From Chiloscyllium plagiosum (Eukaryota): a DNA stretch of 64,000 nucleotides. Under the pieces are notes generated by a model that was not told the DNA's origin, ran no database searches, and saw only the letters and a list, made by a program, of their open reading frames with translations. The position numbers were made by a program, and so were the translations under genes. This document shows, piece by piece, positions 1-64,000 of this stretch. Each line of letters begins with the position of its first letter. The first letter of the stretch is position 1. Where the stretch lies: positions 35,748,515-35,812,514 of the forward strand of contig NC_057736.1 in assembly GCF_004010195.1 (NCBI RefSeq). The letters are read 5' to 3'.

Positions 1-758
1 GGCTGAACAGGCTGGGGCTGTTTTCCCTGGAGCATCAAAGGCTAAGGGGTGACCTTAGAGGTTTATAAAATCATGAGGGGCATGGATAGGATAAATAGAC
101 AAAGTCTTTCCCCCAGGGGGTGGAGTCCAGAACTAGAAGCCATAGGTTTAGGGTGAGAGGGGAAAGAGATAAAAGGGACCTAAGGGGCAACTTTTTCATG
201 CAGAGGGTGCATGTTTGGCATCAGCTGCCAGAGGAAGTGGTGGAGGCTGGTACAATTAGATTAGATTAGATTAGATTACTTACAGTGTGGAAACAGGCCC
301 TTCGGCCCAACAAGTCCACACCACCCCGCCGAAGCGCAACCCACCCATACCCCTACATTTACCCCTTACCTAACACTACAGGCAATTTAGCATGGCCAAT
401 TCACCTGACTTGCACATCTTTGGACTGTGGGAGGAAACCGGAGCACCCGGAGGAAACCCACGCAGACAAGGGGAGAACGTGCAAACTCCACACAAGTCAG
501 TCGCCTGAGGCGGGAATTGAACCCGGGTCTCTGGCGCTGCGAGGCAGCAGTGCTAACCACTGTGCCACCGTGCCGCCCACTAATTATTACAATTACAACA
601 TTTAAAAGGCATCTGGATGAGTATATGAATAGGAAGGGTTTAAGAGGGATAAGGGCCTGGTGCCGGCAAATGGAACTAGATTAGGTTGGGATATCTGGTC
701 GGTATGGACGAGTTGGACCGAAGGGTCTGCTTCCGTGTTGTACATTTCTATGACTCTA
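1..758 (+). mobile_element. CR1-type LINE 3' fragment (RT C-terminus and 3' tail), interrupted by a SINE
   Basis: Encodes LNRLGLFSLE...GDL.EVYKIM...FKRHLD motifs shared with other CR1 copies in the window; ends in the tail ctatgactcta. Confidence 0.9.
259..580 (-). mobile_element. tRNA-derived SINE (HE1-like shark SINE)
   Basis: Minus-strand head has A box TGGCACAGTGG and B box GGTTCAATTCC; (TCTAA)n tail; flanking direct repeat tacaatta at about 251-258 and 588-595. Confidence 0.85.
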
Positions 759-1699
759 ATTTATGCATAAATTCACAAGCCGCCAATCGAATGGCATAAA
801 CATCTTTTTTTAATATATTTTGAAAAGTTGCTGTACACTATTGCTCTGAACTAAGGTGACTTAAACGTTGCATTTAAAAGAATAGTATCGTTTAAATCCT
901 AAGATTTACAGCACAATTACTATCACAATGTTAATTCAGAATTTGACACAGTAATAAAAATACACAAATCCAACATTTATTAAGTGAATGTAGTTAAAGG
1001 AAAGAAAGTATGGAATCGTACCTCAATGTCTAAAGAACTAATAGTGGATGGATAATCATTTGTTTTTACACCCTTCAAAGTAGTTGTAATTTGATCTGTA
1101 CCTAAAGTTTGTGCTTCTTTCAGTTTTTCTTGGTTAACTTTTTTTTTATACACTGCTATTGTATGGTCACTTATTAAAGCTGCATGGAATCTGCAAATTC
1201 ACAGATCATATCTGATACCTTCATGTTGGAGGGAGAAATGCCACTTCAAGCAGTATTTCCAGGAACAAATAAGTTAACTGCTACTTTGAAGAAGAGTTCG
1301 TTCTTTACAAAAAAAATTGTCCTTTTTGATGCCATTTTTAGTATTTGTTTTAAAAAAGGTATCAACTGATTATACCCAGGTTTCCCTCTCCCTGTTGAGT
1401 TGAAAGATTGGACGGGACAAAAATAGTCTAATTATTATAATTTTAAAAGAGAAATACTTTTTAAATGAAAGAGTTTTAATTGAAACTAGCTCTGGAATTA
1501 TTACTGGAACACTTCTTTGCGGCACTAGAATAGGTGCAAACTGAGTGTTTATTGCCCTACCATGGTGAATATAGTGTAAACATACAACATTGTCAGGACC
1601 AGAGAATACATCATTCCATGGACCTCTTTGCAAAGAGGATTAACAGGGATTATATAAGTGTCACTTGCTAAATAAATTATATATTGTACTTGCACAGTA

Positions 1700-1705
1700 T
1701 TTATT
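1700..1705 (-). terminator. Candidate DNALI1 polyadenylation signal AATAAA (others at about 1548 and 976-981)
   Basis: First canonical AATAAA I found on the minus strand downstream of the DNALI1 stop. Confidence 0.5.
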
Positions 1706-1743
1706 CATCCATAGAATCTCTGCTCCATTTCTATTACTAGTCT

Positions 1744-2102
1744 GTTGTGGTTCTGTTTGCCGAGCTGGGAATTTGTGTTGCAGACATTTCGTCCCCTGTC
1801 TAGATGACATCCTCAGTGCTTGGGAGCCTCCTATGAAGCGCTTCTGTGATGTTTCCTCCGGCATTTATAGTGATTTGTATCTGCCGCTTCCGGTTGTCAG
1901 TTCTGGAACTGACTGACAACCGGAAGCGGCAGATACAAATCACTATAAATGCCGGAGGAAACATCACAGAAGCACTTCACAGGAGGCTCCCAAGCACTGA
2001 GGATGTCACCTAGACAGGGGACGAAATGTCTGCAACACAAATTCCCAGCTCGGCGAACAGAACCACAACAACGAGCACCCGAGGTACAAATCTTCTCACA
2101 AA
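1744..2102. mobile_element. Palindromic Penelope-like terminal-repeat insertion (family A) with hammerhead cores on both strands
   Basis: Inverted arms 1744-1901 and 1912-2069 with about 4 mismatches; 13-bp TSD ctattactagtct at 1731-1743 and 2103-2115; motif gca-CTGAGGA-t-gtcacc-tagaca-ggggac-GAAAtGTC-tgc. Confidence 0.85.
1780..1819 (-). ncRNA. Minimal type I hammerhead ribozyme motif, sense to DNALI1 (mirror copy on + at 1994-2033)
   Basis: CUGANGA core, stem II hairpin, GAAA, GUC cleavage triplet, 3-bp stem I gca/tgc. Confidence 0.65.
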
Positions 2103-2248
2103 CTATTACTAGTCTTTAGAGCATTGAGATTATATTCAATAGACTGAAACCTTTGCCTATATAATAACTTGTAAACAGTTTAAATTACAGTAATAGTATG
2201 AGAGCATAGTATACTTAAAAGTCAATATTGGAGAGCAAGTGCATAGTT

Positions 2249-2284
2249 TCATTTCCTTGGTGATATGATGCCTTCTAGTTGTGC
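2249..2284 (-). CDS. DNALI1: DNALI1 coding exon 6 (AQLEGIISPRK*)
   Basis: Acceptor cttttcttatcctag; matches the known DNALI1 C-terminus AQLEGIIAPKK; TGA stop; 36 nt. Confidence 0.95.
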   Translation of the reverse strand, partial: AQLEGIISPRK

Positions 2285-2539
2285 CTAGGATAAGAAAAGA
2301 AATTCATTTTGTGACTAATATTCCTTTCAAAAGTGACAAAATCCACTATAATTGGATGATAATTATTTAAGTAACAAGCATAAACTAAGTGCATAAGTAA
2401 CAAGGCATACAAAAACTATAATTTTTATCTATACATCTGCACAGACATACACAAGTGTGTACGTGTCCAAATTAGATTCAGATTATTACGAACTGTGAAA
2501 TCATTTAAATTGAACTGTTGCTTTTTTTAAAAAATGAAA

Positions 2540-4070
2540 CATAGCTGGCAAGATCAGCCCTTTATTAAACATTCCAACATGTCCTGGAGAAGGTGATAGT
2601 GAGCAGCCTCTTGAGTCACTGCAATTTTGGGGGTCTATGTACATGCACTTTGCTTTTAGGAAGGGAGTTCTTGGTTTTGACCCAGTGACCGAGAAGGAAC
2701 AGTGATGTAGTTTCTAGTTATAATTGTGTGTGACTTGGAGGGGCACTTGCAGATTGTGGTGTCACCCTTTGTCTCCTACTCTTATTCTTTTAGATGAACA
2801 TGTTTCGAAGGTGCCGTCAAAGCAATCTTGATGCGCTACTTTGACTTAGATGATGTCAAACTTCTTGCATGTTGTTGGAGCTGCTCTCACCCTGGCAAGT
2901 GGAGAGTATTCCAATACATTCTGACTTGTGCCTTGTAGATAATTCACATTGGAGGTTGCAAGACAATGGGAGAGAGTGAAAACATCAATGCCCTGAAACT
3001 ATTTCTTGCATCAAAGTTAACCACCACTTCAGGGAGTCAGGACAGTAGTGACTTGCTGGAGAATTTCCAGCATCTGACCTGCTTTTGAAGCCATGGTATC
3101 TGTAATGTGGGTTCAGTTAAGTTTCTAGTCAATGGTCAATGTTCAGGATGTTTAATAGTTGTGGACTCAGCAGTGGTAATTTAATTAAAAGTTAAGGAGA
3201 TATGGTTAGATACTCTTGTTGGAGATGGTCCTGGTGTGGCACTAATAATGCAAATGTTATTTGTTACTTATCAGTCCAAGTCAGAATGTTGTGTCAAGAG
3301 GAAGCACAGCAGGTCAGGCAGCATCCGAGGAGCAGGAGAATCGATGTTTCAGGCATAAGCTCATCATCAGAAATGTCCAGTTATTGCTGCGTGCAGTCAC
3401 AGTCTGCTTCAGTACTTAAAGAGTCGCAAATAGTGTTGAAGTAAGCATAAGCAAGCATATCCACTTCTGACATTATGATAAGAGGAATGGTCATTGATGA
3501 AGGCCCTGAAGATTGAGCCTAAGACACTACTCTAAGAATCTCCTGCAATAATATTTTGGGGATGAGATACCTTCCAAAACGACACCAGTCTTTGTTTTGC
3601 TAGGATGAGTGAAAACTTTTATTTCTGATTGCCATTGACTCCAGTTTTACTACAGTCACCTGATGTCACATTCAATGTCAAGGGAATCACTCTCAACTCC
3701 ATTCCCATGTTCAGCTTTATTGTCCATATTTTTAATGATATCTGGAACCAAGTGGCCCTGGTGGAATCCAACTAAGCACTGGTGAGCAATTATTGCTGCT
3801 AAGTTGTTCAATTATTCAGCAATTCTCAAAAGATCAGCTCTGCTTACATCCCATAGATGCTGCTGAGTTTTGTCAATAATTTCTGGTTTTGTTTCAAATC
3901 TTCAGCATCTACAGTTATTTGTTTTATGTGAGTGGTAATTGATTGGATTGCTTTTGTCTTGCTTTGAGGACAGGATGTATCTACATTGCCAGATAGATGC
4001 CAATGTTGTAGTTGCACTGGAACAGTTTAGCTGGAGGCATGTTTTGGATCACAAGTCCTCAGTAATCTAG
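2540..4070 (-). mobile_element. Degenerate non-LTR retrotransposon (LINE) fragment, a family distinct from the CR1 copies
   Basis: Similar in sequence to 9500-10880; its 3' end resembles the tail of the SINE at 58565-58893. Confidence 0.6.
3298..3372 (-). mobile_element. Single-arm Penelope-like terminal fragment (family B) with degenerate hammerhead core
   Basis: Reverse complement reads CTGATGAtgagcttatgcctGAAACATC; homologous to 7031-7270. Confidence 0.7.
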
Positions 4071-4074
4071 CAGT

Positions 4075-6240
4075 ACATCTTAAATCTAGCCCTATTGAGA
4101 TGAATGTTATTGTTGCATTTGCCTTCCCAACTGCCAACTGAACCTCCATTTTAACCTTAAGAAAATCCTGAACTAGGACTCTGAAGTCCCTTTGTGCTTC
4201 AGATTTCCAAAGTCTTTCCCCATTTAGAAAACAGTCTATGCCTCTATTCTTCCTACCAAAGTGTACAGCCTTACACAGCCATATTGTTTTCCTTCTGCCA
4301 CTTCTTTGCCCACTATCCTAGCCTGTTCAAGTCCTTCTACAACCTCCTTACCTCAATGGCACCTGTCCCTATCTTAATGTCAACTGTAAACTTAGCAACA
4401 ATACCCTCAGTACCTTTGTCCACATTGTCAGTATGTGAGTAGTTGTGGTCCTGCCCCCTGCGGAAATCCAGAAGACATCAGCAGCCATCCTGAAAAATAC
4501 CTCTTTATCCTCATTTTCTGCCAATCAGCCAATCCTCTATCTGCGCTAGTACCTTACCCTAACACCAAGGGCTCTTATCTTATTTGACAGCCTCCTGTGC
4601 CACACCTTGTCAAAGGCCTTCTGGAAATTTAAATGGCTCTCCTTCATCTAACTTGTTTGTTACCTCCTCAATGAATTCTAACAAATTTGTCAGGCATGAC
4701 ATCCCCTTGACGTAGCCATGCTAACTCAGCTCTATTTTGCCATGCACTTCCCAGTACTCCACAATCGCATCCTTTATCATAGGCTCTAAAATCTTACCAA
4801 CCAACAAGATTAGGCTAACCAGCCTATAGTTAGTTCCCTGACTTCTGCTTTCCTCCCTTCTTGAACAGGGGTGTTGAATTAGTCATTTTCCAGTCCTCTG
4901 TGAACCTCCCTGACTCCAGTGATTCCTGAAAGATTACCACCAATGCTTCCACAATCTGATCAGCTATCTCCTTCAGAATCCTGTGTGTAGTCCAGTCATT
5001 TATCTTTCAGTTTCCCCAGCACTTTCTCCTTCGCATGGCCAATAGACTCACCTCTCCCAATGACTCTCAAAGTTCTGGTATGCTACCAGTGTCATCTACC
5101 ATGATGATTAATGCAAAGTACCTATTCAGTTCCACCACCTTTTTTTTGTTCCCAATTACTAACTCTCCAGCCCCATTTTCCAGTGGTCCAGTGTCCATTC
5201 TTGCCTTTCTCTTAGCTCTTATATATCTAAAAAAAAAACTTTTGCAATCTTCTCTATTATTCCAAGACCATATTTCATCTTCTTCCCAACTTGTTTTGTC
5301 AATTTTACTCTGTAGGTTTTTAAAGGCTTCCCATTAATCTTCACATTGAATACTTTTTCTTTTGCTTTTATGCTGTCCCAAAATTCCCTTGTCAGCCATG
5401 ATTGCCTTGGCCTCCCTTTAGTCTATTTCTCTTTCCTTGGGATGAATTTCTGTTGTGCCTCCCAAATTACCTCTCAGAAATCCCTGTATTGTTGCTCCAC
5501 TATATTCCCTGCTAGGATCCCCTTCCAATCAACTCTGGTCAGCTCCTCCGCAACATCTTTGCAGTTACCTTTACTCAGTTGTAATACCATCACATCTGAC
5601 TCAAGCTTCATGCCCTTAAACTATCAGGTGAATTCTAATTATTGCAGTCACTCCCTAAGCAAGTCTACCTCATTGCACATCTCTAAATCCAGAATTGCCT
5701 GTTCGTGGTGAGCTCCACCACAAGCTGCTCCAGAAAATCATCATGTACACATCCCATGAATTCCTTTTCTTAGAATCTACGACTCACCTCATTTTCCCAG
5801 TCCACTTGCATATTGAAATGTTCCATGATTATTGTAGTTATGTCTTTCTTACATGCCTTTTCTATTTCCTGATTTATTTTCTGCGCTGCATCCTGACTAC
5901 TGCTAGGAAGCCTGTACATAACTCCCATTAGGGCCTTTTTCTACACCTTCTGATCCTATATTGGTCTTGCTATCAATTTAATTTCATTTCTCACTAACAA
6001 GGCAACCCCACTACTCTGCCTATCTGCCTGTCCTTTTGACAGGTTGCATGTCCCTGGATATTTAGTTCTGAATCATGGTCTCCTTGCAATCACGACTCTG
6101 TAATGCCCACACCATTGCACTGGCAATTTCAATCTGTGCTACAAGCTCAGTTAGCATGTTTCATATACTTTATGCATTTAAGTACAACACTCTCAGCCCT
6201 GCATTGACTGGGCCATTCTCATAGTTGTCCCCTTGACTTT
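4075..6240 (-). mobile_element. Old degenerate CR1 LINE ORF2 fragment
   Basis: Minus strand encodes the RT motif FQKAFDKV at about 4605-4627; many stops and indels. Confidence 0.75.
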
Positions 6241-7030
6241 GGAAATCTGAACAACTTCTCCTGATTACCCACCACCACCCCACCCAAGTCGTTTAAAGTG
6301 ACCACTTCATATACTCAAGTAATGATTGATCTCGTAAATTAATCACCTTGATCTTTGGGCTAAAAGAACATTAATTTTTCACTTATCGTGCCTTAGTCAA
6401 CCCCCACCTTTTAGCCAAAAATTTTGATTACAAATGGAGTATGACGGTTCAAGAAGGCAGATTGAAGGTAACTATACTTGGGCAAAAAATGCTGGCCCAG
6501 CCAGCAATATCAACATCCCATGACAGAATAAAACATAATTTATTTGTATTTACACCCAAGTGCTGCTTAGGTCAAACCTGCCCTGGTACAAACCCACTTA
6601 TTGACAGAATCATAGACAAGCATAACATTGAAAATGGCAGTCCAGCTATTCATGTCTGCACACATCAATGCATACTAGCAAGGCTACCATTTCACTGTCG
6701 TGTGCTACATACTCCAAGCTGGCATTTCTGAGATTGCAAGATGATAGGACAGGATGGACTTCAAAGTCAACTTGTACTTTTTGGCTAAAAGTTTAGACTT
6801 AAGAACAGTTATTTTATGTGGGTACACAAAATAGAAAACCGAGGTCAGTATATTTGAGTAAAATTAAAAGGCAATGAACTTGGAAACCAAACATCACAGT
6901 GAAGAATATCCACAAATATAAACAGATGGATGATATGAGATTACCAACCAATGTTTGGTGGAGACCAAGTGAGGAACTTTGCAATGCTATTCCATCTGAG
7001 AACAATAACAACTTTGATTTCCTCATACAT

Positions 7031-7270
7031 GAGAGAAAGTGAGGACTGCAGATGCTGGAGTACCAGAGTTGAAAAATGTGGTGCTGGAAAAACACAGCAG
7101 GCCAGTCAGCATCCGAGGAGCAGTAGAATCGATGTTTCGGGCATAAGCCCTTCTTCAGGAATGAGGGGAGCGCATTCCTGAAGAAGGGCTTATACCCGAA
7201 ATGTCGATTCTCCTGCTCCTCAGATGCTGCCTGGCCTGCTGTGTTTTTCCAGCACCACATTTTTCAACTC
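7031..7270. mobile_element. Palindromic Penelope-like insertion (family B) with hammerhead cores on both strands
   Basis: Inverted arms centred near 7168; TSD tttcctcatacat at 7018-7030 and 7271-7283; CTGAAGA-a-gggc-ttat-accc-GAAAtGTC at 7178-7205. Confidence 0.88.
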
Positions 7271-7672
7271 TTTCCTCATACATATTCATTTTAGTTCATT
7301 ACACAGTTGCTGAATCAGCTGTTAGTGAGCTTATAAAATGGCAATGATCCCTACTTCCTCAGTCACTTGCTCACGATTTGTTTTTGAGTGCATTGAAGAT
7401 TCAGAAAATATTGAACAAGGTGACCCCAAAACTGAGAAAATGCAAACCCTCATGTTTCATGTTGACATTTAACTAAATAGAGAAAATTTGTTTGTTTCAT
7501 TGTACCTCAAAATGAGGATTTACCAAAGGGGCTAATTTTATATTATTATATTTAATAATCCTCACCAACAGATGATACCAAAGTTGCAAAGGATAAAGTA
7601 AAATATATGGATACTTTGTCTAATCAGTTTGAATTAGAAAATACCAACTATAGCTTAATTTGTTTTGTTTAC

Positions 7673-7837
7673 CTTAAGCTGCTGGTTAGTCCGTTTGAGA
7701 AACTGTATTTCTTCTGCATGCTTCTTCTCCTCCACCTGACGTCTTTCATTCTCCCTTTTCTCTATGGCTTCACACTTCGCTTTCTGCTCGTTCAGTTGTC
7801 TCTCCAGTTCTTTCTTTTCTGCTTCCAAATCAATGAT
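7673..7837 (-). CDS. DNALI1: DNALI1 coding exon 5 (IIDLEAEKKELERQ...RTNQQLK)
   Basis: 165 nt; AG/GT boundaries; coiled-coil region near-identical to known DNALI1. Confidence 0.97.
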
Positions 7838-8051
7838 CTAACCAGGGAAAATATGCTCACAAGTTTTAATATAACATGGAATGGAAAATGAAGTCAAATT
7901 CCATTTTGTTTTCTTTTATGAGAAAGAAAGGCTTGTATTTATTGGTTATCCCTAATTATTATTGAGAAGATAGTGGTGTGACAGGCTGGATTGGACCTAT
8001 ACTTCTGATGGTTAGCCAATGTCCAGGATTTTGACCGAGTGTCACTGAATT

Positions 8052-9472
8052 AGGAGGAGCCAAGATGGTAGCTGAATAGGGCTCCTGATCCAGAGCTTGT
8101 CTGCTTTAACTGCTTGTACAGCTTCTTTTCTTGCTTTATTTTTGTTTTTTTTCTCTATTTACCTGCTGGAGGGAGTTTAGTCATGGTGACGGTGACAGCA
8201 GTGGCTGGGAGCACAGAGACTTTGACAGTCAGCAATGAGGCAGAACGCTGGTGGTCTATGCCATCACCGAAGCAACTGGGAGCCCTGAGCAAAACCACAG
8301 CAAGACTCTGGCAGCCTGTGGTGAGGCAGCTGGTGAACACAAATGGTGGTTGGTGGTAAGACAGTAATATGGAGACGCAGGGATAGAGCTGAACTTGAGG
8401 AGAGATCAAGCCCAAGACAGGGAGAGACCGAGCCCGGGACAGGGAGAGACCGGGCCCGGGACTGGGCGAGATCGGGCCCAGTATGCAGAGAGACATGGAG
8501 CATGGTGTGGGGTAAGATCGGGCCCTCTTTAGGAGAACTCAACGTAAAGCGACTGTAGGCCATGACTAAAGGACTGTAATTTGTAATTTTTGACATTATT
8601 TCTTATTTACCACATTATATTGACAAGAGCTGAAATTTTAACGTTTAAACTTATAGAGTCAAACAAAAGTACAGCATGGAAACAGACCCTTCGGTCCAAC
8701 CCATCCATGCGACCAGATATCCCAACCCAATCTAGTCCCACCTGCCAGCCCCTGGCCCATATCTCTCCAAAGTCTTCCTATTCATATACCCATCCAAATG
8801 CCTCTTAAATGTTGCAATTGTACCAGCCTTCACCACTTCCTCTGGCAGCTCATTCCATACATGTACCACCCTCTGTGTGAAAACGTTGCCCGTAGGTCTC
8901 TTTTATATCTTTCCCCTCTCACACTAAACCTCTAGTTCTGGACTCCCCCACCCCAGGGAAATACTTTGCCTATATACCCTATCCATGCCCCACATAATTT
9001 TGTAAACCTCTATAAGGTCACCCCTCAGCCCCCGACGCTCCAGGGAAAACAGCCCCAGCCTGTTCAGCCTCTCCCGAGAGCTCAAATCCTCCAACCGTGG
9101 CAACATCCTTGTAAATCTTTTCTGAACCCTTTCATGTTTCACAACATCTTTCCAATAGGAAGGAGACCAGAATTGCATGCAATATTCCAACAGTGGCCAA
9201 ACCAATGTCCTGTACAGCCGCAACATGACCTCTCAACTCCTGTACTGAATACTCTGACCAATAAAGGAAAGCACACCAAACGCCGTCTTCACTATCCTAT
9301 CTACCTGCGACTCCACTTTCAAGGAGCTATGAACCTGCACTTTTTACCTAAGATTATGTATTTAGTTACTTTGTACCTAAGATGGCACTGTGAATGGCGA
9401 CATTGTAAACTTGTAACTGCACTACTGTATCCCTGTCCTTGGGGACACATGACAATAAACCTAATTCTAATT
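8052..9472 (+). mobile_element. Non-autonomous retroelement-like repeat split by a CR1 insertion; contains short GC-rich tandem repeats at about 8410-8525
   Basis: Starts ggaggagccaagatgg; ends tgacaataaa-(ctaatt)n; a related inverted tail is seen at 42855-43000. Confidence 0.45.
8653..9337 (-). mobile_element. CR1 LINE 3' fragment
   Basis: ORF 8924-9226 MLRLYRTLVWPLLEYCMQFWSP...GDLIEVYKIM. Confidence 0.92.
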
Positions 9473-9499
9473 CTGAAGAATGGCTATATATTTCCAGTA

Positions 9500-10880
9500 T
9501 AGGATGGTGCCTGCTTTTGGAGATAACTTTGCAGACGGTGGTGTTCCTAAGCTCCTGCAGCCCTTGTAGTCCAGGTCATGGGTTTGGCAGGTGACGTTAA
9601 AGAAACCTTGTGAGTTGCAGCAACATATCTTTGGTAAAAAAAGAGTAAACGTTTGATGTGATGAACATAGTGATAATCAAGCAGACATTTCCTGTATAGT
9701 GTCAGCATTTTGCATATTTTCAGAGCTGTAATCATACAGGCAAGTGGAAAGTATTTAATCACATTCCTGACTTATGCTTTGTAGATGATAGCCAGGCTGT
9801 TAGGTCAGGAGGCTCATGCTGCAGGATTTCTAGCCTCTGACCTGCTCTTAGAGCCACAGTATTTTTGTGGCAGATCCAGTTAAGTTTCAGTGAACCCCAG
9901 GATGTTGCCAGTGGCAGATTCAGCAATGGTAATGTTATTGAAAGTTGGAGAGATCATTGAACTTTCTTTCTGAAGATGATCATTACCTAGCACAAATATT
10001 TCTTGTGAAATCAGCCTAATCCCTAATGTTGCCCAGATCTTGCTTCTAAGCCCTATTCTGCATCATAATCTGAGGCATAATGAACGCTGTGCCATCATCA
10101 GTGAAGAGCTCCACTATTGATTTCAGACAGAAGGAAAGTCATTGATGAACCAGTTGAAAATGTTTAGGCATAGACAGTAACCTGAGATACTTATGTGTAA
10201 AATAAGTTGGCTCTAATAACCACAATCAGCTCTCTTTACAGTAGGTATGAAGCAGCCAGTGGAGACTTTCTCCCCTGATTCCATTGACTTTAATTTTGTG
10301 AGGTCTCCTTGATGCCACAGTCTACCAAATGCAACCTTGACCTCAAGGTCAGTTCCTCTGGAGTTCAGCTGTTTAGTCCATATGAGGGCAGAGGGTGTAA
10401 TGGAATCTGGAGCCAAGTGTTCCTGGGAGAACTCAAACTAAACATCAGAAGACAGGTAATAAATTTAACATAACATCTCCTATCACTTTACTGCTGATTA
10501 AGAGTGGACTCATGGGCAGTAATTGGCCAGAATGGATTGTCCTGCTTTTGGTGGATAGATATACCTGAGCAATCTTTTACATTGTTGAATTGATGTCAGT
10601 TATGCTGGAACAGCTTGCCATTACAGCCAGGATAGAGGATAGGGTCCACAGCCTTTCTGGTATCCAATGCAGTCATCCATTTTCTAACATATGGGAAGAA
10701 TCACATTGACTGAAGACTGAAATCTGTGATGGTGGAGTCCTCAGGAGGAGGTTTCTGCTCGCTGAAGTTGGTTGCAAATGCTTCAAACTTGGGTCTTTTG
10801 CAATCAAATGGTGGATTCCACCATCACTGAGGATTAGGGTGGTCATGGCGTTTCTGTGTCCTGTTAACTGTTTGAAAATT
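9500..10880 (-). mobile_element. Degenerate LINE RT fragment (same family as 2540-4070)
   Basis: ORF 10213-10416 DLEVKVAFGRLWHQGDLTKLKSM resembles the RT motif LDIKAAFDRVWH. Confidence 0.7.
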
Positions 10881-10937
10881 ACCAACCTACTCACATGGGC
10901 ACTGAATGAGGATTTTTAAATCAACCCAAATGCTTAC

Positions 10938-11116
10938 CTTCTTTTCCATGTCAGTTTTGCCCTCTTCTGCTTGTAAAGCTTTCCTCATCCCAAAAGCCAC
11001 ACTGCTTTCGTACAGTGTCTGATAGGCAGAAATGGTCATTCGGATCTCATCGCGGACTCGCAGCAACAGTAATCCTCGCTCGGCACAGTTTATGGTCACT
11101 TGCCTGATTAGTTCAT
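10938..11116 (-). CDS. DNALI1: DNALI1 coding exon 4 (DELIRQVTINCAERGLLLLRVRDE...KTDMEKK)
   Basis: 179 nt; AG/GT boundaries; diagnostic axonemal dynein light intermediate chain (p28) sequence. Confidence 0.98.
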
Positions 11117-13414
11117 CTATAAAATCCAATGAAAAATGCAAAACTCAGAAAATATCCTGTGTCTTTCACAGCACACATGTCACAACAACAGAATGCTGTG
11201 TCACTTTTTTTTAATGTAGTTTATGTTTTTAAATCAAGTACATGAATGAGGAACACAGCATATAATTTAAGTGCTTACTGAATGTGTGCCTTTTAATGCA
11301 TTTAAGATAATTTGACTGTTCAGTTGAGTGCTTTTCCATTCAAGGAACGTGCTTGAGTTTGGATGTGATGCTCCAAAGTTGAAGAGCTTGATTACTGTCA
11401 GATCCAAGCATGGCACACAGGAGGATTGCCAGTGAACACAGAAAGTACAGGAGCACGTAAGTGTCTTTCCAAGTGAAATTGGAAGAAAGAAATGAGGGGG
11501 TTACTAACATTTACTTTATTAAACCTCACTTAGCAAAGCTGGATTATCGATACTGGGTTTATAAACTCAATACTTAACTACTTTAATGCTAAACCCCTTG
11601 AGTTATGAGCATAAATCAGCACAGATGTGAACAAGACCTACCGCATGGCCAAGTCTCAAATCAATGTTAACTCAGATACATAGATGGCAGATGGGCGAGT
11701 CACCTGAATCTGACATTTGGCTTCTACCACTGTTTACAGTTGTCCCTTGCCAACTGAGAACACAGAATGGAACCATATTCATGCCTGAGAGATGGGTGTA
11801 ATAACAAGATTTGTGGCAAGGTTGAGCAAGTTTCTCACTAGGCAGCAGCAAGTTGCCAATTCAGCATTATTGCTTGTTCGATGCCTTCTTAATGGCAAAC
11901 TTGCCTCATTAATATTCAGCTTTCTCTCTTATCAAACACACCAACAAACTAGATGTCAGGAATTCTTGACATGTAACAAATTGGTACCAGCATGCATTAT
12001 GGGCACTGGCCACACACATTCTACATTCACAGACATTAGCATCTGACATGAGGCAGTCTCTAAAAATCCTCATGGGACATCAGTGATCCACTTACAGGAC
12101 AATACTGCACTGAAAATACTGCAGTGCGGACTTTACCAAGAACTGTCATTATAATACTGCTGCAAGGATACAGTGCCCCTTCCTCTGCCTTGCTTTGCCA
12201 TTTAACACATGCACAAACCCAGGAGGCTTATCCAGGTTGGCAGAAGTCCTCAATGACGCCAAGGGACATAGCCTTCACTTAGGCAGTGCCAACACAGTGA
12301 GTCAAGGCCAGCCTTGAAAAACACTTCAGGGGTTTAGACACAGTCAGTCACTGAGGAAATCAGAATATCAATGCCCTCCACATAGCAATGAGGAGGCAAA
12401 GGTGGGCAATGCACCACCTGTCTTTCTTCCCTATTGTGGGCTGTTTTCCACCTGGGATTTGAGAAAGGCAGAATGCAAGTGGGTGCCACAGCTGTTACTT
12501 TTGTTGCAAATAGGAAGAGTCCTGAATAACTGAATAGCTCATGCATAGGAACTGCAGGGTTAGTGGTGTCAGGAGTTTGGAGTAGGTGAGAGCAGTTGGG
12601 AGAGATATTGCAGGCAACAGTGAGAGTGGTAGAGTATAAGTCTTGGTGGGACTCTAGTACAGCAACAGAAATAGTGTGAGGTATCAGAGAGAAGATGCTG
12701 GCCAAGTGGAGCAAGTCATTCTACGCTGTAGAATATTCCTCTACACAACTGAAACTGGCCTCAGCTGGATGGTCTGGTGTTGTAGCCTCCACAGCTGGTC
12801 CTGGGCAAAGAGGGTATCCACATCTATACACCATCATTCTGCAGGGCTTCCAGATTCCTGTCAGCATAGCGAGTTGCCAATTTTCTCATTGCTGTGCTGG
12901 AACAAATGTCAGGGACTTTGCAGGGCATCTCTGACTGACAGAGTTTTCCTGGGTACATAATGGACTTTTAAAAATGGCACAAGACTTGCTGCTCTTTCAG
13001 TGGGTGCCACGTTGCTTCAGAAAGGACACGTGGTAATATTTAGATAAAATCAAATGAGAGGGAAGCCATAAGGGTGGGATGGGTAGTTAATGAGGTAGTT
13101 TAATAAGTTAAGACAAGATATTTCACTTCAGGCTTCACAGCAGGAACCAAGTGAAACTTGCACTTAGTCAATAAAACATAAGATTCATCACAGAATTTTA
13201 AATGTGTAGATATTTTGCTTCTGCACCGATGCATTAAACCATATTGTAACTGTGTTAAATTTTGTTCCTTGAGATTCACAAAGGGATTCTGATTAGAGAT
13301 TTTGCAATAAAAGCCAGATCATTGAATTTCTCTGAAGATTTGTTATTAACGTTTGTGCTTATAACAGATTATAACCATATTGACAAATGAGAAACCAGTC
13401 CTGAAGAGACTTAC

Positions 13415-13584
13415 CAAAGCATTGAGAGTATAGCTCCCTACGGACAGGGCAAATTCCAGTCTCTCGAGCTTGCCTCTGCTGCAGCTTGAGATCCAGTTGT
13501 TCCTGCAGATGGACAACATCAATCCGAGTGCAGGGAGTACTGGATACCTGCTGAATCCACAGCTGAGAATTCTCTGTCCATTCT
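13415..13584 (-). CDS. DNALI1: DNALI1 coding exon 3 (EWTENSQLWIQQVSSTPCTR...RELYSQCF)
   Basis: 170 nt; ttgcag acceptor and gtaagt donor; phases fit the neighbouring exons. Confidence 0.98.
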
Positions 13585-14479
13585 CTGCAACAAAATGTAA
13601 GCCACTGAGAGTTACAAATGAACTGGAATTGTGAAATTATCTTTCTTTTTGGAAATTGCTCTCCATCTGCTTTGTGTTTCTTTTTCTATCAATAGTATAT
13701 ACTTAAAGATTTTGTACTATTCAAGTCTTGTGTCAATCTTCTATTTGGAATATCGTCGAAGCCTGCCAGGATTGAACACAACGATGCCAAGCTGGTAGAG
13801 CACTGAACAGATGCACAAAAAAGCTTTCTTCCTACTTCCTAACAATTCTATTTTCCAACTCCATTGTGGAAGAGCACTCGTTCTGTCAGTCAGCCATCTT
13901 TGTGTTATCTTGCGTGAGGCTGCCAATCCAGTATCAGATGACTTTTGCTTTATGGTCACTGGGGACTGAGTTGAAACTCAAATTCAATGGATAACATTAA
14001 TCTCACTGGATCAACATCAACTGTACAAAACCTGGGATTCAGACTAATCTTAGCTTGAAATTAAAAGAGAGAAAACTAGAAACACTCAATCAGGTAGGCA
14101 GTATCTGTGAAGAGAGAGTTAACAGGCAGGATTTTGAGCTCCCAGAACTGTATAACTAAGGAAGTAGAGATAATCTGAAACTAAATAATGAGGGGCAAGG
14201 AATCAAATGTGGGAGGATGTGGCATATTACAGAGTGCAAGAAAGGACAACAGTATTCTGATAAATGGGGGTCAGGAAATACAGGAAGGGGCTAAGAAAAA
14301 CAAAACTAGGAAAAAATTAACAATCGAGGTTAGTTGTTAAAAAATAACAGAGACAAAATAAAAGCTCTGTACCTGAACGTGTGTAACATTCATAACAAAG
14401 TAAATGTTTGATGACAACCGACACTGAAGTGAATAAATATGATTGTACAGCATTATAGACACAAGGCTTAAGGATGACA

Positions 14480-14675
14480 AGGAGAAAGTGAGGACTGCAG
14501 ATGCTGGAGATCAGAGCTGAAAATGTGTTGCTGGAAANNNNNNNNNNNNNNNNNNNNNNNNNNNNNNNNNNNNNNNNNNNNNNNNNNNNNNNNNNNNNNN
14601 NNNNNNNNNNNNNNNNNNNNTCCTTGGATGCTGCCTGACCTGCTGCGCTTTTCCAGCAACACATTTTCAGTTCAG
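14480..14675. mobile_element. Palindromic Penelope-like insertion (family B) with its centre in an N-gap
   Basis: Both inverted arms visible; flanking direct repeat ttaaggatgaca. Confidence 0.8.
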
Positions 14676-14852
14676 TTAAGGATGACACGGAATGGATCCT
14701 TAATACTGAGGGAACATGACGCTGAAGGAAAACAGAATGCTAAGCAAAGGTGAGGGGGTAGCACTATTAATCAGGAATGGCATTTGTGCAAATGTTAGAG
14801 ATGAGATGACCTTGGTTTAGGAGATCAAAATGTTGAACTTTATTAGGTATAG

Positions 14853-15702
14853 ACAGGCGACATTGACAGGATGCAGAGCTGGGCTGAGAAATGGCAGATG
14901 GAGTTCAACCTGGATAAGTGCGAAGTGATGCATTTTGGAAGGTCAAACTCGAATGCTGAATATAGGATTAAAGACAGGATTCTTGGCAGTGTGGAGGAAC
15001 AGAGGGATCTGGGTGTACAAGTGCATAGATTCCTCAAAGTTGCCACCCAAGTGGATAGGGTTGTTAAGAAGGCATATGGTGTTTTGGCTTTCATTAGCAG
15101 GAGGATTGAGTTTAAGAGCTGGGAGGTTTTGCTGCAGCTCTACAAGTCCCTGGTGAGACCACACTTGGAATATTGTGTCCAGTTCTGGTCACCCTACTAT
15201 AGGAAAGATACAGAGGCTTTGGAGAGGATGCATAGAAGGTTTACCAGGATGCTGCCTGGACTGGAGGGATTGCCTTATGAAGAAACGTTGAATAAGCTCA
15301 GACTTTTCTGTCTGGAGAGAAGGAGGAAGAGAGGAGACCTGATCGAGGTGTACAAAATAATGAATGGAATAGATAGTGTCAATAGTCAGAGACTTTTCCC
15401 CAGGGCAGGATTAACTGGTACGAGGAGTCATAGTTTGAAGATATTAGGAGGAAGGTATAAAGGAGACGTCAGAGGTAGGTTCTTTACGCAGAGAGTTGTG
15501 AATGCATGGAATGCGTTGCCAGCTGTGGTGATGGAAGCAGAGTCATTGGGGACATTTAAGCGACTGCTAGACATGCACATGGATAGCAGTGAGTTGAGGG
15601 GTGCATAGGTTAAGTTACTATAGTTTATATTAGGATTAAACTTTGGCACAACATCATGGGCCAAAGGGCCTGTTCTGTGCTGTACTTTTCTATGTTCTAT
15701 GT
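14853..15702 (+). mobile_element. Young CR1 LINE 3' fragment with an open 245-aa RT C-terminal frame and (TTCTATG)n tail
   Basis: ORF 14871-15608 WAEKWQMEFNLDKCEVMHFG...LVRPHLEYCVQFWSP. Confidence 0.95.
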
Positions 15703-17856
15703 CAGACCTGGGCATTTTACGGCCCACGGGCCCTTTGGTTGTTCCTGTCTGGCCCGCATGAGGTCAATCTTAAATTAGAACATAAATGAAAAAGTATTAA
15801 TGCCATGCACGCAATACAACTGTGTTGCTTTTGTTTTGAAAAGGATGCTTTTTTTATTTATGTATGGACATATATGCACGTGTATGTGCGTGTGTGCGTG
15901 AACAGCTAAAAGGGATGCTTGCTGGCTAGCCTTCAAAATGTCAGCTCACACCAAGACAAGTTATGTCATATCCCTCAAAATCACCAGAAAAAGCAAACCG
16001 TTTTCTGATGGAGAGTTTATTAAGGAGTGTTTGTTGGACTCTGCAGAACTAATATGCCCGGAGCAAAAGGAGGCATTTGAGAATGTGCCCCTCTCCCGTG
16101 CACTGTAACGAGAAGGATTGGGGACATCGCGAGAAATCTGGAGCTTCAGCTGCAGCACAAAGCGGTCAACTTTGACTTTTTTTTCCTTGGCTTTGGATGA
16201 GAGCTGCAACGTATGTGACACAGCCCAGCTACTCACCTTGGTATGTGGGATAACTACGGACTTTAAAATCACGGAGGAGCTGGCAGCCATGCAGTCAATG
16301 AAAGGAACAACAATTGGTAATGATTTGTTCACGGTGGTAAATGCATGTTTGGACACATTGAGACTAAAATGGGACAAGCTGGCAAGCTGATGTGACAACG
16401 GATAGTTGTCCAAATCTCACGGGAAAAAATGTTGGACTCTTAAAGAGAATGCAGGATAAAGTAACAGAAATTGACCCTGAACAGAAATTGGTATTTTTGC
16501 ATTGTATTATACATCAGGAAGTGTTGTGTAAGTCAGTGTTAAAAATTAACCATGTGGTTAATGTTGTAACTAAAATAGTTAACTTCATCAGGGCAAGAGC
16601 TTTGAATCACAGGCAGTTTGTTGCACTTTTGGAGGAAAATGAGACTGAACATCGTGACATAGGCACCACACAGCTGTCAGGTGGCTCAGCCTGGACAAAA
16701 TGCTGAAAAATGTACGGGACCTGAGAGGAGAGATTCAAGATTTCTGTGTGAAGAAAGGGAATGGCATTCCACAGCTTTCAGATGCAGACTGGATTGCAGA
16801 TCTTGGTTTTGCTGTTGATGTGACTGCACTTATGAATGAACTAAATGTGAAACTGCAGTGTAAGGGCCCTTTTGTGCATGAAATGTACAACTTGGTGAAG
16901 GTTTTTATTAGAAAGTTGCAGCTTCTCTCAAGCCAAATGGAGGACAACATTCTCACTCACTTGCCAACACTGAAGGAAACCACATCTTCAGCTGATCACC
17001 TCCACAGGTACTCATCTATGTTAGAAGTCACCTATGGTGACTTTTCAAGGCGATTTCAAGACTTTAAAATGGTTGAGAATGAAATGCACATGATTTTTTT
17101 CCCCATTTACATGCAATGTGGAGAATGCACCTAATGATGTTCAGCTTGAACTCATTGACCTGCAGTCAGACACACTTCTGGCAAAGTACTTTAGGTCAGT
17201 CTCACTGTTTGATTTTTACTCTTCCCTCAAAGAGGAGAACTTTTCACACATGAGGAGGCATGCTCAGAAGATTCTAGTCCTTTTTGGATCTACCTATATA
17301 TGCGAACAGACATTCTCAGTGATGAAGTTCAACAAATCCAAATACAGATCCTCTATCACTGATGATCACCTCTCAGCTGTCCTTCGCATATCCACCTCAG
17401 ACATTCAACCAGATTTCAGTGCACTTGTTCAAGCCCAAAACAGACTGGCTTTTTCTCACTAAACAAGTAAAATTAACTGAAAAACATCAAAAGCACTTAT
17501 TGCTTTTTGTATAGAATTGTTTGTTGTTTTTAATACTGAACAATAATGAAACAACTTCTCATTATTGGGTTGTGAGATTAACATGTTAAAAATAAAATGA
17601 AATACTGAAATTATTGTTTTTACTGTTTATTTCTTCTATATTTGACCTACTCCACAATTTCATATTTTTATTGTAACAGAATATCCTTATTCTTTTGATT
17701 ATAAGTTTCAGTGCAAAACTATATAATTTAGTACATTTTACAATGGGAGAAAATTAATACTGAGCAAAATTGTGTTCAACTTATTGTTGGTTCAGCCCTC
17801 CAACACAACTCAGGTTTCTCATATGGCCCCTTGGAAGAATTAATTGCCCATCCCGG
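15703..17856 (+). mobile_element. hAT (Buster/Charlie, GTF2IRD2-like) DNA transposon with frameshifted transposase
   Basis: 8-bp TSD ttcTAtgt at 15695-15702 and 17857-17864; imperfect TIRs cagacctgggca / tgcccatcccgg; motifs FSLALDES, TTD, HCIIHQE, FGSTYICEQTFS. Confidence 0.93.
15945..17462 (+). pseudogene. Disrupted hAT transposase (four ORF pieces; no N-terminal BED finger visible)
   Basis: ORFs 16118-16390, 16392-16706, 16700-17134 and 17118-17462 are collinear transposase segments in different frames. Confidence 0.9.
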
Positions 17857-19569
17857 TTCTATGTTCTATAAATGAGGAACAGTGGGGTAAAGCCACTATT
17901 AGAGGGAGTAGTGTACAGGTAACTGTAACCATAATATGCAACAAAGTATTCAAGAAGAAATTTTGGGTGCTTATGATAAAGTGATGGTCATTACTATATA
18001 TAACTTAATGTATAAGTTGGAAAATTTTGATCAGCAGTTGGAGCCTGTATGAGGAATTCACAGAATGCTGACAAGATAGTTTCTTTGAGCAGCAGGTTTT
18101 GAACCAACTAGAGACCACATTGTATTGGAATTAATATTGCGTAATGTGTCAAGTTTAATTTGTGAAGGAAGCTAAATAGGAATGTAAAAATAAATTGAGA
18201 AAAATGGGGCACTGTTTAAAAACTAGTGGTCGTCCTTCTCGGAGATGAAGGGGCATTTCTTTCTCTCTCAGGGTTTTGCAACTTCGGAACTCTGCCTCAG
18301 AAAGCAGTGGAGATGAGGGTTATTGAATACTCCTAAGATAGGTTCTTGTTAAGCAAGGGAATCAAAGGTTATTTGGGGAAAATGAGAACATAGAAGTTGG
18401 AATACAAAAGATCAACCATACTCTTATTGGCTGGAACAGCAGGCTCAATGGTTTATTTCTACTCCTGATTTGTATGTTCATATTGGAGTTTGTATGTGTG
18501 TTCTTCATAATGATGTATTCAAATGAAGCTTTTGGAAATTTATGAACTTAGTGCATAGTGGTACACCTGTTACTTAAATCAAAATATTGAATGACTTTAC
18601 ATGAAATTGTCCAGTGAATAAAATCAAGGTAGAGTCACCATTGTCCCTGAGGATCATAGTGCTGATCTTTCAGAGACAGATGGCTAGCGGTAGTTTAACC
18701 TGAGAGTTTGAGACAATTGTAACCTCAGACAATGCAGGAATTGAATTCATGGTGTTGGCGGTGTTCTGCACAGCAATACAGCTGTACAGCCAACTGAGAT
18801 AACAGAACCTCTACAAGTGAAATAAATTATTATCACTGCAATTTTCCTTTTCTTTAAGTTTTTTTTTTAAATTTACCCCCCATTCTTACTAATGTTGAAT
18901 TGGAAAATGTTACAGCTCAGCAAAAACTGCACATCAGAGACAGTGGAGAGGTCCTGACAGAGGCTGCTGCACTGGTGTGGGTTATTCCAGTGTACAGAAG
19001 GAGCATAATGATATGCCTTTGGATGATGTCACTGCAGGAATTGTGTCGATGTAAGATGTAAGTGGGAGCCAAGGAGAATTCTGAGCTAACTGTGTGGAGC
19101 TGACTGAAAAAACCATTGTGGATTTCCTGGCCACTGCTGGATGAATAGAATGGAATCAGGAAAGGAAAAACAGTGCCATCCAGCTGGAAAGCAGAAGACA
19201 GGTGGAAGATGATCGTATGGGCAAACATGTCGATTACTACAGAGAAGACAAAATAGATGAGGAAGCAAACCAAGATCACCAAAAACACATTTACCCATTG
19301 TTCATCTTATTTTCTCTACGTAGAGAAAATACGTGCACAAACTGGTTGCCATATTTGCTTACATTAGACTTGAAAGACGATATTTTAATTTGAATTTTTG
19401 AGTTGCTTCTGATTATAGTAGGTTGCAATGCTGGGAAATGTACATCCTGTTACATCCATGTTGTCAAAGCCATTTAACATCTTAGTTGTAAAATGAAATG
19501 TTACTTTTTTGTGGACCGGAATCTTCAAATTTCCTAAGTGCCTCTTGAAAGACAAATCTGCTGGTTTAC

Positions 19570-19703
19570 CTGGGTGGCAAAATTGCATTTAAAATCTCCT
19601 CTGTCTGCTTGGTGACATCTACTGCAACTGGTTTGGCTTTCGGAGGACTTGGAACCGGTGAAGTCGATGTAGGCTGCTGGGCACTCACTTTGAAGGGACG
19701 GGC
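19570..19703 (-). CDS. DNALI1: DNALI1 coding exon 2 (ARPFKVSAQQP...TKQTEEILNAILPPR)
   Basis: 134 nt; tacag acceptor and gtaaac donor; conserved EEILNAILPPR. Confidence 0.96.
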
Positions 19704-19904
19704 CTGTAATGGATAAAACACAAATTAACCCTCTCCTGTTCAAAGTGGGCATTTCACTGTGAAACAGTTAACGAAGAAGCCCAGAATACAATGCATTATT
19801 TATTTATTTAGTGACATTTCACACCACATTTCTATCACTTCCACTACTTTCTATACCATATTTCAACTAACACAATAGTGTGAGTTAATAACTGTGGGCA
19901 ACAC

Positions 19905-21378
19905 TGATGTAGGGAAATAGATGGTGACATCTTGCAAAATGTCCAGATTACAGAGGAGGAAGTGCTGGATGTCTTGAAATGGGTAAAGGTGGATAAATCC
20001 CCAGGACTTGATCAGGTGAACCCGAGAACTCTGTGGGAAGCTAAATAAGTGATTGCTGGGCCTCTTGCTGAGATATTTGTATCATTGATAGTCACAGGTG
20101 AGGTGCCGGAAGACTGGAGGTTGGCAAACGTGGTGCCACTGTTTAAGAAGGGCGGTAAGGACAAGCCAGGGAACTATAGACCAGTGAGCCTGACCTCGGT
20201 GGTGGGCAAGTTGTTGGAAGGAATCCTGAGGGACAGGATGTACATGTATTTGGAAAGGCAAGGACTGATCCGGGATAGTCAACATGGCTTTGTGCATGGG
20301 AAATCATGTCTCACAAACTTGATTGAGATTTTNNNNNNNNNNNNNNNNNNNNNNNNNNNNNNNNNNNNNNNNNNNNNNNNNNNNNNNNNNNNNNNNNNNN
20401 NNNNNNNNNNNNNNNNNNNNNNNNNNNNNNNNNNNNNNNNNNNNNNNNNNNNNNNNNNNNNNNNNNNNNNNNNNNNNNNNNNNNNNNNNNNNNNNNNNNN
20501 NNNNNNNNNNNNNNNNNNNNNNNNNNNNNNNNNNNNNNNNNNNNNNNNNNNNNNNNNNNNNNNNNNNNNNNNNNNNNNNNNNNNNNNNNNNNNNNNNNNN
20601 NNNNNNNNNNNNNNNNNNNNNNNNNNNNNNNNNNNNNNNNNNNNNNNNNNNNNNNNNNNNNNNNNNNNNNNNNNNNNNNNNNNNNNNNNNNNNNNNNNNN
20701 NNNNNNNNNNNNNNNNNNNNNNNNNNNNNNNNNNNNNNNNNNNNNNNNNNNNNNNNNNNNNNNNNNNNNNNNNNNNNNNNNNNNNNNNNNNNNNNNNNNN
20801 NNNNNNNNNNNNNNNNNNNNNNNNNNNNNNNNNNNNNNNNNNNNNNNNNNNNNNNNNNTCACTGTTCGAATATTGCGTGCAATTCTGGTCTCCTTCCTAT
20901 CGGAAAAATGTTGTGAAACTTGAAAGGGTTCAGAAAAGATTTACAAGGATGTTGCCAGGGTTGGAGGATTTGAGCTATGGGGAGAGACTGAACAGGCTGG
21001 GGCTGTTTTCCCTGGAGCATCGGAAGATGAGGGGTGACCTTATAGAGGTTTACAAAATTACGAGGGGCATGGAGAGGGTAAATAGGCAAAGTCTTTTCCG
21101 TGGGGTTGGGGAGTCCAGAACTAGAGGGTATAGGTTTAGGGGCAATTTTTTCACGCAGTGGGTGGTACGTATATCGAATGAGCTGTCAGAGAAAGTGGTG
21201 GAGGCTGGTACAGTTGCAACATTTAAGAGGCATTTGGATGGGTATATGAATAGGAAGGGTTTGAAGGGATATGGGCCGGGTGCTGGCAGGTGGAACTAGA
21301 TTGGGTTGGGATATCTGGTTGGCATGGATGGGTTGGACCGAAGGGTCTGTTTCCATGCTGTACATCTCTATGACTCTA
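19905..21378 (+). mobile_element. Young CR1 LINE RT fragment spanning an assembly gap
   Basis: VPEDWRLANVVPLFKKG..PGNYRPVSLTS and QHGF motifs; CR1 3' tail. Confidence 0.95.
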
Positions 21379-21945
21379 TTAAACTAACTAAAACAATCTG
21401 TGCAATACAAAGAAATCCAGGCAATGAAAATTTGTGTGCTGTGATAATTTAGCTTAGTTATTGGTTCTCTTGCCTGTGAGTTGAAGTGTGTGGATTCAAG
21501 CCCCTTCCCAAGAAATGAGCACAGCATTGCAATTTGTATTCAGGCTGAATTTTTAGAGGAGCTAGGCCTGAAAGTCCTTTACATCTTACATGTGCAAATT
21601 CAGTTTGAACTTGCAAATTTCACTGTTGTATGGCCTCTGGCAGAAATTCACACAAGATGCCATCATACCCGCAAAGCCAAATATCAGCTGACTATCAACT
21701 GGATTTGGGCTGATCAAAATGTATTCATAAAGGTTTAAGAAGAATGGTTTCTGGGACTTCCTTGTACCTGCCCCCAAAAAACAAAAGTTGGTTCAAACAA
21801 TACTATTTATTAGAGTCCCCATTTCTACTGCAATAAGTCTCAGTAAATACTTTTTCAGATTTTTAAGCCATTTTAGCGTAATTTGAGAGACTAGCGCAGT
21901 TGGATTGTTGACTTCTGGCTGCAGCTGCAATCATTTGACTCTTTA

Positions 21946-22035
21946 AAGGGCCTGTGCCCGAAACGTCGAATCTCCTGTTCCCTGGATGCTGCCTGACCTG
22001 CTGTGCTGTTCCAGCAATAAAGTTTCATCTTTGAT
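21946..22035 (+). mobile_element. Truncated family-B Penelope-like arm (hammerhead lacking its CUGA half)
   Basis: Near-identical to 58258-58340. Confidence 0.8.
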
Positions 22036-22189
22036 TGTAGAGGCTCAGAAAAGATCCGCTGAGGGTATCACAGCAACAGCAACATCAGATAAGTCAGCAA
22101 AGACAGGTGAAAGAAGTTGGCAAAGGAATCGTGGACAAAGGGGTAGCTATGACAGTAGTTGTTTTCTGGAAATGGGATGTTGGAACCTC

Positions 22190-22440
22190 AACATGTCAGT
22201 GGGTTAGTTTATAAGAAGACTGTGCTGCAGCAGCAGGCAGTCTTGATTGACGGTACCTGTTGCAGGTATATAGCCAAACTACAAACCACTGCTTGTGGAT
22301 CTGAAGTAATGATGGCTTTCACTTTCTATACCACAGCCTTGTTCCACATTGCAGTCAATATCAGTCAATGTACTGTCCATCAAGGATAATGCAATTAATC
22401 AACTTCGGAACAGAATGTATTTGATTTGACCACTCGCAAG
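22190..22440 (+). mobile_element. Highly degenerate PIF/Harbinger nuclease remnant
   Basis: ORF 22159-22389 EVMMAFTFYTTALF...NISQCTVH resembles HARBI1-type ALNFYATGSFQ...ISQ.AVH, recognised from memory only. Confidence 0.45.
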
Positions 22441-23115
22441 CAGCAGATGGTTCTAAGTCATCTACTTGTTGATGTCAGACCAACAGTTGGGCAGTACTGT
22501 GACAATTATGGAACAAAATGGTGCAGAGGTAATATTGGCTATCTTCAGCAATCCAATATCTAATGTCATACTTTTACAGAAAACCTTAATGAGGAATATG
22601 AGAGAGGCAATAATGGAATGATATTCTATACAGGCACATGAACATTACCCATTCATACTGAGTACAATGGTAAAGGTAAGAAATAATAAAGGTAGTTGCA
22701 CAGACGAAATGTGAAGGAAGTCAAAGATTAGAGAAGTTGAAAAGGTATAGCTCTATAATCACAGGCATACAGGTCATTACTTGGTGGGTTTAGCTAGGAA
22801 AGTCTCAGTGCCCTGGGAGAACAGAAATAGGACCTAAGAGTTCAAATACAGAGAAGTCCGTCAGAGGTGACAGCACTTCAGAATCTTCGATGAAAATGAT
22901 ATTAGGAATGAGATAGTAGTTTGAGAAGATGAAGAGATTGAAGATTTATAACAGTTTTAAGCAGCAACAGCCAAGTCCATTGCAGTGGCCCATTAGACCC
23001 ATGAGGGCAAGAACTCAGCACAGATGAGCATTTGGTGGGAAGTAAAGGAGGAAAGCTGTATTGAAGCAAAGCAACGAAGGTGGATTTCAAGTTAAAACTG
23101 CAGAGTCCTCCTCAC

Positions 23116-23196
23116 CTTTGCAGATTTTTTCTCTACATTCCTGCTGACAAGTAGTGGATGGTCATATTTCAAAAGTGAATCTATTGGAGGAATCAT
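23116..23196 (-). CDS. DNALI1: DNALI1 coding exon 1 (MIPPIDSLLKYDHPLLVSRNVEKKSAK); axonemal dynein light intermediate chain 1
   Basis: 81 nt; ATG at 23196 in aagATG context; gtgag donor; matches the known N-terminus MIPPADSLLKYDTPVLVSRN; total CDS 765 nt. Confidence 0.97.
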
Positions 23197-23221
23197 CTTT
23201 TGCAGCTCTCCTGGTTTACCT

Positions 23222-23995
23222 TAATCTCCCTACCTATCCCAGTTCAACTTGGTCTCTCTCCCTATCCCAGTCCCTCTCTCTCTGTAGCTTCCAGATTACT
23301 CCCGTCTCTCTATCACGTATCCTTCTCTTTATCCCAGTTTATTCCAGTCTCTATGCCACACTCTCTGCTACTCTCTGTCTCTCTTCTATCTCTCTATTCC
23401 TCTCTCTATCTTTCTCTCCCTATCTCTCTCTCTCTCCTTCCTGGATTACTCCAATCTATCACAGTATCCTTCTCTTTATCCCAGTCTCTTTATCCCACAC
23501 TATCTCTCTACCACCCTTTTCTAACGCTCTCTCTGTTCCTCTCTTCCTTCAATCTGTCTCCTTTTCTCTCTATCCTCTTTATCTCTCTCTATCCAATATA
23601 CCTTTCTCTATCTCTATCCTTCTCTAGCTCTCTATCCCTCGCTCCCTTTTATCTCTCTATGTCTGTCTCCACCCACTCTCTATCTCTCCTCTCTCTCTCC
23701 TCTCTATTTCTATCGTCCCCTCTATTNNNNNNNNNNNNNNNNNNNNNNNNNNNNNNNNNNNNNNNNNNNNNNNTCTCTCTCTCTATCCCACTCTCTCCTC
23801 TATATTTCAATCGCCCTCTCTCTATCCCCCCTTCTATATTAGTTTCTCTACCTCTGTCCTTTCTATCTCTCTATCCTTCAGTCTCTACTTCTCTCTCCAG
23901 CCCACTCTCTCTCTATCTCTCCTTCTCTCTATCCCGCTGTCTATACTCCTTTCTCCATCCCTCTCTCTCACTCTATCCCACTTTTTTCTATGTTC
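23222..23995. repeat. CT/CTAT-rich low-complexity polypyrimidine tract (includes a short gap)
   Basis: About 770 bp of degenerate (CT)n and (CTAT)n. Confidence 0.95.
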
Positions 23996-24026
23996 TTTCC
24001 CAGGCGCTGACTCCAAAGCGCGTGCT

Positions 24027-24040
24027 GTTTCTATGGGAAC
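24027..24040. promoter_or_regulatory. RFX X-box within a CpG-rich patch upstream of DNALI1
   Basis: GTTTCTATGGGAAC fits GTHNYYATRRNAAC; lies upstream of a motile-cilia gene. Confidence 0.7.
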
Positions 24041-25724
24041 AAAACTTGGAAACGGCGCAGCTTAACGTCCAGGTGTCTCAGCGTAAAGTGTCCGGAGGGA
24101 CGGGAACGAGTTGCGAACCGGAACGGACAGTAATGGGAGCCGGACCCGAGAGGGACAAACAGGAGCTGTGACAGTTATATCGGACAGCGATGGACGTGTG
24201 GCAGAAATTAAGGCACCTGATCCAATAGAGAGTTCAGCGCCTTACTGGGGAAGTGCGTTTAAAAAATAAATTCTAGGTATTTTATAGTGATGGTGTTGGG
24301 GTTCTCCTGGCCAACATTTCTCCCACTATCAGCACCAACAAAAATACATTAGTTTATTCTTGTAGAAATTTACTTCATGTAAATTTGGATTCTGTATAAC
24401 TGCATTTAGAAGGTAAGCTTTTTTGTGCCCAATACTTAACTGATCGCAAATATTTAAAAACTGAAAATCTCGACGTTATTAAAGTATAACGTCATTATAA
24501 CACGTTTGTGTTTCTTCGGCTGAAATGAGTTTTAAAATGTTCAGAAGTCACGAAAAGCGCCACTTAAAATGCAATTCCTTTTGCAATTTAAGCAATTTTA
24601 CTGTTAGATATTTTTAACTATTCCCCAAACTCCATGTTTTTCTGTAACTGCACGTGCTTCATTTTCTGACGACAATCCAATTCCTTTTTGAATGCTTTGA
24701 TTGAAGCTGCCTCTGCCACAATCTCGGGTAGTGCATTTCAGATCTTAGCTATTTGCTACGAATAGCATTTTTTCCTCACGTCTCTTTTGCCACTCGCTTT
24801 AAACCTTGACAGCAATCCTTTCATGAGCAGTGTGGGATGTGGGAAAAATAGTGTTACTTCTGCAATTCCATTTACTTATACAAAGTAAATGAACTCACAC
24901 CAGTGTGTAATTGTTTTAGCCAAGAGCTGAGTCAACAAGAATGGAAACTATGTGGAGGAAATACATAATTGTTTTTGTATTAGCTAAAATTGTATGCCAA
25001 AATGAAACGTGACTGCAAAACAATGGTAGATATTACAGGCGAATACTTAAGATGCTGTGAGGGGAGGAAGTTAAGCTTGATACGCCTGTACAAACAGTAG
25101 GTATAAACATCTGTTTCCTACTTTTACAGAGACACAGGAACAAACTCCAATTAAAAGGATCATAAGGATCAGTATGGTAGGGGAAGGCACAGATGGAGGG
25201 AGTAGATAATGATGAAGAAAGAATATGCCTAACAATGACCTACAGCGGGATGAGGTCAAATGGCCTTGAGGCCATAAATAAGCATTTTGTCACAGACAAG
25301 GCCGGATAAGGCAAGAGATAAATCGGAGTAATGGGTGCCGGTCTTAGGGAAGTGGAAGATGTAAACAGGGGAGGAGCAATGTAAAACAAAAGAAACCAAA
25401 TTATATAAATGTTGTGTATTAATTGAATTTGGGGTGTGTATGTCTCTGGACATCACACCCTCTTGCAAGAGTAAAATAAAGGACACTACTGATTCAGATT
25501 TTGTCTCGGACTGCAATTATTGAAGTGTGTGAGCTTTGTTTCTCACAAGCAGGAACAATTTCTCTTCAAACCCGTCAAGGTTTTGAATACCTCCATCAGA
25601 TCTCCTGTCAGCCTTCTCATCTCCAAAGAGAACTGTCTCATCTTCATCTGTCTTTGTCACTGAAGTTCCTTATCATTGGAGGCCCTGTCATGAATTATTC
25701 CTGCACTCCCTCCAATGCCTTCAC

Positions 25725-26500
25725 ATAGAGATGAATCGTATGGAAACAGACCCTTTGGTCCAAATCGTCCCCATCTGACCAGATATCCCAACCTAATCTA
25801 GTCCCACCTGCCAGAACCTAGCCCATATCCCTCTAAACCCCTCCTATTCATATACCCTTCCAGATGCCTTTTAAATGTTGCAATTGCACTAGCCTCCACC
25901 ACTTCCTCCTGGAATCATAGAGATGTACAAGCACGGAAACAGACCCTTCGGTCCAACCCGTCCATGCCAACCAGATATCCCAATCCAATCTAGTCCCACC
26001 TGCCAGCACCTGGCCCATATCCCTCCAAACGCTTCCTATTAATATACCCATGCAAATGCCTTTTAGATGTTGCAATTGTACTTGCCTCCACCACTTCCTC
26101 TGGCAGCCCATTACATACACGTACCACCCTCTGCGTGAAAACGTTGGCCCTTAGGTCTCTTTTATATCTTTCCCCTCTCACCCTAAACCTATGCCCTCTA
26201 GTTCTGGATTCCCCAACCCCAGGGAAAAGACTTTGTCTATTTATCCTATTCATGCCCCTCATAATTTTGTAAACCTCTATAAGGTCACCCGTCATCCTCC
26301 GACGCTTCAGGGAAAAAAGCCCCAGCCTATTCAAACTCTCCCTATAGCTCAAATCGTTCAACCGAGGCAACATCCTTGTAAATCTTTTCTGAACCCTTTC
26401 AAGTTTCACACATCTTTCCGATAGGAAGGAGACCAGAATTGCATGCAATATTCCAACAGTGGTCTAACCAATGTCCTGTACTCAATACTCTGACAGATAA
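25725..26500 (-). mobile_element. CR1 LINE 3' fragments (two tandem tails)
   Basis: ORF 25990-26448 KLERVQKRFTRML...; repeated 3' tail at 25725-25910. Confidence 0.92.
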
Positions 26501-27899
26501 AGTGGCATTCCAACTGGAAGTAACATCCCAATTGAGGCTAAGCTAGTGCTTTACTTAATTTCAATATTAACTAATATTAATATAAATCTTCTCAAAAACC
26601 TTAACTACTTAATTTTGTACACTATGCCTCTACTCGTAAAACCTAAAGTACTATATGTTTAATTAATCACTCTCAGCCTATCCTGTCACCATTTATGCAT
26701 ATATATACCCAGGTGTCTGTGCTCTTGAGCTCCCTAACTTGATGTTGTTACTCCCATGTTCTTCTTCCAAAACGAATTACCTCATATTTCCCCACATTAG
26801 AGTTCAACCACATGTCTGCCTAGTCTACTGACTTGCGTCCTATTGAAATTCTACTCTCCTCCTCCTAGTTCAGGCTTCCAAGTTTATAAACATCCACAAA
26901 TTTTGAAATTGAACCCTTTATGCCAAGTGAATTAAAAAAAACAATATTACCTATCTGGAGATGGTTGTGTATTAAGTTGTTAAAATTGTGCTACCATTAT
27001 TTTAGTTATGGAACTATCATATGTCATTGTAGTAAATGACTGAAACCTTTTTCCTTAACAGTTTATTTTTCATTTGTGTAAGTAATTTTCTTCTTCAGCT
27101 TGCCTAACTTATCTTAGACAAGCATGAGGTGGTTCTGCATTGCACAATCTCATACACTTTCAATTTATCTTGTGTGGTGCTTCCACCTTTTCCCAAACCT
27201 GTGCACTTCTTGTCTTCAACACTTTGCAGTCTTTGCTCATGGTTTGCTGGCAACATTAAATGATACTCTGTCAACTCACAATGTAATATAGGCCCTGATT
27301 ACAAGGTCTTTCTGATGATCAGCTATGTGAGGTTATTCTCCCAATACCACTGCCATTTTTTAGGTGACAAAAAGATGAACTGACTGTCAATTAAGTCATA
27401 AGCAGTACATTCCACCTGTATAACTGCTTCAGTCAGATACTGACTCGACTTTGCACACTAAAACCTGGCTCACAATATGACATCCACGAACAAAATAAAA
27501 ATGTTTTTTTTTCTAGTTCAGACTTTTTTTTCCTCTTCAGAGGCATGTTACCTCACTGTTGTTTTCTTTTGTTTGATCTGTACAAAAAGAAACAACGTTT
27601 GCCAATTCCATTGACGATCAGGGTTCTTAAGGATCATGGAGGCTGTATATAATCATTCCATCCTAGAAATCTCAGGAAAGCTGTTCCAGTTACTACACCA
27701 ATGCCTTGATGGCACCATCTTCACATCGGAGAAAGGAAGTGGAATTCTACATGTGTCTGCATTTTCTAATAATTTTTATCCCTCTGAAATTCTGGACTAA
27801 GTGGAGGCTATGAGACCTTGTTATGTACTATCATGTCAATACTGTCAAAGTTTCCTAAAAGCCTGATCTACTGTCCCGTTTCCGATTTCTTGATTAAAA

Positions 27900-29150
27900 C
27901 TAAACAGAAAATGCTAGAGAAACTCAGCAACTTTGGTAGAGAGAGACAGAGTTAATCTCTCAGAACCAAGGGCCTGGAAAATAGCTTTTAACAAGATGAG
28001 GTGGGGGTTGGGCATGGTGAGCAAAATATGAAGGCAGTGCTAATGGTGGTAAAGGAGAGATTAAGATATAAAGTAGGTGTTAATGGTAATTTTGAACAGG
28101 AGAAAATAGGTCAGCTCTGCTGAGAGCAGGGCCAGCAAAACATAAGCAAGACACAGGGAAGGGAGGGGATGTTGTAATCAAAATGAAACACGGTGTTCAT
28201 GCTCTGAAGCTGTTAAACTCAATGTTGAATGCTGAAGACTGTAAAGTGCCAAAGTGGAAAATGAGGTCCTGTTCCTCCACCTTGTGTTGAACTTTCTTGG
28301 AATGCTGATGCAGGCCGAGAATGGAAATGGGAATAAGATGATTCACTGAAATGGCAAGCAACTGGAATATCAGGGTCATCCTTACAGACAGAGCAAAGAT
28401 GATTGGTAAAGTGGTTACTCAGTCTCTATTTTGTCTTGCCAATTTAAACGGGATCACATTGTGAGAAGTGAATACAGTAGATTAGTTTGAAAGAAGCATA
28501 AATTAAATATTTCACTTGGAAAATGTGTTTGGGATCTTAGACAGTAAGAGAGTGGAGGCAAAGGGGCAAGTAATACCCATCTAATTTGCATGGGAAGGGG
28601 CCGTGGTAGTGGTATGGATGAATAATGGAGGAAACTCTTAGCGTAGTGAACCAGAATTCACAGAAGGAACAATCCCTGCAGAAAGTTCACAGTGTGGGAA
28701 GAGAAGATGAATTTGATCATACATCCAGCTAGAGGTAGTGGTAAGGGCAGAGAATATCCTCTAAATGTGGAGACTGGTGGTGTGCAAAGTGAAAACAAGG
28801 GGATCCCTATCATTGTCTGGGAGGGAGGGAGGGAAAGTGGTGCAGCAAATGGATAACATACATCTCAAGGCCCTGTCAACCATGGTGTGGGGCAATCCTA
28901 TCTCCAGAAATAAAATCAGTGAAGTCAAGAAAGGGAGGGGGAGAGTCAGAGATAGACCAGGTGAAGGTGAGAAAAGAACAAATGCTGGAAGCAAAACTGG
29001 TGAATGTTTCCAATTCTGAATGAGAGCAGGGAGTAGTCCTGATGACATTATCAATGTACCAGAGAAAGAGCTGGGGGAGGGAGCCTAAGTGGTTCTGGAT
29101 CAAGGAATGTTCCACATATTCCACAAAGAGATAGGCATAGAACATAGTTA
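27900..29150 (-). mobile_element. Decayed Penelope-like element (RT, GIY-YIG C-terminus and terminal repeat)
   Basis: LFLWYIDN (YIDD-type RT motif) in ORF 28876-29196; KVEEQDLIFHFGTLQ..FNIEFNSF C-terminus in ORF 28197-28379. Confidence 0.8.
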
Positions 29151-30339
29151 TTTGTAATAAGTAGTAATTCGTGGTAAGTTCAGAAAACTGCTCCATGTTT
29201 TATGTTAACTGAATCTATTAAACAGGTAAATTGGGGACTTTGTATACTTTGATAAAATTGTCAACTTTTGTGATGATTCTGGAAATAGTAGGCCTTGATT
29301 TCTAGCACAGACCCCAAGGTGGTGTGACATGTTGACAATTGAACAAAATAAAATGTACAAAACACAATCTCTTGGATAAAGTATGTTATACCTATGCTGC
29401 ATCTGTGAAAACAACTGCTTGCTGCCTGTTGTACTAACCAGTGAGGACATGGTAACAGTGTTGCCACATTTGAGGGACCATCATCCAGAGTTTGGGAACC
29501 ATTAAACTCCTCAGCTACAGCCTTCACAGGAAATGCTTTAGTCACTGGCAGGTGTCTGTACCTAAACCAAGAGTGACAGGTATTGTAGTAGCAGGGTGAA
29601 TGTCCTTTCATATATTCCTAAATTATCTATTACAAAGACATATAATGGGCTGCTTACATCCAATGCTTCAAATAAGTGTTGCAGAATTTTTCTGGTTTTG
29701 AACTCTATCCAATGTATTTAGCAGGGCATTTAATTTAGGAAAAATATTTGGCATATGTTTAAATTGCTGTTTCACAACAACATCCTGTGTTTATACAGAA
29801 CCTTCAACATAGAAAAATGTTCCAACTTGCCTTCTGTGTTTAACTCAGATAAGAATTAAAAGAAATCAACATTGTATTAGGCTTTCTATAGGCACTTGCT
29901 ATAGAACAGCAATTGCTTTTTGCATCATTCCAGTCAGCACATCTGTCAGAGGCTCCCAGAAATTCACTTTCAAATTAAAAGTCTTACTCATCAGTTTAAA
30001 TCTTTTTCTTGATTTGTCTGCCCTGTCTTTGGAAGTTATTTCCTGCCCTACACCAACTTCCCAATATAATTTTTCATTCCTCCATCTTTGCTCGTTCCTT
30101 CCTTCCACTTATCATTGTCAGTTGGTGAGGGCTTGCATTGCTGGAATTCCTTCTCTAAACTCTTCCATATCCTTCTCTTCCTTTGGATTTTTTTTTAACA
30201 ATCCAGCAGTTTGACAGATACTTTGGTTACTTATTTGGTTTACCATTAATATTTTTTCTCCTGTTATGCCTCCGTGCACAGTCTTCTTCATGAAAGGTTC
30301 TGTATGAACGGAGGAGGTCGTTATCAGACAGCAATTTAT

Positions 30340-30712
30340 AAAGTCATGGAGGCATACAGGACAGAAACAGGCCCTTTGGCCCAACTCGTCCATATTGATC
30401 AGGTTTCCTAAATTAAACTAGTTCTATTTGCTTGCATTTGGCCCATGTGTCTCTAACCCTCTCCTATCCATGTACCTATCAAAATGTCTTTTAAATCTAA
30501 TTGTACCAACCTCTACCACTTCCTCTGGCAGCTCATTCCATACACACACCATCCTCTGTGTGGAAAAGTTGCCCCTCAGGTACCTTTTAAACTTTTCCCC
30601 TCACCTTAAACCTATGCCCTCTAATTTTGGACTTCCTACTGTGGGGGAAAAGAACTTGGCTATTCACCTCTCAGCCTCCTACACTCCAGGGAAAAACATC
30701 CCAGTCTATCCA
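30340..30712 (-). mobile_element. CR1 3' fragment
   Basis: Homologous to 8653-9060. Confidence 0.85.
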
Positions 30713-31099
30713 AGCCACAGAAATTGCAGGCAACTTGAGAATCTATGAATCAATTTAAAAACCTATTCTATCTAGGGGTGCTTCACTACACACCATCAGC
30801 ATTTATATCTACGATATATATTACGTGCCAGATGTATTACCCTGAGAGATTTTTGGTGTCTTAGTTTATAATGGAGGGATTGAGGGCCTTCCAGATAGAA
30901 ATTTTTGCCCTTTGACTCTTTTGTGTGTTTCTGTATGCTGTCCTGAACCTGAACGTCCAGTTTACAACACAGTGACCAATTGTCCTGAATATTATTGGAT
31001 CGTACAACACAGGAGGAGGTTGTCCCATGTCGTGGATTGTTTGTTGTCAGAGCGACCTTTATCCTGTATTTTTGATCTTTAATTGTTGTGCATGACAGG

Positions 31100-33112
31100 G
31101 ACAGACAGCATGGTTTTTGTGTGGGGAAAATCGTGTCTCACAAACTTCATTGTGTTTTGAGGAAGTTACCAAAAAGATTGATCATGGCACAGCACTAGAC
31201 CTTGTTTATTTGGATTTTAGTAAAGCCTTCCAACAAGTTTCCACATGGTAAACTGATTAGTAAAGTTAGGTCACATGGGATTCAGGGTACATAATTGGCT
31301 TAACAGCAGGATACAGAGAATGGTGGTGGAGGATTGCTTTTGGTACTGGAGGTCTGTTACTAGCAGTGTTCAGTAGGGATCGGTTCTGGGTCCTCTTTTG
31401 TTTGTCATTTATCTAAATGACTTGGATGAGAATATGGAAGGTACAGTTGCTAAGTTTGCGGATGACACTAAATTGGTGGAATTGTTGATAGTGAAGAAGC
31501 TTTACTGAGATTACAAAGGGATCTTGATCAAATGGTACAATTAATGGGAGGGCCTTGGGTGGTGTTGTCGAAGAGGGATCAAGGGGGTGCAGACACATAA
31601 TTCTTTGAAATTTGCTTCAAGCTGGTTTGCTTGAAATATGCTTCAAATATGTCCAAGCTGGTTAAAAAGGCATTTGGCATGCTTGCCTTCATTGCTCAGT
31701 CCTCTGCGTAAACGGGTTGGGAATTCATTTGAGGTTGTACAGGACATTGGTGAGGCCTCTTCTGGACTATGTGTCCACTTTCATTGCCCAGTTAAGATGG
31801 AGAAGGTTCTGAAGAGATTTCTCAGAATGTTGCCGGGTATGAAGGTTTGAGTTATAAAGAAAGCCTGGATAGGCTGTGACGTTTTTCACTTTGGTAAGGT
31901 CCTAGGGAGTGTTGCTGAACAAAGCGACCTTGGAGTCGCAGGTAGATAGGATAGTGAAGAAGGTGTTTGGTATGTTTTCTTTTATTGGTCAGAATATTGA
32001 GTACAGGAGTTGGGAGGTCATGTTGCGGCTGTACAGGACATTGGTTAGGCCACAGTTGGAATATTTTGTGCAATTCTGGTCTCCTTCCTATCAGAAAGAT
32101 GTTGTGAAACTTGAAAGGGTTCAGAAAAGATTTATAATGATGTTGCCAGGGTTTGAGGATTTGAGCTATAGGGAGAGGCTGAACAGGCTGGAGCTGTTTT
32201 CCTTGGAGCGTCGGATGCTAAGGGGTGACCTTATAGAGGTTTACAAAATTGAGTGACATGGATAGGGTAAATAAGCAAAGTCTTTCTTTTCCCTGGGGTC
32301 GGGGAGTCCAGAACGAGAGTCTCCTTCCTATCGGAAAGATGTTGTGAAACTTGAAAGGGTTCAGAAAAGATTTATAATGATGTTGCCAGGATTTGAGCTA
32401 TAGGGAGAGGCTGAACAGGCTGGAGCTGTTTTCCTTGGAGCGTCGGATGCTAAGGGGTGACCTTATAGAGGTTTACAAAATTGAGTGACATGGATAGGGT
32501 AAATAAGCAAAGTCTTTCTTTTCCCTGGGGTCGGGGAGTCCAGAACGAGAGGGCATAGGATTATGGTGAGTGGGGAAAGATATAAAAGAGACCTAAGGGG
32601 AAACTTTTTCACAGAGTGGTACGGGTATGGAATGAGCTGCCAGAGGAAGTGGTGGAGGCTGGTACAATTGCAACATTTAAGAGGCATTTGGATGGGTATA
32701 TGAATAGGAAGGATTTGGGGATGCTGGCAGGTGGGACTAAATTGGGTTGGTATGGACAGGTTGGACCGAAGGGTTTGTTTCCATGCTATACATCTCTATG
32801 ACTCTGATTTGAGCATAGGAGCTTGAGAGCCAAAATGATACAGTGAGAGGTATAGATAGAGTTGATAGTAGTTATCTTTTCCTTTAGGTGAGGGATTCCA
32901 AGACTAGGGGGCACATTTTTAAGATGCGAGATTTTAAAAAGACATGACAGGCAAATGTTTTACAAAGAGGGTGATTCACATGTGGAGTGAACTTCCTGAG
33001 GAAGTGGTGGATGTGGATACAATTGCAACATTTAAAAGACATTTGGATAGGTAAACAAATTGGAAAGGTTTGGAGGAACATGGGCCAGGAGCAGGCAGGT
33101 ATGGTTGACATG
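31100..33112 (+). mobile_element. Nested CR1 RT fragments with an internal tandem duplication
   Basis: QHGF, LDFSKAF and KFADDTK motifs; younger insert at about 31893-32805. Confidence 0.9.
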
Positions 33113-33783
33113 GATTGGTTGGTAATGTACCTCCCACTGGCTCACCAACATCTCCCAGCCCAGACGAATAGTCAACTATGCCAAAATGTCCCTTCTCTCT
33201 GCCCCCAAAGTTGCATCCCCCGCGCCCCCCATTATGTACATAGTAATTAGGAACAAAAGCCATTTGTCCCCCTAAACCTGCTTTGCCATTCAATATAACG
33301 TCTGAACTAATTGTGGCCTCAACTCCTCCGTTACGTCTAACTCCCCCTCCCAATAACCTTTGCCTTGCTGGATAAGAACCTACCTCTGCCTCAAAAATAT
33401 TCAGTGAACCCACCTCCACCATGCAAGAGACTGTCAATGGCATTTGACCTTCTGACAGACAAATAAACTCGTTTCATCTCCAACTTGAAATGGGATGCTC
33501 CGTAATTCTGGTCTAATTCCAACCGAGCCCATCAGCACCTCTTGCCTAACGGCTTTGAGAGAGCAGCAGGAGCATTGGGGAGAGGAAAGAACCAAAAATA
33601 AATAAAAATAAGGAAACCTCAGCAGCATCTTTGGAGTAGGATATTATTGAGAGAGGTGACGAAGTGACTGCTCAATCTAATATTGGGGAGGAGGGAGTTG
33701 GGATAAAGTCACTCTACAGTTGGCTACCCAAGAATGGAGCTCAGAGCCTGAGCTGGCTGACCTCTCACCTCTGCTGCGTGCCC

Positions 33784-33792
33784 CCGGAAGTG
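33784..33792 (+). promoter_or_regulatory. ETS/GABP motif CCGGAAGTG in the SNIP1 CpG-island promoter
   Basis: About 55 bp upstream of the ATG, in the CpG-rich region 33770-34110. Confidence 0.6.
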
Positions 33793-33844
33793 TTCTATGA
33801 GCTGGCCGGCGGTGTTGTTCCGGGTCGGCGTCACTGCCGGGAAG

Positions 33845-34044
33845 ATGGAGGCTCAGGGCCGACGCAGGGCCTGGCACAGCCCCGAGCCTGAGTACCGGCC
33901 CGGGCACCACCGACTGAGGATCAAAAGAGAGGGGGCGGCAGGGCCCAAGCACCGGCCCTCGAGTTCGGGCTCCTCCGGGGGCAGCGTCTCTCCTCCTGGG
34001 CACTGGCAGAGCCGCTCCCCGGCCCGGCGGAAGCCGGCACCCGA

Positions 34045-34075
<31 letters not shown>

Positions 34076-34111
34076 CAACCACATTCACGGGCCGGGGGCA
34101 AGTGGAAGCGG
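33845..34111 (+). CDS. SNIP1: SNIP1 coding exon 1 (MEAQGRRR...polyQ...GGKWKR)
   Basis: aagATGg Kozak context; CpG island; gtgagt donor; phase 0 joins in frame to 35128. Confidence 0.88.
34046..34078 (+). repeat. (CAG)7(CAA)4 encoding Q11
   Basis: Read directly from the sequence. Confidence 0.97.
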
Positions 34112-34694
34112 GTGAGTCACCCAGTATTAATAATAAAACACTCCTCTTCATCACAGCAGCAGCAACATCAGCCTGAATCCAGCCACCTCTGTAACTGTGG
34201 AGGGGGGATTTAACACTCACATCAGATCACACTGTAATGTCATTGCTGAAGGAGAGTGGGTCAGGGTGAAAACTCAATTCCTTAAGGAGCACTTAATACC
34301 AGGAAGGAGGGGAACTTGGTGCAACAGGGAGGCAGGGGAAGGATGATTTTTTTCAAAATGTCCCTTTAAAGTGCATGAGGAATTGTTATCAGCAGCAGAA
34401 GGGGCCTGACTGAGATAGCACAGGCTCAAAGGCGATCGGAGAAGGAACCAAGTGCAAATTTGCTGTTACCCTGCGAGATCTTATACTCTGGAAAGCATTT
34501 CTGAAATGGTGGCAGAAACATATTCACAGTTCATTTTCACAGGGAAGTGGAATGATTTGACAAGGACAAGAGTCACTGTGGTCAGTGAGTAGGACTAATT
34601 GGATAGTTCACTGAAGGTGCTATCTGGCTGACTGGTTAAATTCTGTTCTTCACATATTTAGTTCACATATTTCAGGAATAAATTAATTTTGTTA

Positions 34695-35015
34695 CATAGC
34701 TGCCTCTGTGCCAGTGATCCAGGTTCGATTCTGGCCTTGGGCGACAGGTCTGTGTAGAATTTCCCCTTTCTCCCCTTCTGGTGCTCTGTTTTCCTCCCAC
34801 AATCCAAATGTGCAGGTTAGGTGGATTGGCCATGCTAATTCTCCCCACAGTATCCAAGGATGTTTAGGCTAGGTGGATTGGTCATGGTAAATGCAAGGTT
34901 ATGCAGACAGGATGGAAGGTCGATGTGTGTGGGTCTCCAGCTCTTCGGAAAGTTGGTGCAGACTCGATGGGCTGAATGGCCTCTATCTGCACTGTAGGAT
35001 TTTATAATTCTATGA
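34695..35015 (+). mobile_element. Degenerate HE1-like SINE
   Basis: B box GGTTCGATTC; body homologous to the reverse complement of 259-580. Confidence 0.75.
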
Positions 35016-35127
35016 TGAAACAATAATCTCTACTGGTTGCCATGTGAGGTTTTTTTTTTAACCAATTGTCTGTCAATTTCTGGCTGTGTCATGACTTGCG
35101 AAATTAGATTTTTCTCATTGCGTTCAG

Positions 35128-35735
35128 GAACGGCATGACCATTCGCAACGGGATCATGCTGAGAGACGACACAGAGACCACTCCGATAGAAATGGACACC
35201 GGCGCAAGAAGAACAGTGACCGAGAGCGACACAGAGAATGTTCAGACCGGGGGCGAGGCCACAACAAAAGGAATGGCAGCTCTCACACAGAAGCTGGCGT
35301 GAGTGGCCGAGACAGGGAGGCTCAGCTCCTCAGCACCCAGCAGGCCGAGCGAGAGTATTACAATGAGAGAAGGCGTCAAAACCGTAATCAGTGCCCCCTG
35401 CTCAATGATAAGAATCCTGCCTCTGAGTCAAATGACAGCCAGGTTCCTAGTGGCAATGCAGCCCAAGTGAAAGAGGAGCCAAATTTTGAGCTGTCTGGTG
35501 CCCTCGTGGAAGACACAAACACCTTTCGTGGAGTGGTGATAAAATACTGTGAACCACCCGAGTCCCGGATCCCAAGGAAACGATGGCGTCTTTACCCATT
35601 CAAGAATGATGAACCACTTCCAGTCATGCACATTCATCGTCAGAGTGCCTATCTCTTGGGTCGACAGCGTAGGGTAGTGGATATCCCAATTGACCATCCT
35701 TCCTGCTCCAAGCAACATGCAGTGCTACAATACAG
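35128..35735 (+). CDS. SNIP1: SNIP1 coding exon 2 (ERHDH...EPNFELSGAL...WRLYPFKND...SCSKQHAVLQYR)
   Basis: 608 nt; FHA-domain motifs GR, DHPSCSKQHA; AG/GT boundaries. Confidence 0.97.
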
Positions 35736-35816
35736 GTTGGTGTTTAAAAAGCTGTTAATGTAAGATTGTGAGGAGTGGGGCTAAACTGGATTGCTATGTG
35801 GGCTCTAGCGTGGACA

Positions 35817-36065
35817 GGGTGAAAGTGAGTACTGCAGATGCTGGAGATCAGAGTCAAGATTAGAGTGGTGCTGGAAAAGGACAGGAGGTCAGGCAACATC
35901 CGAGGAGCAGGAAAATCGACGTTTCGGGCAAAGGTCCTTCCTGATGAAGTGCTCATGCCCGAAACGTCGATTCTCTTGCTCCTTGGATGCTGCCTGACCT
36001 GCTGCACTTTTCCAGCAACACATTTTCAGCTCTGATCTCCAGCATCTGCAGTCCTCACTTTCTCC
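35817..36065. mobile_element. Palindromic Penelope-like insertion (family B) in SNIP1 intron 2
   Basis: Inverted arms; imperfect TSD agcgtggaca / agcatggaca; CTGATGA...GAAACGTC at 35941-35968. Confidence 0.85.
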
Positions 36066-37837
36066 AGCATGGACAAATTGATTGAATGGCTCCCTGTGCC
36101 GTAAATGACTAAATCTAACTGGGACTTTGCATTGATCTGATATCAGTCGATCTGATGCAAATCCCTTTGGATTTCCTGGTTGTTACCCGTCCCCCATTTT
36201 ATCAGTCACCTTCTATTCGCTGTCCAAGGTTCTCTCTCCCACTTTCTGTTATAGGAAATAGAGAGATTGCAAAATGATTTTTCTTTTTCTCAATGGACAG
36301 CAGTTACTATAGTACAGTCTTTCCATGAAAAGCAGTTAGTTATATTAAAAAACTACTTAAAAAAAACCTAAACAAACATCCAATTAAGAACTGAGCTCAT
36401 GATCACAGTGATAGTTTCCTTACTGAGCAATAACTGTAAAGGGCTTGATGTTTCCTTGGGATAGAGAAACTGGACTCTTGGGCTCTTGATATTCTGGAAC
36501 TAACGAATGAACTTACATTTCCGAGTCACCCTGAGTCACTGCATAGCATTTTATAATCAATACAGTAGTTTTGAAATGTAGCTACTGTTGTATTTTCGTA
36601 AATGTGACAGCAGTTTTATTTATGGATTTAACAAGTACACTTTTAGTGATGGAGCAGTGAATGGGAAGCAGGCAATGTTTATCAAAATGTTTGGCTTGGG
36701 GCATTAAATGAATGGAAGTGGTTTGTGAGTGAGTAGATTTTACATACTATGATAATTTTGGGTTTGACAGACCATAGCTTTTGTCCAATTCCACAGTCCA
36801 GTACAAAAGTGGTTGTTTTAGCAGTCTGTTACCCTATTTTTATTTCTCTAAATCCCCTTTTGAAAGCATCTCCATCACCCTTTGGTACTTTGAGAGAAAT
36901 ACTTAGGTGTAATAGTTAAAATGTATGGTTTCAAGGTGCATGTGTCAATGATCTGATTTTATTTAGCTAGATTGAGCAAAGTTAATGGGTAGCTTTGCAT
37001 TACACTTTGTGCTGTGATCACTTTTACCAAGATTAAATTTATTCAGTCAATTGCTTCTAGTTCTTTATGTTAATTCTTCAAGATGGTTTTTTTTTTATCA
37101 TAGTTATTAGGGTGCTGAAGGAGGCCATTTGTCCTCTTGAGTACATGCTGGTTCTCTGTAGATCAGTTTGATTCACCCTACTTTCCTTCTGTCATCTTGT
37201 AAGCATATTTCCCTCTAACACCATTCAACATTGACACATCCTGTGCAGCTATATTTTGCTAGGAGAAATTTTGGAGGTTGTCTTCAGCTACGGAAGTGTT
37301 TTTGTCATTTGCTGCTTTCATCGAATTCGGGTGCATTTAGGGTTCCTGTTTCAGTCAAGGAGACATTCCAGTCTCTGACAGTGCTGCTGAAACCTGCCTG
37401 CATGCAGGTGAATACAGACAGCACAAAGTTACTTTATTGCAAGTTCTTTTCTCCTTTCCTTCCACATGTTTTTGCCCTCCTCTCTTGTATGGACTAACAG
37501 TCTCCCTCCCACAGTAGCTTTTAAAAAATATCATAGTTTATTGTAGCTATCTCTGATGCCTGGATATGCCTATTAATACTGTTAGTTGAGGGACCTGGGA
37601 GCCTCATTGGGTCTTCATTTCGGTGGTCAAGGATAAAGCTACACTTTGCATCTCACTGGGTCTTTCTTGTGGTGTAACTTTGGGTTGAGATTGTTAGCTC
37701 CTTTTAACTTGCATTTAGTAAAAGCTCTGTATAGTTCTTCCTATTTTCACGAGACTGGAGTAGAAATTACAAAACCTTATATCATTGTATCGCAGGTGGT
37801 ATGCAGAATAACATGCTTTTTGTTTTGCCCCCTGCAG

Positions 37838-38096
37838 ACTTGTGGAGTTCACACGGAATGATGGCACACCTGGCAGGAGGGTGAGACCGTACATCATCGA
37901 CCTGGGTTCGGCCAATGGCACATACCTTAACAATCAGCGCATTGAGTCACAGCGATATTATGAACTCAAAGAAAAGGATCTGCTGAAATTTGGCTTCAGC
38001 AGCAGGGAGTACGTCATTCTACATGAATTCTCGGATACTGCTGAGGTGGATGCAAAAGAAGGGCAGCATGATGAGGATGAGGAAGTTGAAAGTTAA
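37838..38096 (+). CDS. SNIP1: SNIP1 last coding exon (LVEFTR...YIIDLGSANGTYLN...FGFSSREYV...EVES*)
   Basis: ctgcag acceptor; FHA C-terminal half; TAA stop; total CDS 1134 nt. Confidence 0.97.
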
Positions 38097-40583
38097 TATA
38101 AAACCTTTCCCACTTTTTCTTTTGAAATTGGAACTGCAGGTTTACTTCCCTTTCAAATGTTCAGGTAAATAGTTCTACTAGAATTCAGAGGACCAGGTGA
38201 CAGTTGACCAGCTTCATAATTTTAAGTCCAGGCTCACTCCCTGTCAGTCAACTCACTCTCAAGTTGTCAGTATTCTATTATAAACCAATATGATAATTTG
38301 AAGAACAAAGTGTGGCCTGGTGAACAGAATTAAACGGCATGATCCCTTCAGACCAAACATTTAGCACCCTGTTTTGAATTTCATGTTTCACAATCTGATC
38401 ACTTTGCCTCCAATCTGGTGCTCAGGTGGAGACATGCTAAATAATGGCAAGAAACCACAGAGTTTACTCTAGTAAATTCACCAGAGCAGCTACTAAACTG
38501 TAGCATTGTCAGTGCAGTCGGCGTATATATGCTTTTCATTATATTTTGATTTTTTTAGGTAGAGGATAATAAACTTCATAAGCAAACTATTCTACTGGAC
38601 TCTGGTCTTGGGACATCATCAAACAACTGCATATCGTTACTTCAGCTCCTTTCACTCTTCTGTTGTTTTTTTTTTACAGGATTTGAGATACTGTGTTGCT
38701 AGGTTGAAACTTGTATACTGTAATTACTTTCCTTTCCTGAAGCAGGCCATGGACAAGTTCTGTGCTTTTCCTCATTGAAAACCTCTTCTGTCCACGAGTT
38801 ATAGAAACGGACCGTTCAGAATGCCTCTTGCATTCAATAGTTGATTAAGGACATGGTACAAATGGCCAAAAGCTTATAATTTTTGACTGAAAACATTTTT
38901 TTGTGCTAAACCTTTTTTTTAATGAAAAAGTGCAGGATTTTTCCTCAAACCAAGAGTGATTTATGCCTCTGAGTTGGATTTCTTCTTTCAGTTAGAGAGA
39001 AGGTTGAGATCTTGCTTCCTGATCGTGCACTGCATCTGTTGCCCCAGCAAGCTTAGAATTAATGTTAAAGGTTATTGTTTGCACTAGGAAGCAAGAGATC
39101 ATTTGTGGGTAGGGTAGGGCCCCCTGTGTCATGACCTATTTGGTTTGATTTTGAAATAAGTCACAAATTTGGCTGCAACTGGCAGTGAAGGGAACACCAA
39201 TAAATGGCAGAAACCTATTAGCTAGATATTTGACCTGTAAGATGGGACTTTTAACCTATACCTTGCTTTGTACCTATATGATAGATGTACTTGCCACTGA
39301 CTGTCATCCCTCCTGCTTCCTCTCTGGAACCAGTTATATTGCTGGGATGTCACTGGCTTAGATCCAGCTCCTTGGGATAGTTGTTCCAATGTTGATTGGA
39401 AGCTTGGGTTGCAGTTCTTTGTTGTAAATTTTTAAATCCTTGCACTACATGTCACTAAGATGAAAATGTAGCCCTGTCAGAGGTTGGATTCTGTCAGCAT
39501 GGTCGGATTCTCATCACTTATTATTTTGGATTCAAGGAAGAAATATTTGGAGTAGGTACAGTTTATGAAAGTGTGTCTGTGCATTTGTTTTTGACTTCAG
39601 CTGATTGGACATGAAATGTTCCAAAAACATTTGTTTGAATTTTTAGCAGCTGTATAAAAGCTTGTGGAGCTGAAATTTTAATCCTGTGCTTTTCTCTCCA
39701 CACACGCTACCTGACATGCTGAATGTTTTCCACCTTTTCTGTTCTTAAATAACTTTCATAAGTTTGATAGATTTCCCAGTTAAGATGCCTGACTGTCCCA
39801 GACAAACAACGGCATCTAACGCTGCCTCCGTAAATGTTTGGAGTGAAGATATTCATTTTAAAGGGGTGAGGATGGAACACTGCTTTCAGGCACCTAGTTT
39901 GATTTGTACTTCATACTGACATGCTACATTGGCAGAGGTCCTCTACGCTGACTTGAAAGATTTTGATGTTGTATAGCCAGTGTGAGAAGGGTAGGAAATG
40001 TAATTGCACTTGGTAAGTATGGCATCGAAGGAATTAGTTTTAGTTTAAAACCGGAAAGCGGGTAAGATTTTTTTTTACAGCTTTAGTGTAATTGCGTGCT
40101 GACCTTGAAAGCAAGCAGTCAGGGGGAAAATATCTTGACTATTTCTTTTCTATTTACAAAATTGTTTTCTTTGTTAACAAATATATCTGCTAAAATGTTA
40201 ATAGATCTTCATACCAAAGGGCTCAAATTTACCCCTCCCAATGCAGTCACCGAGCAAAGAAGTGTTCAGATTGTTGCTAAGCAACAGAAGAATGATGATG
40301 AACAGTGACACACGCCTACCTTTGAAACATTTTGTTATTAAATGAAAACCTGTTTTAAAATACTGCTCAAAATTATATTTTGTTGTATAAAGTAAACCGG
40401 TGTTCTTGTAGATTGTAATGTTGACTTTGTTACAATCGCTCCTATGTTTTTGGCAGTCTGTGTCATTTTTAGTAAAGTAGATTTCGACAATAGTTTTCAT
40501 GTGTTTGACTGCCTTTGTTCCAATTATAAACCAGGACATTGCAAATTTTTTTCTCTCTGGGGGAGAAAAAGGCTCATTTTAAA

Positions 40584-40589
40584 AATAAA
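40584..40589 (+). terminator. Candidate SNIP1 distal polyA signal (3'UTR about 2.5 kb)
   Basis: AATAAA followed by U/GU-rich sequence at the end of a largely repeat-poor AU-rich tract; other signals lie upstream (39259, 40337). Confidence 0.45.
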
Positions 40590-41047
40590 CTTGATTATCT
40601 AATTTTTCTGTGGCATTGATAACAGCATGTGGCAGAACCAAGTCTGAAATGCTTTTGCTGTTAAATTGGAGATGAGATTAACTTACCTGGTTTCCCTGAG
40701 GACTGAGTCTCAGCACATCCTTAAATGATTTAGAAGCTAGTTATTGGAAGGTCCTATTGATTTGGTAGCTATTTACACATCTTCAATGAAAGATGCTATT
40801 GCTTTGCATTTCATGATTTTTCAAAAAAAACGTTATTATCTTTTGCAAAGCTTTGTCAGTTCAAAAACTGTCCCAGTGCCCAAGTACAAAGACACGAGTT
40901 AGTGTTGGCCATTTATCTAAACGTGTTGGCACTTCTTGTGAACTTCCCAAATGGATCATAGGATAATGGTGTAAAGAGTTGTTCTTTTTCTTTTAAGTCA
41001 GGGAAAGAAAGACGAAAGAAAAATAGTAATATTTGAGAAAAGAAAAA

Positions 41048-41930
41048 CCTGAAAGAACTGCAGATGGTGGAATCAGCAACCAAAACACACATTGCTGGAA
41101 AAACTCAGCAGGTCTGGCAGATTCTGTGGAGAAAAATCAGAGTTAACATTTCAGGTCCGTTGACCATTTTTTCAGAACTGACAGTAGCTTGGAGAATTTT
41201 TTTTATGCAGAAGGTAGGGTGGAGAGGAGACCACATTGTAAGTAGCAAATACAGTAGACAAAATTTAGTTAAGTGCAGGTAAATCGCTGCTTCATCTGGA
41301 AAGTATGGCACTTTGGATGGTGAGGAAGTAAACCGGCAAGTGTTAGGCCTTTTGCGATTGCAGGGGAAAATGCCATAGGCGTGTTGGGGAATGTTGGGAG
41401 TGAAGGAGAGGTAGGGCAGTGTGACCTGAGGGAATGGTGCTTGCGGAAGGCTGACAAGGGACAAGAGGGGAATATGTGTCCTCTACATTGGGGAAACGAA
41501 GCACAGACTGGGTGACTGTTTTGCAGAACACTTACATTCTGTCTGCAAAAAGACACTGAGCTTCCAGTTGCCTGTCACTTCGACACATCATTGTGTTCCC
41601 TGGCTAACACCTCTGTCTCAGGCTTGCTGCAGTGCTCCAGTGAAACTCAGGAGAAGCTGGAAGAGCTACACCTCAGTTTCCCCCTCAGAACTCTGCAGCC
41701 TTCTGTAATTAACAGGAGTTCAATAATTTTAGTGCTTGATCACCTTTTCCCATGCCCTTACCCTAATCCCCAATGACCAAGCCTTGTCATTACATGTGCT
41801 GCTACCAAACACTACCCATTGTCAAATACTAATAGTCCCTATTAACATCTATTCGTTCTCCGCGGTTGACCTTTATCCACTCCATTGTCTGTCCAACTGT
41901 TTTTCTCTATTGGAGTTCAGTCTCCAATGA
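41048..41930. mobile_element. Penelope-like element remnant with internal inversion (GIY-YIG endonuclease)
   Basis: Minus strand GIFPCNRK..TC and KQRFTCT; plus strand YIGETKHRLGDCFAEHL at about 41483 and KLEELHL.F.LRTLQP. Confidence 0.82.
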
Positions 41931-42854
41931 TAGTATCTCCCCGAGCATCTCTCTGAATCAGTGTTGTCGTCATGTGCTTCCAATCCTGGTCTTTGAAATC
42001 ATCACGTGACATTAGCTATTACCCATGTGTCCATTTATTTTGCACCAAAATTAATTTCTTGCCTGACCTTCATCTGTACAGTCCCCAACAGTCGAAGCTA
42101 TGATGTCAGCTTGCATTTATGAGTCGATAGCACTGAACCTTATTGCTTAATCATTCCCTTGTTTCCATCCGCTATGCTATCCAAACCACCTTGCTGCTAA
42201 GTAACTAACAAAACCAAAATTGATCTGGTAAGCTTTCAACAAAAACTTCAACCCATAGCCCAATTTTGCCCCACTCTTAAATGCCCAATTCGATGGATCC
42301 AACTTCTGTGACCTGGTTTCAATTACCACCTTTCTGTCCAAGGCTATCTAATTCTGTCCCTGAAACATTGCCTGTCTCCATTCTTCATCCCCACTGGCAG
42401 TGGTGCTCTCTGGTTTCAGATGACCTCCTCATCTGCCCAACCTCTACTCCACCAAAGACTTGTCATTCATTTATTCTGTCAAAAATCTCCTGAATAACTT
42501 TTATCCCTACTTTAGCTATAATACTAAGGTGTGACGTGGAAGATAGCAATGGACTGGTCAGGTACACAGAAAAGTGGTGATGAGAATTTAATCTGGAAAA
42601 CTGCAAGGTGCTTAACTTATGAAACAAAGTGGAGTGGAAATGAATGTCCACAGATTCCTGAAGGTAGGAGGTCAAGGCATATGAAATTCTTTCCTTTATT
42701 ATTTGAGGTATAGAAGACATTAACAGAAACTTTACCTTGGAACCATATGTTAGTCCACAATTTAAGTACTGAATGCAGTTTTGATTACTTCATTACAGAA
42801 ATAATCTGATAGGTGTGTCTGTGTGTTGAGCATAACACACCCTGCAGTCCTGGT

Positions 42855-43300
42855 TATTTGATTTATTTATTGTCACAATTATTTTGTTACAAAATACAAT
42901 GAAATGGGTTGTATAGGGTTGCCACTCTCCGGTGCAATCTTAAAACACAGAAAAATAAACCAAAACATAAAATATAATGGCAGAAAAATAAAGTTGAACT
43001 TCACAGTCCTTCTTGTCAAGTGCTGTACCATGGGCCTGGAGCAGCAAGCCATGGGTCCCATTGCAGCCTTGCTGGAACAGGAGTTGCAACTCTGCATGGC
43101 TATCTCACTTCCACTGATGTTGCCACCGCAATGAGTCCTTGCTGGACCTCGCAATACTGCTGCCACCGATGCTGCCAGGCTCTGCATTGACCCAAACTCT
43201 ACTCCACCACTGCCAAGAGTCAGCTCTAGGCCCACCTTACTGATGCAGCTGCTACCGATGGCATTGGATCTCGTACGGGGCCCGAACAGGTTAAACAGGG
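42855..43300 (-). mobile_element. Repeat related to the element at 8052-9472
   Basis: Inverted gtgacaataaa-type tail and similar body. Confidence 0.4.
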
Positions 43301-43994
43301 AAATTAAGATAACGGGTTGGAATCTCTGGAAAGGATCAGTGGGATAGGCTAACGTGATTGAGCCAGAGAATGGGTACAGTACTGTGGGGATCTNNNNNNN
43401 NNNNNNNNNNNNNNNNNNNNNNNNNNNNNNNNNNNNNNNNNNNNNNNNNNNNNNNNNNNNNNNNNNNNNNNNNNNNNNNNNNNNNNNNNNNNNNNNNNNN
43501 NNNNNNNNNNNNNNNNNNNNNNNNNNNNNNNNNNNNNNNNNNNNNNNNNNNNNNNNNNNNNNNNNNNNNNNNNNNNNNNNNNNNNNNNNNNNNNNNNNNN
43601 NNNNNNNNNNNNNNNNNNNNNNNNNNNNNNNNNNNNNNNNNNNNNNNNNNNNNNNNNNNNNNNNNNNNNNNNNNNNNNNNNNNNNNNNNNNNNNNNNNNN
43701 NNNNNNNNNNNNNNNNNNNNNNNNNNNNNNNNNNNNNNNNNNNNNNNNNNNNNNNNNNNNNNNNNNNNNNNNNNNNNNNNNNNNNNNNNNNNNNNNNNNN
43801 NNNNNNNNNNNNNNNNNNNNNNNNNNNNNNNNNNNNNNNNNNNNNNNNNNNNNNNNNNNNNNNNNNNNNNNNNNNNNNNNNNNNNNNNNNNNNTCACTTC
43901 TGTTCTCAGCTGTACCTGTCTCAGATTAATCTCTTTCCTCACTATCTCCCTGGGTCCCACTCCCCCCACCTTACTAGTTTAAATCTTCCCAAGC

Positions 43995-44260
43995 AGTTCA
44001 TTAAAATGTAAATCTCAACTTCTTTCAAGTCACATTTCTGAGGTAATTTAAGGTTTTAATAAAAAAGTGACATATCAGCTTAGACAATGCGTTAAAGATG
44101 TTAGGTTATTCCAACCTTGAGCCAGACCACTTCTATTTCCAAAGTAGGCGTTCATTAAATGTCATATGGACTGACTGCCTACACAATGTGTGCGTTTTGA
44201 ATAAAGTAGCATGTATCTGCAAATAAAAATCTGCAAATGCAAATTCACTCCATAGAATTG
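43995..44260 (-). mobile_element. Repeat fragment (family C, probably a PLE 3' region); inverted homolog of 48246-48460
   Basis: Reverse-complement similarity seen by eye. Confidence 0.65.
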
Positions 44261-44925
44261 AAGTGGGAGATGGCACAGGGCTGGGTGATACTAGGCACAC
44301 CGACACACAAGATGGTCGCTGGACCAAACTATGGAGATAAACAGCAGAGCAAATACAGACACAGCCTGGGGCCATCAGAATGCCAGTATAATGTATTCAC
44401 AACCTAGTTGATTAGTTTAAGGCAGGTGGGGGAGAGAATAGACATGAGTAGCGTACACTGCCCGCCGAAGTGTCTGGGACCAGCCAGCACCTTTGACAGA
44501 AATGCTAACAGCTCTGTACAGACTCAATACAGAGTGCTAATAGCCAGGGCTACAGTAAAATTAACAAAGGCTGCACTGGAACTGACAATGACTGCACCAA
44601 AACGATCAATGATTCTGCAATGTTTACCATAAACAAACCATGTTAGAAAGACAACAATCTCATCACAAAATGTATAAAAGTATGTTGACATGTGCTCCGG
44701 GTTGAGAGAAGAATCGCAGCTGACCACTGTGCTGTTGGTGTCTTTCTCTCCCTGGAGCTCCGGTATTTCCTTGTACAATAAACTCTGTCGTTGAACCCTG
44801 ACTCTGACTCTGAGGCTGTTGATTTCCCTCACAACAGACTTATATGTGTGTGCATGCATGTGAGGGAGAGTGTGTGTATATGTGTGGAAGAGAGGGAGAG
44901 TCTGTGTGTGCGTGTGTGTAACAGA

Positions 44926-45331
44926 GTATATGCCTGAGAGGGTGTGCACACACTCAAACTCTTTCACTCTCTCTCCCACACACACACAGAATAAGTCTAT
45001 GGAGAAAATTTGTATTTGCAACCGTGGGTTGGTACCTGGGACTTTGATGTTGTGGCTATTACGGAACATGGGTAGAACAGGGACAGGATTGGCTGTTGCA
45101 GGTCCCAGGGTTTAAATGTTTTAGTAGGGTATATGCCTGAGAGGGTGTGCACACACTCAAACTCTTTCACTCTCTCTCCCACACACACACAGAATAAGTC
45201 TATGGAGAAAATTTGTATTTGCAACCGTGGGTTGGTACCTGGGACTTTGATGTTGTGGCTATTACGGAACATGGGTAGAACAGGGACAGGATTGGCTGTT
45301 GCAGGTCCCAGGGTTTAAATGTTTTAGTAGG
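44926..45331. repeat. 203-bp tandem duplication, apparently exact
   Basis: 44926-45128 repeated at 45129-45331. Confidence 0.92.
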
Positions 45332-46072
45332 GTCAGAGGTGGGGGTAAAAGAGGGGGAGGTGTGGCATTGCTTGTCAAAGATAGTATTACAGCTGTGGAA
45401 AGGACGATGGATGAAGACTCGCCATCTGAGGTAGTTTGGGCTGAGGTTAGGAATAGGAAAGGTGAGCTCACCCTGTTAGGAGATTTTTACAGGCCTCCTA
45501 ATAGTCCTAAAATCGTAGAAGAAAGGATTGCGAGGATGATTCAAGACAAGAGTGAAAGTAATAAGATGGTTGTTATGGGGGCTTTAACTTTCCTGATATT
45601 GATTGGGAAAGCTATAGCTCAAGTTCATTAGATGGGTCAGTGTTTGTCCAATGTGTGCAGGAGGGTTTCCTGACACAATATGTAGATAAGCCAACAAGAG
45701 GTGAGGCCATACTGGATTTGGTTCTGGGTAATGAACCAGGCCAGGTGTTAGAATTAGAGGTAGGTGAGCACTTTGGGAACAGTGACCACAATTCGGTGAC
45801 TTTTACTCGAGTGATGGAGAGGGATAAGTGTGCACGACAGGGCAAGAGTTATAGATGGGGGCAGGGAAATTATGATGCTGTGAGGCATGATGCATGTGTG
45901 GCCTGGAAAAGTAAGCTACAAGGCAAGGGTGTAATTGATATGTGGAGATTGTACAAGGAGCAACTATTGAGTGTCCATGATAAGTATGTACCCGTCAGGC
46001 AGGAAGGAAAGGGTCGTGCGAGGGAGCCGTGGTTTAATAAGGAATCGGAATCCCTTGTTAAAGGGAAGAGGG
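45225..46072 (+). mobile_element. CR1 LINE apurinic endonuclease region, running into a gap
   Basis: DVVAITETW, RGGGVALLVK, FYRPPNS, LDLVLGN and SDHN motifs. Confidence 0.92.
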
Positions 46073-47199
46073 NNNNNNNNNNNNNNNNNNNNNNNNNNNN
46101 NNNNNNNNNNNNNNNNNNNNNNNNNNNNNNNNNNNNNNNNNNNNNNNNNNNNNNNNNNNNNNNNNNNNNNNNNNNNNNNNNNNNNNNNNNNNNNNNNNNN
46201 NNNNNNNNNNNNNNNNNNNNNNNNNNNNNNNNNNNNNNNNNNNNNNNNNNNNNNNNNNNNNNNNNNNNNNNNNNNNNNNNNNNNNNNNNNNNNNNNNNNN
46301 NNNNNNNNNNNNNNNNNNNNNNNNNNNNNNNNNNNNNNNNNNNNNNNNNNNNNNNNNNNNNNNNNNNNNNNNNNNNNNNNNNNNNNNNNNNNNNNNNNNN
46401 NNNNNNNNNNNNNNNNNNNNNNNNNNNNNNNNNNNNNNNNNNNNNNNNNNNNNNNNNNNNNNNNNNNNNNNNNNNNNNNNNNNNNNNNNNNNNNNNNNNN
46501 NNNNNNNNNNNNNNNNNNNNNNNNNNNNNNNNNNNNNNNNNNNNNNNNNNNNNNNNNNNNNNNNNNNNNNNNNNNNNNNNNNNNNNNNNNNNNNNNNNNN
46601 NNNNNNNNNNNNNNNNNNNNNNNNNNNNNNNNNNNNNNNNNNNNNNNNNNNNNNNNNNNNNNNAAAAAAAACACTGCTGCCCGCTACCGGTAAGCACTTT
46701 TAAAACCAAACGGTCTTACCTTCGCTGCTGCTCGCACTGGAGATGACCGGCGGCTTCGAAGGGTGAGTATAAATACTCACCGCTTTCCTTCCCGGCTGCC
46801 CCTCTGGTCGTCGTCACTTCCCCCTGGTGCTCCCGCTCTTTCTGTGAAGAGAGAGTGAAAGAGAAAAAAAAACACCGCTGCCCGCTACCGGTAAGCACTT
46901 TTACCGGTAAGTATATTCCTATCTGCTCCCCAGGTGTAGTCATGTGCCCAGTTAAAGGTGAGGAATCTAACCCTCCAATCCCTTCTCAGAGGCTAATGGG
47001 CCTGTAACCAGACAGCCTGGATCATCATCATGGCTCCTTCAAATTGCTGTCTCATATTCGGTGGCTACTGTGTCTGTTACATATTAATCTACATAGGTAA
47101 TGTACATACACAATACATACATTATTTATGTGTGTGTGTATAATATATGATACATATGTATTATATATGTATCATATATTATATACATACATAAAATAT

Positions 47200-47294
47200 G
47201 AGCCCTGAAGAAGGGCCTATGCCTGAAACGTCGACTCTCCTGCTCCTCGGATGCTGCCTGCCCTGCTGTGTTTTTCCAGCACCACATTTTTCAA
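47200..47294 (+). mobile_element. Single-arm family-B Penelope-like insertion with intact hammerhead core
   Basis: CTGAAGA-a-gggc-ctat-gcct-GAAACGTC at 47205-47232; flanking repeat ataaaatat. Confidence 0.82.
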
Positions 47295-48039
47295 ATAAAA
47301 TATAAACAGTCCACCAGCTAGGTCAAGGTATCTCTTTCATATTTAATGAACTACACTGTAAGTATTATTTCAAACTGCTTTGTGCGTTCTGTTTGTTACC
47401 AATGCAGTTATAGCTGTGTTAATATTAAATGCATTCTTTGTGTCTGTTTATTAATTTATAAATGTTTAACTTTACCAGTGTGTCATTTACAAATCTGTCT
47501 ATAAATGTTATTGATTAATTCATTTGTGTATTCATCAGTTGCAATAGTCATATTTTGTTATATTGGTTTTATTGATTATTTTTGTGTAAGTCTTGCTTTT
47601 GAATACATTTGCTTGTTTCTTCCAGTTGTTTCCAATACATCTGGATGTGTGTTTACATGAACAATAAGTTGACCTTACAACATTAATCAGTAACAACCTT
47701 CACCTGGAAGTGTCAGTATGATACATGCCGCAGTATCGAGTGGATGGGAAATAGAGTGGAGTTGAAACCAAAATGAAAAACACTATTCTGAAGCCCCTAC
47801 CTGAGTCACAGCCCTAGCATGGACATCCACATGGAGGTGACCAAATGTTCAGAGTATGTGGGTAGGGAGGCAGGATTGAATAGGAGTGGGGTGAGGCACA
47901 GTTTCCAGGGTGAGACGCAGGCAATAAAGCAGCTTCAGGCTCCATGATATGAGACTCAGCACGACTTCCTTCCACTTGTGTCTTGCTGGATCTGTGAAGG
48001 GTAGGCTAGCCCAGGTTGTGGAACAGAGTCACCTCGATG

Positions 48040-48245
48040 ACACTTATTCAGCGAGTCGTGAGTTCATGGAATGTCCTGCCAGTAGCAGTGGTGGACTCTT
48101 CCTCATTATGGGCATTTAAGCGGGCGTTGGATAGGCATATGGAGGATAGTGGGCTAGTGTAGGTTAGGTGGGCTTGGATCGGCGCAACATCGAGGGCCGA
48201 AGGGCCTGTACTGCGCTGTATTCTTCTATGTTCTATGTTCTATGT
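48040..48245 (+). mobile_element. CR1 3' end with (TTCTATG)n tail
   Basis: Homologous to 15480-15702. Confidence 0.85.
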
Positions 48246-48787
48246 AAATACATTCTATTTTGTTCAAAACACACAATCCTGTGGGCAGTCAATCCATGTG
48301 ACATTTTCTAAATTCCTACCAGTCTGACTCAAGGTGTCGAATACAGACAAACCCTGACCTCACACCCTTAATGCATTGTCTGAGCTGAGAAGTCACCCTT
48401 TTTTTAAAAACCTTAAGTTAAATTGGGATTGTGACTTCAAAGAAATTCTGGGGTTTACATATTAATGAATCGAAACTTGCAACCCATTCAAAGTGATTAA
48501 AAACTTAACAGCAATCTAAGTTTGTTGAATAATCGCATCACTTGTATTACAATAAATTCTGTGTCCTCTGATCCTGCCCCACTAGTTTCCTGAAGGTGCA
48601 TCACTCCGAAATCTTGTAGTTTCAATTAAACCTGTTGGATTATAACCTGGTGTTGTGTGATTTTTAACTTTGTCCACTCCAGTCCATCACTGGCACCTCC
48701 ACATCTTGAGGGTGGCAGTGTATTTGGCTAAAGTTAAAAATCACATAACACCAGGTGAGAGTCCAACAGGTTTATGTGGAAATACTA
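48246..48787 (+). mobile_element. Penelope-like terminal region (family C) with decayed hammerhead and a short inverted copy
   Basis: cctgaaggtgcatcactccGAAA at about 48589-48611; 48628-48671 is inverted at 48730-48773. Confidence 0.6.
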
Positions 48788-50385
48788 GTGGTGGTGTGTT
48801 CAGTGTAATTCACCCTCCAGTCCTGAGGGCGGCAGTGTGTTCAGTGTCATTCACTTTCCAGTCCTGAGGATGGCGGTGTGTTCAGTGTAATTCGCCCTCC
48901 AGTCCTGAGGGCGGCGATGTGTTCAGTGTAATTCACCCTCCCGTCTTGAAGGCAGTGGTGTGTTCAATGTAATTCACCCTCCAGTCCTCAGGGCATCGGT
49001 GTGTTCAGGGTAATTCACCCTCCAATCCTGAGGGTGGCGGTGTGTTGGATGTAATTGACCCTCCAGTCCTGAGGGCGGCAGTGTGTTCAGTGCAATTCAC
49101 CCTCCAATCCTGAGGGCAGCGGTGTGTTGGATGTAATTCACCATCCAGTCCTGAGGGCAGCAGTGTGTTCAGTGTAATTCACCCTCCAGTCCTGAGGGTG
49201 GCGGTGTGTTGGATGTAATTTACTCTCCAGTCCTGAGGGCAGCAGTGTGTTCAGTGTAATTCACCCTCCAGTCCTGAGGGTGGCAGTGTGTTGGATGTAA
49301 TTTACCCTCCAGTCCTGAGGGCGGCAGTGTGTTCAGTGTAATTCACCATCCAGTCCTGAATGTGGCGGTGTGTTTAGTGTAATTCACCCTCCAGTCCTGA
49401 GGGCGGCAGTGTGTTCAGTGTAATTCACCCTCCAGTCCTGAAGGCAGCGGTGTGTTCAGGGTAATTCACCCTCCAATCCTGAGGGTGGCAGTGTGTAGGA
49501 TGTAATTTATACTCCAGTCCTGAGGGCGGCAGTGTGTTCAATGTAATTCACCCTCCGGTCCTGAGGGTGGCGGTGTGTTGGATGTAATTCACCATCCAGT
49601 CCTAAAGGCGGCGGTGTATTCAGTGTAATTCACCCTTCAGTCCTGAGGCAGCGGTATGTATAGTGTAATTTACCCTCCAGTCCTGAGAGTGGCAGTGTGT
49701 TCAGTATAATTCACCCTCCAATCTTGAGGGTGGCGGTCTGTTGGATGTAATATTCTCTCCAGTCCTGAGGACGGGAGTGTGTTCAGTGTAATTCATCCTC
49801 CAGTCCTGAGGGCGGCGGAGTGTTCAGTGTAATTCATCCTCCAGTCCTGAGAGTGGCAGTGTGTTCAGTATAATTCACCCTCCAATCTTGAGGGTGGCGG
49901 TCTGTTAGATGTAATTTACTCTCCAGTCCTGAGGGCGGGAGTGTGTTCAGTGTAATTCACCCTCCAGTCCTGAGGGTAGCGGTGTGTTGGATGTAATTCA
50001 CCATCCAGTCCTGAAGGCAGCGGTGTGTTCAGTGTAATTCACCCCCCAGTCCTGATGGTGGCGGTGTGTTCGGTGTAATTCACCCTCCAGTCCTGATGGT
50101 GGCGGTGTGTTCAGTGTAATTCACTCAGTCCTGAGGGCGACGGTGTGTTCAGTGTAATTCACCCTCCAGTCCTGATGGTGGCGGTGTGTTCGGTGTAATT
50201 CACCCTCCAGTCCTGATGGTGGCGGTGTGTTCAGTGTAATTCACCCTCCAGTCCTGATGGTGGCGGTGTGTTCGGTGTAATTCACCCTCCAGTCCTGATG
50301 GTGGCGGTGTATTCGGTGTAATTCACCCTCCAGTCCTGATGGTGGCGGTGTGTTCAGTGTAATTCACTCTGAGTCCTGAAGGTGC
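48788..50385. repeat. 41-bp minisatellite, about 39 units, abutting the MEAF6 5' end
   Basis: Consensus gtgtgttcagtgtaattcaccctccagtcctgagggyggcr; period measured from 48801 to 48842. Confidence 0.97.
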
Positions 50386-50456
50386 CGCTCTCGCCCGGAC
50401 AGCGCCCCCTGATGGTTGGAGGCCGGCTCTGCGCCCTCCTGCCGGCCGCGGCCTGA

Positions 50457-50606
<150 letters not shown>

Positions 50607-50720
50607 TAGTCTCGGATCGGGCGGGAAGCGGAGGCTGTGCTCGGGGCCGGGGAGGGCTCACGCAGGAAAGTCCGGGGAGAGCCTGGGCCTGGGATGGAGC
50701 AGAGGGCCAGGTCAGCGCCC

Positions 50721-50920
50721 GGGGGGCGGGTTTGGGACTGAGCCGTGGGGGTGGGCATTGAGTCTGTCCTCCCCCTGGGGGTGGGGGTTTGGGACTGAGC
50801 CGTGGGGGTGGGCATTGAGTCTGTCCTCCCCCCTGGGGTGGGGGTTTGTGACTGAGCCGTGGGGGTGGGGCAGGGGTGGCCATTGAGTCTGTCCTCCCCC
50901 CGGGGGTGGGGGTTTGGGAG
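50721..50920 (+). repeat. 57-bp G-rich tandem repeat (about 3.3 copies) in MEAF6 intron 1
   Basis: tttgggactgagccgtgggggtggg recurs at 50731, 50788 and 50845. Confidence 0.9.
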
Positions 50921-51984
50921 CTGGGTCCCTGCCTTGTGCACACTCTGGGGTCTCACCCCCCCCCCCCGGGGATGGTCCTGTGTAACATTGGAGCGAGCTG
51001 CGGTGTGTCTGTGCAGTTCATGTCCCTCCTGTCAGACAGGCTCAGGCTCACCCTGTTGTTATGGTCATTACAGCGTGTGTGCTGTGTCCCAGCCTTGTCA
51101 ACACCAGGGAACCACCACTTTCTCCACTCGGGCCTTAACACTGAGCTTTGTCTTTGTCGGCCAGAGTGGGAACTCCAGTGTCCTCCTCCAATGGGGTGGG
51201 CAGCTGGAATATTGGGATTGCAGACTCTGAAACACTGGTGCTATGTGACACGTGTGTCCCAAGTTTGGTTAATCTGCACCGGAGGGACTTTGGCAAAGGT
51301 TTTTTTCTTTGCAACAACTTTTACTCTCTATGGGTCTATGTAGCCCCTGCTGCATGTTTGCCATGACTGCCATAACTGGTGATGTGTGCGAGGTGGAAAA
51401 TATGGGTTTGTAACAGTACCGAGTTGAGACAAAAGGTAAAGCTGTAAATACTTGGTATGAATTGTGATTAATAAATGTTGAATGAAAGAGACGAGACTGC
51501 ATTGTGATGATTTGAGCAATGTGAGGCTCCTGTTGTACTTGTAGAATATGGCATTTGAGTATTTGTTCATTGACCATATTCACTCATGTGAAGTAGTTGA
51601 ACTTCCTCTGGCATTACATCCAGATTCATTGCATTGATCGCTGTGGCTACTTACCTTTTGGCCTTACCTGGGAGACCTTTTGGCCTCTGGTGATACAGAC
51701 CACCTCTCTCCTTTTCAATCTCCTCATCCAGAATGTCCTGTGCAGCATCTGAAAATCACAAAGCCTTCTTTCTCCTCTCTTGTACCATTTTACCCTTTTT
51801 ACCAGGTCAGAAGCTCTTCACCTATGACACTCAGCATTTGTTGCAACCCCAGCACAAGCATTGTGCATGCTTACTGCTGGCTGTCTGCTAATACATTCAA
51901 CTAGTGTACAAAGTAATTAGCAGTGATTAGTTATATGTAGGGAAAATTGCAAGTAAACAAAGCACAAAGTTTAAGTTAAAGCAA

Positions 51985-52195
51985 AATATTACAGATGCTG
52001 CAAATCTGAAATAAACACAGAAAATGCTAGAGAAACTCAACAGGTCTGGCAGTATGTGTGGAGAGAGAAACAGAGTTAAAGGTTTGAGTCTGGTGTGACT
52101 TATTCTTTCTAAAGAAGAGTCCTATTGTACGCTGGTATTCTGTTTCTCTCCAAAGATGCTGCTAGACTTGTTGAGTTTCTCCAGCATTTTCTTTG
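51985..52195. mobile_element. Older palindromic PLE-like insertion (related pieces at about 3810-3925, 14070-14120, 39690-39745, 62065-62190)
   Basis: aaaatgctagagaaactcaacaggtctggcag is inverted at 52158-52190. Confidence 0.65.
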
Positions 52196-52387
52196 CAACA
52201 CAAAGTTTATAAATGCATTGCAAATGACAAATACTGGCTAATTGTACATCACAATCCCTGTGTCTGTTTTGGGAACTAACCAGCTTAGCTTCAAATGATG
52301 TGTATCCTGACAAAAAGTATTTATTCTTTGTCGTTGTTCTATAAATTTATTCTTTGTAAAACCATTTTCCATGATTATTTGAAATAA

Positions 52388-52732
<345 letters not shown>

Positions 52733-53847
52733 TAATGCTAAATGTCTGGAATGGTCATTTTGCTTATATAATATTTTTCAAACAAATGAAAAAAATTACG
52801 TTCAAGTTTAATTTTTTACTTTACTAGGCCAACTGTTGCACAGTGAACTTTCAGAAGTCTCAAACATGAAGCAGGCAGTTCTGTACATTAAAAAACCAAA
52901 ATGAATTCATAAATGTTTCCAATAACCAGTTACCAAACATGTTCCTAAGTACATAACTGAGTTGTGATGGTCTTTGGATCAGTCTCTGATCCTTATCATG
53001 TTAACTTCCATCAAGCTGGTTGAGTACTTGGGACCACTAAGTCGGCTTTGTCAACTCTGACTGAAGGCCTGGGAGTGCGACTTCTGTTGTTGACCACCGT
53101 GCCCTGACTGTTTGTGCTGGTGTTCATTGTAAACGAGGATCAGTTGATTTTTTCCACAGCTTAACAATTGACAGGCACTGACAACTGAGCTGGCAGTCAA
53201 AGAATGACTATCGAGGGCACTGAGGGATAGAATTGTACCCAGACAATATTTAGCACCTTCATGAGAAGTTTGAAAATTGCTGCAGGAAAATCTTAGTTTC
53301 TTCTCAGGACGGTGCCTGTATCATGACTGAAAGTTACACACTTCGAAGGTTACTGACGCTAATTAGAGAGATGGTGTGAATCTAAATTTTTGAGAATGTT
53401 GGTCATAAAGTAATGGTAGCATTGTGCTCTGAATGTAGGACATTTTATAAGAAATAGTTTGGAGTACCAGTATGCTTCATGACAACATTTCGGGGAGTGT
53501 TTTGACTTGGCTTTATGGTTTGACTTGGAATAAATATGTTTGTAACTGGCAAAATCAATATTTTGTTCTCCCCGTATTTTCTTTAACTCATTTCATTCTG
53601 TGGAATCTACACTAGACAAAAGTGGACACCTTACTCCTGAAGGCCTGCCAATGCAAATAGTTACACAGTTGATGGAGGGGAACTCTTTCACATATCTCCT
53701 CCCTGTTAGGAGACACCTGGCTGGTTAAGGGAGCGATGATCATAGTATCAATACAAAGGAAGTTTGTATACTTAACTATTAAATGGTAAATTCCTTGGTA
53801 TTAAATGGTAACCTGCCTGGTTATTGGTTTTCTGTGTTATGTTTCAG

Positions 53848-53935
53848 AAACACTAACAGTAAAAATGATAGAAGGAATAGGAAATTTAAAGAAGCAGAAC
53901 GTCTCTTTAGCAAGTCATCCGTTACTTCAGTAGCA
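53848..53935 (+). CDS. MEAF6: MEAF6 coding exon 3 ([29 protein letters not shown])
   Basis: 88 nt; AG/GT boundaries. Confidence 0.98.
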
Positions 53936-54025
53936 GTGAGTAAAATAAACTTGTACTTGATCATAAAATACATAATATTTGCAAATGCAATTTTATATTT
54001 AACAGTGATTTCACATCTGTTACAG

Positions 54026-54071
54026 GCAGTGAGTGCTTTAACTGGTGTCCAAGACCAAATGGTGGAAAAGC
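54026..54071 (+). CDS. MEAF6: MEAF6 coding exon 4 ([15 protein letters not shown])
   Basis: 46 nt; AG/GT boundaries. Confidence 0.96.
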
Positions 54072-54695
54072 GTAAGTTTTAGAAATAAGTCCCCTTTCAT
54101 GTTGATATAATACATACTTTTCCACTTGAAATTTGACTGAAAGTAGGTGTTGTACGAGGGTTTTCTGCTGTAAAGCATATGTTTGAGGAGGGGGGAGTGG
54201 GTTATGGGCTGGTTCCAGAAGAAGAGAGATGCTTTGATTAATGTTCTGTTGAATTAGTTCCACCGTTTAATGCATTAAACTGAACACATCTTTGACACCC
54301 TCAGATCTATTTGTTTTATTGTTTGCTATTATAAGTACTTTGTCAGTGAAATCAAAGCTATTGCAGTAAAATTGGGAACAATAAGAACTTAAAATAAGGT
54401 TAAAAACTTTGCCATGTCTTCAAAAAGCCAATAGTACAGTTCATTCAGCATGTTTCACAAAATGTTGGTATGGATTATTTTACACATGGAAGTAAGTTGG
54501 AAAGTGTATGGAGATATTTATGATGCTTTCAAAACAGAAGCATCTCAGCAACAATTTTTAACTGGAATAATTAACGAGCAGTATGCAATTGACTTTGCTT
54601 TTCTTACTTGATACTGGGGTGATTTGGGAATTGCACTGGTTTAAGCAAATCTGTTTTTTTCAAATTTGCATTTTGTGTGTGAATCACTTGATTAG

Positions 54696-54891
54696 GTGAA
54701 CCGGGTAGTGGGACAGAAAGTGACAATTCTCCAGACTTCCAGAATCAGGAGAATGAACCCAACCAGGAGGACACTGAGGAACTGGATGGATCACATCTGC
54801 AAGGAGTGAAGCCTCAGAAAGCAGCCTCCTCCACGTCATCCAGCAGCCACCACGGGAGTCACAAGAAAAGGAAAAACAAAAACCGACACAG
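54696..54891 (+). CDS. MEAF6: MEAF6 coding exon 5 ([20 protein letters not shown]...[10 protein letters not shown])
   Basis: 196 nt; AG/GT boundaries; basic NLS-like end. Confidence 0.97.
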
Positions 54892-55418
54892 GTAATTTGT
54901 GCAACAGTAGTTCATGAAATTGCAAGATGAGTGGGGCAAGAGTGGAGGAGGCTTGTTTGGCTTGGTCCTTACAAAGCTACTTGATTGCATTCATGAAAGT
55001 AGAAGAACCACCTGTTAGTAAGAGTACGCATTTGAGTTAAATATGGCTTGACATTATTATACAAGGAACATTTTTTTGGCATATGTTTCTAGCACACTGC
55101 TCCTTGTACATTGACTGTGTGCTGTATACTACCCACTGCTCTATTGCATTTTAATGAAATTGGGGGTTTAACTCAACAAAGCTTAATTGTTTCCATGTAA
55201 TAAATTGTTGAGAAAAAAATCATCGTTTTCAAGAAATTATAACTGTTAAGGTTAAAAATAACATTTCTGAATATATTTATTTCTCCATTTAGTTCATCAA
55301 ATCGCCAGTGTTTCTCACTTTTTTTTTGTTTAAAAATATAATGTTCCAAATAGCTTGAGACTCTGAACTGGTGTGTTAACCTTTGTTACTTTCTTTCTTC
55401 TTCTATGCTGCCATCCAG

Positions 55419-55448
55419 CCCATCTGGCATGTTTGATTATGACTTTGA
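55419..55448 (+). CDS. MEAF6: MEAF6 30-nt alternative microexon (SPSGMFDYDFE)
   Basis: Strong polypyrimidine tract, tgctgc, then ccag; gtaagt donor; frame-preserving; peptide matches the long mammalian isoform as I recall it. Confidence 0.93.
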
Positions 55449-58128
55449 GTAAGTTTGCTTTCTATCAGTATATGTGCTGTGTTTTTCCCAGTATTCCCCT
55501 GTACTGTGAAATGTAGACTGTAGACATTTTTGGAAATACTTACTATCTTTTGCCACTAGCTGCTGTAAGTTTGGATATTTGCCAGTGTATGTTAGGGCCA
55601 TGTAACTGGAATGTTTATGAAATGTTCTCAACAGCAGTCACAGTGCGACAACGCTTGTTACATTTTATATTAAATTTAGTTTCCAGGCAGAAGATATTGT
55701 TGATAGTGGTTTCTTCTATTGAGTAGAGTATCTGACCAAGCAAAGTACAGTCATCAGTGTAACTTCAGCTACGCTAGCTCTCATACACACAGCTATTCCG
55801 TCTTTCATCAGTAATGGAAAATGAGTACTGCAACAATCCATGGATTTGTAATAAATCTACAGTTATGAATTTCTGTGACAAGAGACCCTCAGTATGTTGT
55901 GTAAAGATGGAAAACAGGGGACCATGTTGTAAATTTACAAAGCAGATAGGACTTTAGAAATTGAAAATTCTCTCCAGGTTCTCAACAAACCCTACAGTCT
56001 CCTCTATTGTTTGAAGTACTTAATCTGAGGGGTTTGCACCATAATCAACATTTGAACCAAATTTAGCCAAAACTAATAAAGTGGAAATTTTCTTTCTCCA
56101 TTGACAATAAGTGAAATGTAATCATGTTGACCCATTTCTTGATGGATATCTGTTCACAGTCAATGATCTGGCTGAAAATTAACTTGCCTTAAAGGTAAAA
56201 TGGCCTTTAAAGAATCTATAGAATTACAGAATTGTTTCGGAGCCATTGCGTCTGCACCTGCTGTCCTAATGCACATTATGGCTTAGTGCTGTTTTCCTGC
56301 CTTAGTTTCGTAGCCCTGCACTTTTCTTTGTATTCACATAAGCATCCAATGCAGTCTTCAATGTCTCAATTGAACCTGCCTCCACCACACATCCAGAGAG
56401 TACATTCCAAATTCAGACTAGTCACTGTTTGGAAAAGATTCTTCTTGTAGCACGTTTGCTTCTTCTGTGTTTTTCTTTAAATCTGTGCTTTCTCATTTGC
56501 AATCCCTTTGTGAGTGGGATTAGCTTCATGATATCTACTGTCCTTAACACTCATGGTTTTGAAAACAGCTATCACATCTCCTTTTAGCTGTTCTCTGATC
56601 TTTCCTCATAACATTGCTTATGTACATTCGCATCAAGGTCTCTCTGCTCCTGCACACCATTTAGTGTAGAACACAATTTTTATACTGTCTGTCCGTGCTC
56701 TTTTTACCAAAATGTATTATCGCTCGTAACTCTGCAATGAGCTTCAAGTGCCACCTATTTATCCAGTTCACCAACTTGTCAATGTCCTTTTGAAGCATTA
56801 AATTGTCCCCCACAGTTTACAAATGTTCCAAGTTTTAGATCATCTGCAAACTTTTATATTATCCCCATCAGACCATGGGCTAGATTGGTAATTTTTCTTG
56901 GGAAAAGTGATGGGTCCCACACTTATCCCTGGAGGAGCACTATTTCAAACCTTTTTCCAGCCCGAAAAGTATTCATTGCACGTTGCAATTTGTCTCTTAT
57001 CACTCAGTCACCTTTCCATCCAACGTGCTACTGTTCCTTTTATTTCATAAACTCGATTTGTGTAGTATTGCATCAGATACCTTTTGGAAGTCTGCTTACA
57101 CCACATCAACAGCAGTATCCTCACTCATTCTCTGTTACCTCTACAAAAACTACAGCAATTTATTTAAACTTTGATTTAAATCCATGGTGCTTCTCCATTA
57201 TTCACAAGTGCTTACCTATGTAACCATTAATTTTATTCCAAAATAGTGGTGGCGGGAAAACCTCAGGAAACAAAGTTAAATTGATTGCTTTATAATTTCT
57301 GAGCTTATTCTTAAAAAAAAAAACTTTCTTAAGCAAGATTGTAATGCTTGGAATTCTTTAGGCATCTGGCACCACTCTTGAGTCCAAAGACTGAAGAAAT
57401 ATAACAGTGCCTTCACAGTTTCCACTCTCACTTCCTTCTGTATCCTTGGAAACATCTCATCTGGTCTCAGTGTCTTATCAACTTTAATTACAGACTATTC
57501 AGTGCCAACTCCATATCAGGTTTGAACTCTTCTAGTGACTAAATATCCTCCTCTGTCACCATAGCCTGGGTAGCTTTGCTTTCTCAGTAAAGACAGATGC
57601 AAGATATTCATTTAATTGCTCAGCCATGTCCCTGCTTCCATATATAAATCCTGTGTTGTCCATAATAATCCCTACTCCTCCTTTTACTTTTATGTGCCTG
57701 CAGAAGCCTTTCAGATTTCCTTTGTTAGGTGTCTGGATTTGTTTGCCCTATCTGTCCCTTTTGAGGGAATTTCCTTGAATGTACCTGATCTATTTTGTCC
57801 TTGAAGGTAGTCCATTGTTCAGTTGGATTTCCCTGCCAGCCTTTGGCTCCAGTTTATCTGGCCCAGCTCTGTTGTTGCCCAGTTGAAGTCCCCTCTCCCC
57901 CAGTTAATTATTATTCTTCTGGTTTGTTCATTGTTCTTTTCTACCATCATCTTAACTTTTATGAAATTGCAATCACTGTCCTAATGATGTTCTGCCACTG
58001 ACACTTGATTTACTTGGCTCACCTCAACCAGGTCAACCAGTGCCTCCTTTCTTGTTGAATTGTGTACGTAGTGCTGTAGAAAAGTCTCCTGAATGCAATC
58101 TAGGAATGCTTGCCCTCCCTGCTATTAA

Positions 58129-58340
58129 GGAGAAAGTGAGGTCTGCAGATGCTGGAGATCAAAGTTGAAACTTTATTGCTGGAACAGCACAGCAGGTCAG
58201 GCAGCATCCAGGGAACAGGAGATTCGACGTTTCGGGCACAGGCCCTTCTTCCTGAAGAAGGGCCTGTGCCCGAAACGTCGAATCTCCTGTTCCCTGGATG
58301 CTGCCTGACCTGCTGTGCTGTTCCAGCAATAAAGTTTCAA
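58129..58340. mobile_element. Very young palindromic Penelope-like insertion (family B)
   Basis: Perfect 88-bp arms 58164-58251 and 58254-58341; 14-bp TSD ctccctgctattaa at 58115-58128 and 58341-58354. Confidence 0.92.
58249..58282 (+). ncRNA. Minimal type I hammerhead ribozyme motif
   Basis: ttc-CTGAAGA-a-gggc-ctgt-gccc-GAAAC-GTC-gaa: full core, 4-bp stem II, 3-bp stem I. Confidence 0.7.
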
Positions 58341-58564
58341 CTCCCTGCTATTAACACCACCATTTTCAGTTTACTTTCGGATGATTGAAATCAACCATTA
58401 TACCCATAGTTTGCATTCTGTAATTTCCTTTTAGATTTGTTCCTCCACATTCTTCAAACCATTTGGTGTTCTATCAACTACATAAAGAGCTGTAATTACA
58501 CCTTTTATGTTGTTCAGTTCTAGCCATAGGTGATTCTCTTCCCATCATAAATATTTTTTATTCA

Positions 58565-58893
58565 TTCACGGGATGAGGGCGTTGGTTGCTAGGCAGCATT
58601 TATTACCCACCCTAATTGCCCAGAGGGCAGTTAAGAGCTGACCACATTGCTGTAGGTCTGGAGTTGCATGTAGGCCAGACCAGGTAAGGATGACAGTTTC
58701 CTTCCCTAATGGACAATGGTGAACCAGATGGGTTTTTCTGACAATCGACAATGGATTCATGGTCATCATTAGGTTCTAATTCCAGATATTTATTGAATTC
58801 TGCCATCTGCTGTGGCGGGATTTGAACCCCTGTCCCCAGAACGTTACCTGGATTAATAGTCCAGCAACAGTACCCTTAGGCCATCACCTCCCC
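58565..58893 (-). mobile_element. Second tRNA-derived SINE family
   Basis: Minus head ggggaggtgaTGGCCTAAGGG ... GGTTCAAATCC; tail resembles the LINE 3' ends at about 2540 and 7930. Confidence 0.8.
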
Positions 58894-59550
58894 TAATGAT
58901 ATCACCCCTTTCCTCCTTATCTTTCCCTGCTTCCTGATGTTAAGTTTTTTTCCTGTCGTATAAGTTATAAGAAGGAGAGCAACTCTTTTATCAAACCCAG
59001 AGGAGTACTTAGGCTTGTTAGTTGGTTCAGGCATGGTAACATTTTCTCTTCATGTTGGATATCATAAATATTAATATGGAAAACAGCCACTTTGAAATGT
59101 TTTTCAGCATCAGTTTCTAAAAGGATCCTTTTAGTCTTGCTAAGTATGGGGATAGTTTTAGTAGAGGGGAGTATGGGGGATAGTTTTATTGGAAGGGAGT
59201 ATGGGGTAGTTTTAGTGGAGGGGAGTTTTTGCTCTTTGTGGGATTGCTGGAATTTATTGCCCATGTTGAATTGTCCTGAAGAAAGTGGCCTTGAGTCAAC
59301 TTCTAAGTATGTTGCTGTTTATGTGCTGTAGATGTTCCTAAAGTACCATTAGTTTGGGAAATAAAGCAACCAGTTGCAGAAAGCTGACTACTTAACGCCC
59401 ATTTACTTAGACAAGACCAGGAAATAAATTCCTGAAGCTAAAGGGATTTGTTGCTATGTGCTCCTGTTGTATATCAATAAATGGTAAGTGTTGTAACTTT
59501 AAAGGAGATGGTGCTGCTTTCTAAAGTTTAATGCTTCTGTTTAATTACAG

Positions 59551-59584
59551 GATTGATATCAAGTTGAATAAAAAACCAAGAACT
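59551..59584 (+). CDS. MEAF6: MEAF6 coding exon 7 (IDIKLNKKPRT)
   Basis: 34 nt; tacag acceptor and gtgagt donor; matches IDLKLNKKPRA. Confidence 0.95.
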
Positions 59585-60322
59585 GTGAGTATAACTTATA
59601 CTTTATTGCTGTACTCCTTGCAATATTGTAAAATAACAGTGGAATTAGTGAAGCTGGTGTAGATGTTGAAGCATAATAATTGATTGTTATGGTGGTAATT
59701 TAAGATAAGGAGCTAATCCAAAATGCTCCTGTGGTGGAGAGACCAGGCATTTTGATATGTTAAGCAGAAAAATTTCTTTGATATGGAAAACTTCTTTGCA
59801 ACAGGTCTCTATGGCTAGCAGAGAGAGCTCTGTGTTCTATGGAGTTGGTGAGTTGAAGACCTCTCTCTCTGGATGGGAAGAGTAATGTTGAAATTCAGTG
59901 TGTTGTCCTTTGTCTGAACTGCATTGGAGAAAGTATTGAATGCTGTTCTGCACGTGTTGTTAAAATATGTTAGGATAATAAATTTTATACCAAGCTGTAT
60001 ATTGCATGTGAGTTGATATTCACCTGTATACAGGTGAATAAAATGTAAGTAGGATCTGGATAGAAAGAACCTAATTCAGACTAGATTTAGTAAGATAAAG
60101 TATCTAATTATAAAATTAATCGTCAGATTAGTGATATAACCAATATATATTGACTGTTCTACATTCAAATTTGAATTTCAGTGTTTTTGTCAATGCTTCA
60201 ATGTAAAATTGTTTGGGCCTTAATTCCTTGCTTATTTATTTGGTCTAAACTTAAGTACCTTGTTGCAACACCTAGACAATACTTTGATCTTTGATTTAAT
60301 TTTACTTTTATTATTTACAAAG

Positions 60323-60331
60323 GATTATTGA
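60323..60331 (+). CDS. MEAF6: MEAF6 terminal coding exon (DY*)
   Basis: U-rich tract and aag acceptor, then gat tat tga; gives the known C-terminal DY. Confidence 0.85.
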   Translation, partial: DY

Positions 60332-61198
60332 AGAATCTTTTGACCGTTGCAGTTGTTATGATCCGGGTTTGAAGAACATGGACATACAGCAGCATTGAAA
60401 GCATTTTGCTCCAGAAGTTCGCAGTCATTTTTTTAGAAGAACCAATACAACAACAAAGCAGCTGTGCTTGATCCTGATGTTTGAGGCCACCTTGCATCTT
60501 CACATGCTGCATTTGATCTGTGTTCAACTGAATGTTGCTATATGGTTAAAGTCCAATAGTTATTTGTACAAGTACAGCACGCACTGGGTTTTATAATCAA
60601 TTTAAACTGTCATGGGGATGGGGGGTGGTATTAATTGGTCACTTTTAAGACTATTGTGACTCACTCTGACCATTTGATCTTACCAGTGGCATTACATGAG
60701 ATTATATTCTACATAAAATGTGAAGTGTTTTTGATTTGGTATAATTCAGTTTTAAATTTCTTGTTGAAAGTTCCTAAAATGTTAGTCATGTCATCACTAT
60801 TTCAGTTTTTGAGTACGTTTGGCAGGCTTTTTTTCTTTTAAACTTGTCTTGAACTTCATTTAAAGTGTTTTTTTCTGTGTTGGATTGTGTCTTAACTGAT
60901 CTGATTTGCAGGCAGATGCACTTGTTTGGTATAAAAACCTTGTGCACCTCTGAGAGAAAGTGACAGAGAAAATATCAAAAGGCTTTCATCTCCAGGTATT
61001 TCTAAATGGACTCAATGGAGTTAGTTTTAATGGCAACATGTGGTTTTATTTTTTGAACCCATTATATTTTGTTGTGCTTTCAATATTGTATGTATAAATA
61101 CTACCTTTTAATTTGTACAATTATGACTTTTTGTTTTTTTGGACAAATGGCTTTATTATTTTTTTTAAGAGGAAAAAATGGGTTTGTGACCATTTTGT

Positions 61199-61204
61199 AT
61201 TAAA
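61199..61204 (+). terminator. Candidate MEAF6 polyA signal ATTAAA
   Basis: Ends an AU-rich 3'UTR-like tract; followed by GU-rich sequence. Confidence 0.45.
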
Positions 61205-63029
61205 AAAAAAGTTAAATATAATTAGTTGTTTGTAGAATTATTGCACACCAACTTGTAAACAAAAACACTAACATGATCTCAGCCTGAGGTACATATGACG
61301 TTTATGACAATGTGAAATCTCATACTTCAGCAAGCCTGAAGTTTCACTAGTTTACCTAATCTAAAAGTTCAGTCTGTCTAACCTTGTGTGCTCTCTAGAA
61401 CTAGTCAGCCTTTGCACAATGTCTGCATCCTAACTTCTTGAATTTGGAGGTCAGGCATTTCATTCAGAGTGGTGAATGTAACTTGAGTAATGATTTAGTG
61501 AGTAGGAAAGAAGCTCAGGGTTTTTAGCTGAAACTTTAAATCAAGGTTTTATCTGGCTACTTGGCTAAGCCAAAACAGCTTGTGATAATTTGTCTCATTC
61601 TGTTTGTGCATCATTGTCATTACGTTGTCTGCTGGGTTTGCGTGCATTAATAGCGATTGCATTCTAAAGTAATTCTTCAATTATCAAGTGTTTCATAGCA
61701 TGTTGTAAGATCAAGTTTGTTAAACATTTTAAGATACAAAGCATAATTTTTTTTCTATTTAACATAATCTTCACTAATTGTCACAAAATCTTTACTTGCT
61801 GATTGCTTATACCAATTGTTTACAGCTGGGGCTGATTGATTCTTCAAGAAAATCAAAGGCTTTGTGTAGCAATCCGCTATTTTAACATCGCGTGAATGAA
61901 AAGTACAAATTTTGTAACAGAGTTTCACTGGTGAAAGGTATAGCTCTGCTCTTTAAAACATCAGAAGGTTGGGATGCAAGAAGTAACCTGTGGGAGGAAA
62001 AGCCAAACGCTTTACTGATGTTAACAGAATCTTGTGTCTAAAAGACGCTAAAATAAAACAAACAAACTGTGGATGCTGGAAATCTGAATCCAAAAACAGA
62101 AGTAGTGAAGAAAGGTAACTGGACCAGAAACATTACCTGTGCTTTCTCTCCACACATGCTGCAAAACTTGCTGTGTTTCTGTAGCACTTCGTTTTTATAC
62201 CTGAAAAGCACTCTTTGACCTGTTGTATTTAGTCAGTAGACCAATAGTAAAGGAAACTTGTCATTTTCCTGCAATGGTTTAGTGCTTTTGGTGGTGACAT
62301 GTAGGCTTCCGTGTTAAAACTGCATGATTTGAATTACAATGCATTGAAAATGCATCCTAGCCTTACTGTAATAAGGGAACATCATATTACGTGGAGTGAG
62401 TATCTGTATATGAACTCAGCAGAACATTTGAAATTGACAAGTGCAGTTAAGATCTTACTGGGATGGTCAAAAATACTCAGTGGACTTGATGTCTTATTCA
62501 TGGATCTGTTGTAATTGAAGTCTGTGATAATGACACATGGTTAATGCCTTCTTCCCCAGTAAAGTCGACTGTCCATGAAAGGTGGGAATTTTCAGTTGCT
62601 GCTGTAACCTTCAGTAACACAATGGTGATTACACTTAAAAAAAAAAGTAGAGTTTTAAAATGCTTTGGAACATCATGAAGGCATGGAACATGCCTTATCA
62701 ACCGTGAATCCTTACTTCACAATTTTCTCCAGTTAATTCAGAATTTTCAGAAAGTTGTTGGATAGAACATGTGCTCTTTACTATATGATATAATGCCAGA
62801 GTCCAAAGTAAGTGCTGAGGGGGTGTTACCAGCCTTTACAAAGCTCTCGCTTTAAAATAAATTCACCAAATTCTTTCACTTTTCAAAGAAAAATCCATGT
62901 CGTCTAATATGTTGTGTTTTTAGGTTCCTTTGGTATTTGTGAGTAGCATGCCTTGTACTGCTGTTCAATCTGTGTAAACTGTCATCAGCTATGTGAAGAG
63001 AATGATCATTATAAACACATCATTGTCTA

Positions 63030-64000
63030 CAGGAATAGTGCCAGAAGACTGGAGGATAGCAATGTTGTTCCCTTGTTCAAGAAGGGGAGCAGAGACAACC
63101 CTGGAAATTATAGACCTGTGAGCCTTACTTTGGTTGTGGGTAAAGTATTGGAAAGGGATTTATAATCATCTGGCGAGGAATAAGTTGATTAGGGATAGTC
63201 AACACGGTTTTGTGAAGGGTAGGTTGTGCCTCATAAACCTTATTGAGCTCTTTTGAGAAGGTTACCAAACAGGTTAATAAGGGTAAAGTGGTTGATGTGG
63301 TGTACATGATTTCAGTAAGGCGTTTGATAAGATGCCCCACAGTTCACTATTGCACAAACTGCGAAGGTGTGGGATTGAGGGTGAATTAGCGGTTTGGATC
63401 AGAAATGGGCTAGCTGAAAAAGGGTGGTGATTGATGGGAAGTATTCATCCTGGAGTTCATTTACTAGGTGGGGTACCACAAGGATCTGTTTTGGTTCCAC
63501 TGTTGTCTGTGGAGTTCTGGATGAAGGCTTAGAAGGATGAATTAGTAAATTTGCCGTTGAAACTAAGGTTGATAGAGTTGTGGATAGTGATGAAGAATAT
63601 TGTAGGTTATAGAGAGACCTGGATAGGCAGCAGAGCTGGGCTGAGGTAGCAAATGGAGTTTAATGTGGAAAAATGTGAGATGATTCACTTTGGAAGGAGT
63701 AACAGGAATGCAGAGTACTGAGCTAATGGTAAGATTCTTGATAGTGTAGATGAGCAGTGAGATCTCAGTGTCCAGGTACATAGATCCTTGAAAGTTGCCA
63801 CCCAAGTTGATAGGGTCGTTAAGAAGGCATACAGTGTGTATTTATTGGTAGAGAGATTGAGTTTTGGAACCATGAGGTAATGCTGCAGCTGTACAAAACT
63901 CTGGTGTGGCCACATTTGGAGTATTGCGTATAGTTCTGGTCACAGAAGCTTTGGAAAGGGTTCAGAGGAGATTTACTAGGATGTTGCCTGGTATGGAGGG
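63030..64000 (+). mobile_element. CR1 LINE RT fragment continuing past the window end
   Basis: NVVPLFKKGSRDNPGNYRPVSLT, QHGF and LVWPHLEYC motifs. Confidence 0.92.

Follow-up and report, generated by a model that had tools for sequence, protein, structure and literature searches.

Inverted pairs of Alu elements in mammalian 3′UTRs are a case of transposon-made long double-stranded RNA, a potential substrate of ADAR or Staufen. For Penelope-like elements, the available text of two papers (PMC3846280; PMC8557442) describes insertions with an inverted pLTR, a tail on one side only and a target-site duplication (TSD). According to the accessible part of PMC4209133, minimal hammerheads assayed in vitro showed low cleavage when dimeric or trimeric and none when single; a palindrome at positions 15.2–16.2 is named there as a consistent feature, and pairs of motifs on opposite strands, 100–700 bp apart, are described. 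Falsitrons, as presented in the available sections of PMC8240250, are skips that arise during reverse transcription, with a hairpin plus a direct repeat as their described signature. Here we report a doubly truncated, head-to-head Penelope-like end in the 3′UTR of DNALI1, with a predicted 158-bp RNA duplex. The explanation that we favor, with considerable confidence, is that this insertion is likely a tolerated passenger whose hammerhead, mutated and lacking a partner, would leave the mRNA uncut.

The window, by which we mean the whole 64-kb stretch of DNA that was analyzed, carries DNALI1 on its minus strand. The PF10211 profile matched three exons of the gene (13416–13595, 10935–11126 and the penultimate exon at 7667–7837, all minus strand), and the second of these had DNALI1 as its best match among PDB chains (E = 1.6e-31). 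The coding part of the last exon (2249–2284, minus strand) reads AQLEGIISPRK and ends with a stop at 2251–2249. Convergent with DNALI1 are the last exons of GNL2 (L020:5050–5310 and L021:7546–7983, both plus strand; identity from a PDB match, E = 1.4e-07), which end ~4.6 kb to the left of the window. Plus-strand frames at 35095–38093 and 52388–54079 are presumably SNIP1-like and MEAF6-like, and we take the gene order around DNALI1 to resemble that in human. Positions 1–758, just past the end of the UTR, are in our assumption the 3′ end of a CR1-like LINE with a SINE-like insert; the contig of run X15 enters this segment by ~30 nt. Fragmented frames at 15964–17459 presumably resemble a DNA transposase of the hAT/SPIN type. 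A second, more divergent multi-exon PF10211 gene was found elsewhere in the genome (G000:C3:67987257–67993268; L015, L016, L018); protist p28 chains and DNALI1 were roughly equally close to it, and one of its exon matches contained a TAG.

The insertion occupies 1744–2102 (359 bp) and is flanked by an exact 13-bp direct repeat, the left copy of the TSD lying at 1731–1743 and the right copy at 2103–2115. A repeat finder returned inverted arms at 1743–1901 and 1912–2070 with 97% identity and a 10-nt spacer, so that the TSD-flanked 359-bp insertion with 158-bp inverted arms given in the preliminary description stands. The left arm (1744–1901, minus strand) is a 5′-truncated Penelope-like 3′ end, or pLTR, in the sense of the DNALI1 mRNA and without a tail. 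At the 10-nt junction (1902–1911) the two truncated 5′ ends meet. The second arm (1912–2069, plus strand) is the same element end antisense to the DNALI1 mRNA, and it is followed by a one-sided 33-bp Penelope ‘tail’ (2070–2102, plus strand). The arms differ at 4 of 158 bp, all of them transitions; on the mRNA strand three of these mismatches are G-U pairs and the remaining one, at 1758, is A-C. On the plus strand the second arm encodes the last 33 codons of the element frame, with the stop inside hammerhead helix II. This overlap of frame and hammerhead (1912–2013, plus strand, ending in STEDVT and the stop) was also seen in L112, L022 and L023. A start of the arms at the ribozyme cut was considered and rejected, as the arm start lies ~118 nt upstream of the cut. 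A single integration event would have produced the two short copies, the one-sided tail and the staggered-cut TSD before the lineages discussed below split.

The element belongs to a very abundant family. Searching the genome with one arm gave 951 candidate matches, the best 40 of which were 96–100% identical, and the hammerhead 27-mer had at least 5,540 exact copies (4,701 of the ACGT form and 839 of the ATGT form) compared to 0 for the reversed control. On their upstream side, longer family copies run on into a frame bearing a CxxC-YIGQT motif, which we take to be GIY-YIG-like, and they adjoin a reverse transcriptase fragment whose RVT_1 match (E = 2.3e-4) fell below the cut-off. The GIY-YIG endonuclease profiles of Pfam and NCBIfam gave no match to the element frame. 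Placement in the Penelope/Poseidon clade is our guess. Two longer inverted family insertions, L112 (G000:C1:98619000–98623200) and L113, keep reverse transcriptase and endonuclease fragments and are broken by runs of N.

To describe the usual layout of the family we took the first 30 loci each from the lists of ACGT-form and ATGT-form copies and dropped 6 of the 60 as second arms, leaving 54 insertions; since they were chosen by an exact 27-mer match, this sample is skewed toward well-kept copies. An arm of at least 40 nt on the opposite strand was present in 26 of the 54, and 20 of these 26 inverted-arm copies had a TSD of 10–14 nt in a crude search without a chance control. With a longer reference, 24 copies were scored as inverted, and the tail was on one side only in 23 of them. 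In 6 of these 24 (6/54 of the sample), both arms were at least 100 nt long and no more than 20 nt separated them at the junction. Among 126 listed positions on one contig there were 18 pairs within 3 kb, compared to 0.44 expected by chance, and 17 of the 18 had the same orientation as the DNALI1 insertion. Because 26 of 54 sampled insertions share the inverted arm and the same layout is in print (PMC3846280; PMC8557442, as far as their available text goes), the layout is ordinary: the head-to-head stub is an ordinary insertion product of an abundant Penelope-like family. The preliminary reading of the insertion as the end piece of a Penelope-like element carrying a minimal type I hammerhead holds. 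In run X19, a poly(A) library, element-sense depth reached 126 at 1920–2104 with flanks that varied after 2071 and 2104; this depth and the varied flanks indicate that many other family ends are present in polyadenylated RNA.

From 24 listed runs, which included no direct RNA sequencing, we aligned six contig runs (X1, X2, X3, X5, X15 and X16), one raw poly(A) single-cell run (X19, ~2/100 sampled) and X20, from which 0 reads aligned. X3 and X5 come from two studies of organism B, a relative ~4% diverged from the source organism, and X15 and X16 are two samples of one study. In all six contig runs, contig alignments stopped at 2286. Because the last bases are AAG in the upstream exon and TAG in the intron, the AG at 2286 is common to both, and we infer that the contigs are spliced cDNA because they stop exactly where spliced cDNA would end. 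The distal contigs covered 797–1770 (X3 and X5), 727–1759 (X15), 762–1767 (X16) and 998–1729 (X1). Both insertion junctions were covered in X3 and X5, and the X15 and X16 contigs chained from the acceptor at 2286 to 727 and 762, respectively. However they arose, the joins in X15 and X16 connect the last exon, in spliced form, with the distal UTR on one molecule. The stub thus sits inside the transcribed DNALI1 3′UTR in both the source organism and its relative. Taken together, the contigs and X19 reads put this UTR at 797–2248 (minus strand), a length of at least ~1.45 kb with the insertion inside it.

The span of 1744–2102 that had been proposed for the UTR is therefore covered, and the transcripts did not end upstream of 2102. 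The AATAAA at 1705–1700 (minus strand), which the preliminary description took as the mRNA end, is present in the sequence, and an unbroken contig read through it in each of the six contig runs. The likely main poly(A) signal is instead an ATTAAA at 809–814 (minus strand), with the X3 and X5 contigs both ending at 797; this places the poly(A) site ~1 kb from the hammerhead motif, not 75 nt. In X19, ~10 minus-strand RNA reads were found at 761–1066 and none at 1615–1736; the strand convention of this run agreed with one last-exon read and with the element-sense reads. Minor use of the AATAAA at 1705–1700 could occur, since poly(A) ends as near to the stem as 60 nt may be captured poorly in X19.

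Two other sources of these contigs were rejected. The 727–1729 contigs are not convergent GNL2 transcripts, given that GNL2 ends ~4.6 kb to the left, the X19 reads are minus-strand and, in X15 and X16, the contigs connect with the DNALI1 exon. Nor does a retrocopy or a second haplotype fit, both insertion flanks being single-copy in the assembly. X19 also contained ~2 plus-strand RNA reads at 1310–1614, upstream of a plus-strand AATAAA at 1671–1676; these possibly reflect antisense or GNL2 read-through transcription overlapping the DNALI1 UTR.

The hairpin was partly skipped in some contigs, the stretch concerned being 1760–2080 (minus strand). The X15 contig joined 2079 to 1759, skipping 319 nt (1760–2078) with the 5-nt direct repeat CTCGG at both ends and with non-canonical junction ends, GT..GG or CT..AG. 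The X16 contig joined 2081 to 1766, skipping 314 nt (1767–2080) with one shared letter. The spliced contig of X2 had eight unmatched letters before 2079, and the left contig of the same run was intact to 1771. X3 and X5 were intact at both junctions and showed no skip. X1 had a coverage hole at 1729–2083, which we left out of the skip evidence. Because the differing junctions, the direct repeat and non-canonical ends at the X15 junction, and the very stable hairpin match the signature in the available part of PMC8240250, reverse-transcriptase template switching is the most likely origin of the skip contigs. The enzyme would enter the stem for 16–24 nt and then jump to the single-stranded tail just past the stem. 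Skips of this origin would lend indirect support to formation of the hairpin in RNA.

The same contigs could be read as splicing. The hairpin would then be removed in vivo as a cryptic 314-nt GT–AG intron (2078–1765), giving two 3′UTR isoforms, with and without the duplex and the hammerhead. The X16 skip would be this intron if the minus strand of that individual read A at 2080; 2 of 50 family tails carry this CpG transition. The AG at 1766–1765 is compatible with both the X15 and the X16 junctions, the X2 spliced contig also departs from the reference at 2079, and in both X15 and X16 it is the skip form that follows on from the upstream contig. However, the 319-nt X15 junction is not GT..AG, X3 and X5 show no skip, and the intron reading of X16 depends on a putative A at 2080. 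Five of the nine donor positions agree with the consensus, or six given the variant, a degree of agreement shared by 35 of the 88 GT sites in the UTR, and the acceptor has a pyrimidine run of just 5 nt and lies 22 nt inside the duplex. We consider splicing of the hairpin unlikely.

Long palindromes are prone to deletion, and this we counted in favor of a genomic origin of the skip forms, in which the unstable palindrome would have been deleted at microhomologies in some individuals. The X15 contig also crosses the joint unbroken, as a genomic deletion would have it. Against this, two samples of a single study would have had to undergo independent deletions 5 nt from each other; X2 has an intact left junction to 1771 along with the break at 2079; and both flanks are single-copy in the assembly, with no deleted haplotype. 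Genomic deletion thus appears very unlikely, and we retain template switching as the most likely origin of the skips.

The minus-strand RNA from 2250 to 1690 had a predicted folding energy of –372.9 kcal/mol (z = –33.7 compared to 100 shuffles). In the prediction for the full UTR, the hammerhead motif was paired to the antisense arm with a probability of 0.9996, and forcing helices I and II open cost a predicted 81.7 kcal/mol; these values are equilibrium predictions without helicases or editing. As modeled, the arms would pair within the mRNA and lock the hammerhead motif. Majority editing was not detected in the outer 16–28 nt of the 3′ arm, where the X15, X16 and X2 contigs, which drop minority variants, had 0 differences, the A-C mismatch at 1758 included. 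Inner-arm reads were not assignable to the DNALI1 copy as opposed to other family copies. X19 element-sense reads from other copies (1933–1939) had A-to-G changes at 1938 (8/32) and 1939 (5/32), absent from the X1 and X15 contigs; these may point to editing or to another expressed copy that carries variants of its own.

The sense arm contains a minimal hammerhead motif at 1780–1819 (minus strand, as are all of its parts). Helix I is formed by 1819–1817 and 1782–1780, followed by CUGAGGA (1816–1810), an inserted U (1809), helix II (1808–1791, with a private C-to-U change at 1804), GAAA (1790–1787), UG where the family has CG (1786–1785), and UC (1784–1783), with the predicted cut after 1783. 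The motif agrees with the published minimal descriptor in its intact CUGANGA / GAAA..UH core, the extra base after A9 and the G10.1–C11.1 pair. The identification rests on this descriptor because Rfam returned no hammerhead, neither over the whole window at the gathering score, where there was no match at all, nor over 1700–2150 at E ≤ 10, where generic hairpin models below gathering appeared that we read as shape matches. An mRNA-sense core ~75 nt before the AATAAA had been described previously, and our coordinates agree with it (1819–1780, with the cut 78 nt before 1705–1700). The core letters are unaltered, but two changes had been overlooked, AUGU in place of the ACGU palindrome and the private C-to-U in helix II. 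The AUGU form, found in both arms, has lost the dimer palindrome that the family majority keeps (ACGU, 4,701 versus 839 copies), with a predicted helix energy of +2.6 compared to –1.7 kcal/mol for ACGU. The C-to-U at 1804 is private to the sense arm, with C in 74 of 75 family arms, and weakens helix II from a predicted –4.2 to –1.7 kcal/mol. The isolated motif was not predicted to fold as a hammerhead, and neither was an intact family copy. No second hammerhead of the same sense was found in the window, the sole other match being the antisense arm. X19 showed no pile-up of molecule ends at the motif, with zero DNALI1-specific reads covering it.

These properties bear on the earlier proposal that the mRNA alternates between two states, a duplex hiding the ribozyme and an active hammerhead by which the poly(A) tail would be lost, as a transposon-donated stability control. 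In its favor are an intact core in sense orientation, a UTR that includes the motif, and a precedent in a Clec2d 3′UTR hammerhead that cut reporter expression by 80%, according to the available text of PMC2950038. Yet the sense copy is alone, and a single minimal hammerhead gave no cleavage in vitro in the accessible part of PMC4209133. The palindrome is lost, helix II is predicted to be weakened, and the monomer is not predicted to fold as a hammerhead on its own. The near-complete predicted pairing with the antisense arm, the cost of opening, the earlier transcription of the antisense arm and the deletion of the motif in both skip forms also weigh against a switch, as do the ordinary layout of the insertion and the lack of a clear sign of selection described below. 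We consider the toggle extremely improbable; all predictions point one way, and they make a ribozyme switch unlikely. If the insertion affects DNALI1 at all, the effect would be that of long 3′UTR duplexes in general and not one of ribozyme cleavage.

We compared the insertion in the two organisms. Both junctions are present in organism B (contigs 797–1770 and 2073–2286), with an internal sequence inseparable from that of other copies; where we looked for an empty site, this relative proved to have the insertion. The insertion is therefore older than the split of the lineages. Over 986 nt, the UTRs of organism B and the source showed 36 substitutions and 20 gap letters. Under neutrality, the divergence between two arms that started out identical should be no smaller than that between the UTRs of the two organisms. 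The 4/158 mismatches between the arms did not depart from the 36/986 between the organisms (P(≤4) = 0.31). Compared to the pooled family (5.9%), the arm mismatch of 2.5% leaned mildly toward higher identity (P = 0.04), and in 3 of the 13 comparable copies the arms were at least as similar. The arm identity is consistent with neutral decay, without a clear sign of maintained pairing, and the later decay would have proceeded at the neutral rate via CpG-type transitions. Some observations speak against a passenger. Selection would likewise explain why the insertion has been kept in a transcribed UTR of two lineages; in addition, arm identity is higher than in the pooled family, three of the four mismatches are G-U and not A-C, the catalytic core letters are intact, and the X16 skip has the length of a GT–AG intron.

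What is new here is that contigs place a Penelope stub inside the DNALI1 3′UTR in two lineages; the layout of the stub itself is already known. A literature search with few subscription journals covered found nothing on the DNALI1 insertion locus or on Penelope fold-backs in shark 3′UTRs. On our favored reading, a near-perfect 158-bp fold-back of a very common Penelope family can persist in an expressed 3′UTR in two lineages, and tight long-hairpin stubs of this kind (6/54 sampled; likely hundreds per genome) can yield false 3′UTR introns and coverage holes in cDNA. If the splicing were true, the locus would be a clean case of a transposon hairpin turned regulatory intron, the fold-back having been co-opted. 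The junction, 170 nt after the stop, could then trigger nonsense-mediated decay, and excision would neutralize the transposon double-stranded RNA and could tune a cilia/sperm dynein transcript by this route. If the ribozyme did cut, it would provide the in vivo evidence for minimal Penelope hammerheads that the available part of PMC4209133 states is lacking.

Compared to inverted Alu pairs, the DNALI1 hairpin would come from one insertion event, with a 97% fold-back and a 10-nt loop. It resembles the falsitrons of Schulz et al. (2021, PMC8240250, available sections) in that a stable hairpin is skipped in cDNA, over ~320 nt compared to a median of 353 nt, and, at the X15 junction, in the 5-nt direct repeat and non-canonical ends. 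It differs from them in the single shared letter at the X16 junction and in downstream jump points 16–24 nt inside the stem. The mammalian Clec2 3′UTR hammerheads likewise lie between the stop codon and the poly(A) site of a host mRNA; in the accessible text of PMC2950038 they lower reporter expression and are conserved across mammals, whereas the DNALI1 motif is minimal, mutated, predicted to be masked and located in a young repeat. With the minimal type I hammerheads of metazoan Penelope-like elements (Cervera and De la Peña 2014, PMC4209133, accessible part) it shares the CUGANGA and GAAA-NN-UH core, the extra base after A9, the G10.1–C11.1 pair, a long helix II and a short helix I. Unlike those motifs, it has a non-palindromic UG at 15.2–16.2, a helix I of only 3 bp and no second sense copy. 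There is also a likeness to the EN+ Penelope-like insertions with an inverted pLTR, such as Adineta Pen2a_Av (PMC3846280; PMC8557442, Fig. 2 legend; text available in part), which share the head-to-head terminal copies, the 5′ truncation, a one-sided tail of 30–40 bp, a TSD around the whole unit and a hammerhead in the pLTR. Unlike the Adineta type, the DNALI1 stub has no coding body between its arms and so forms a near-perfect fold-back, its TSD is 13 bp compared to 8–10 bp, and it lies within the 3′UTR of a host gene.

Follow-up and report, generated by a model that had tools for sequence, protein, structure and literature searches.

Short palindromic and single-arm repeats in the window, the whole stretch of 64,000 nt that was analysed, derive from two Penelope-like elements (PLEs). 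Family A is the terminal repeat, with a minimal hammerhead and a 34-nt tail, of a PLE encoding a reverse transcriptase (RT), a zinc-linker and a GIY-YIG endonuclease, and family B is the end of a Poseidon-type PLE. The repeats are short insertions of these two endonuclease-bearing elements, hereafter stubs, likely twin-primed at each landing. The many different junctions support the view, held already in a preliminary description of the window, that the palindromes are made at insertion. The ribozyme is not their cause.

Repeat loci and hammerhead motifs in the window

All eight repeat loci noted earlier were present on checking, seven of family A and one, at 1744, of family B (Table 1). A 20-nt family-A motif matches the window 10 times, compared with 0.01 expected from shuffles. 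Family-A coordinates count from C3 of the hammerhead core, set as 0 at 58252.

Table 1. Coordinates of the stubs in the window and of the parts of the copy at 58129 (TSD, target-site duplication)
Feature	Positions	Strand	Remarks
Young family-A palindrome	58129..58342		inverted tailed arm (+2..+124), then untailed arm (-3..+90); perfect 89-bp stem; TSD length 12-14 bp
Left TSD of the 58129 copy	58115..58128	+	right copy 58341-58354; 14 bp, 2 common to the element end
34-nt PLE tail of the 58129 copy	58129..58162	-	one arm only
Minimal hammerhead motif of the 58129 copy	58249..58283	+	3-bp stem I, core, 4-bp stem II; predicted cleavage after 58279
Older family-A palindrome	7031..7270		tailed arm left, 9-nt spacer; arms 99 nt, 94% complementary; 13-bp TSD 7018-7030 / 7271-7283
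Family-A palindrome, junction hidden by an assembly (N) gap at the centre	14480..14675		duplication 14468-14483 / 14676-14691, 16 bp with 1 mismatch
Atypical family-A palindrome	35817..36065		tails on both arms; 10-bp TSD with 1 mismatch, 35807-35816 / 36066-36075
Young family-A single arm, untailed	21946..22035	+	starts at about +5, without the 5' half of the core; TSD looked for, none found
Family-A single arm, untailed	47200..47294	+	9-bp TSD 47191-47199 / 47295-47303
Decayed family-A single arm	3298..3373	-	TSD not convincing, 6-bp match only
Family-B (Poseidon-type PLE) palindrome	1744..2103		untailed arm left, tailed arm right (tail 2071-2103); arms 159 nt, 97%; 13-bp TSD 1731-1743 / 2103-2115

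The predicted hammerhead in the terminal repeat is supported by a minimal descriptor together with the fold. An Rfam scan of the window at E up to 1 returned no hammerhead family and three chance miRNA matches only. The minimal descriptor matches at 1744, where each arm contains a hammerhead, at 7031, where the core is altered in both arms, and at 58129, the only one of these loci with an unchanged C15.2-G16.2 pair; in most window copies the motif is truncated or altered. At 58129 it would be sequestered within the stem, and in palindromes generally the cores are predicted to fold into the long stem, so that a large population of working ribozymes, as first proposed, is overstated for the palindromes. 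The population itself is very large, as anticipated: the genome holds 14,442 arm motifs and 8,658 exact intact hammerhead 33-mers, and arbitrary regions totalling 330 kb contain 7 palindromes, which extrapolates to about 7 x 10^4. An intronic position is shown only for 35817, in an FHA-domain (SNIP1-like) gene, and is likely for some others. The two arms of 35817 belong to different subfamilies and differ at 26 of 128 positions.

Penelope-like parents of both families

The autonomous PLE whose recovery had been suggested as a check on a PLE origin was sought, and parent ORFs linked to the repeats were found in the same genome for both families. In one family-A parent (L257; RVT_1, E 3.9e-08; GIY-YIG, E 9.7e-05) a repeat arm lies about 158 nt downstream of the ORF stop. 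The same repeat flanks the ORF, upstream of its start and downstream of its stop (pLTR, partial tandems); in tandem copies the tail continues into the ORF start, with the first ATG about 40 nt past it. The long family-A ORFs (533-673 aa) are broken by gaps or frame changes, and a search for a gap-free full-length parent copy recovered none. A single ORF with RT and C-terminal GIY-YIG linked to the repeat, a one-sided 30-40-nt tail and an inverted 5'-truncated copy together mark the stubs as products of endonuclease-bearing (EN+) PLEs.

Thirty family-A translations carry a Cx4CxxC motif. A CX2-5CxxC zinc-finger-like linker before the endonuclease is described as defining Neptune-type elements, with the motif common to Nematis (PMC8557442), and family A has this linker. 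Neptune is our tentatively preferred placement over Nematis, because Neptune has been reported in vertebrates. In family B, RT and YIG motifs are visible in translations, although Pfam gave no match on a 342-aa piece; one translation (L079) has no zinc-finger linker between RT and endonuclease, which would fit the Penelope/Poseidon clade.

Two other classes were considered and ruled out. DNA-transposon MITEs have equal terminal inverted repeats, a short superfamily-specific TSD and a matching transposase. The unequal termini, the TSD of about 14 bp, the variable centre and the PLE parent exclude them here, in agreement with the preliminary description, although its argument from variable TSD lengths is weak, TSDs being near-fixed at about 14 bp. 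The repeats are best annotated as PLE, not MITE. Non-LTR retrozymes are likewise non-coding, hammerhead-bearing and PLE-derived, but are described as tandem arrays of head-to-tail units, each with its own ribozyme (10.64898/2026.07.22.740005), whereas the window copies and 71 of the 76 insertions in the series below are single or head-to-head, with TSDs; short partial tandems are rare.

Ends and junctions across the genome

Distributions were drawn from 76 consecutive young insertions, taken from 98 of the first 100 matches listed; the first three locus sets, picked by best match, were excluded. The series comprises 30 palindromic, 41 single-arm and 5 complex insertions, the last left out of further counts. 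On the outer side, arms terminate at one or the other of two fixed sites, which lie about 34 nt apart. Every simple palindrome (30/30) has one tailed and one untailed arm, and the single arms divide into 23 tailed and 18 untailed; both sites thus serve as ends alone. In a wider, partly overlapping set the rule holds for 70 of 71 young palindromes, the sole exception running into the ORF, and the maximal TSD is 14 or 15 bp in 41/71 and none was found in 7/71. Family B has the same two-end pattern. Exceptions are 35817 in the window and two family-B loci (L380 and L389), left out of the 15 pairs scored below.

Inner ends differ between the families. Among 101 family-A arms, 58 end at -7..+2, the 5' edge of the hammerhead, where stem I begins at -4; this pile-up precedes the cleavage site by about 30 nt, and the site itself has no peak (6/101 at +23..+33). 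Of 16 ORF-start-bearing copies with the upstream repeat, 9 begin at the pile-up, 1 further upstream and 6 downstream. Family-B inner ends are scattered without a peak, and no 5'-end pile-up near a TATA-like box was seen among 64 chained loci. Of 15 family-B pairs, 7 have inner ends no more than 10 nt apart, where 1.4 would be expected (p 0.0002); this is consistent with a common RNA end. Plotting the breakpoint against the core places the palindrome centre at the hammerhead for family A only; the centre of 1744 lies about 87 nt upstream of the core.

The short arm reaches more than 3 nt further in than the long arm in 16/30 family-A palindromes and the long arm in 8/30, with 6/30 symmetric within 3 nt; in family B the short arm reaches further in 7/15. 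Young palindromes hold 6 variants shared by both arms versus 43 private ones. Loops do differ among the window palindromes, as first noted, and other junctions are diverse genome-wide, but the 58129 palindrome recurs whole at other sites: 40/40 scored candidates, the window copy included, match 213-214 of 214 nt at 100%. Its exact junction occurs in 273 copies, with the tail on the truncated arm in 15/30 and on the other arm in 15/30.

Raw RNA reads of run X20 contain 1305 repeat reads on both strands, and run X21 none. In X20, 91% continue into other sequence, with loose ends at -4 and +123..+125 and no pile of molecule starts; these reads are read-through of host transcripts with no bearing on the start site. 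Mismatch places (A>G 16 and T>C 17, versus C>T 10 and G>A 5) come without a DNA control and are not counted as editing.

Proposed twin priming and its alternatives

In the mechanism that we propose, the enzyme would place one nick in each target strand, with a stagger of about 14 nt, and extend both target 3' ends on element RNA. The two outer ends would correspond to the two internal RT start sites known in vitro from a lizard PLE, one nick being primed at each, probably on one RNA. End-joining would then unite the two cDNAs head to head, in many cases at a 3-nt repeat, and a single arm would result when only one cDNA survives. More tentatively, both family-A cDNAs may usually run off the RNA at its 5' end; this end would lie 4 nt before the core and appears to coincide with an initiator-like motif. 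Family-A stubs may then be 'strong-stop'-like copies of uncleaved transcript, covering its first 95-130 nt, and the hammerhead may sit at the family-A centre only because it lies at the RNA 5' end. A cap-derived extra G gave no signal (2/9 single arms ending at -4 are preceded by G), and there is no AG at -4 for a splice acceptor. Many single-arm junctions have bases in common with the TSD, and the -4 peak may owe part of its sharpness to microhomology. The fully specified version, in which a PLE dimer cuts both strands about 14 nt apart and, with one active site on either side of the tail, primes both ends on a single RNA, Neptune-type cDNAs run off the 5' end and about 10^5 stubs record an integration intermediate, is possible, at somewhat under even chances.

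Alternatively, the second arm of these PLE-derived insertions could be made by self-priming (fold-back) of one strand, for instance from an antisense template as proposed for rotifer Penelope (PMC3846280). The endonuclease would later cut the untailed end, and deletions would reshape the junctions. This is unlikely. Near-symmetric junctions (7/15 in family B, 6/30 in family A) are equally expected from fold-back, and palindrome arms nearly always carry the same subfamily marks. A short arm reaching further in, however, is not directly givable by one-cDNA fold-back, 18 of the 41 single arms stop at the untailed site without a second arm, and the common junction would require a 2-nt loop. That junction, recurring with the tail on either side, fits priming from both nicks and suits neither simple cDNA fold-back nor a master MITE; the 15:15 split could nevertheless stem from deletion between 3-nt repeats in a symmetric precursor, at or after insertion.

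A role for the ribozyme, as the cause of template switching or fold-back or through cleavage to a short non-autonomous RNA, had been the original inference. It now appears improbable, and its cleavage version is largely refuted. The family-A pile-up does lie at the hammerhead edge, and core plus stem II are invariant at 19/20 positions versus 47/63 downstream across four subfamilies (p 0.06). Against this, the cleavage site has no peak, sequence from its 5' side is retained in the copies, a structural block ought to fall 3' of the fold, family B has a hammerhead and yet scattered centres, and hammerhead mutants of a lizard PLE insert normally in vitro (PMC11167929). Least credible, with only a very small chance of being right, is the reading of the palindrome as a mobile, non-autonomous unit in its own right, copied whole from a MITE- or SINE-like master. 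The 40 identical candidates hint at such a single master, which is dismissed by the count of the common junction (273 copies against 14,442 arm motifs), the diversity of other junctions and the two tail polarities; the unequal termini, TSDs of about 14 bp and linked PLE ORFs also speak against it.

Twin priming itself is familiar from LINE-1, where reverse transcription of one RNA from both target 3' ends yields an inversion inside the TSD and the second primer anneals internally by chance. In the stubs, unlike LINE-1, both starts are fixed and both arms span the same sequence. The nearest experimental counterpart is PAc, a Poseidon of green anole, whose protein nicks and extends both strands; RT begins at two internal sites that bound the tail, some 110-120 nt past the hammerhead, and insertion does not need hammerhead cleavage (PMC11167929). 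The stubs would share the two start sites, two-strand extension and dispensable cleavage with PAc, which matches the type of family B, not of family A, and whose ORF starts inside the hammerhead rather than, as in family A, about 40 nt past the tail. The portions of that paper available to us draw no link between two-strand extension and inverted copies.

The shape of the stubs has been published before. EN+ PLEs with an inverted 5'-truncated pLTR (PMC8557442; Adineta Pen2a, PMC3846280) are described with the same head-to-head repeat, one-sided tail (30-40 nt), TSD, partial tandems, hammerhead in the pLTR and parent with RT and C-terminal GIY-YIG. They differ from those seen here, which are mostly bare terminal repeat of 95-250 bp in about 10^5 copies, have TSDs of about 14 bp rather than the 8-10 bp of the rotifer examples and, in family A, a sharp common inner end. 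Metazoan PLE minimal hammerheads have a short stem I, an unpaired base before stem II, no helix III loop and a palindromic 15.2-16.2, and in Schistosoma hammerhead pairs on opposite strands 100-700 bp apart were already noted (PMC4209133); the window copies share the motif, mostly truncated or altered and predicted to be buried in palindromes. The origin of PLE inverted repeats and the one-sided tail is named as open in PMC8557442, and a search of mostly open-access literature found neither twin priming nor strong-stop run-off for PLEs; the twin-priming reading was thus not found in print.

With thousands of near-identical young stubs to count, the models can be told apart and the proposed one can be given figures: nicks staggered by about 14 nt, RT starts near +90 and +124..+128, and run-off at -4. 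If the fully specified version is true, one mechanism explains the tail, the inverted pLTR and the TSD. Through the stubs the genome also acquires a very large number of 90-160-bp hairpins, a possible source of dsRNA in pre-mRNA.

The two repeat families and their parent elements

Parent frames with reverse transcriptase (RT) and endonuclease could be reached from both repeat families in the window, supporting the Penelope-like element (PLE) origin put forward in the preliminary description; all eight loci it had claimed were found, far above chance. Family A, with seven window loci, is numbered here from C3 of its hammerhead core (position 0; 58252 in the young palindrome 58129), with stem I running from -4 and cleavage predicted between +27 and +28. 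A 33-nt motif of the intact hammerhead occurs exactly 8,658 times in the genome, and upstream of these loci lies a GIY-YIG frame. Its 30 best matches have a Cx4CxxC linker, and the longest of them also show RT motifs. The repeat sits ~158 nt after the stop of this RT/GIY-YIG frame, Pfam recognizes RVT_1 and GIY-YIG on the parent frame, and in tandem copies the tail (the 34-nt end piece) runs on into an ORF start. Because RT, linker and GIY-YIG are linked to the repeat and the tail leads into an ORF start, sequence identifies family A as the terminal repeat (pLTR) of a Neptune-type PLE, its clade assigned by motif only. Family B (locus 1744) has an upstream RT and endonuclease frame without the linker and is assigned on sequence to a Poseidon-type PLE. 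The structure is textbook PLE as described in PMC8557442 and PMC3846280.

Exact young motifs number 14,442 and 21,891 genome-wide for two family-A motifs and 4,972 for family B. Arbitrary sampling of 10-kb regions (33 of 34, with L091 excluded for containing a listed match) gave 31 family-A insertions, 7 of them palindromic, and 11 minimal-hammerhead descriptor matches. The window, with 7 family-A insertions in 64 kb, is typical of the genome. Rough extrapolation from the arbitrary regions puts family A at ~3 x 10^5 insertions in the 3.56-Gb assembly, in agreement with the very large population anticipated earlier.

Vertebrate genes and other repeats share the window (see table); the host is probably shark-like. 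Elsewhere, 38 nt from the RT region of family A have been amplified into ~36 tandem copies at L333:1-1442. Short partial tandems occur at L112:5700-7000, L140:2273-2850, L313, L316 and L325, their outermost unit often beginning near -4; in these, synthesis apparently switched back to a point 80-500 nt inside the ORF start, so that the cDNA includes the repeat once more.

Features of the window, in window coordinates (dynein exons converted); the genes are presumably DNALI1 (dynein light chain), SNIP1 (FHA) and MEAF6 (NuA4)
Feature	Position	Strand	Remark
Axonemal dynein light chain exons	7667-7837, 10935-11126, 13416-13595	minus	
FHA exons	35095-35760, 37812-38093		
NuA4 exons	near 52460 and 53850		
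hAT-type transposase remnant	16100-17460		broken; Dimer_Tnp_hAT, E 0.0004, just under cut-off
Old RT and endonuclease fragments	28876-29199, 41100-41710	minus, plus	like family-A type ORF by eye; no Pfam match
Distant relatives of family-A arm	52149-52201, 62149-62201		60-64% identity; likely ends of older PLE families
Palindrome 35817, two tailed arms	35817-36065		different subfamilies (26/128 positions differ); 10-bp TSD; begins ~60 nt past end of an FHA exon frame
Tandem array, 41-nt unit	48704-50311		directly upstream of GC-rich stretch preceding NuA4 gene
Exact direct duplications	44923-45328, 32156-32551		203 and 164 nt; may be artefacts of the assembly or due to recent slippage

Ends of the insertions

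Junctions were many and varied in both insertion series, one of 80 found by a motif at +4..+34 and a less biased one of 76 for which the search motif lay at +55..+86, covering 98 of the first 100 matches listed. The latter comprises 30 simple palindromes, 41 single arms and 5 complex insertions, which were left out of the end counts. Each of the 30 simple palindromes joins a tailed arm head to head with an untailed one; 23 single arms end at the tail and 18 at the inner site. Among 71 young palindromes of a larger set that partly overlaps this series, 63 combine a tailed arm with one ending at +84..+96, 7 a tailed arm with another short end, and one is doubly tailed, with one arm continuing into the ORF. 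Maximal target-site duplications (TSDs) in this set measure 11 bp (2), 12 bp (3), 13 bp (7), 14 bp (22), 15 bp (19), 16 bp (6) or 17 bp (5), with none in 7, about what a 14-nt stagger with some additional chance matching would give. Duplications of at least 10 bp flank 26/30 palindromes versus only 19/41 single arms. Family B likewise has two outer ends, at +70..75 and +105..111. In 15 hand-picked simple tailed-plus-untailed pairs (two doubly tailed loci and complex ones excluded), its inner ends lie at most 10 nt apart in 7 (permutation mean 1.4, p 0.0002).

The preliminary description proposed fold-back or template switching at the ribozyme as one possible origin, and the inner ends speak against this. 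Among 101 family-A arms, 58 end at -7..+2 and only 6 at +23..+33, the rest falling upstream of -7 (12), at +3..+22 (15) or beyond (10). A similar peak was looked for among family-B inner ends and none was found; thus the ribozyme is not a general trigger. The repeat stands in front of 16 of 30 ORF starts, beginning at -7..+2 in 9, at -35 in 1 and downstream in 6, and 79 RNA reads from a related organism also stop matching at -4. Since arm ends, ORF-start copies and read breaks all cluster there, -4 behaves as family A's own 5′ end. Its base is the A of an initiator-like motif. It may be a transcription start, and we give run-off there an even chance.

Origin of the palindromes

Two nicks ~14 nt apart would leave both target 3′ ends pointing inward, and antisense cDNA primed from each would yield a head-to-head product whose outer ends are 3′ ends, matching the observed structure. 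For an anole PLE, PMC11167929 describes nicking and extension of both strands, with RT initiating at two positions, one on either side of the tail. One RT start per nick would account for the one-tail rule. Such twin priming is the probable origin of the palindromes. Fold-back of a single tailed cDNA requires the tailed arm always to be deeper, which is true in 8/30 and reversed in 16/30, and an untailed cDNA would have no way to acquire a tail; however, deletions arising later at the centre of the hairpin could obscure the arm lengths, so fold-back retains some weight. The arms of one insertion mostly carry the same subfamily marks, which fits, without proving, a single RNA. Palindrome 35817 is either a counter-example, with two RNAs in one event, or a case of later conversion of one arm.

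That the ribozyme itself drives fold-back is improbable. Across four subfamilies, invariant positions are 11/12 in the core, 8/8 in stem II and 2/4 in loop II, core plus stem exceeding the downstream part (47/63) at p 0.06, and the tail also reaches 29/31. This conservation fits selection on source elements. Within the window only 58129 retains an unchanged core, which RNAfold places in the 89-bp stem on both strands; minimal PLE hammerheads are described as weak, requiring dimers or protein, in PMC4209133 and PMC11167929.

The 58129 palindrome is identical at 40/40 scored candidates, with TSDs of 12-17 bp at 29/30 loci. These copies first suggested a single master palindrome, a reading countered by the rarity of the junction (only 273 copies), the diversity of junctions and the tail polarity, the first 30 of the 273 carrying the tail on the truncated arm in 15 and on the other arm in 15.

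In RNA reads of run X20, from a related organism, A>G and T>C sites outnumber C>T and G>A at L140:2273-2690; hairpin editing is one possible cause. Palindromic repeats of another class are known editing targets (PMC5625713).

Relation to earlier work

Hammerhead pairs on opposite strands were already reported in 2014 (PMC4209133). Neither twin priming nor run-off was found for PLEs in the literature searched, whose coverage is incomplete. The present analysis adds the 15:15 polarity count, end statistics from consecutive series, the 5′ end that copies with an ORF have in common, and the contrast with family B. The repeats are real and PLE-derived.
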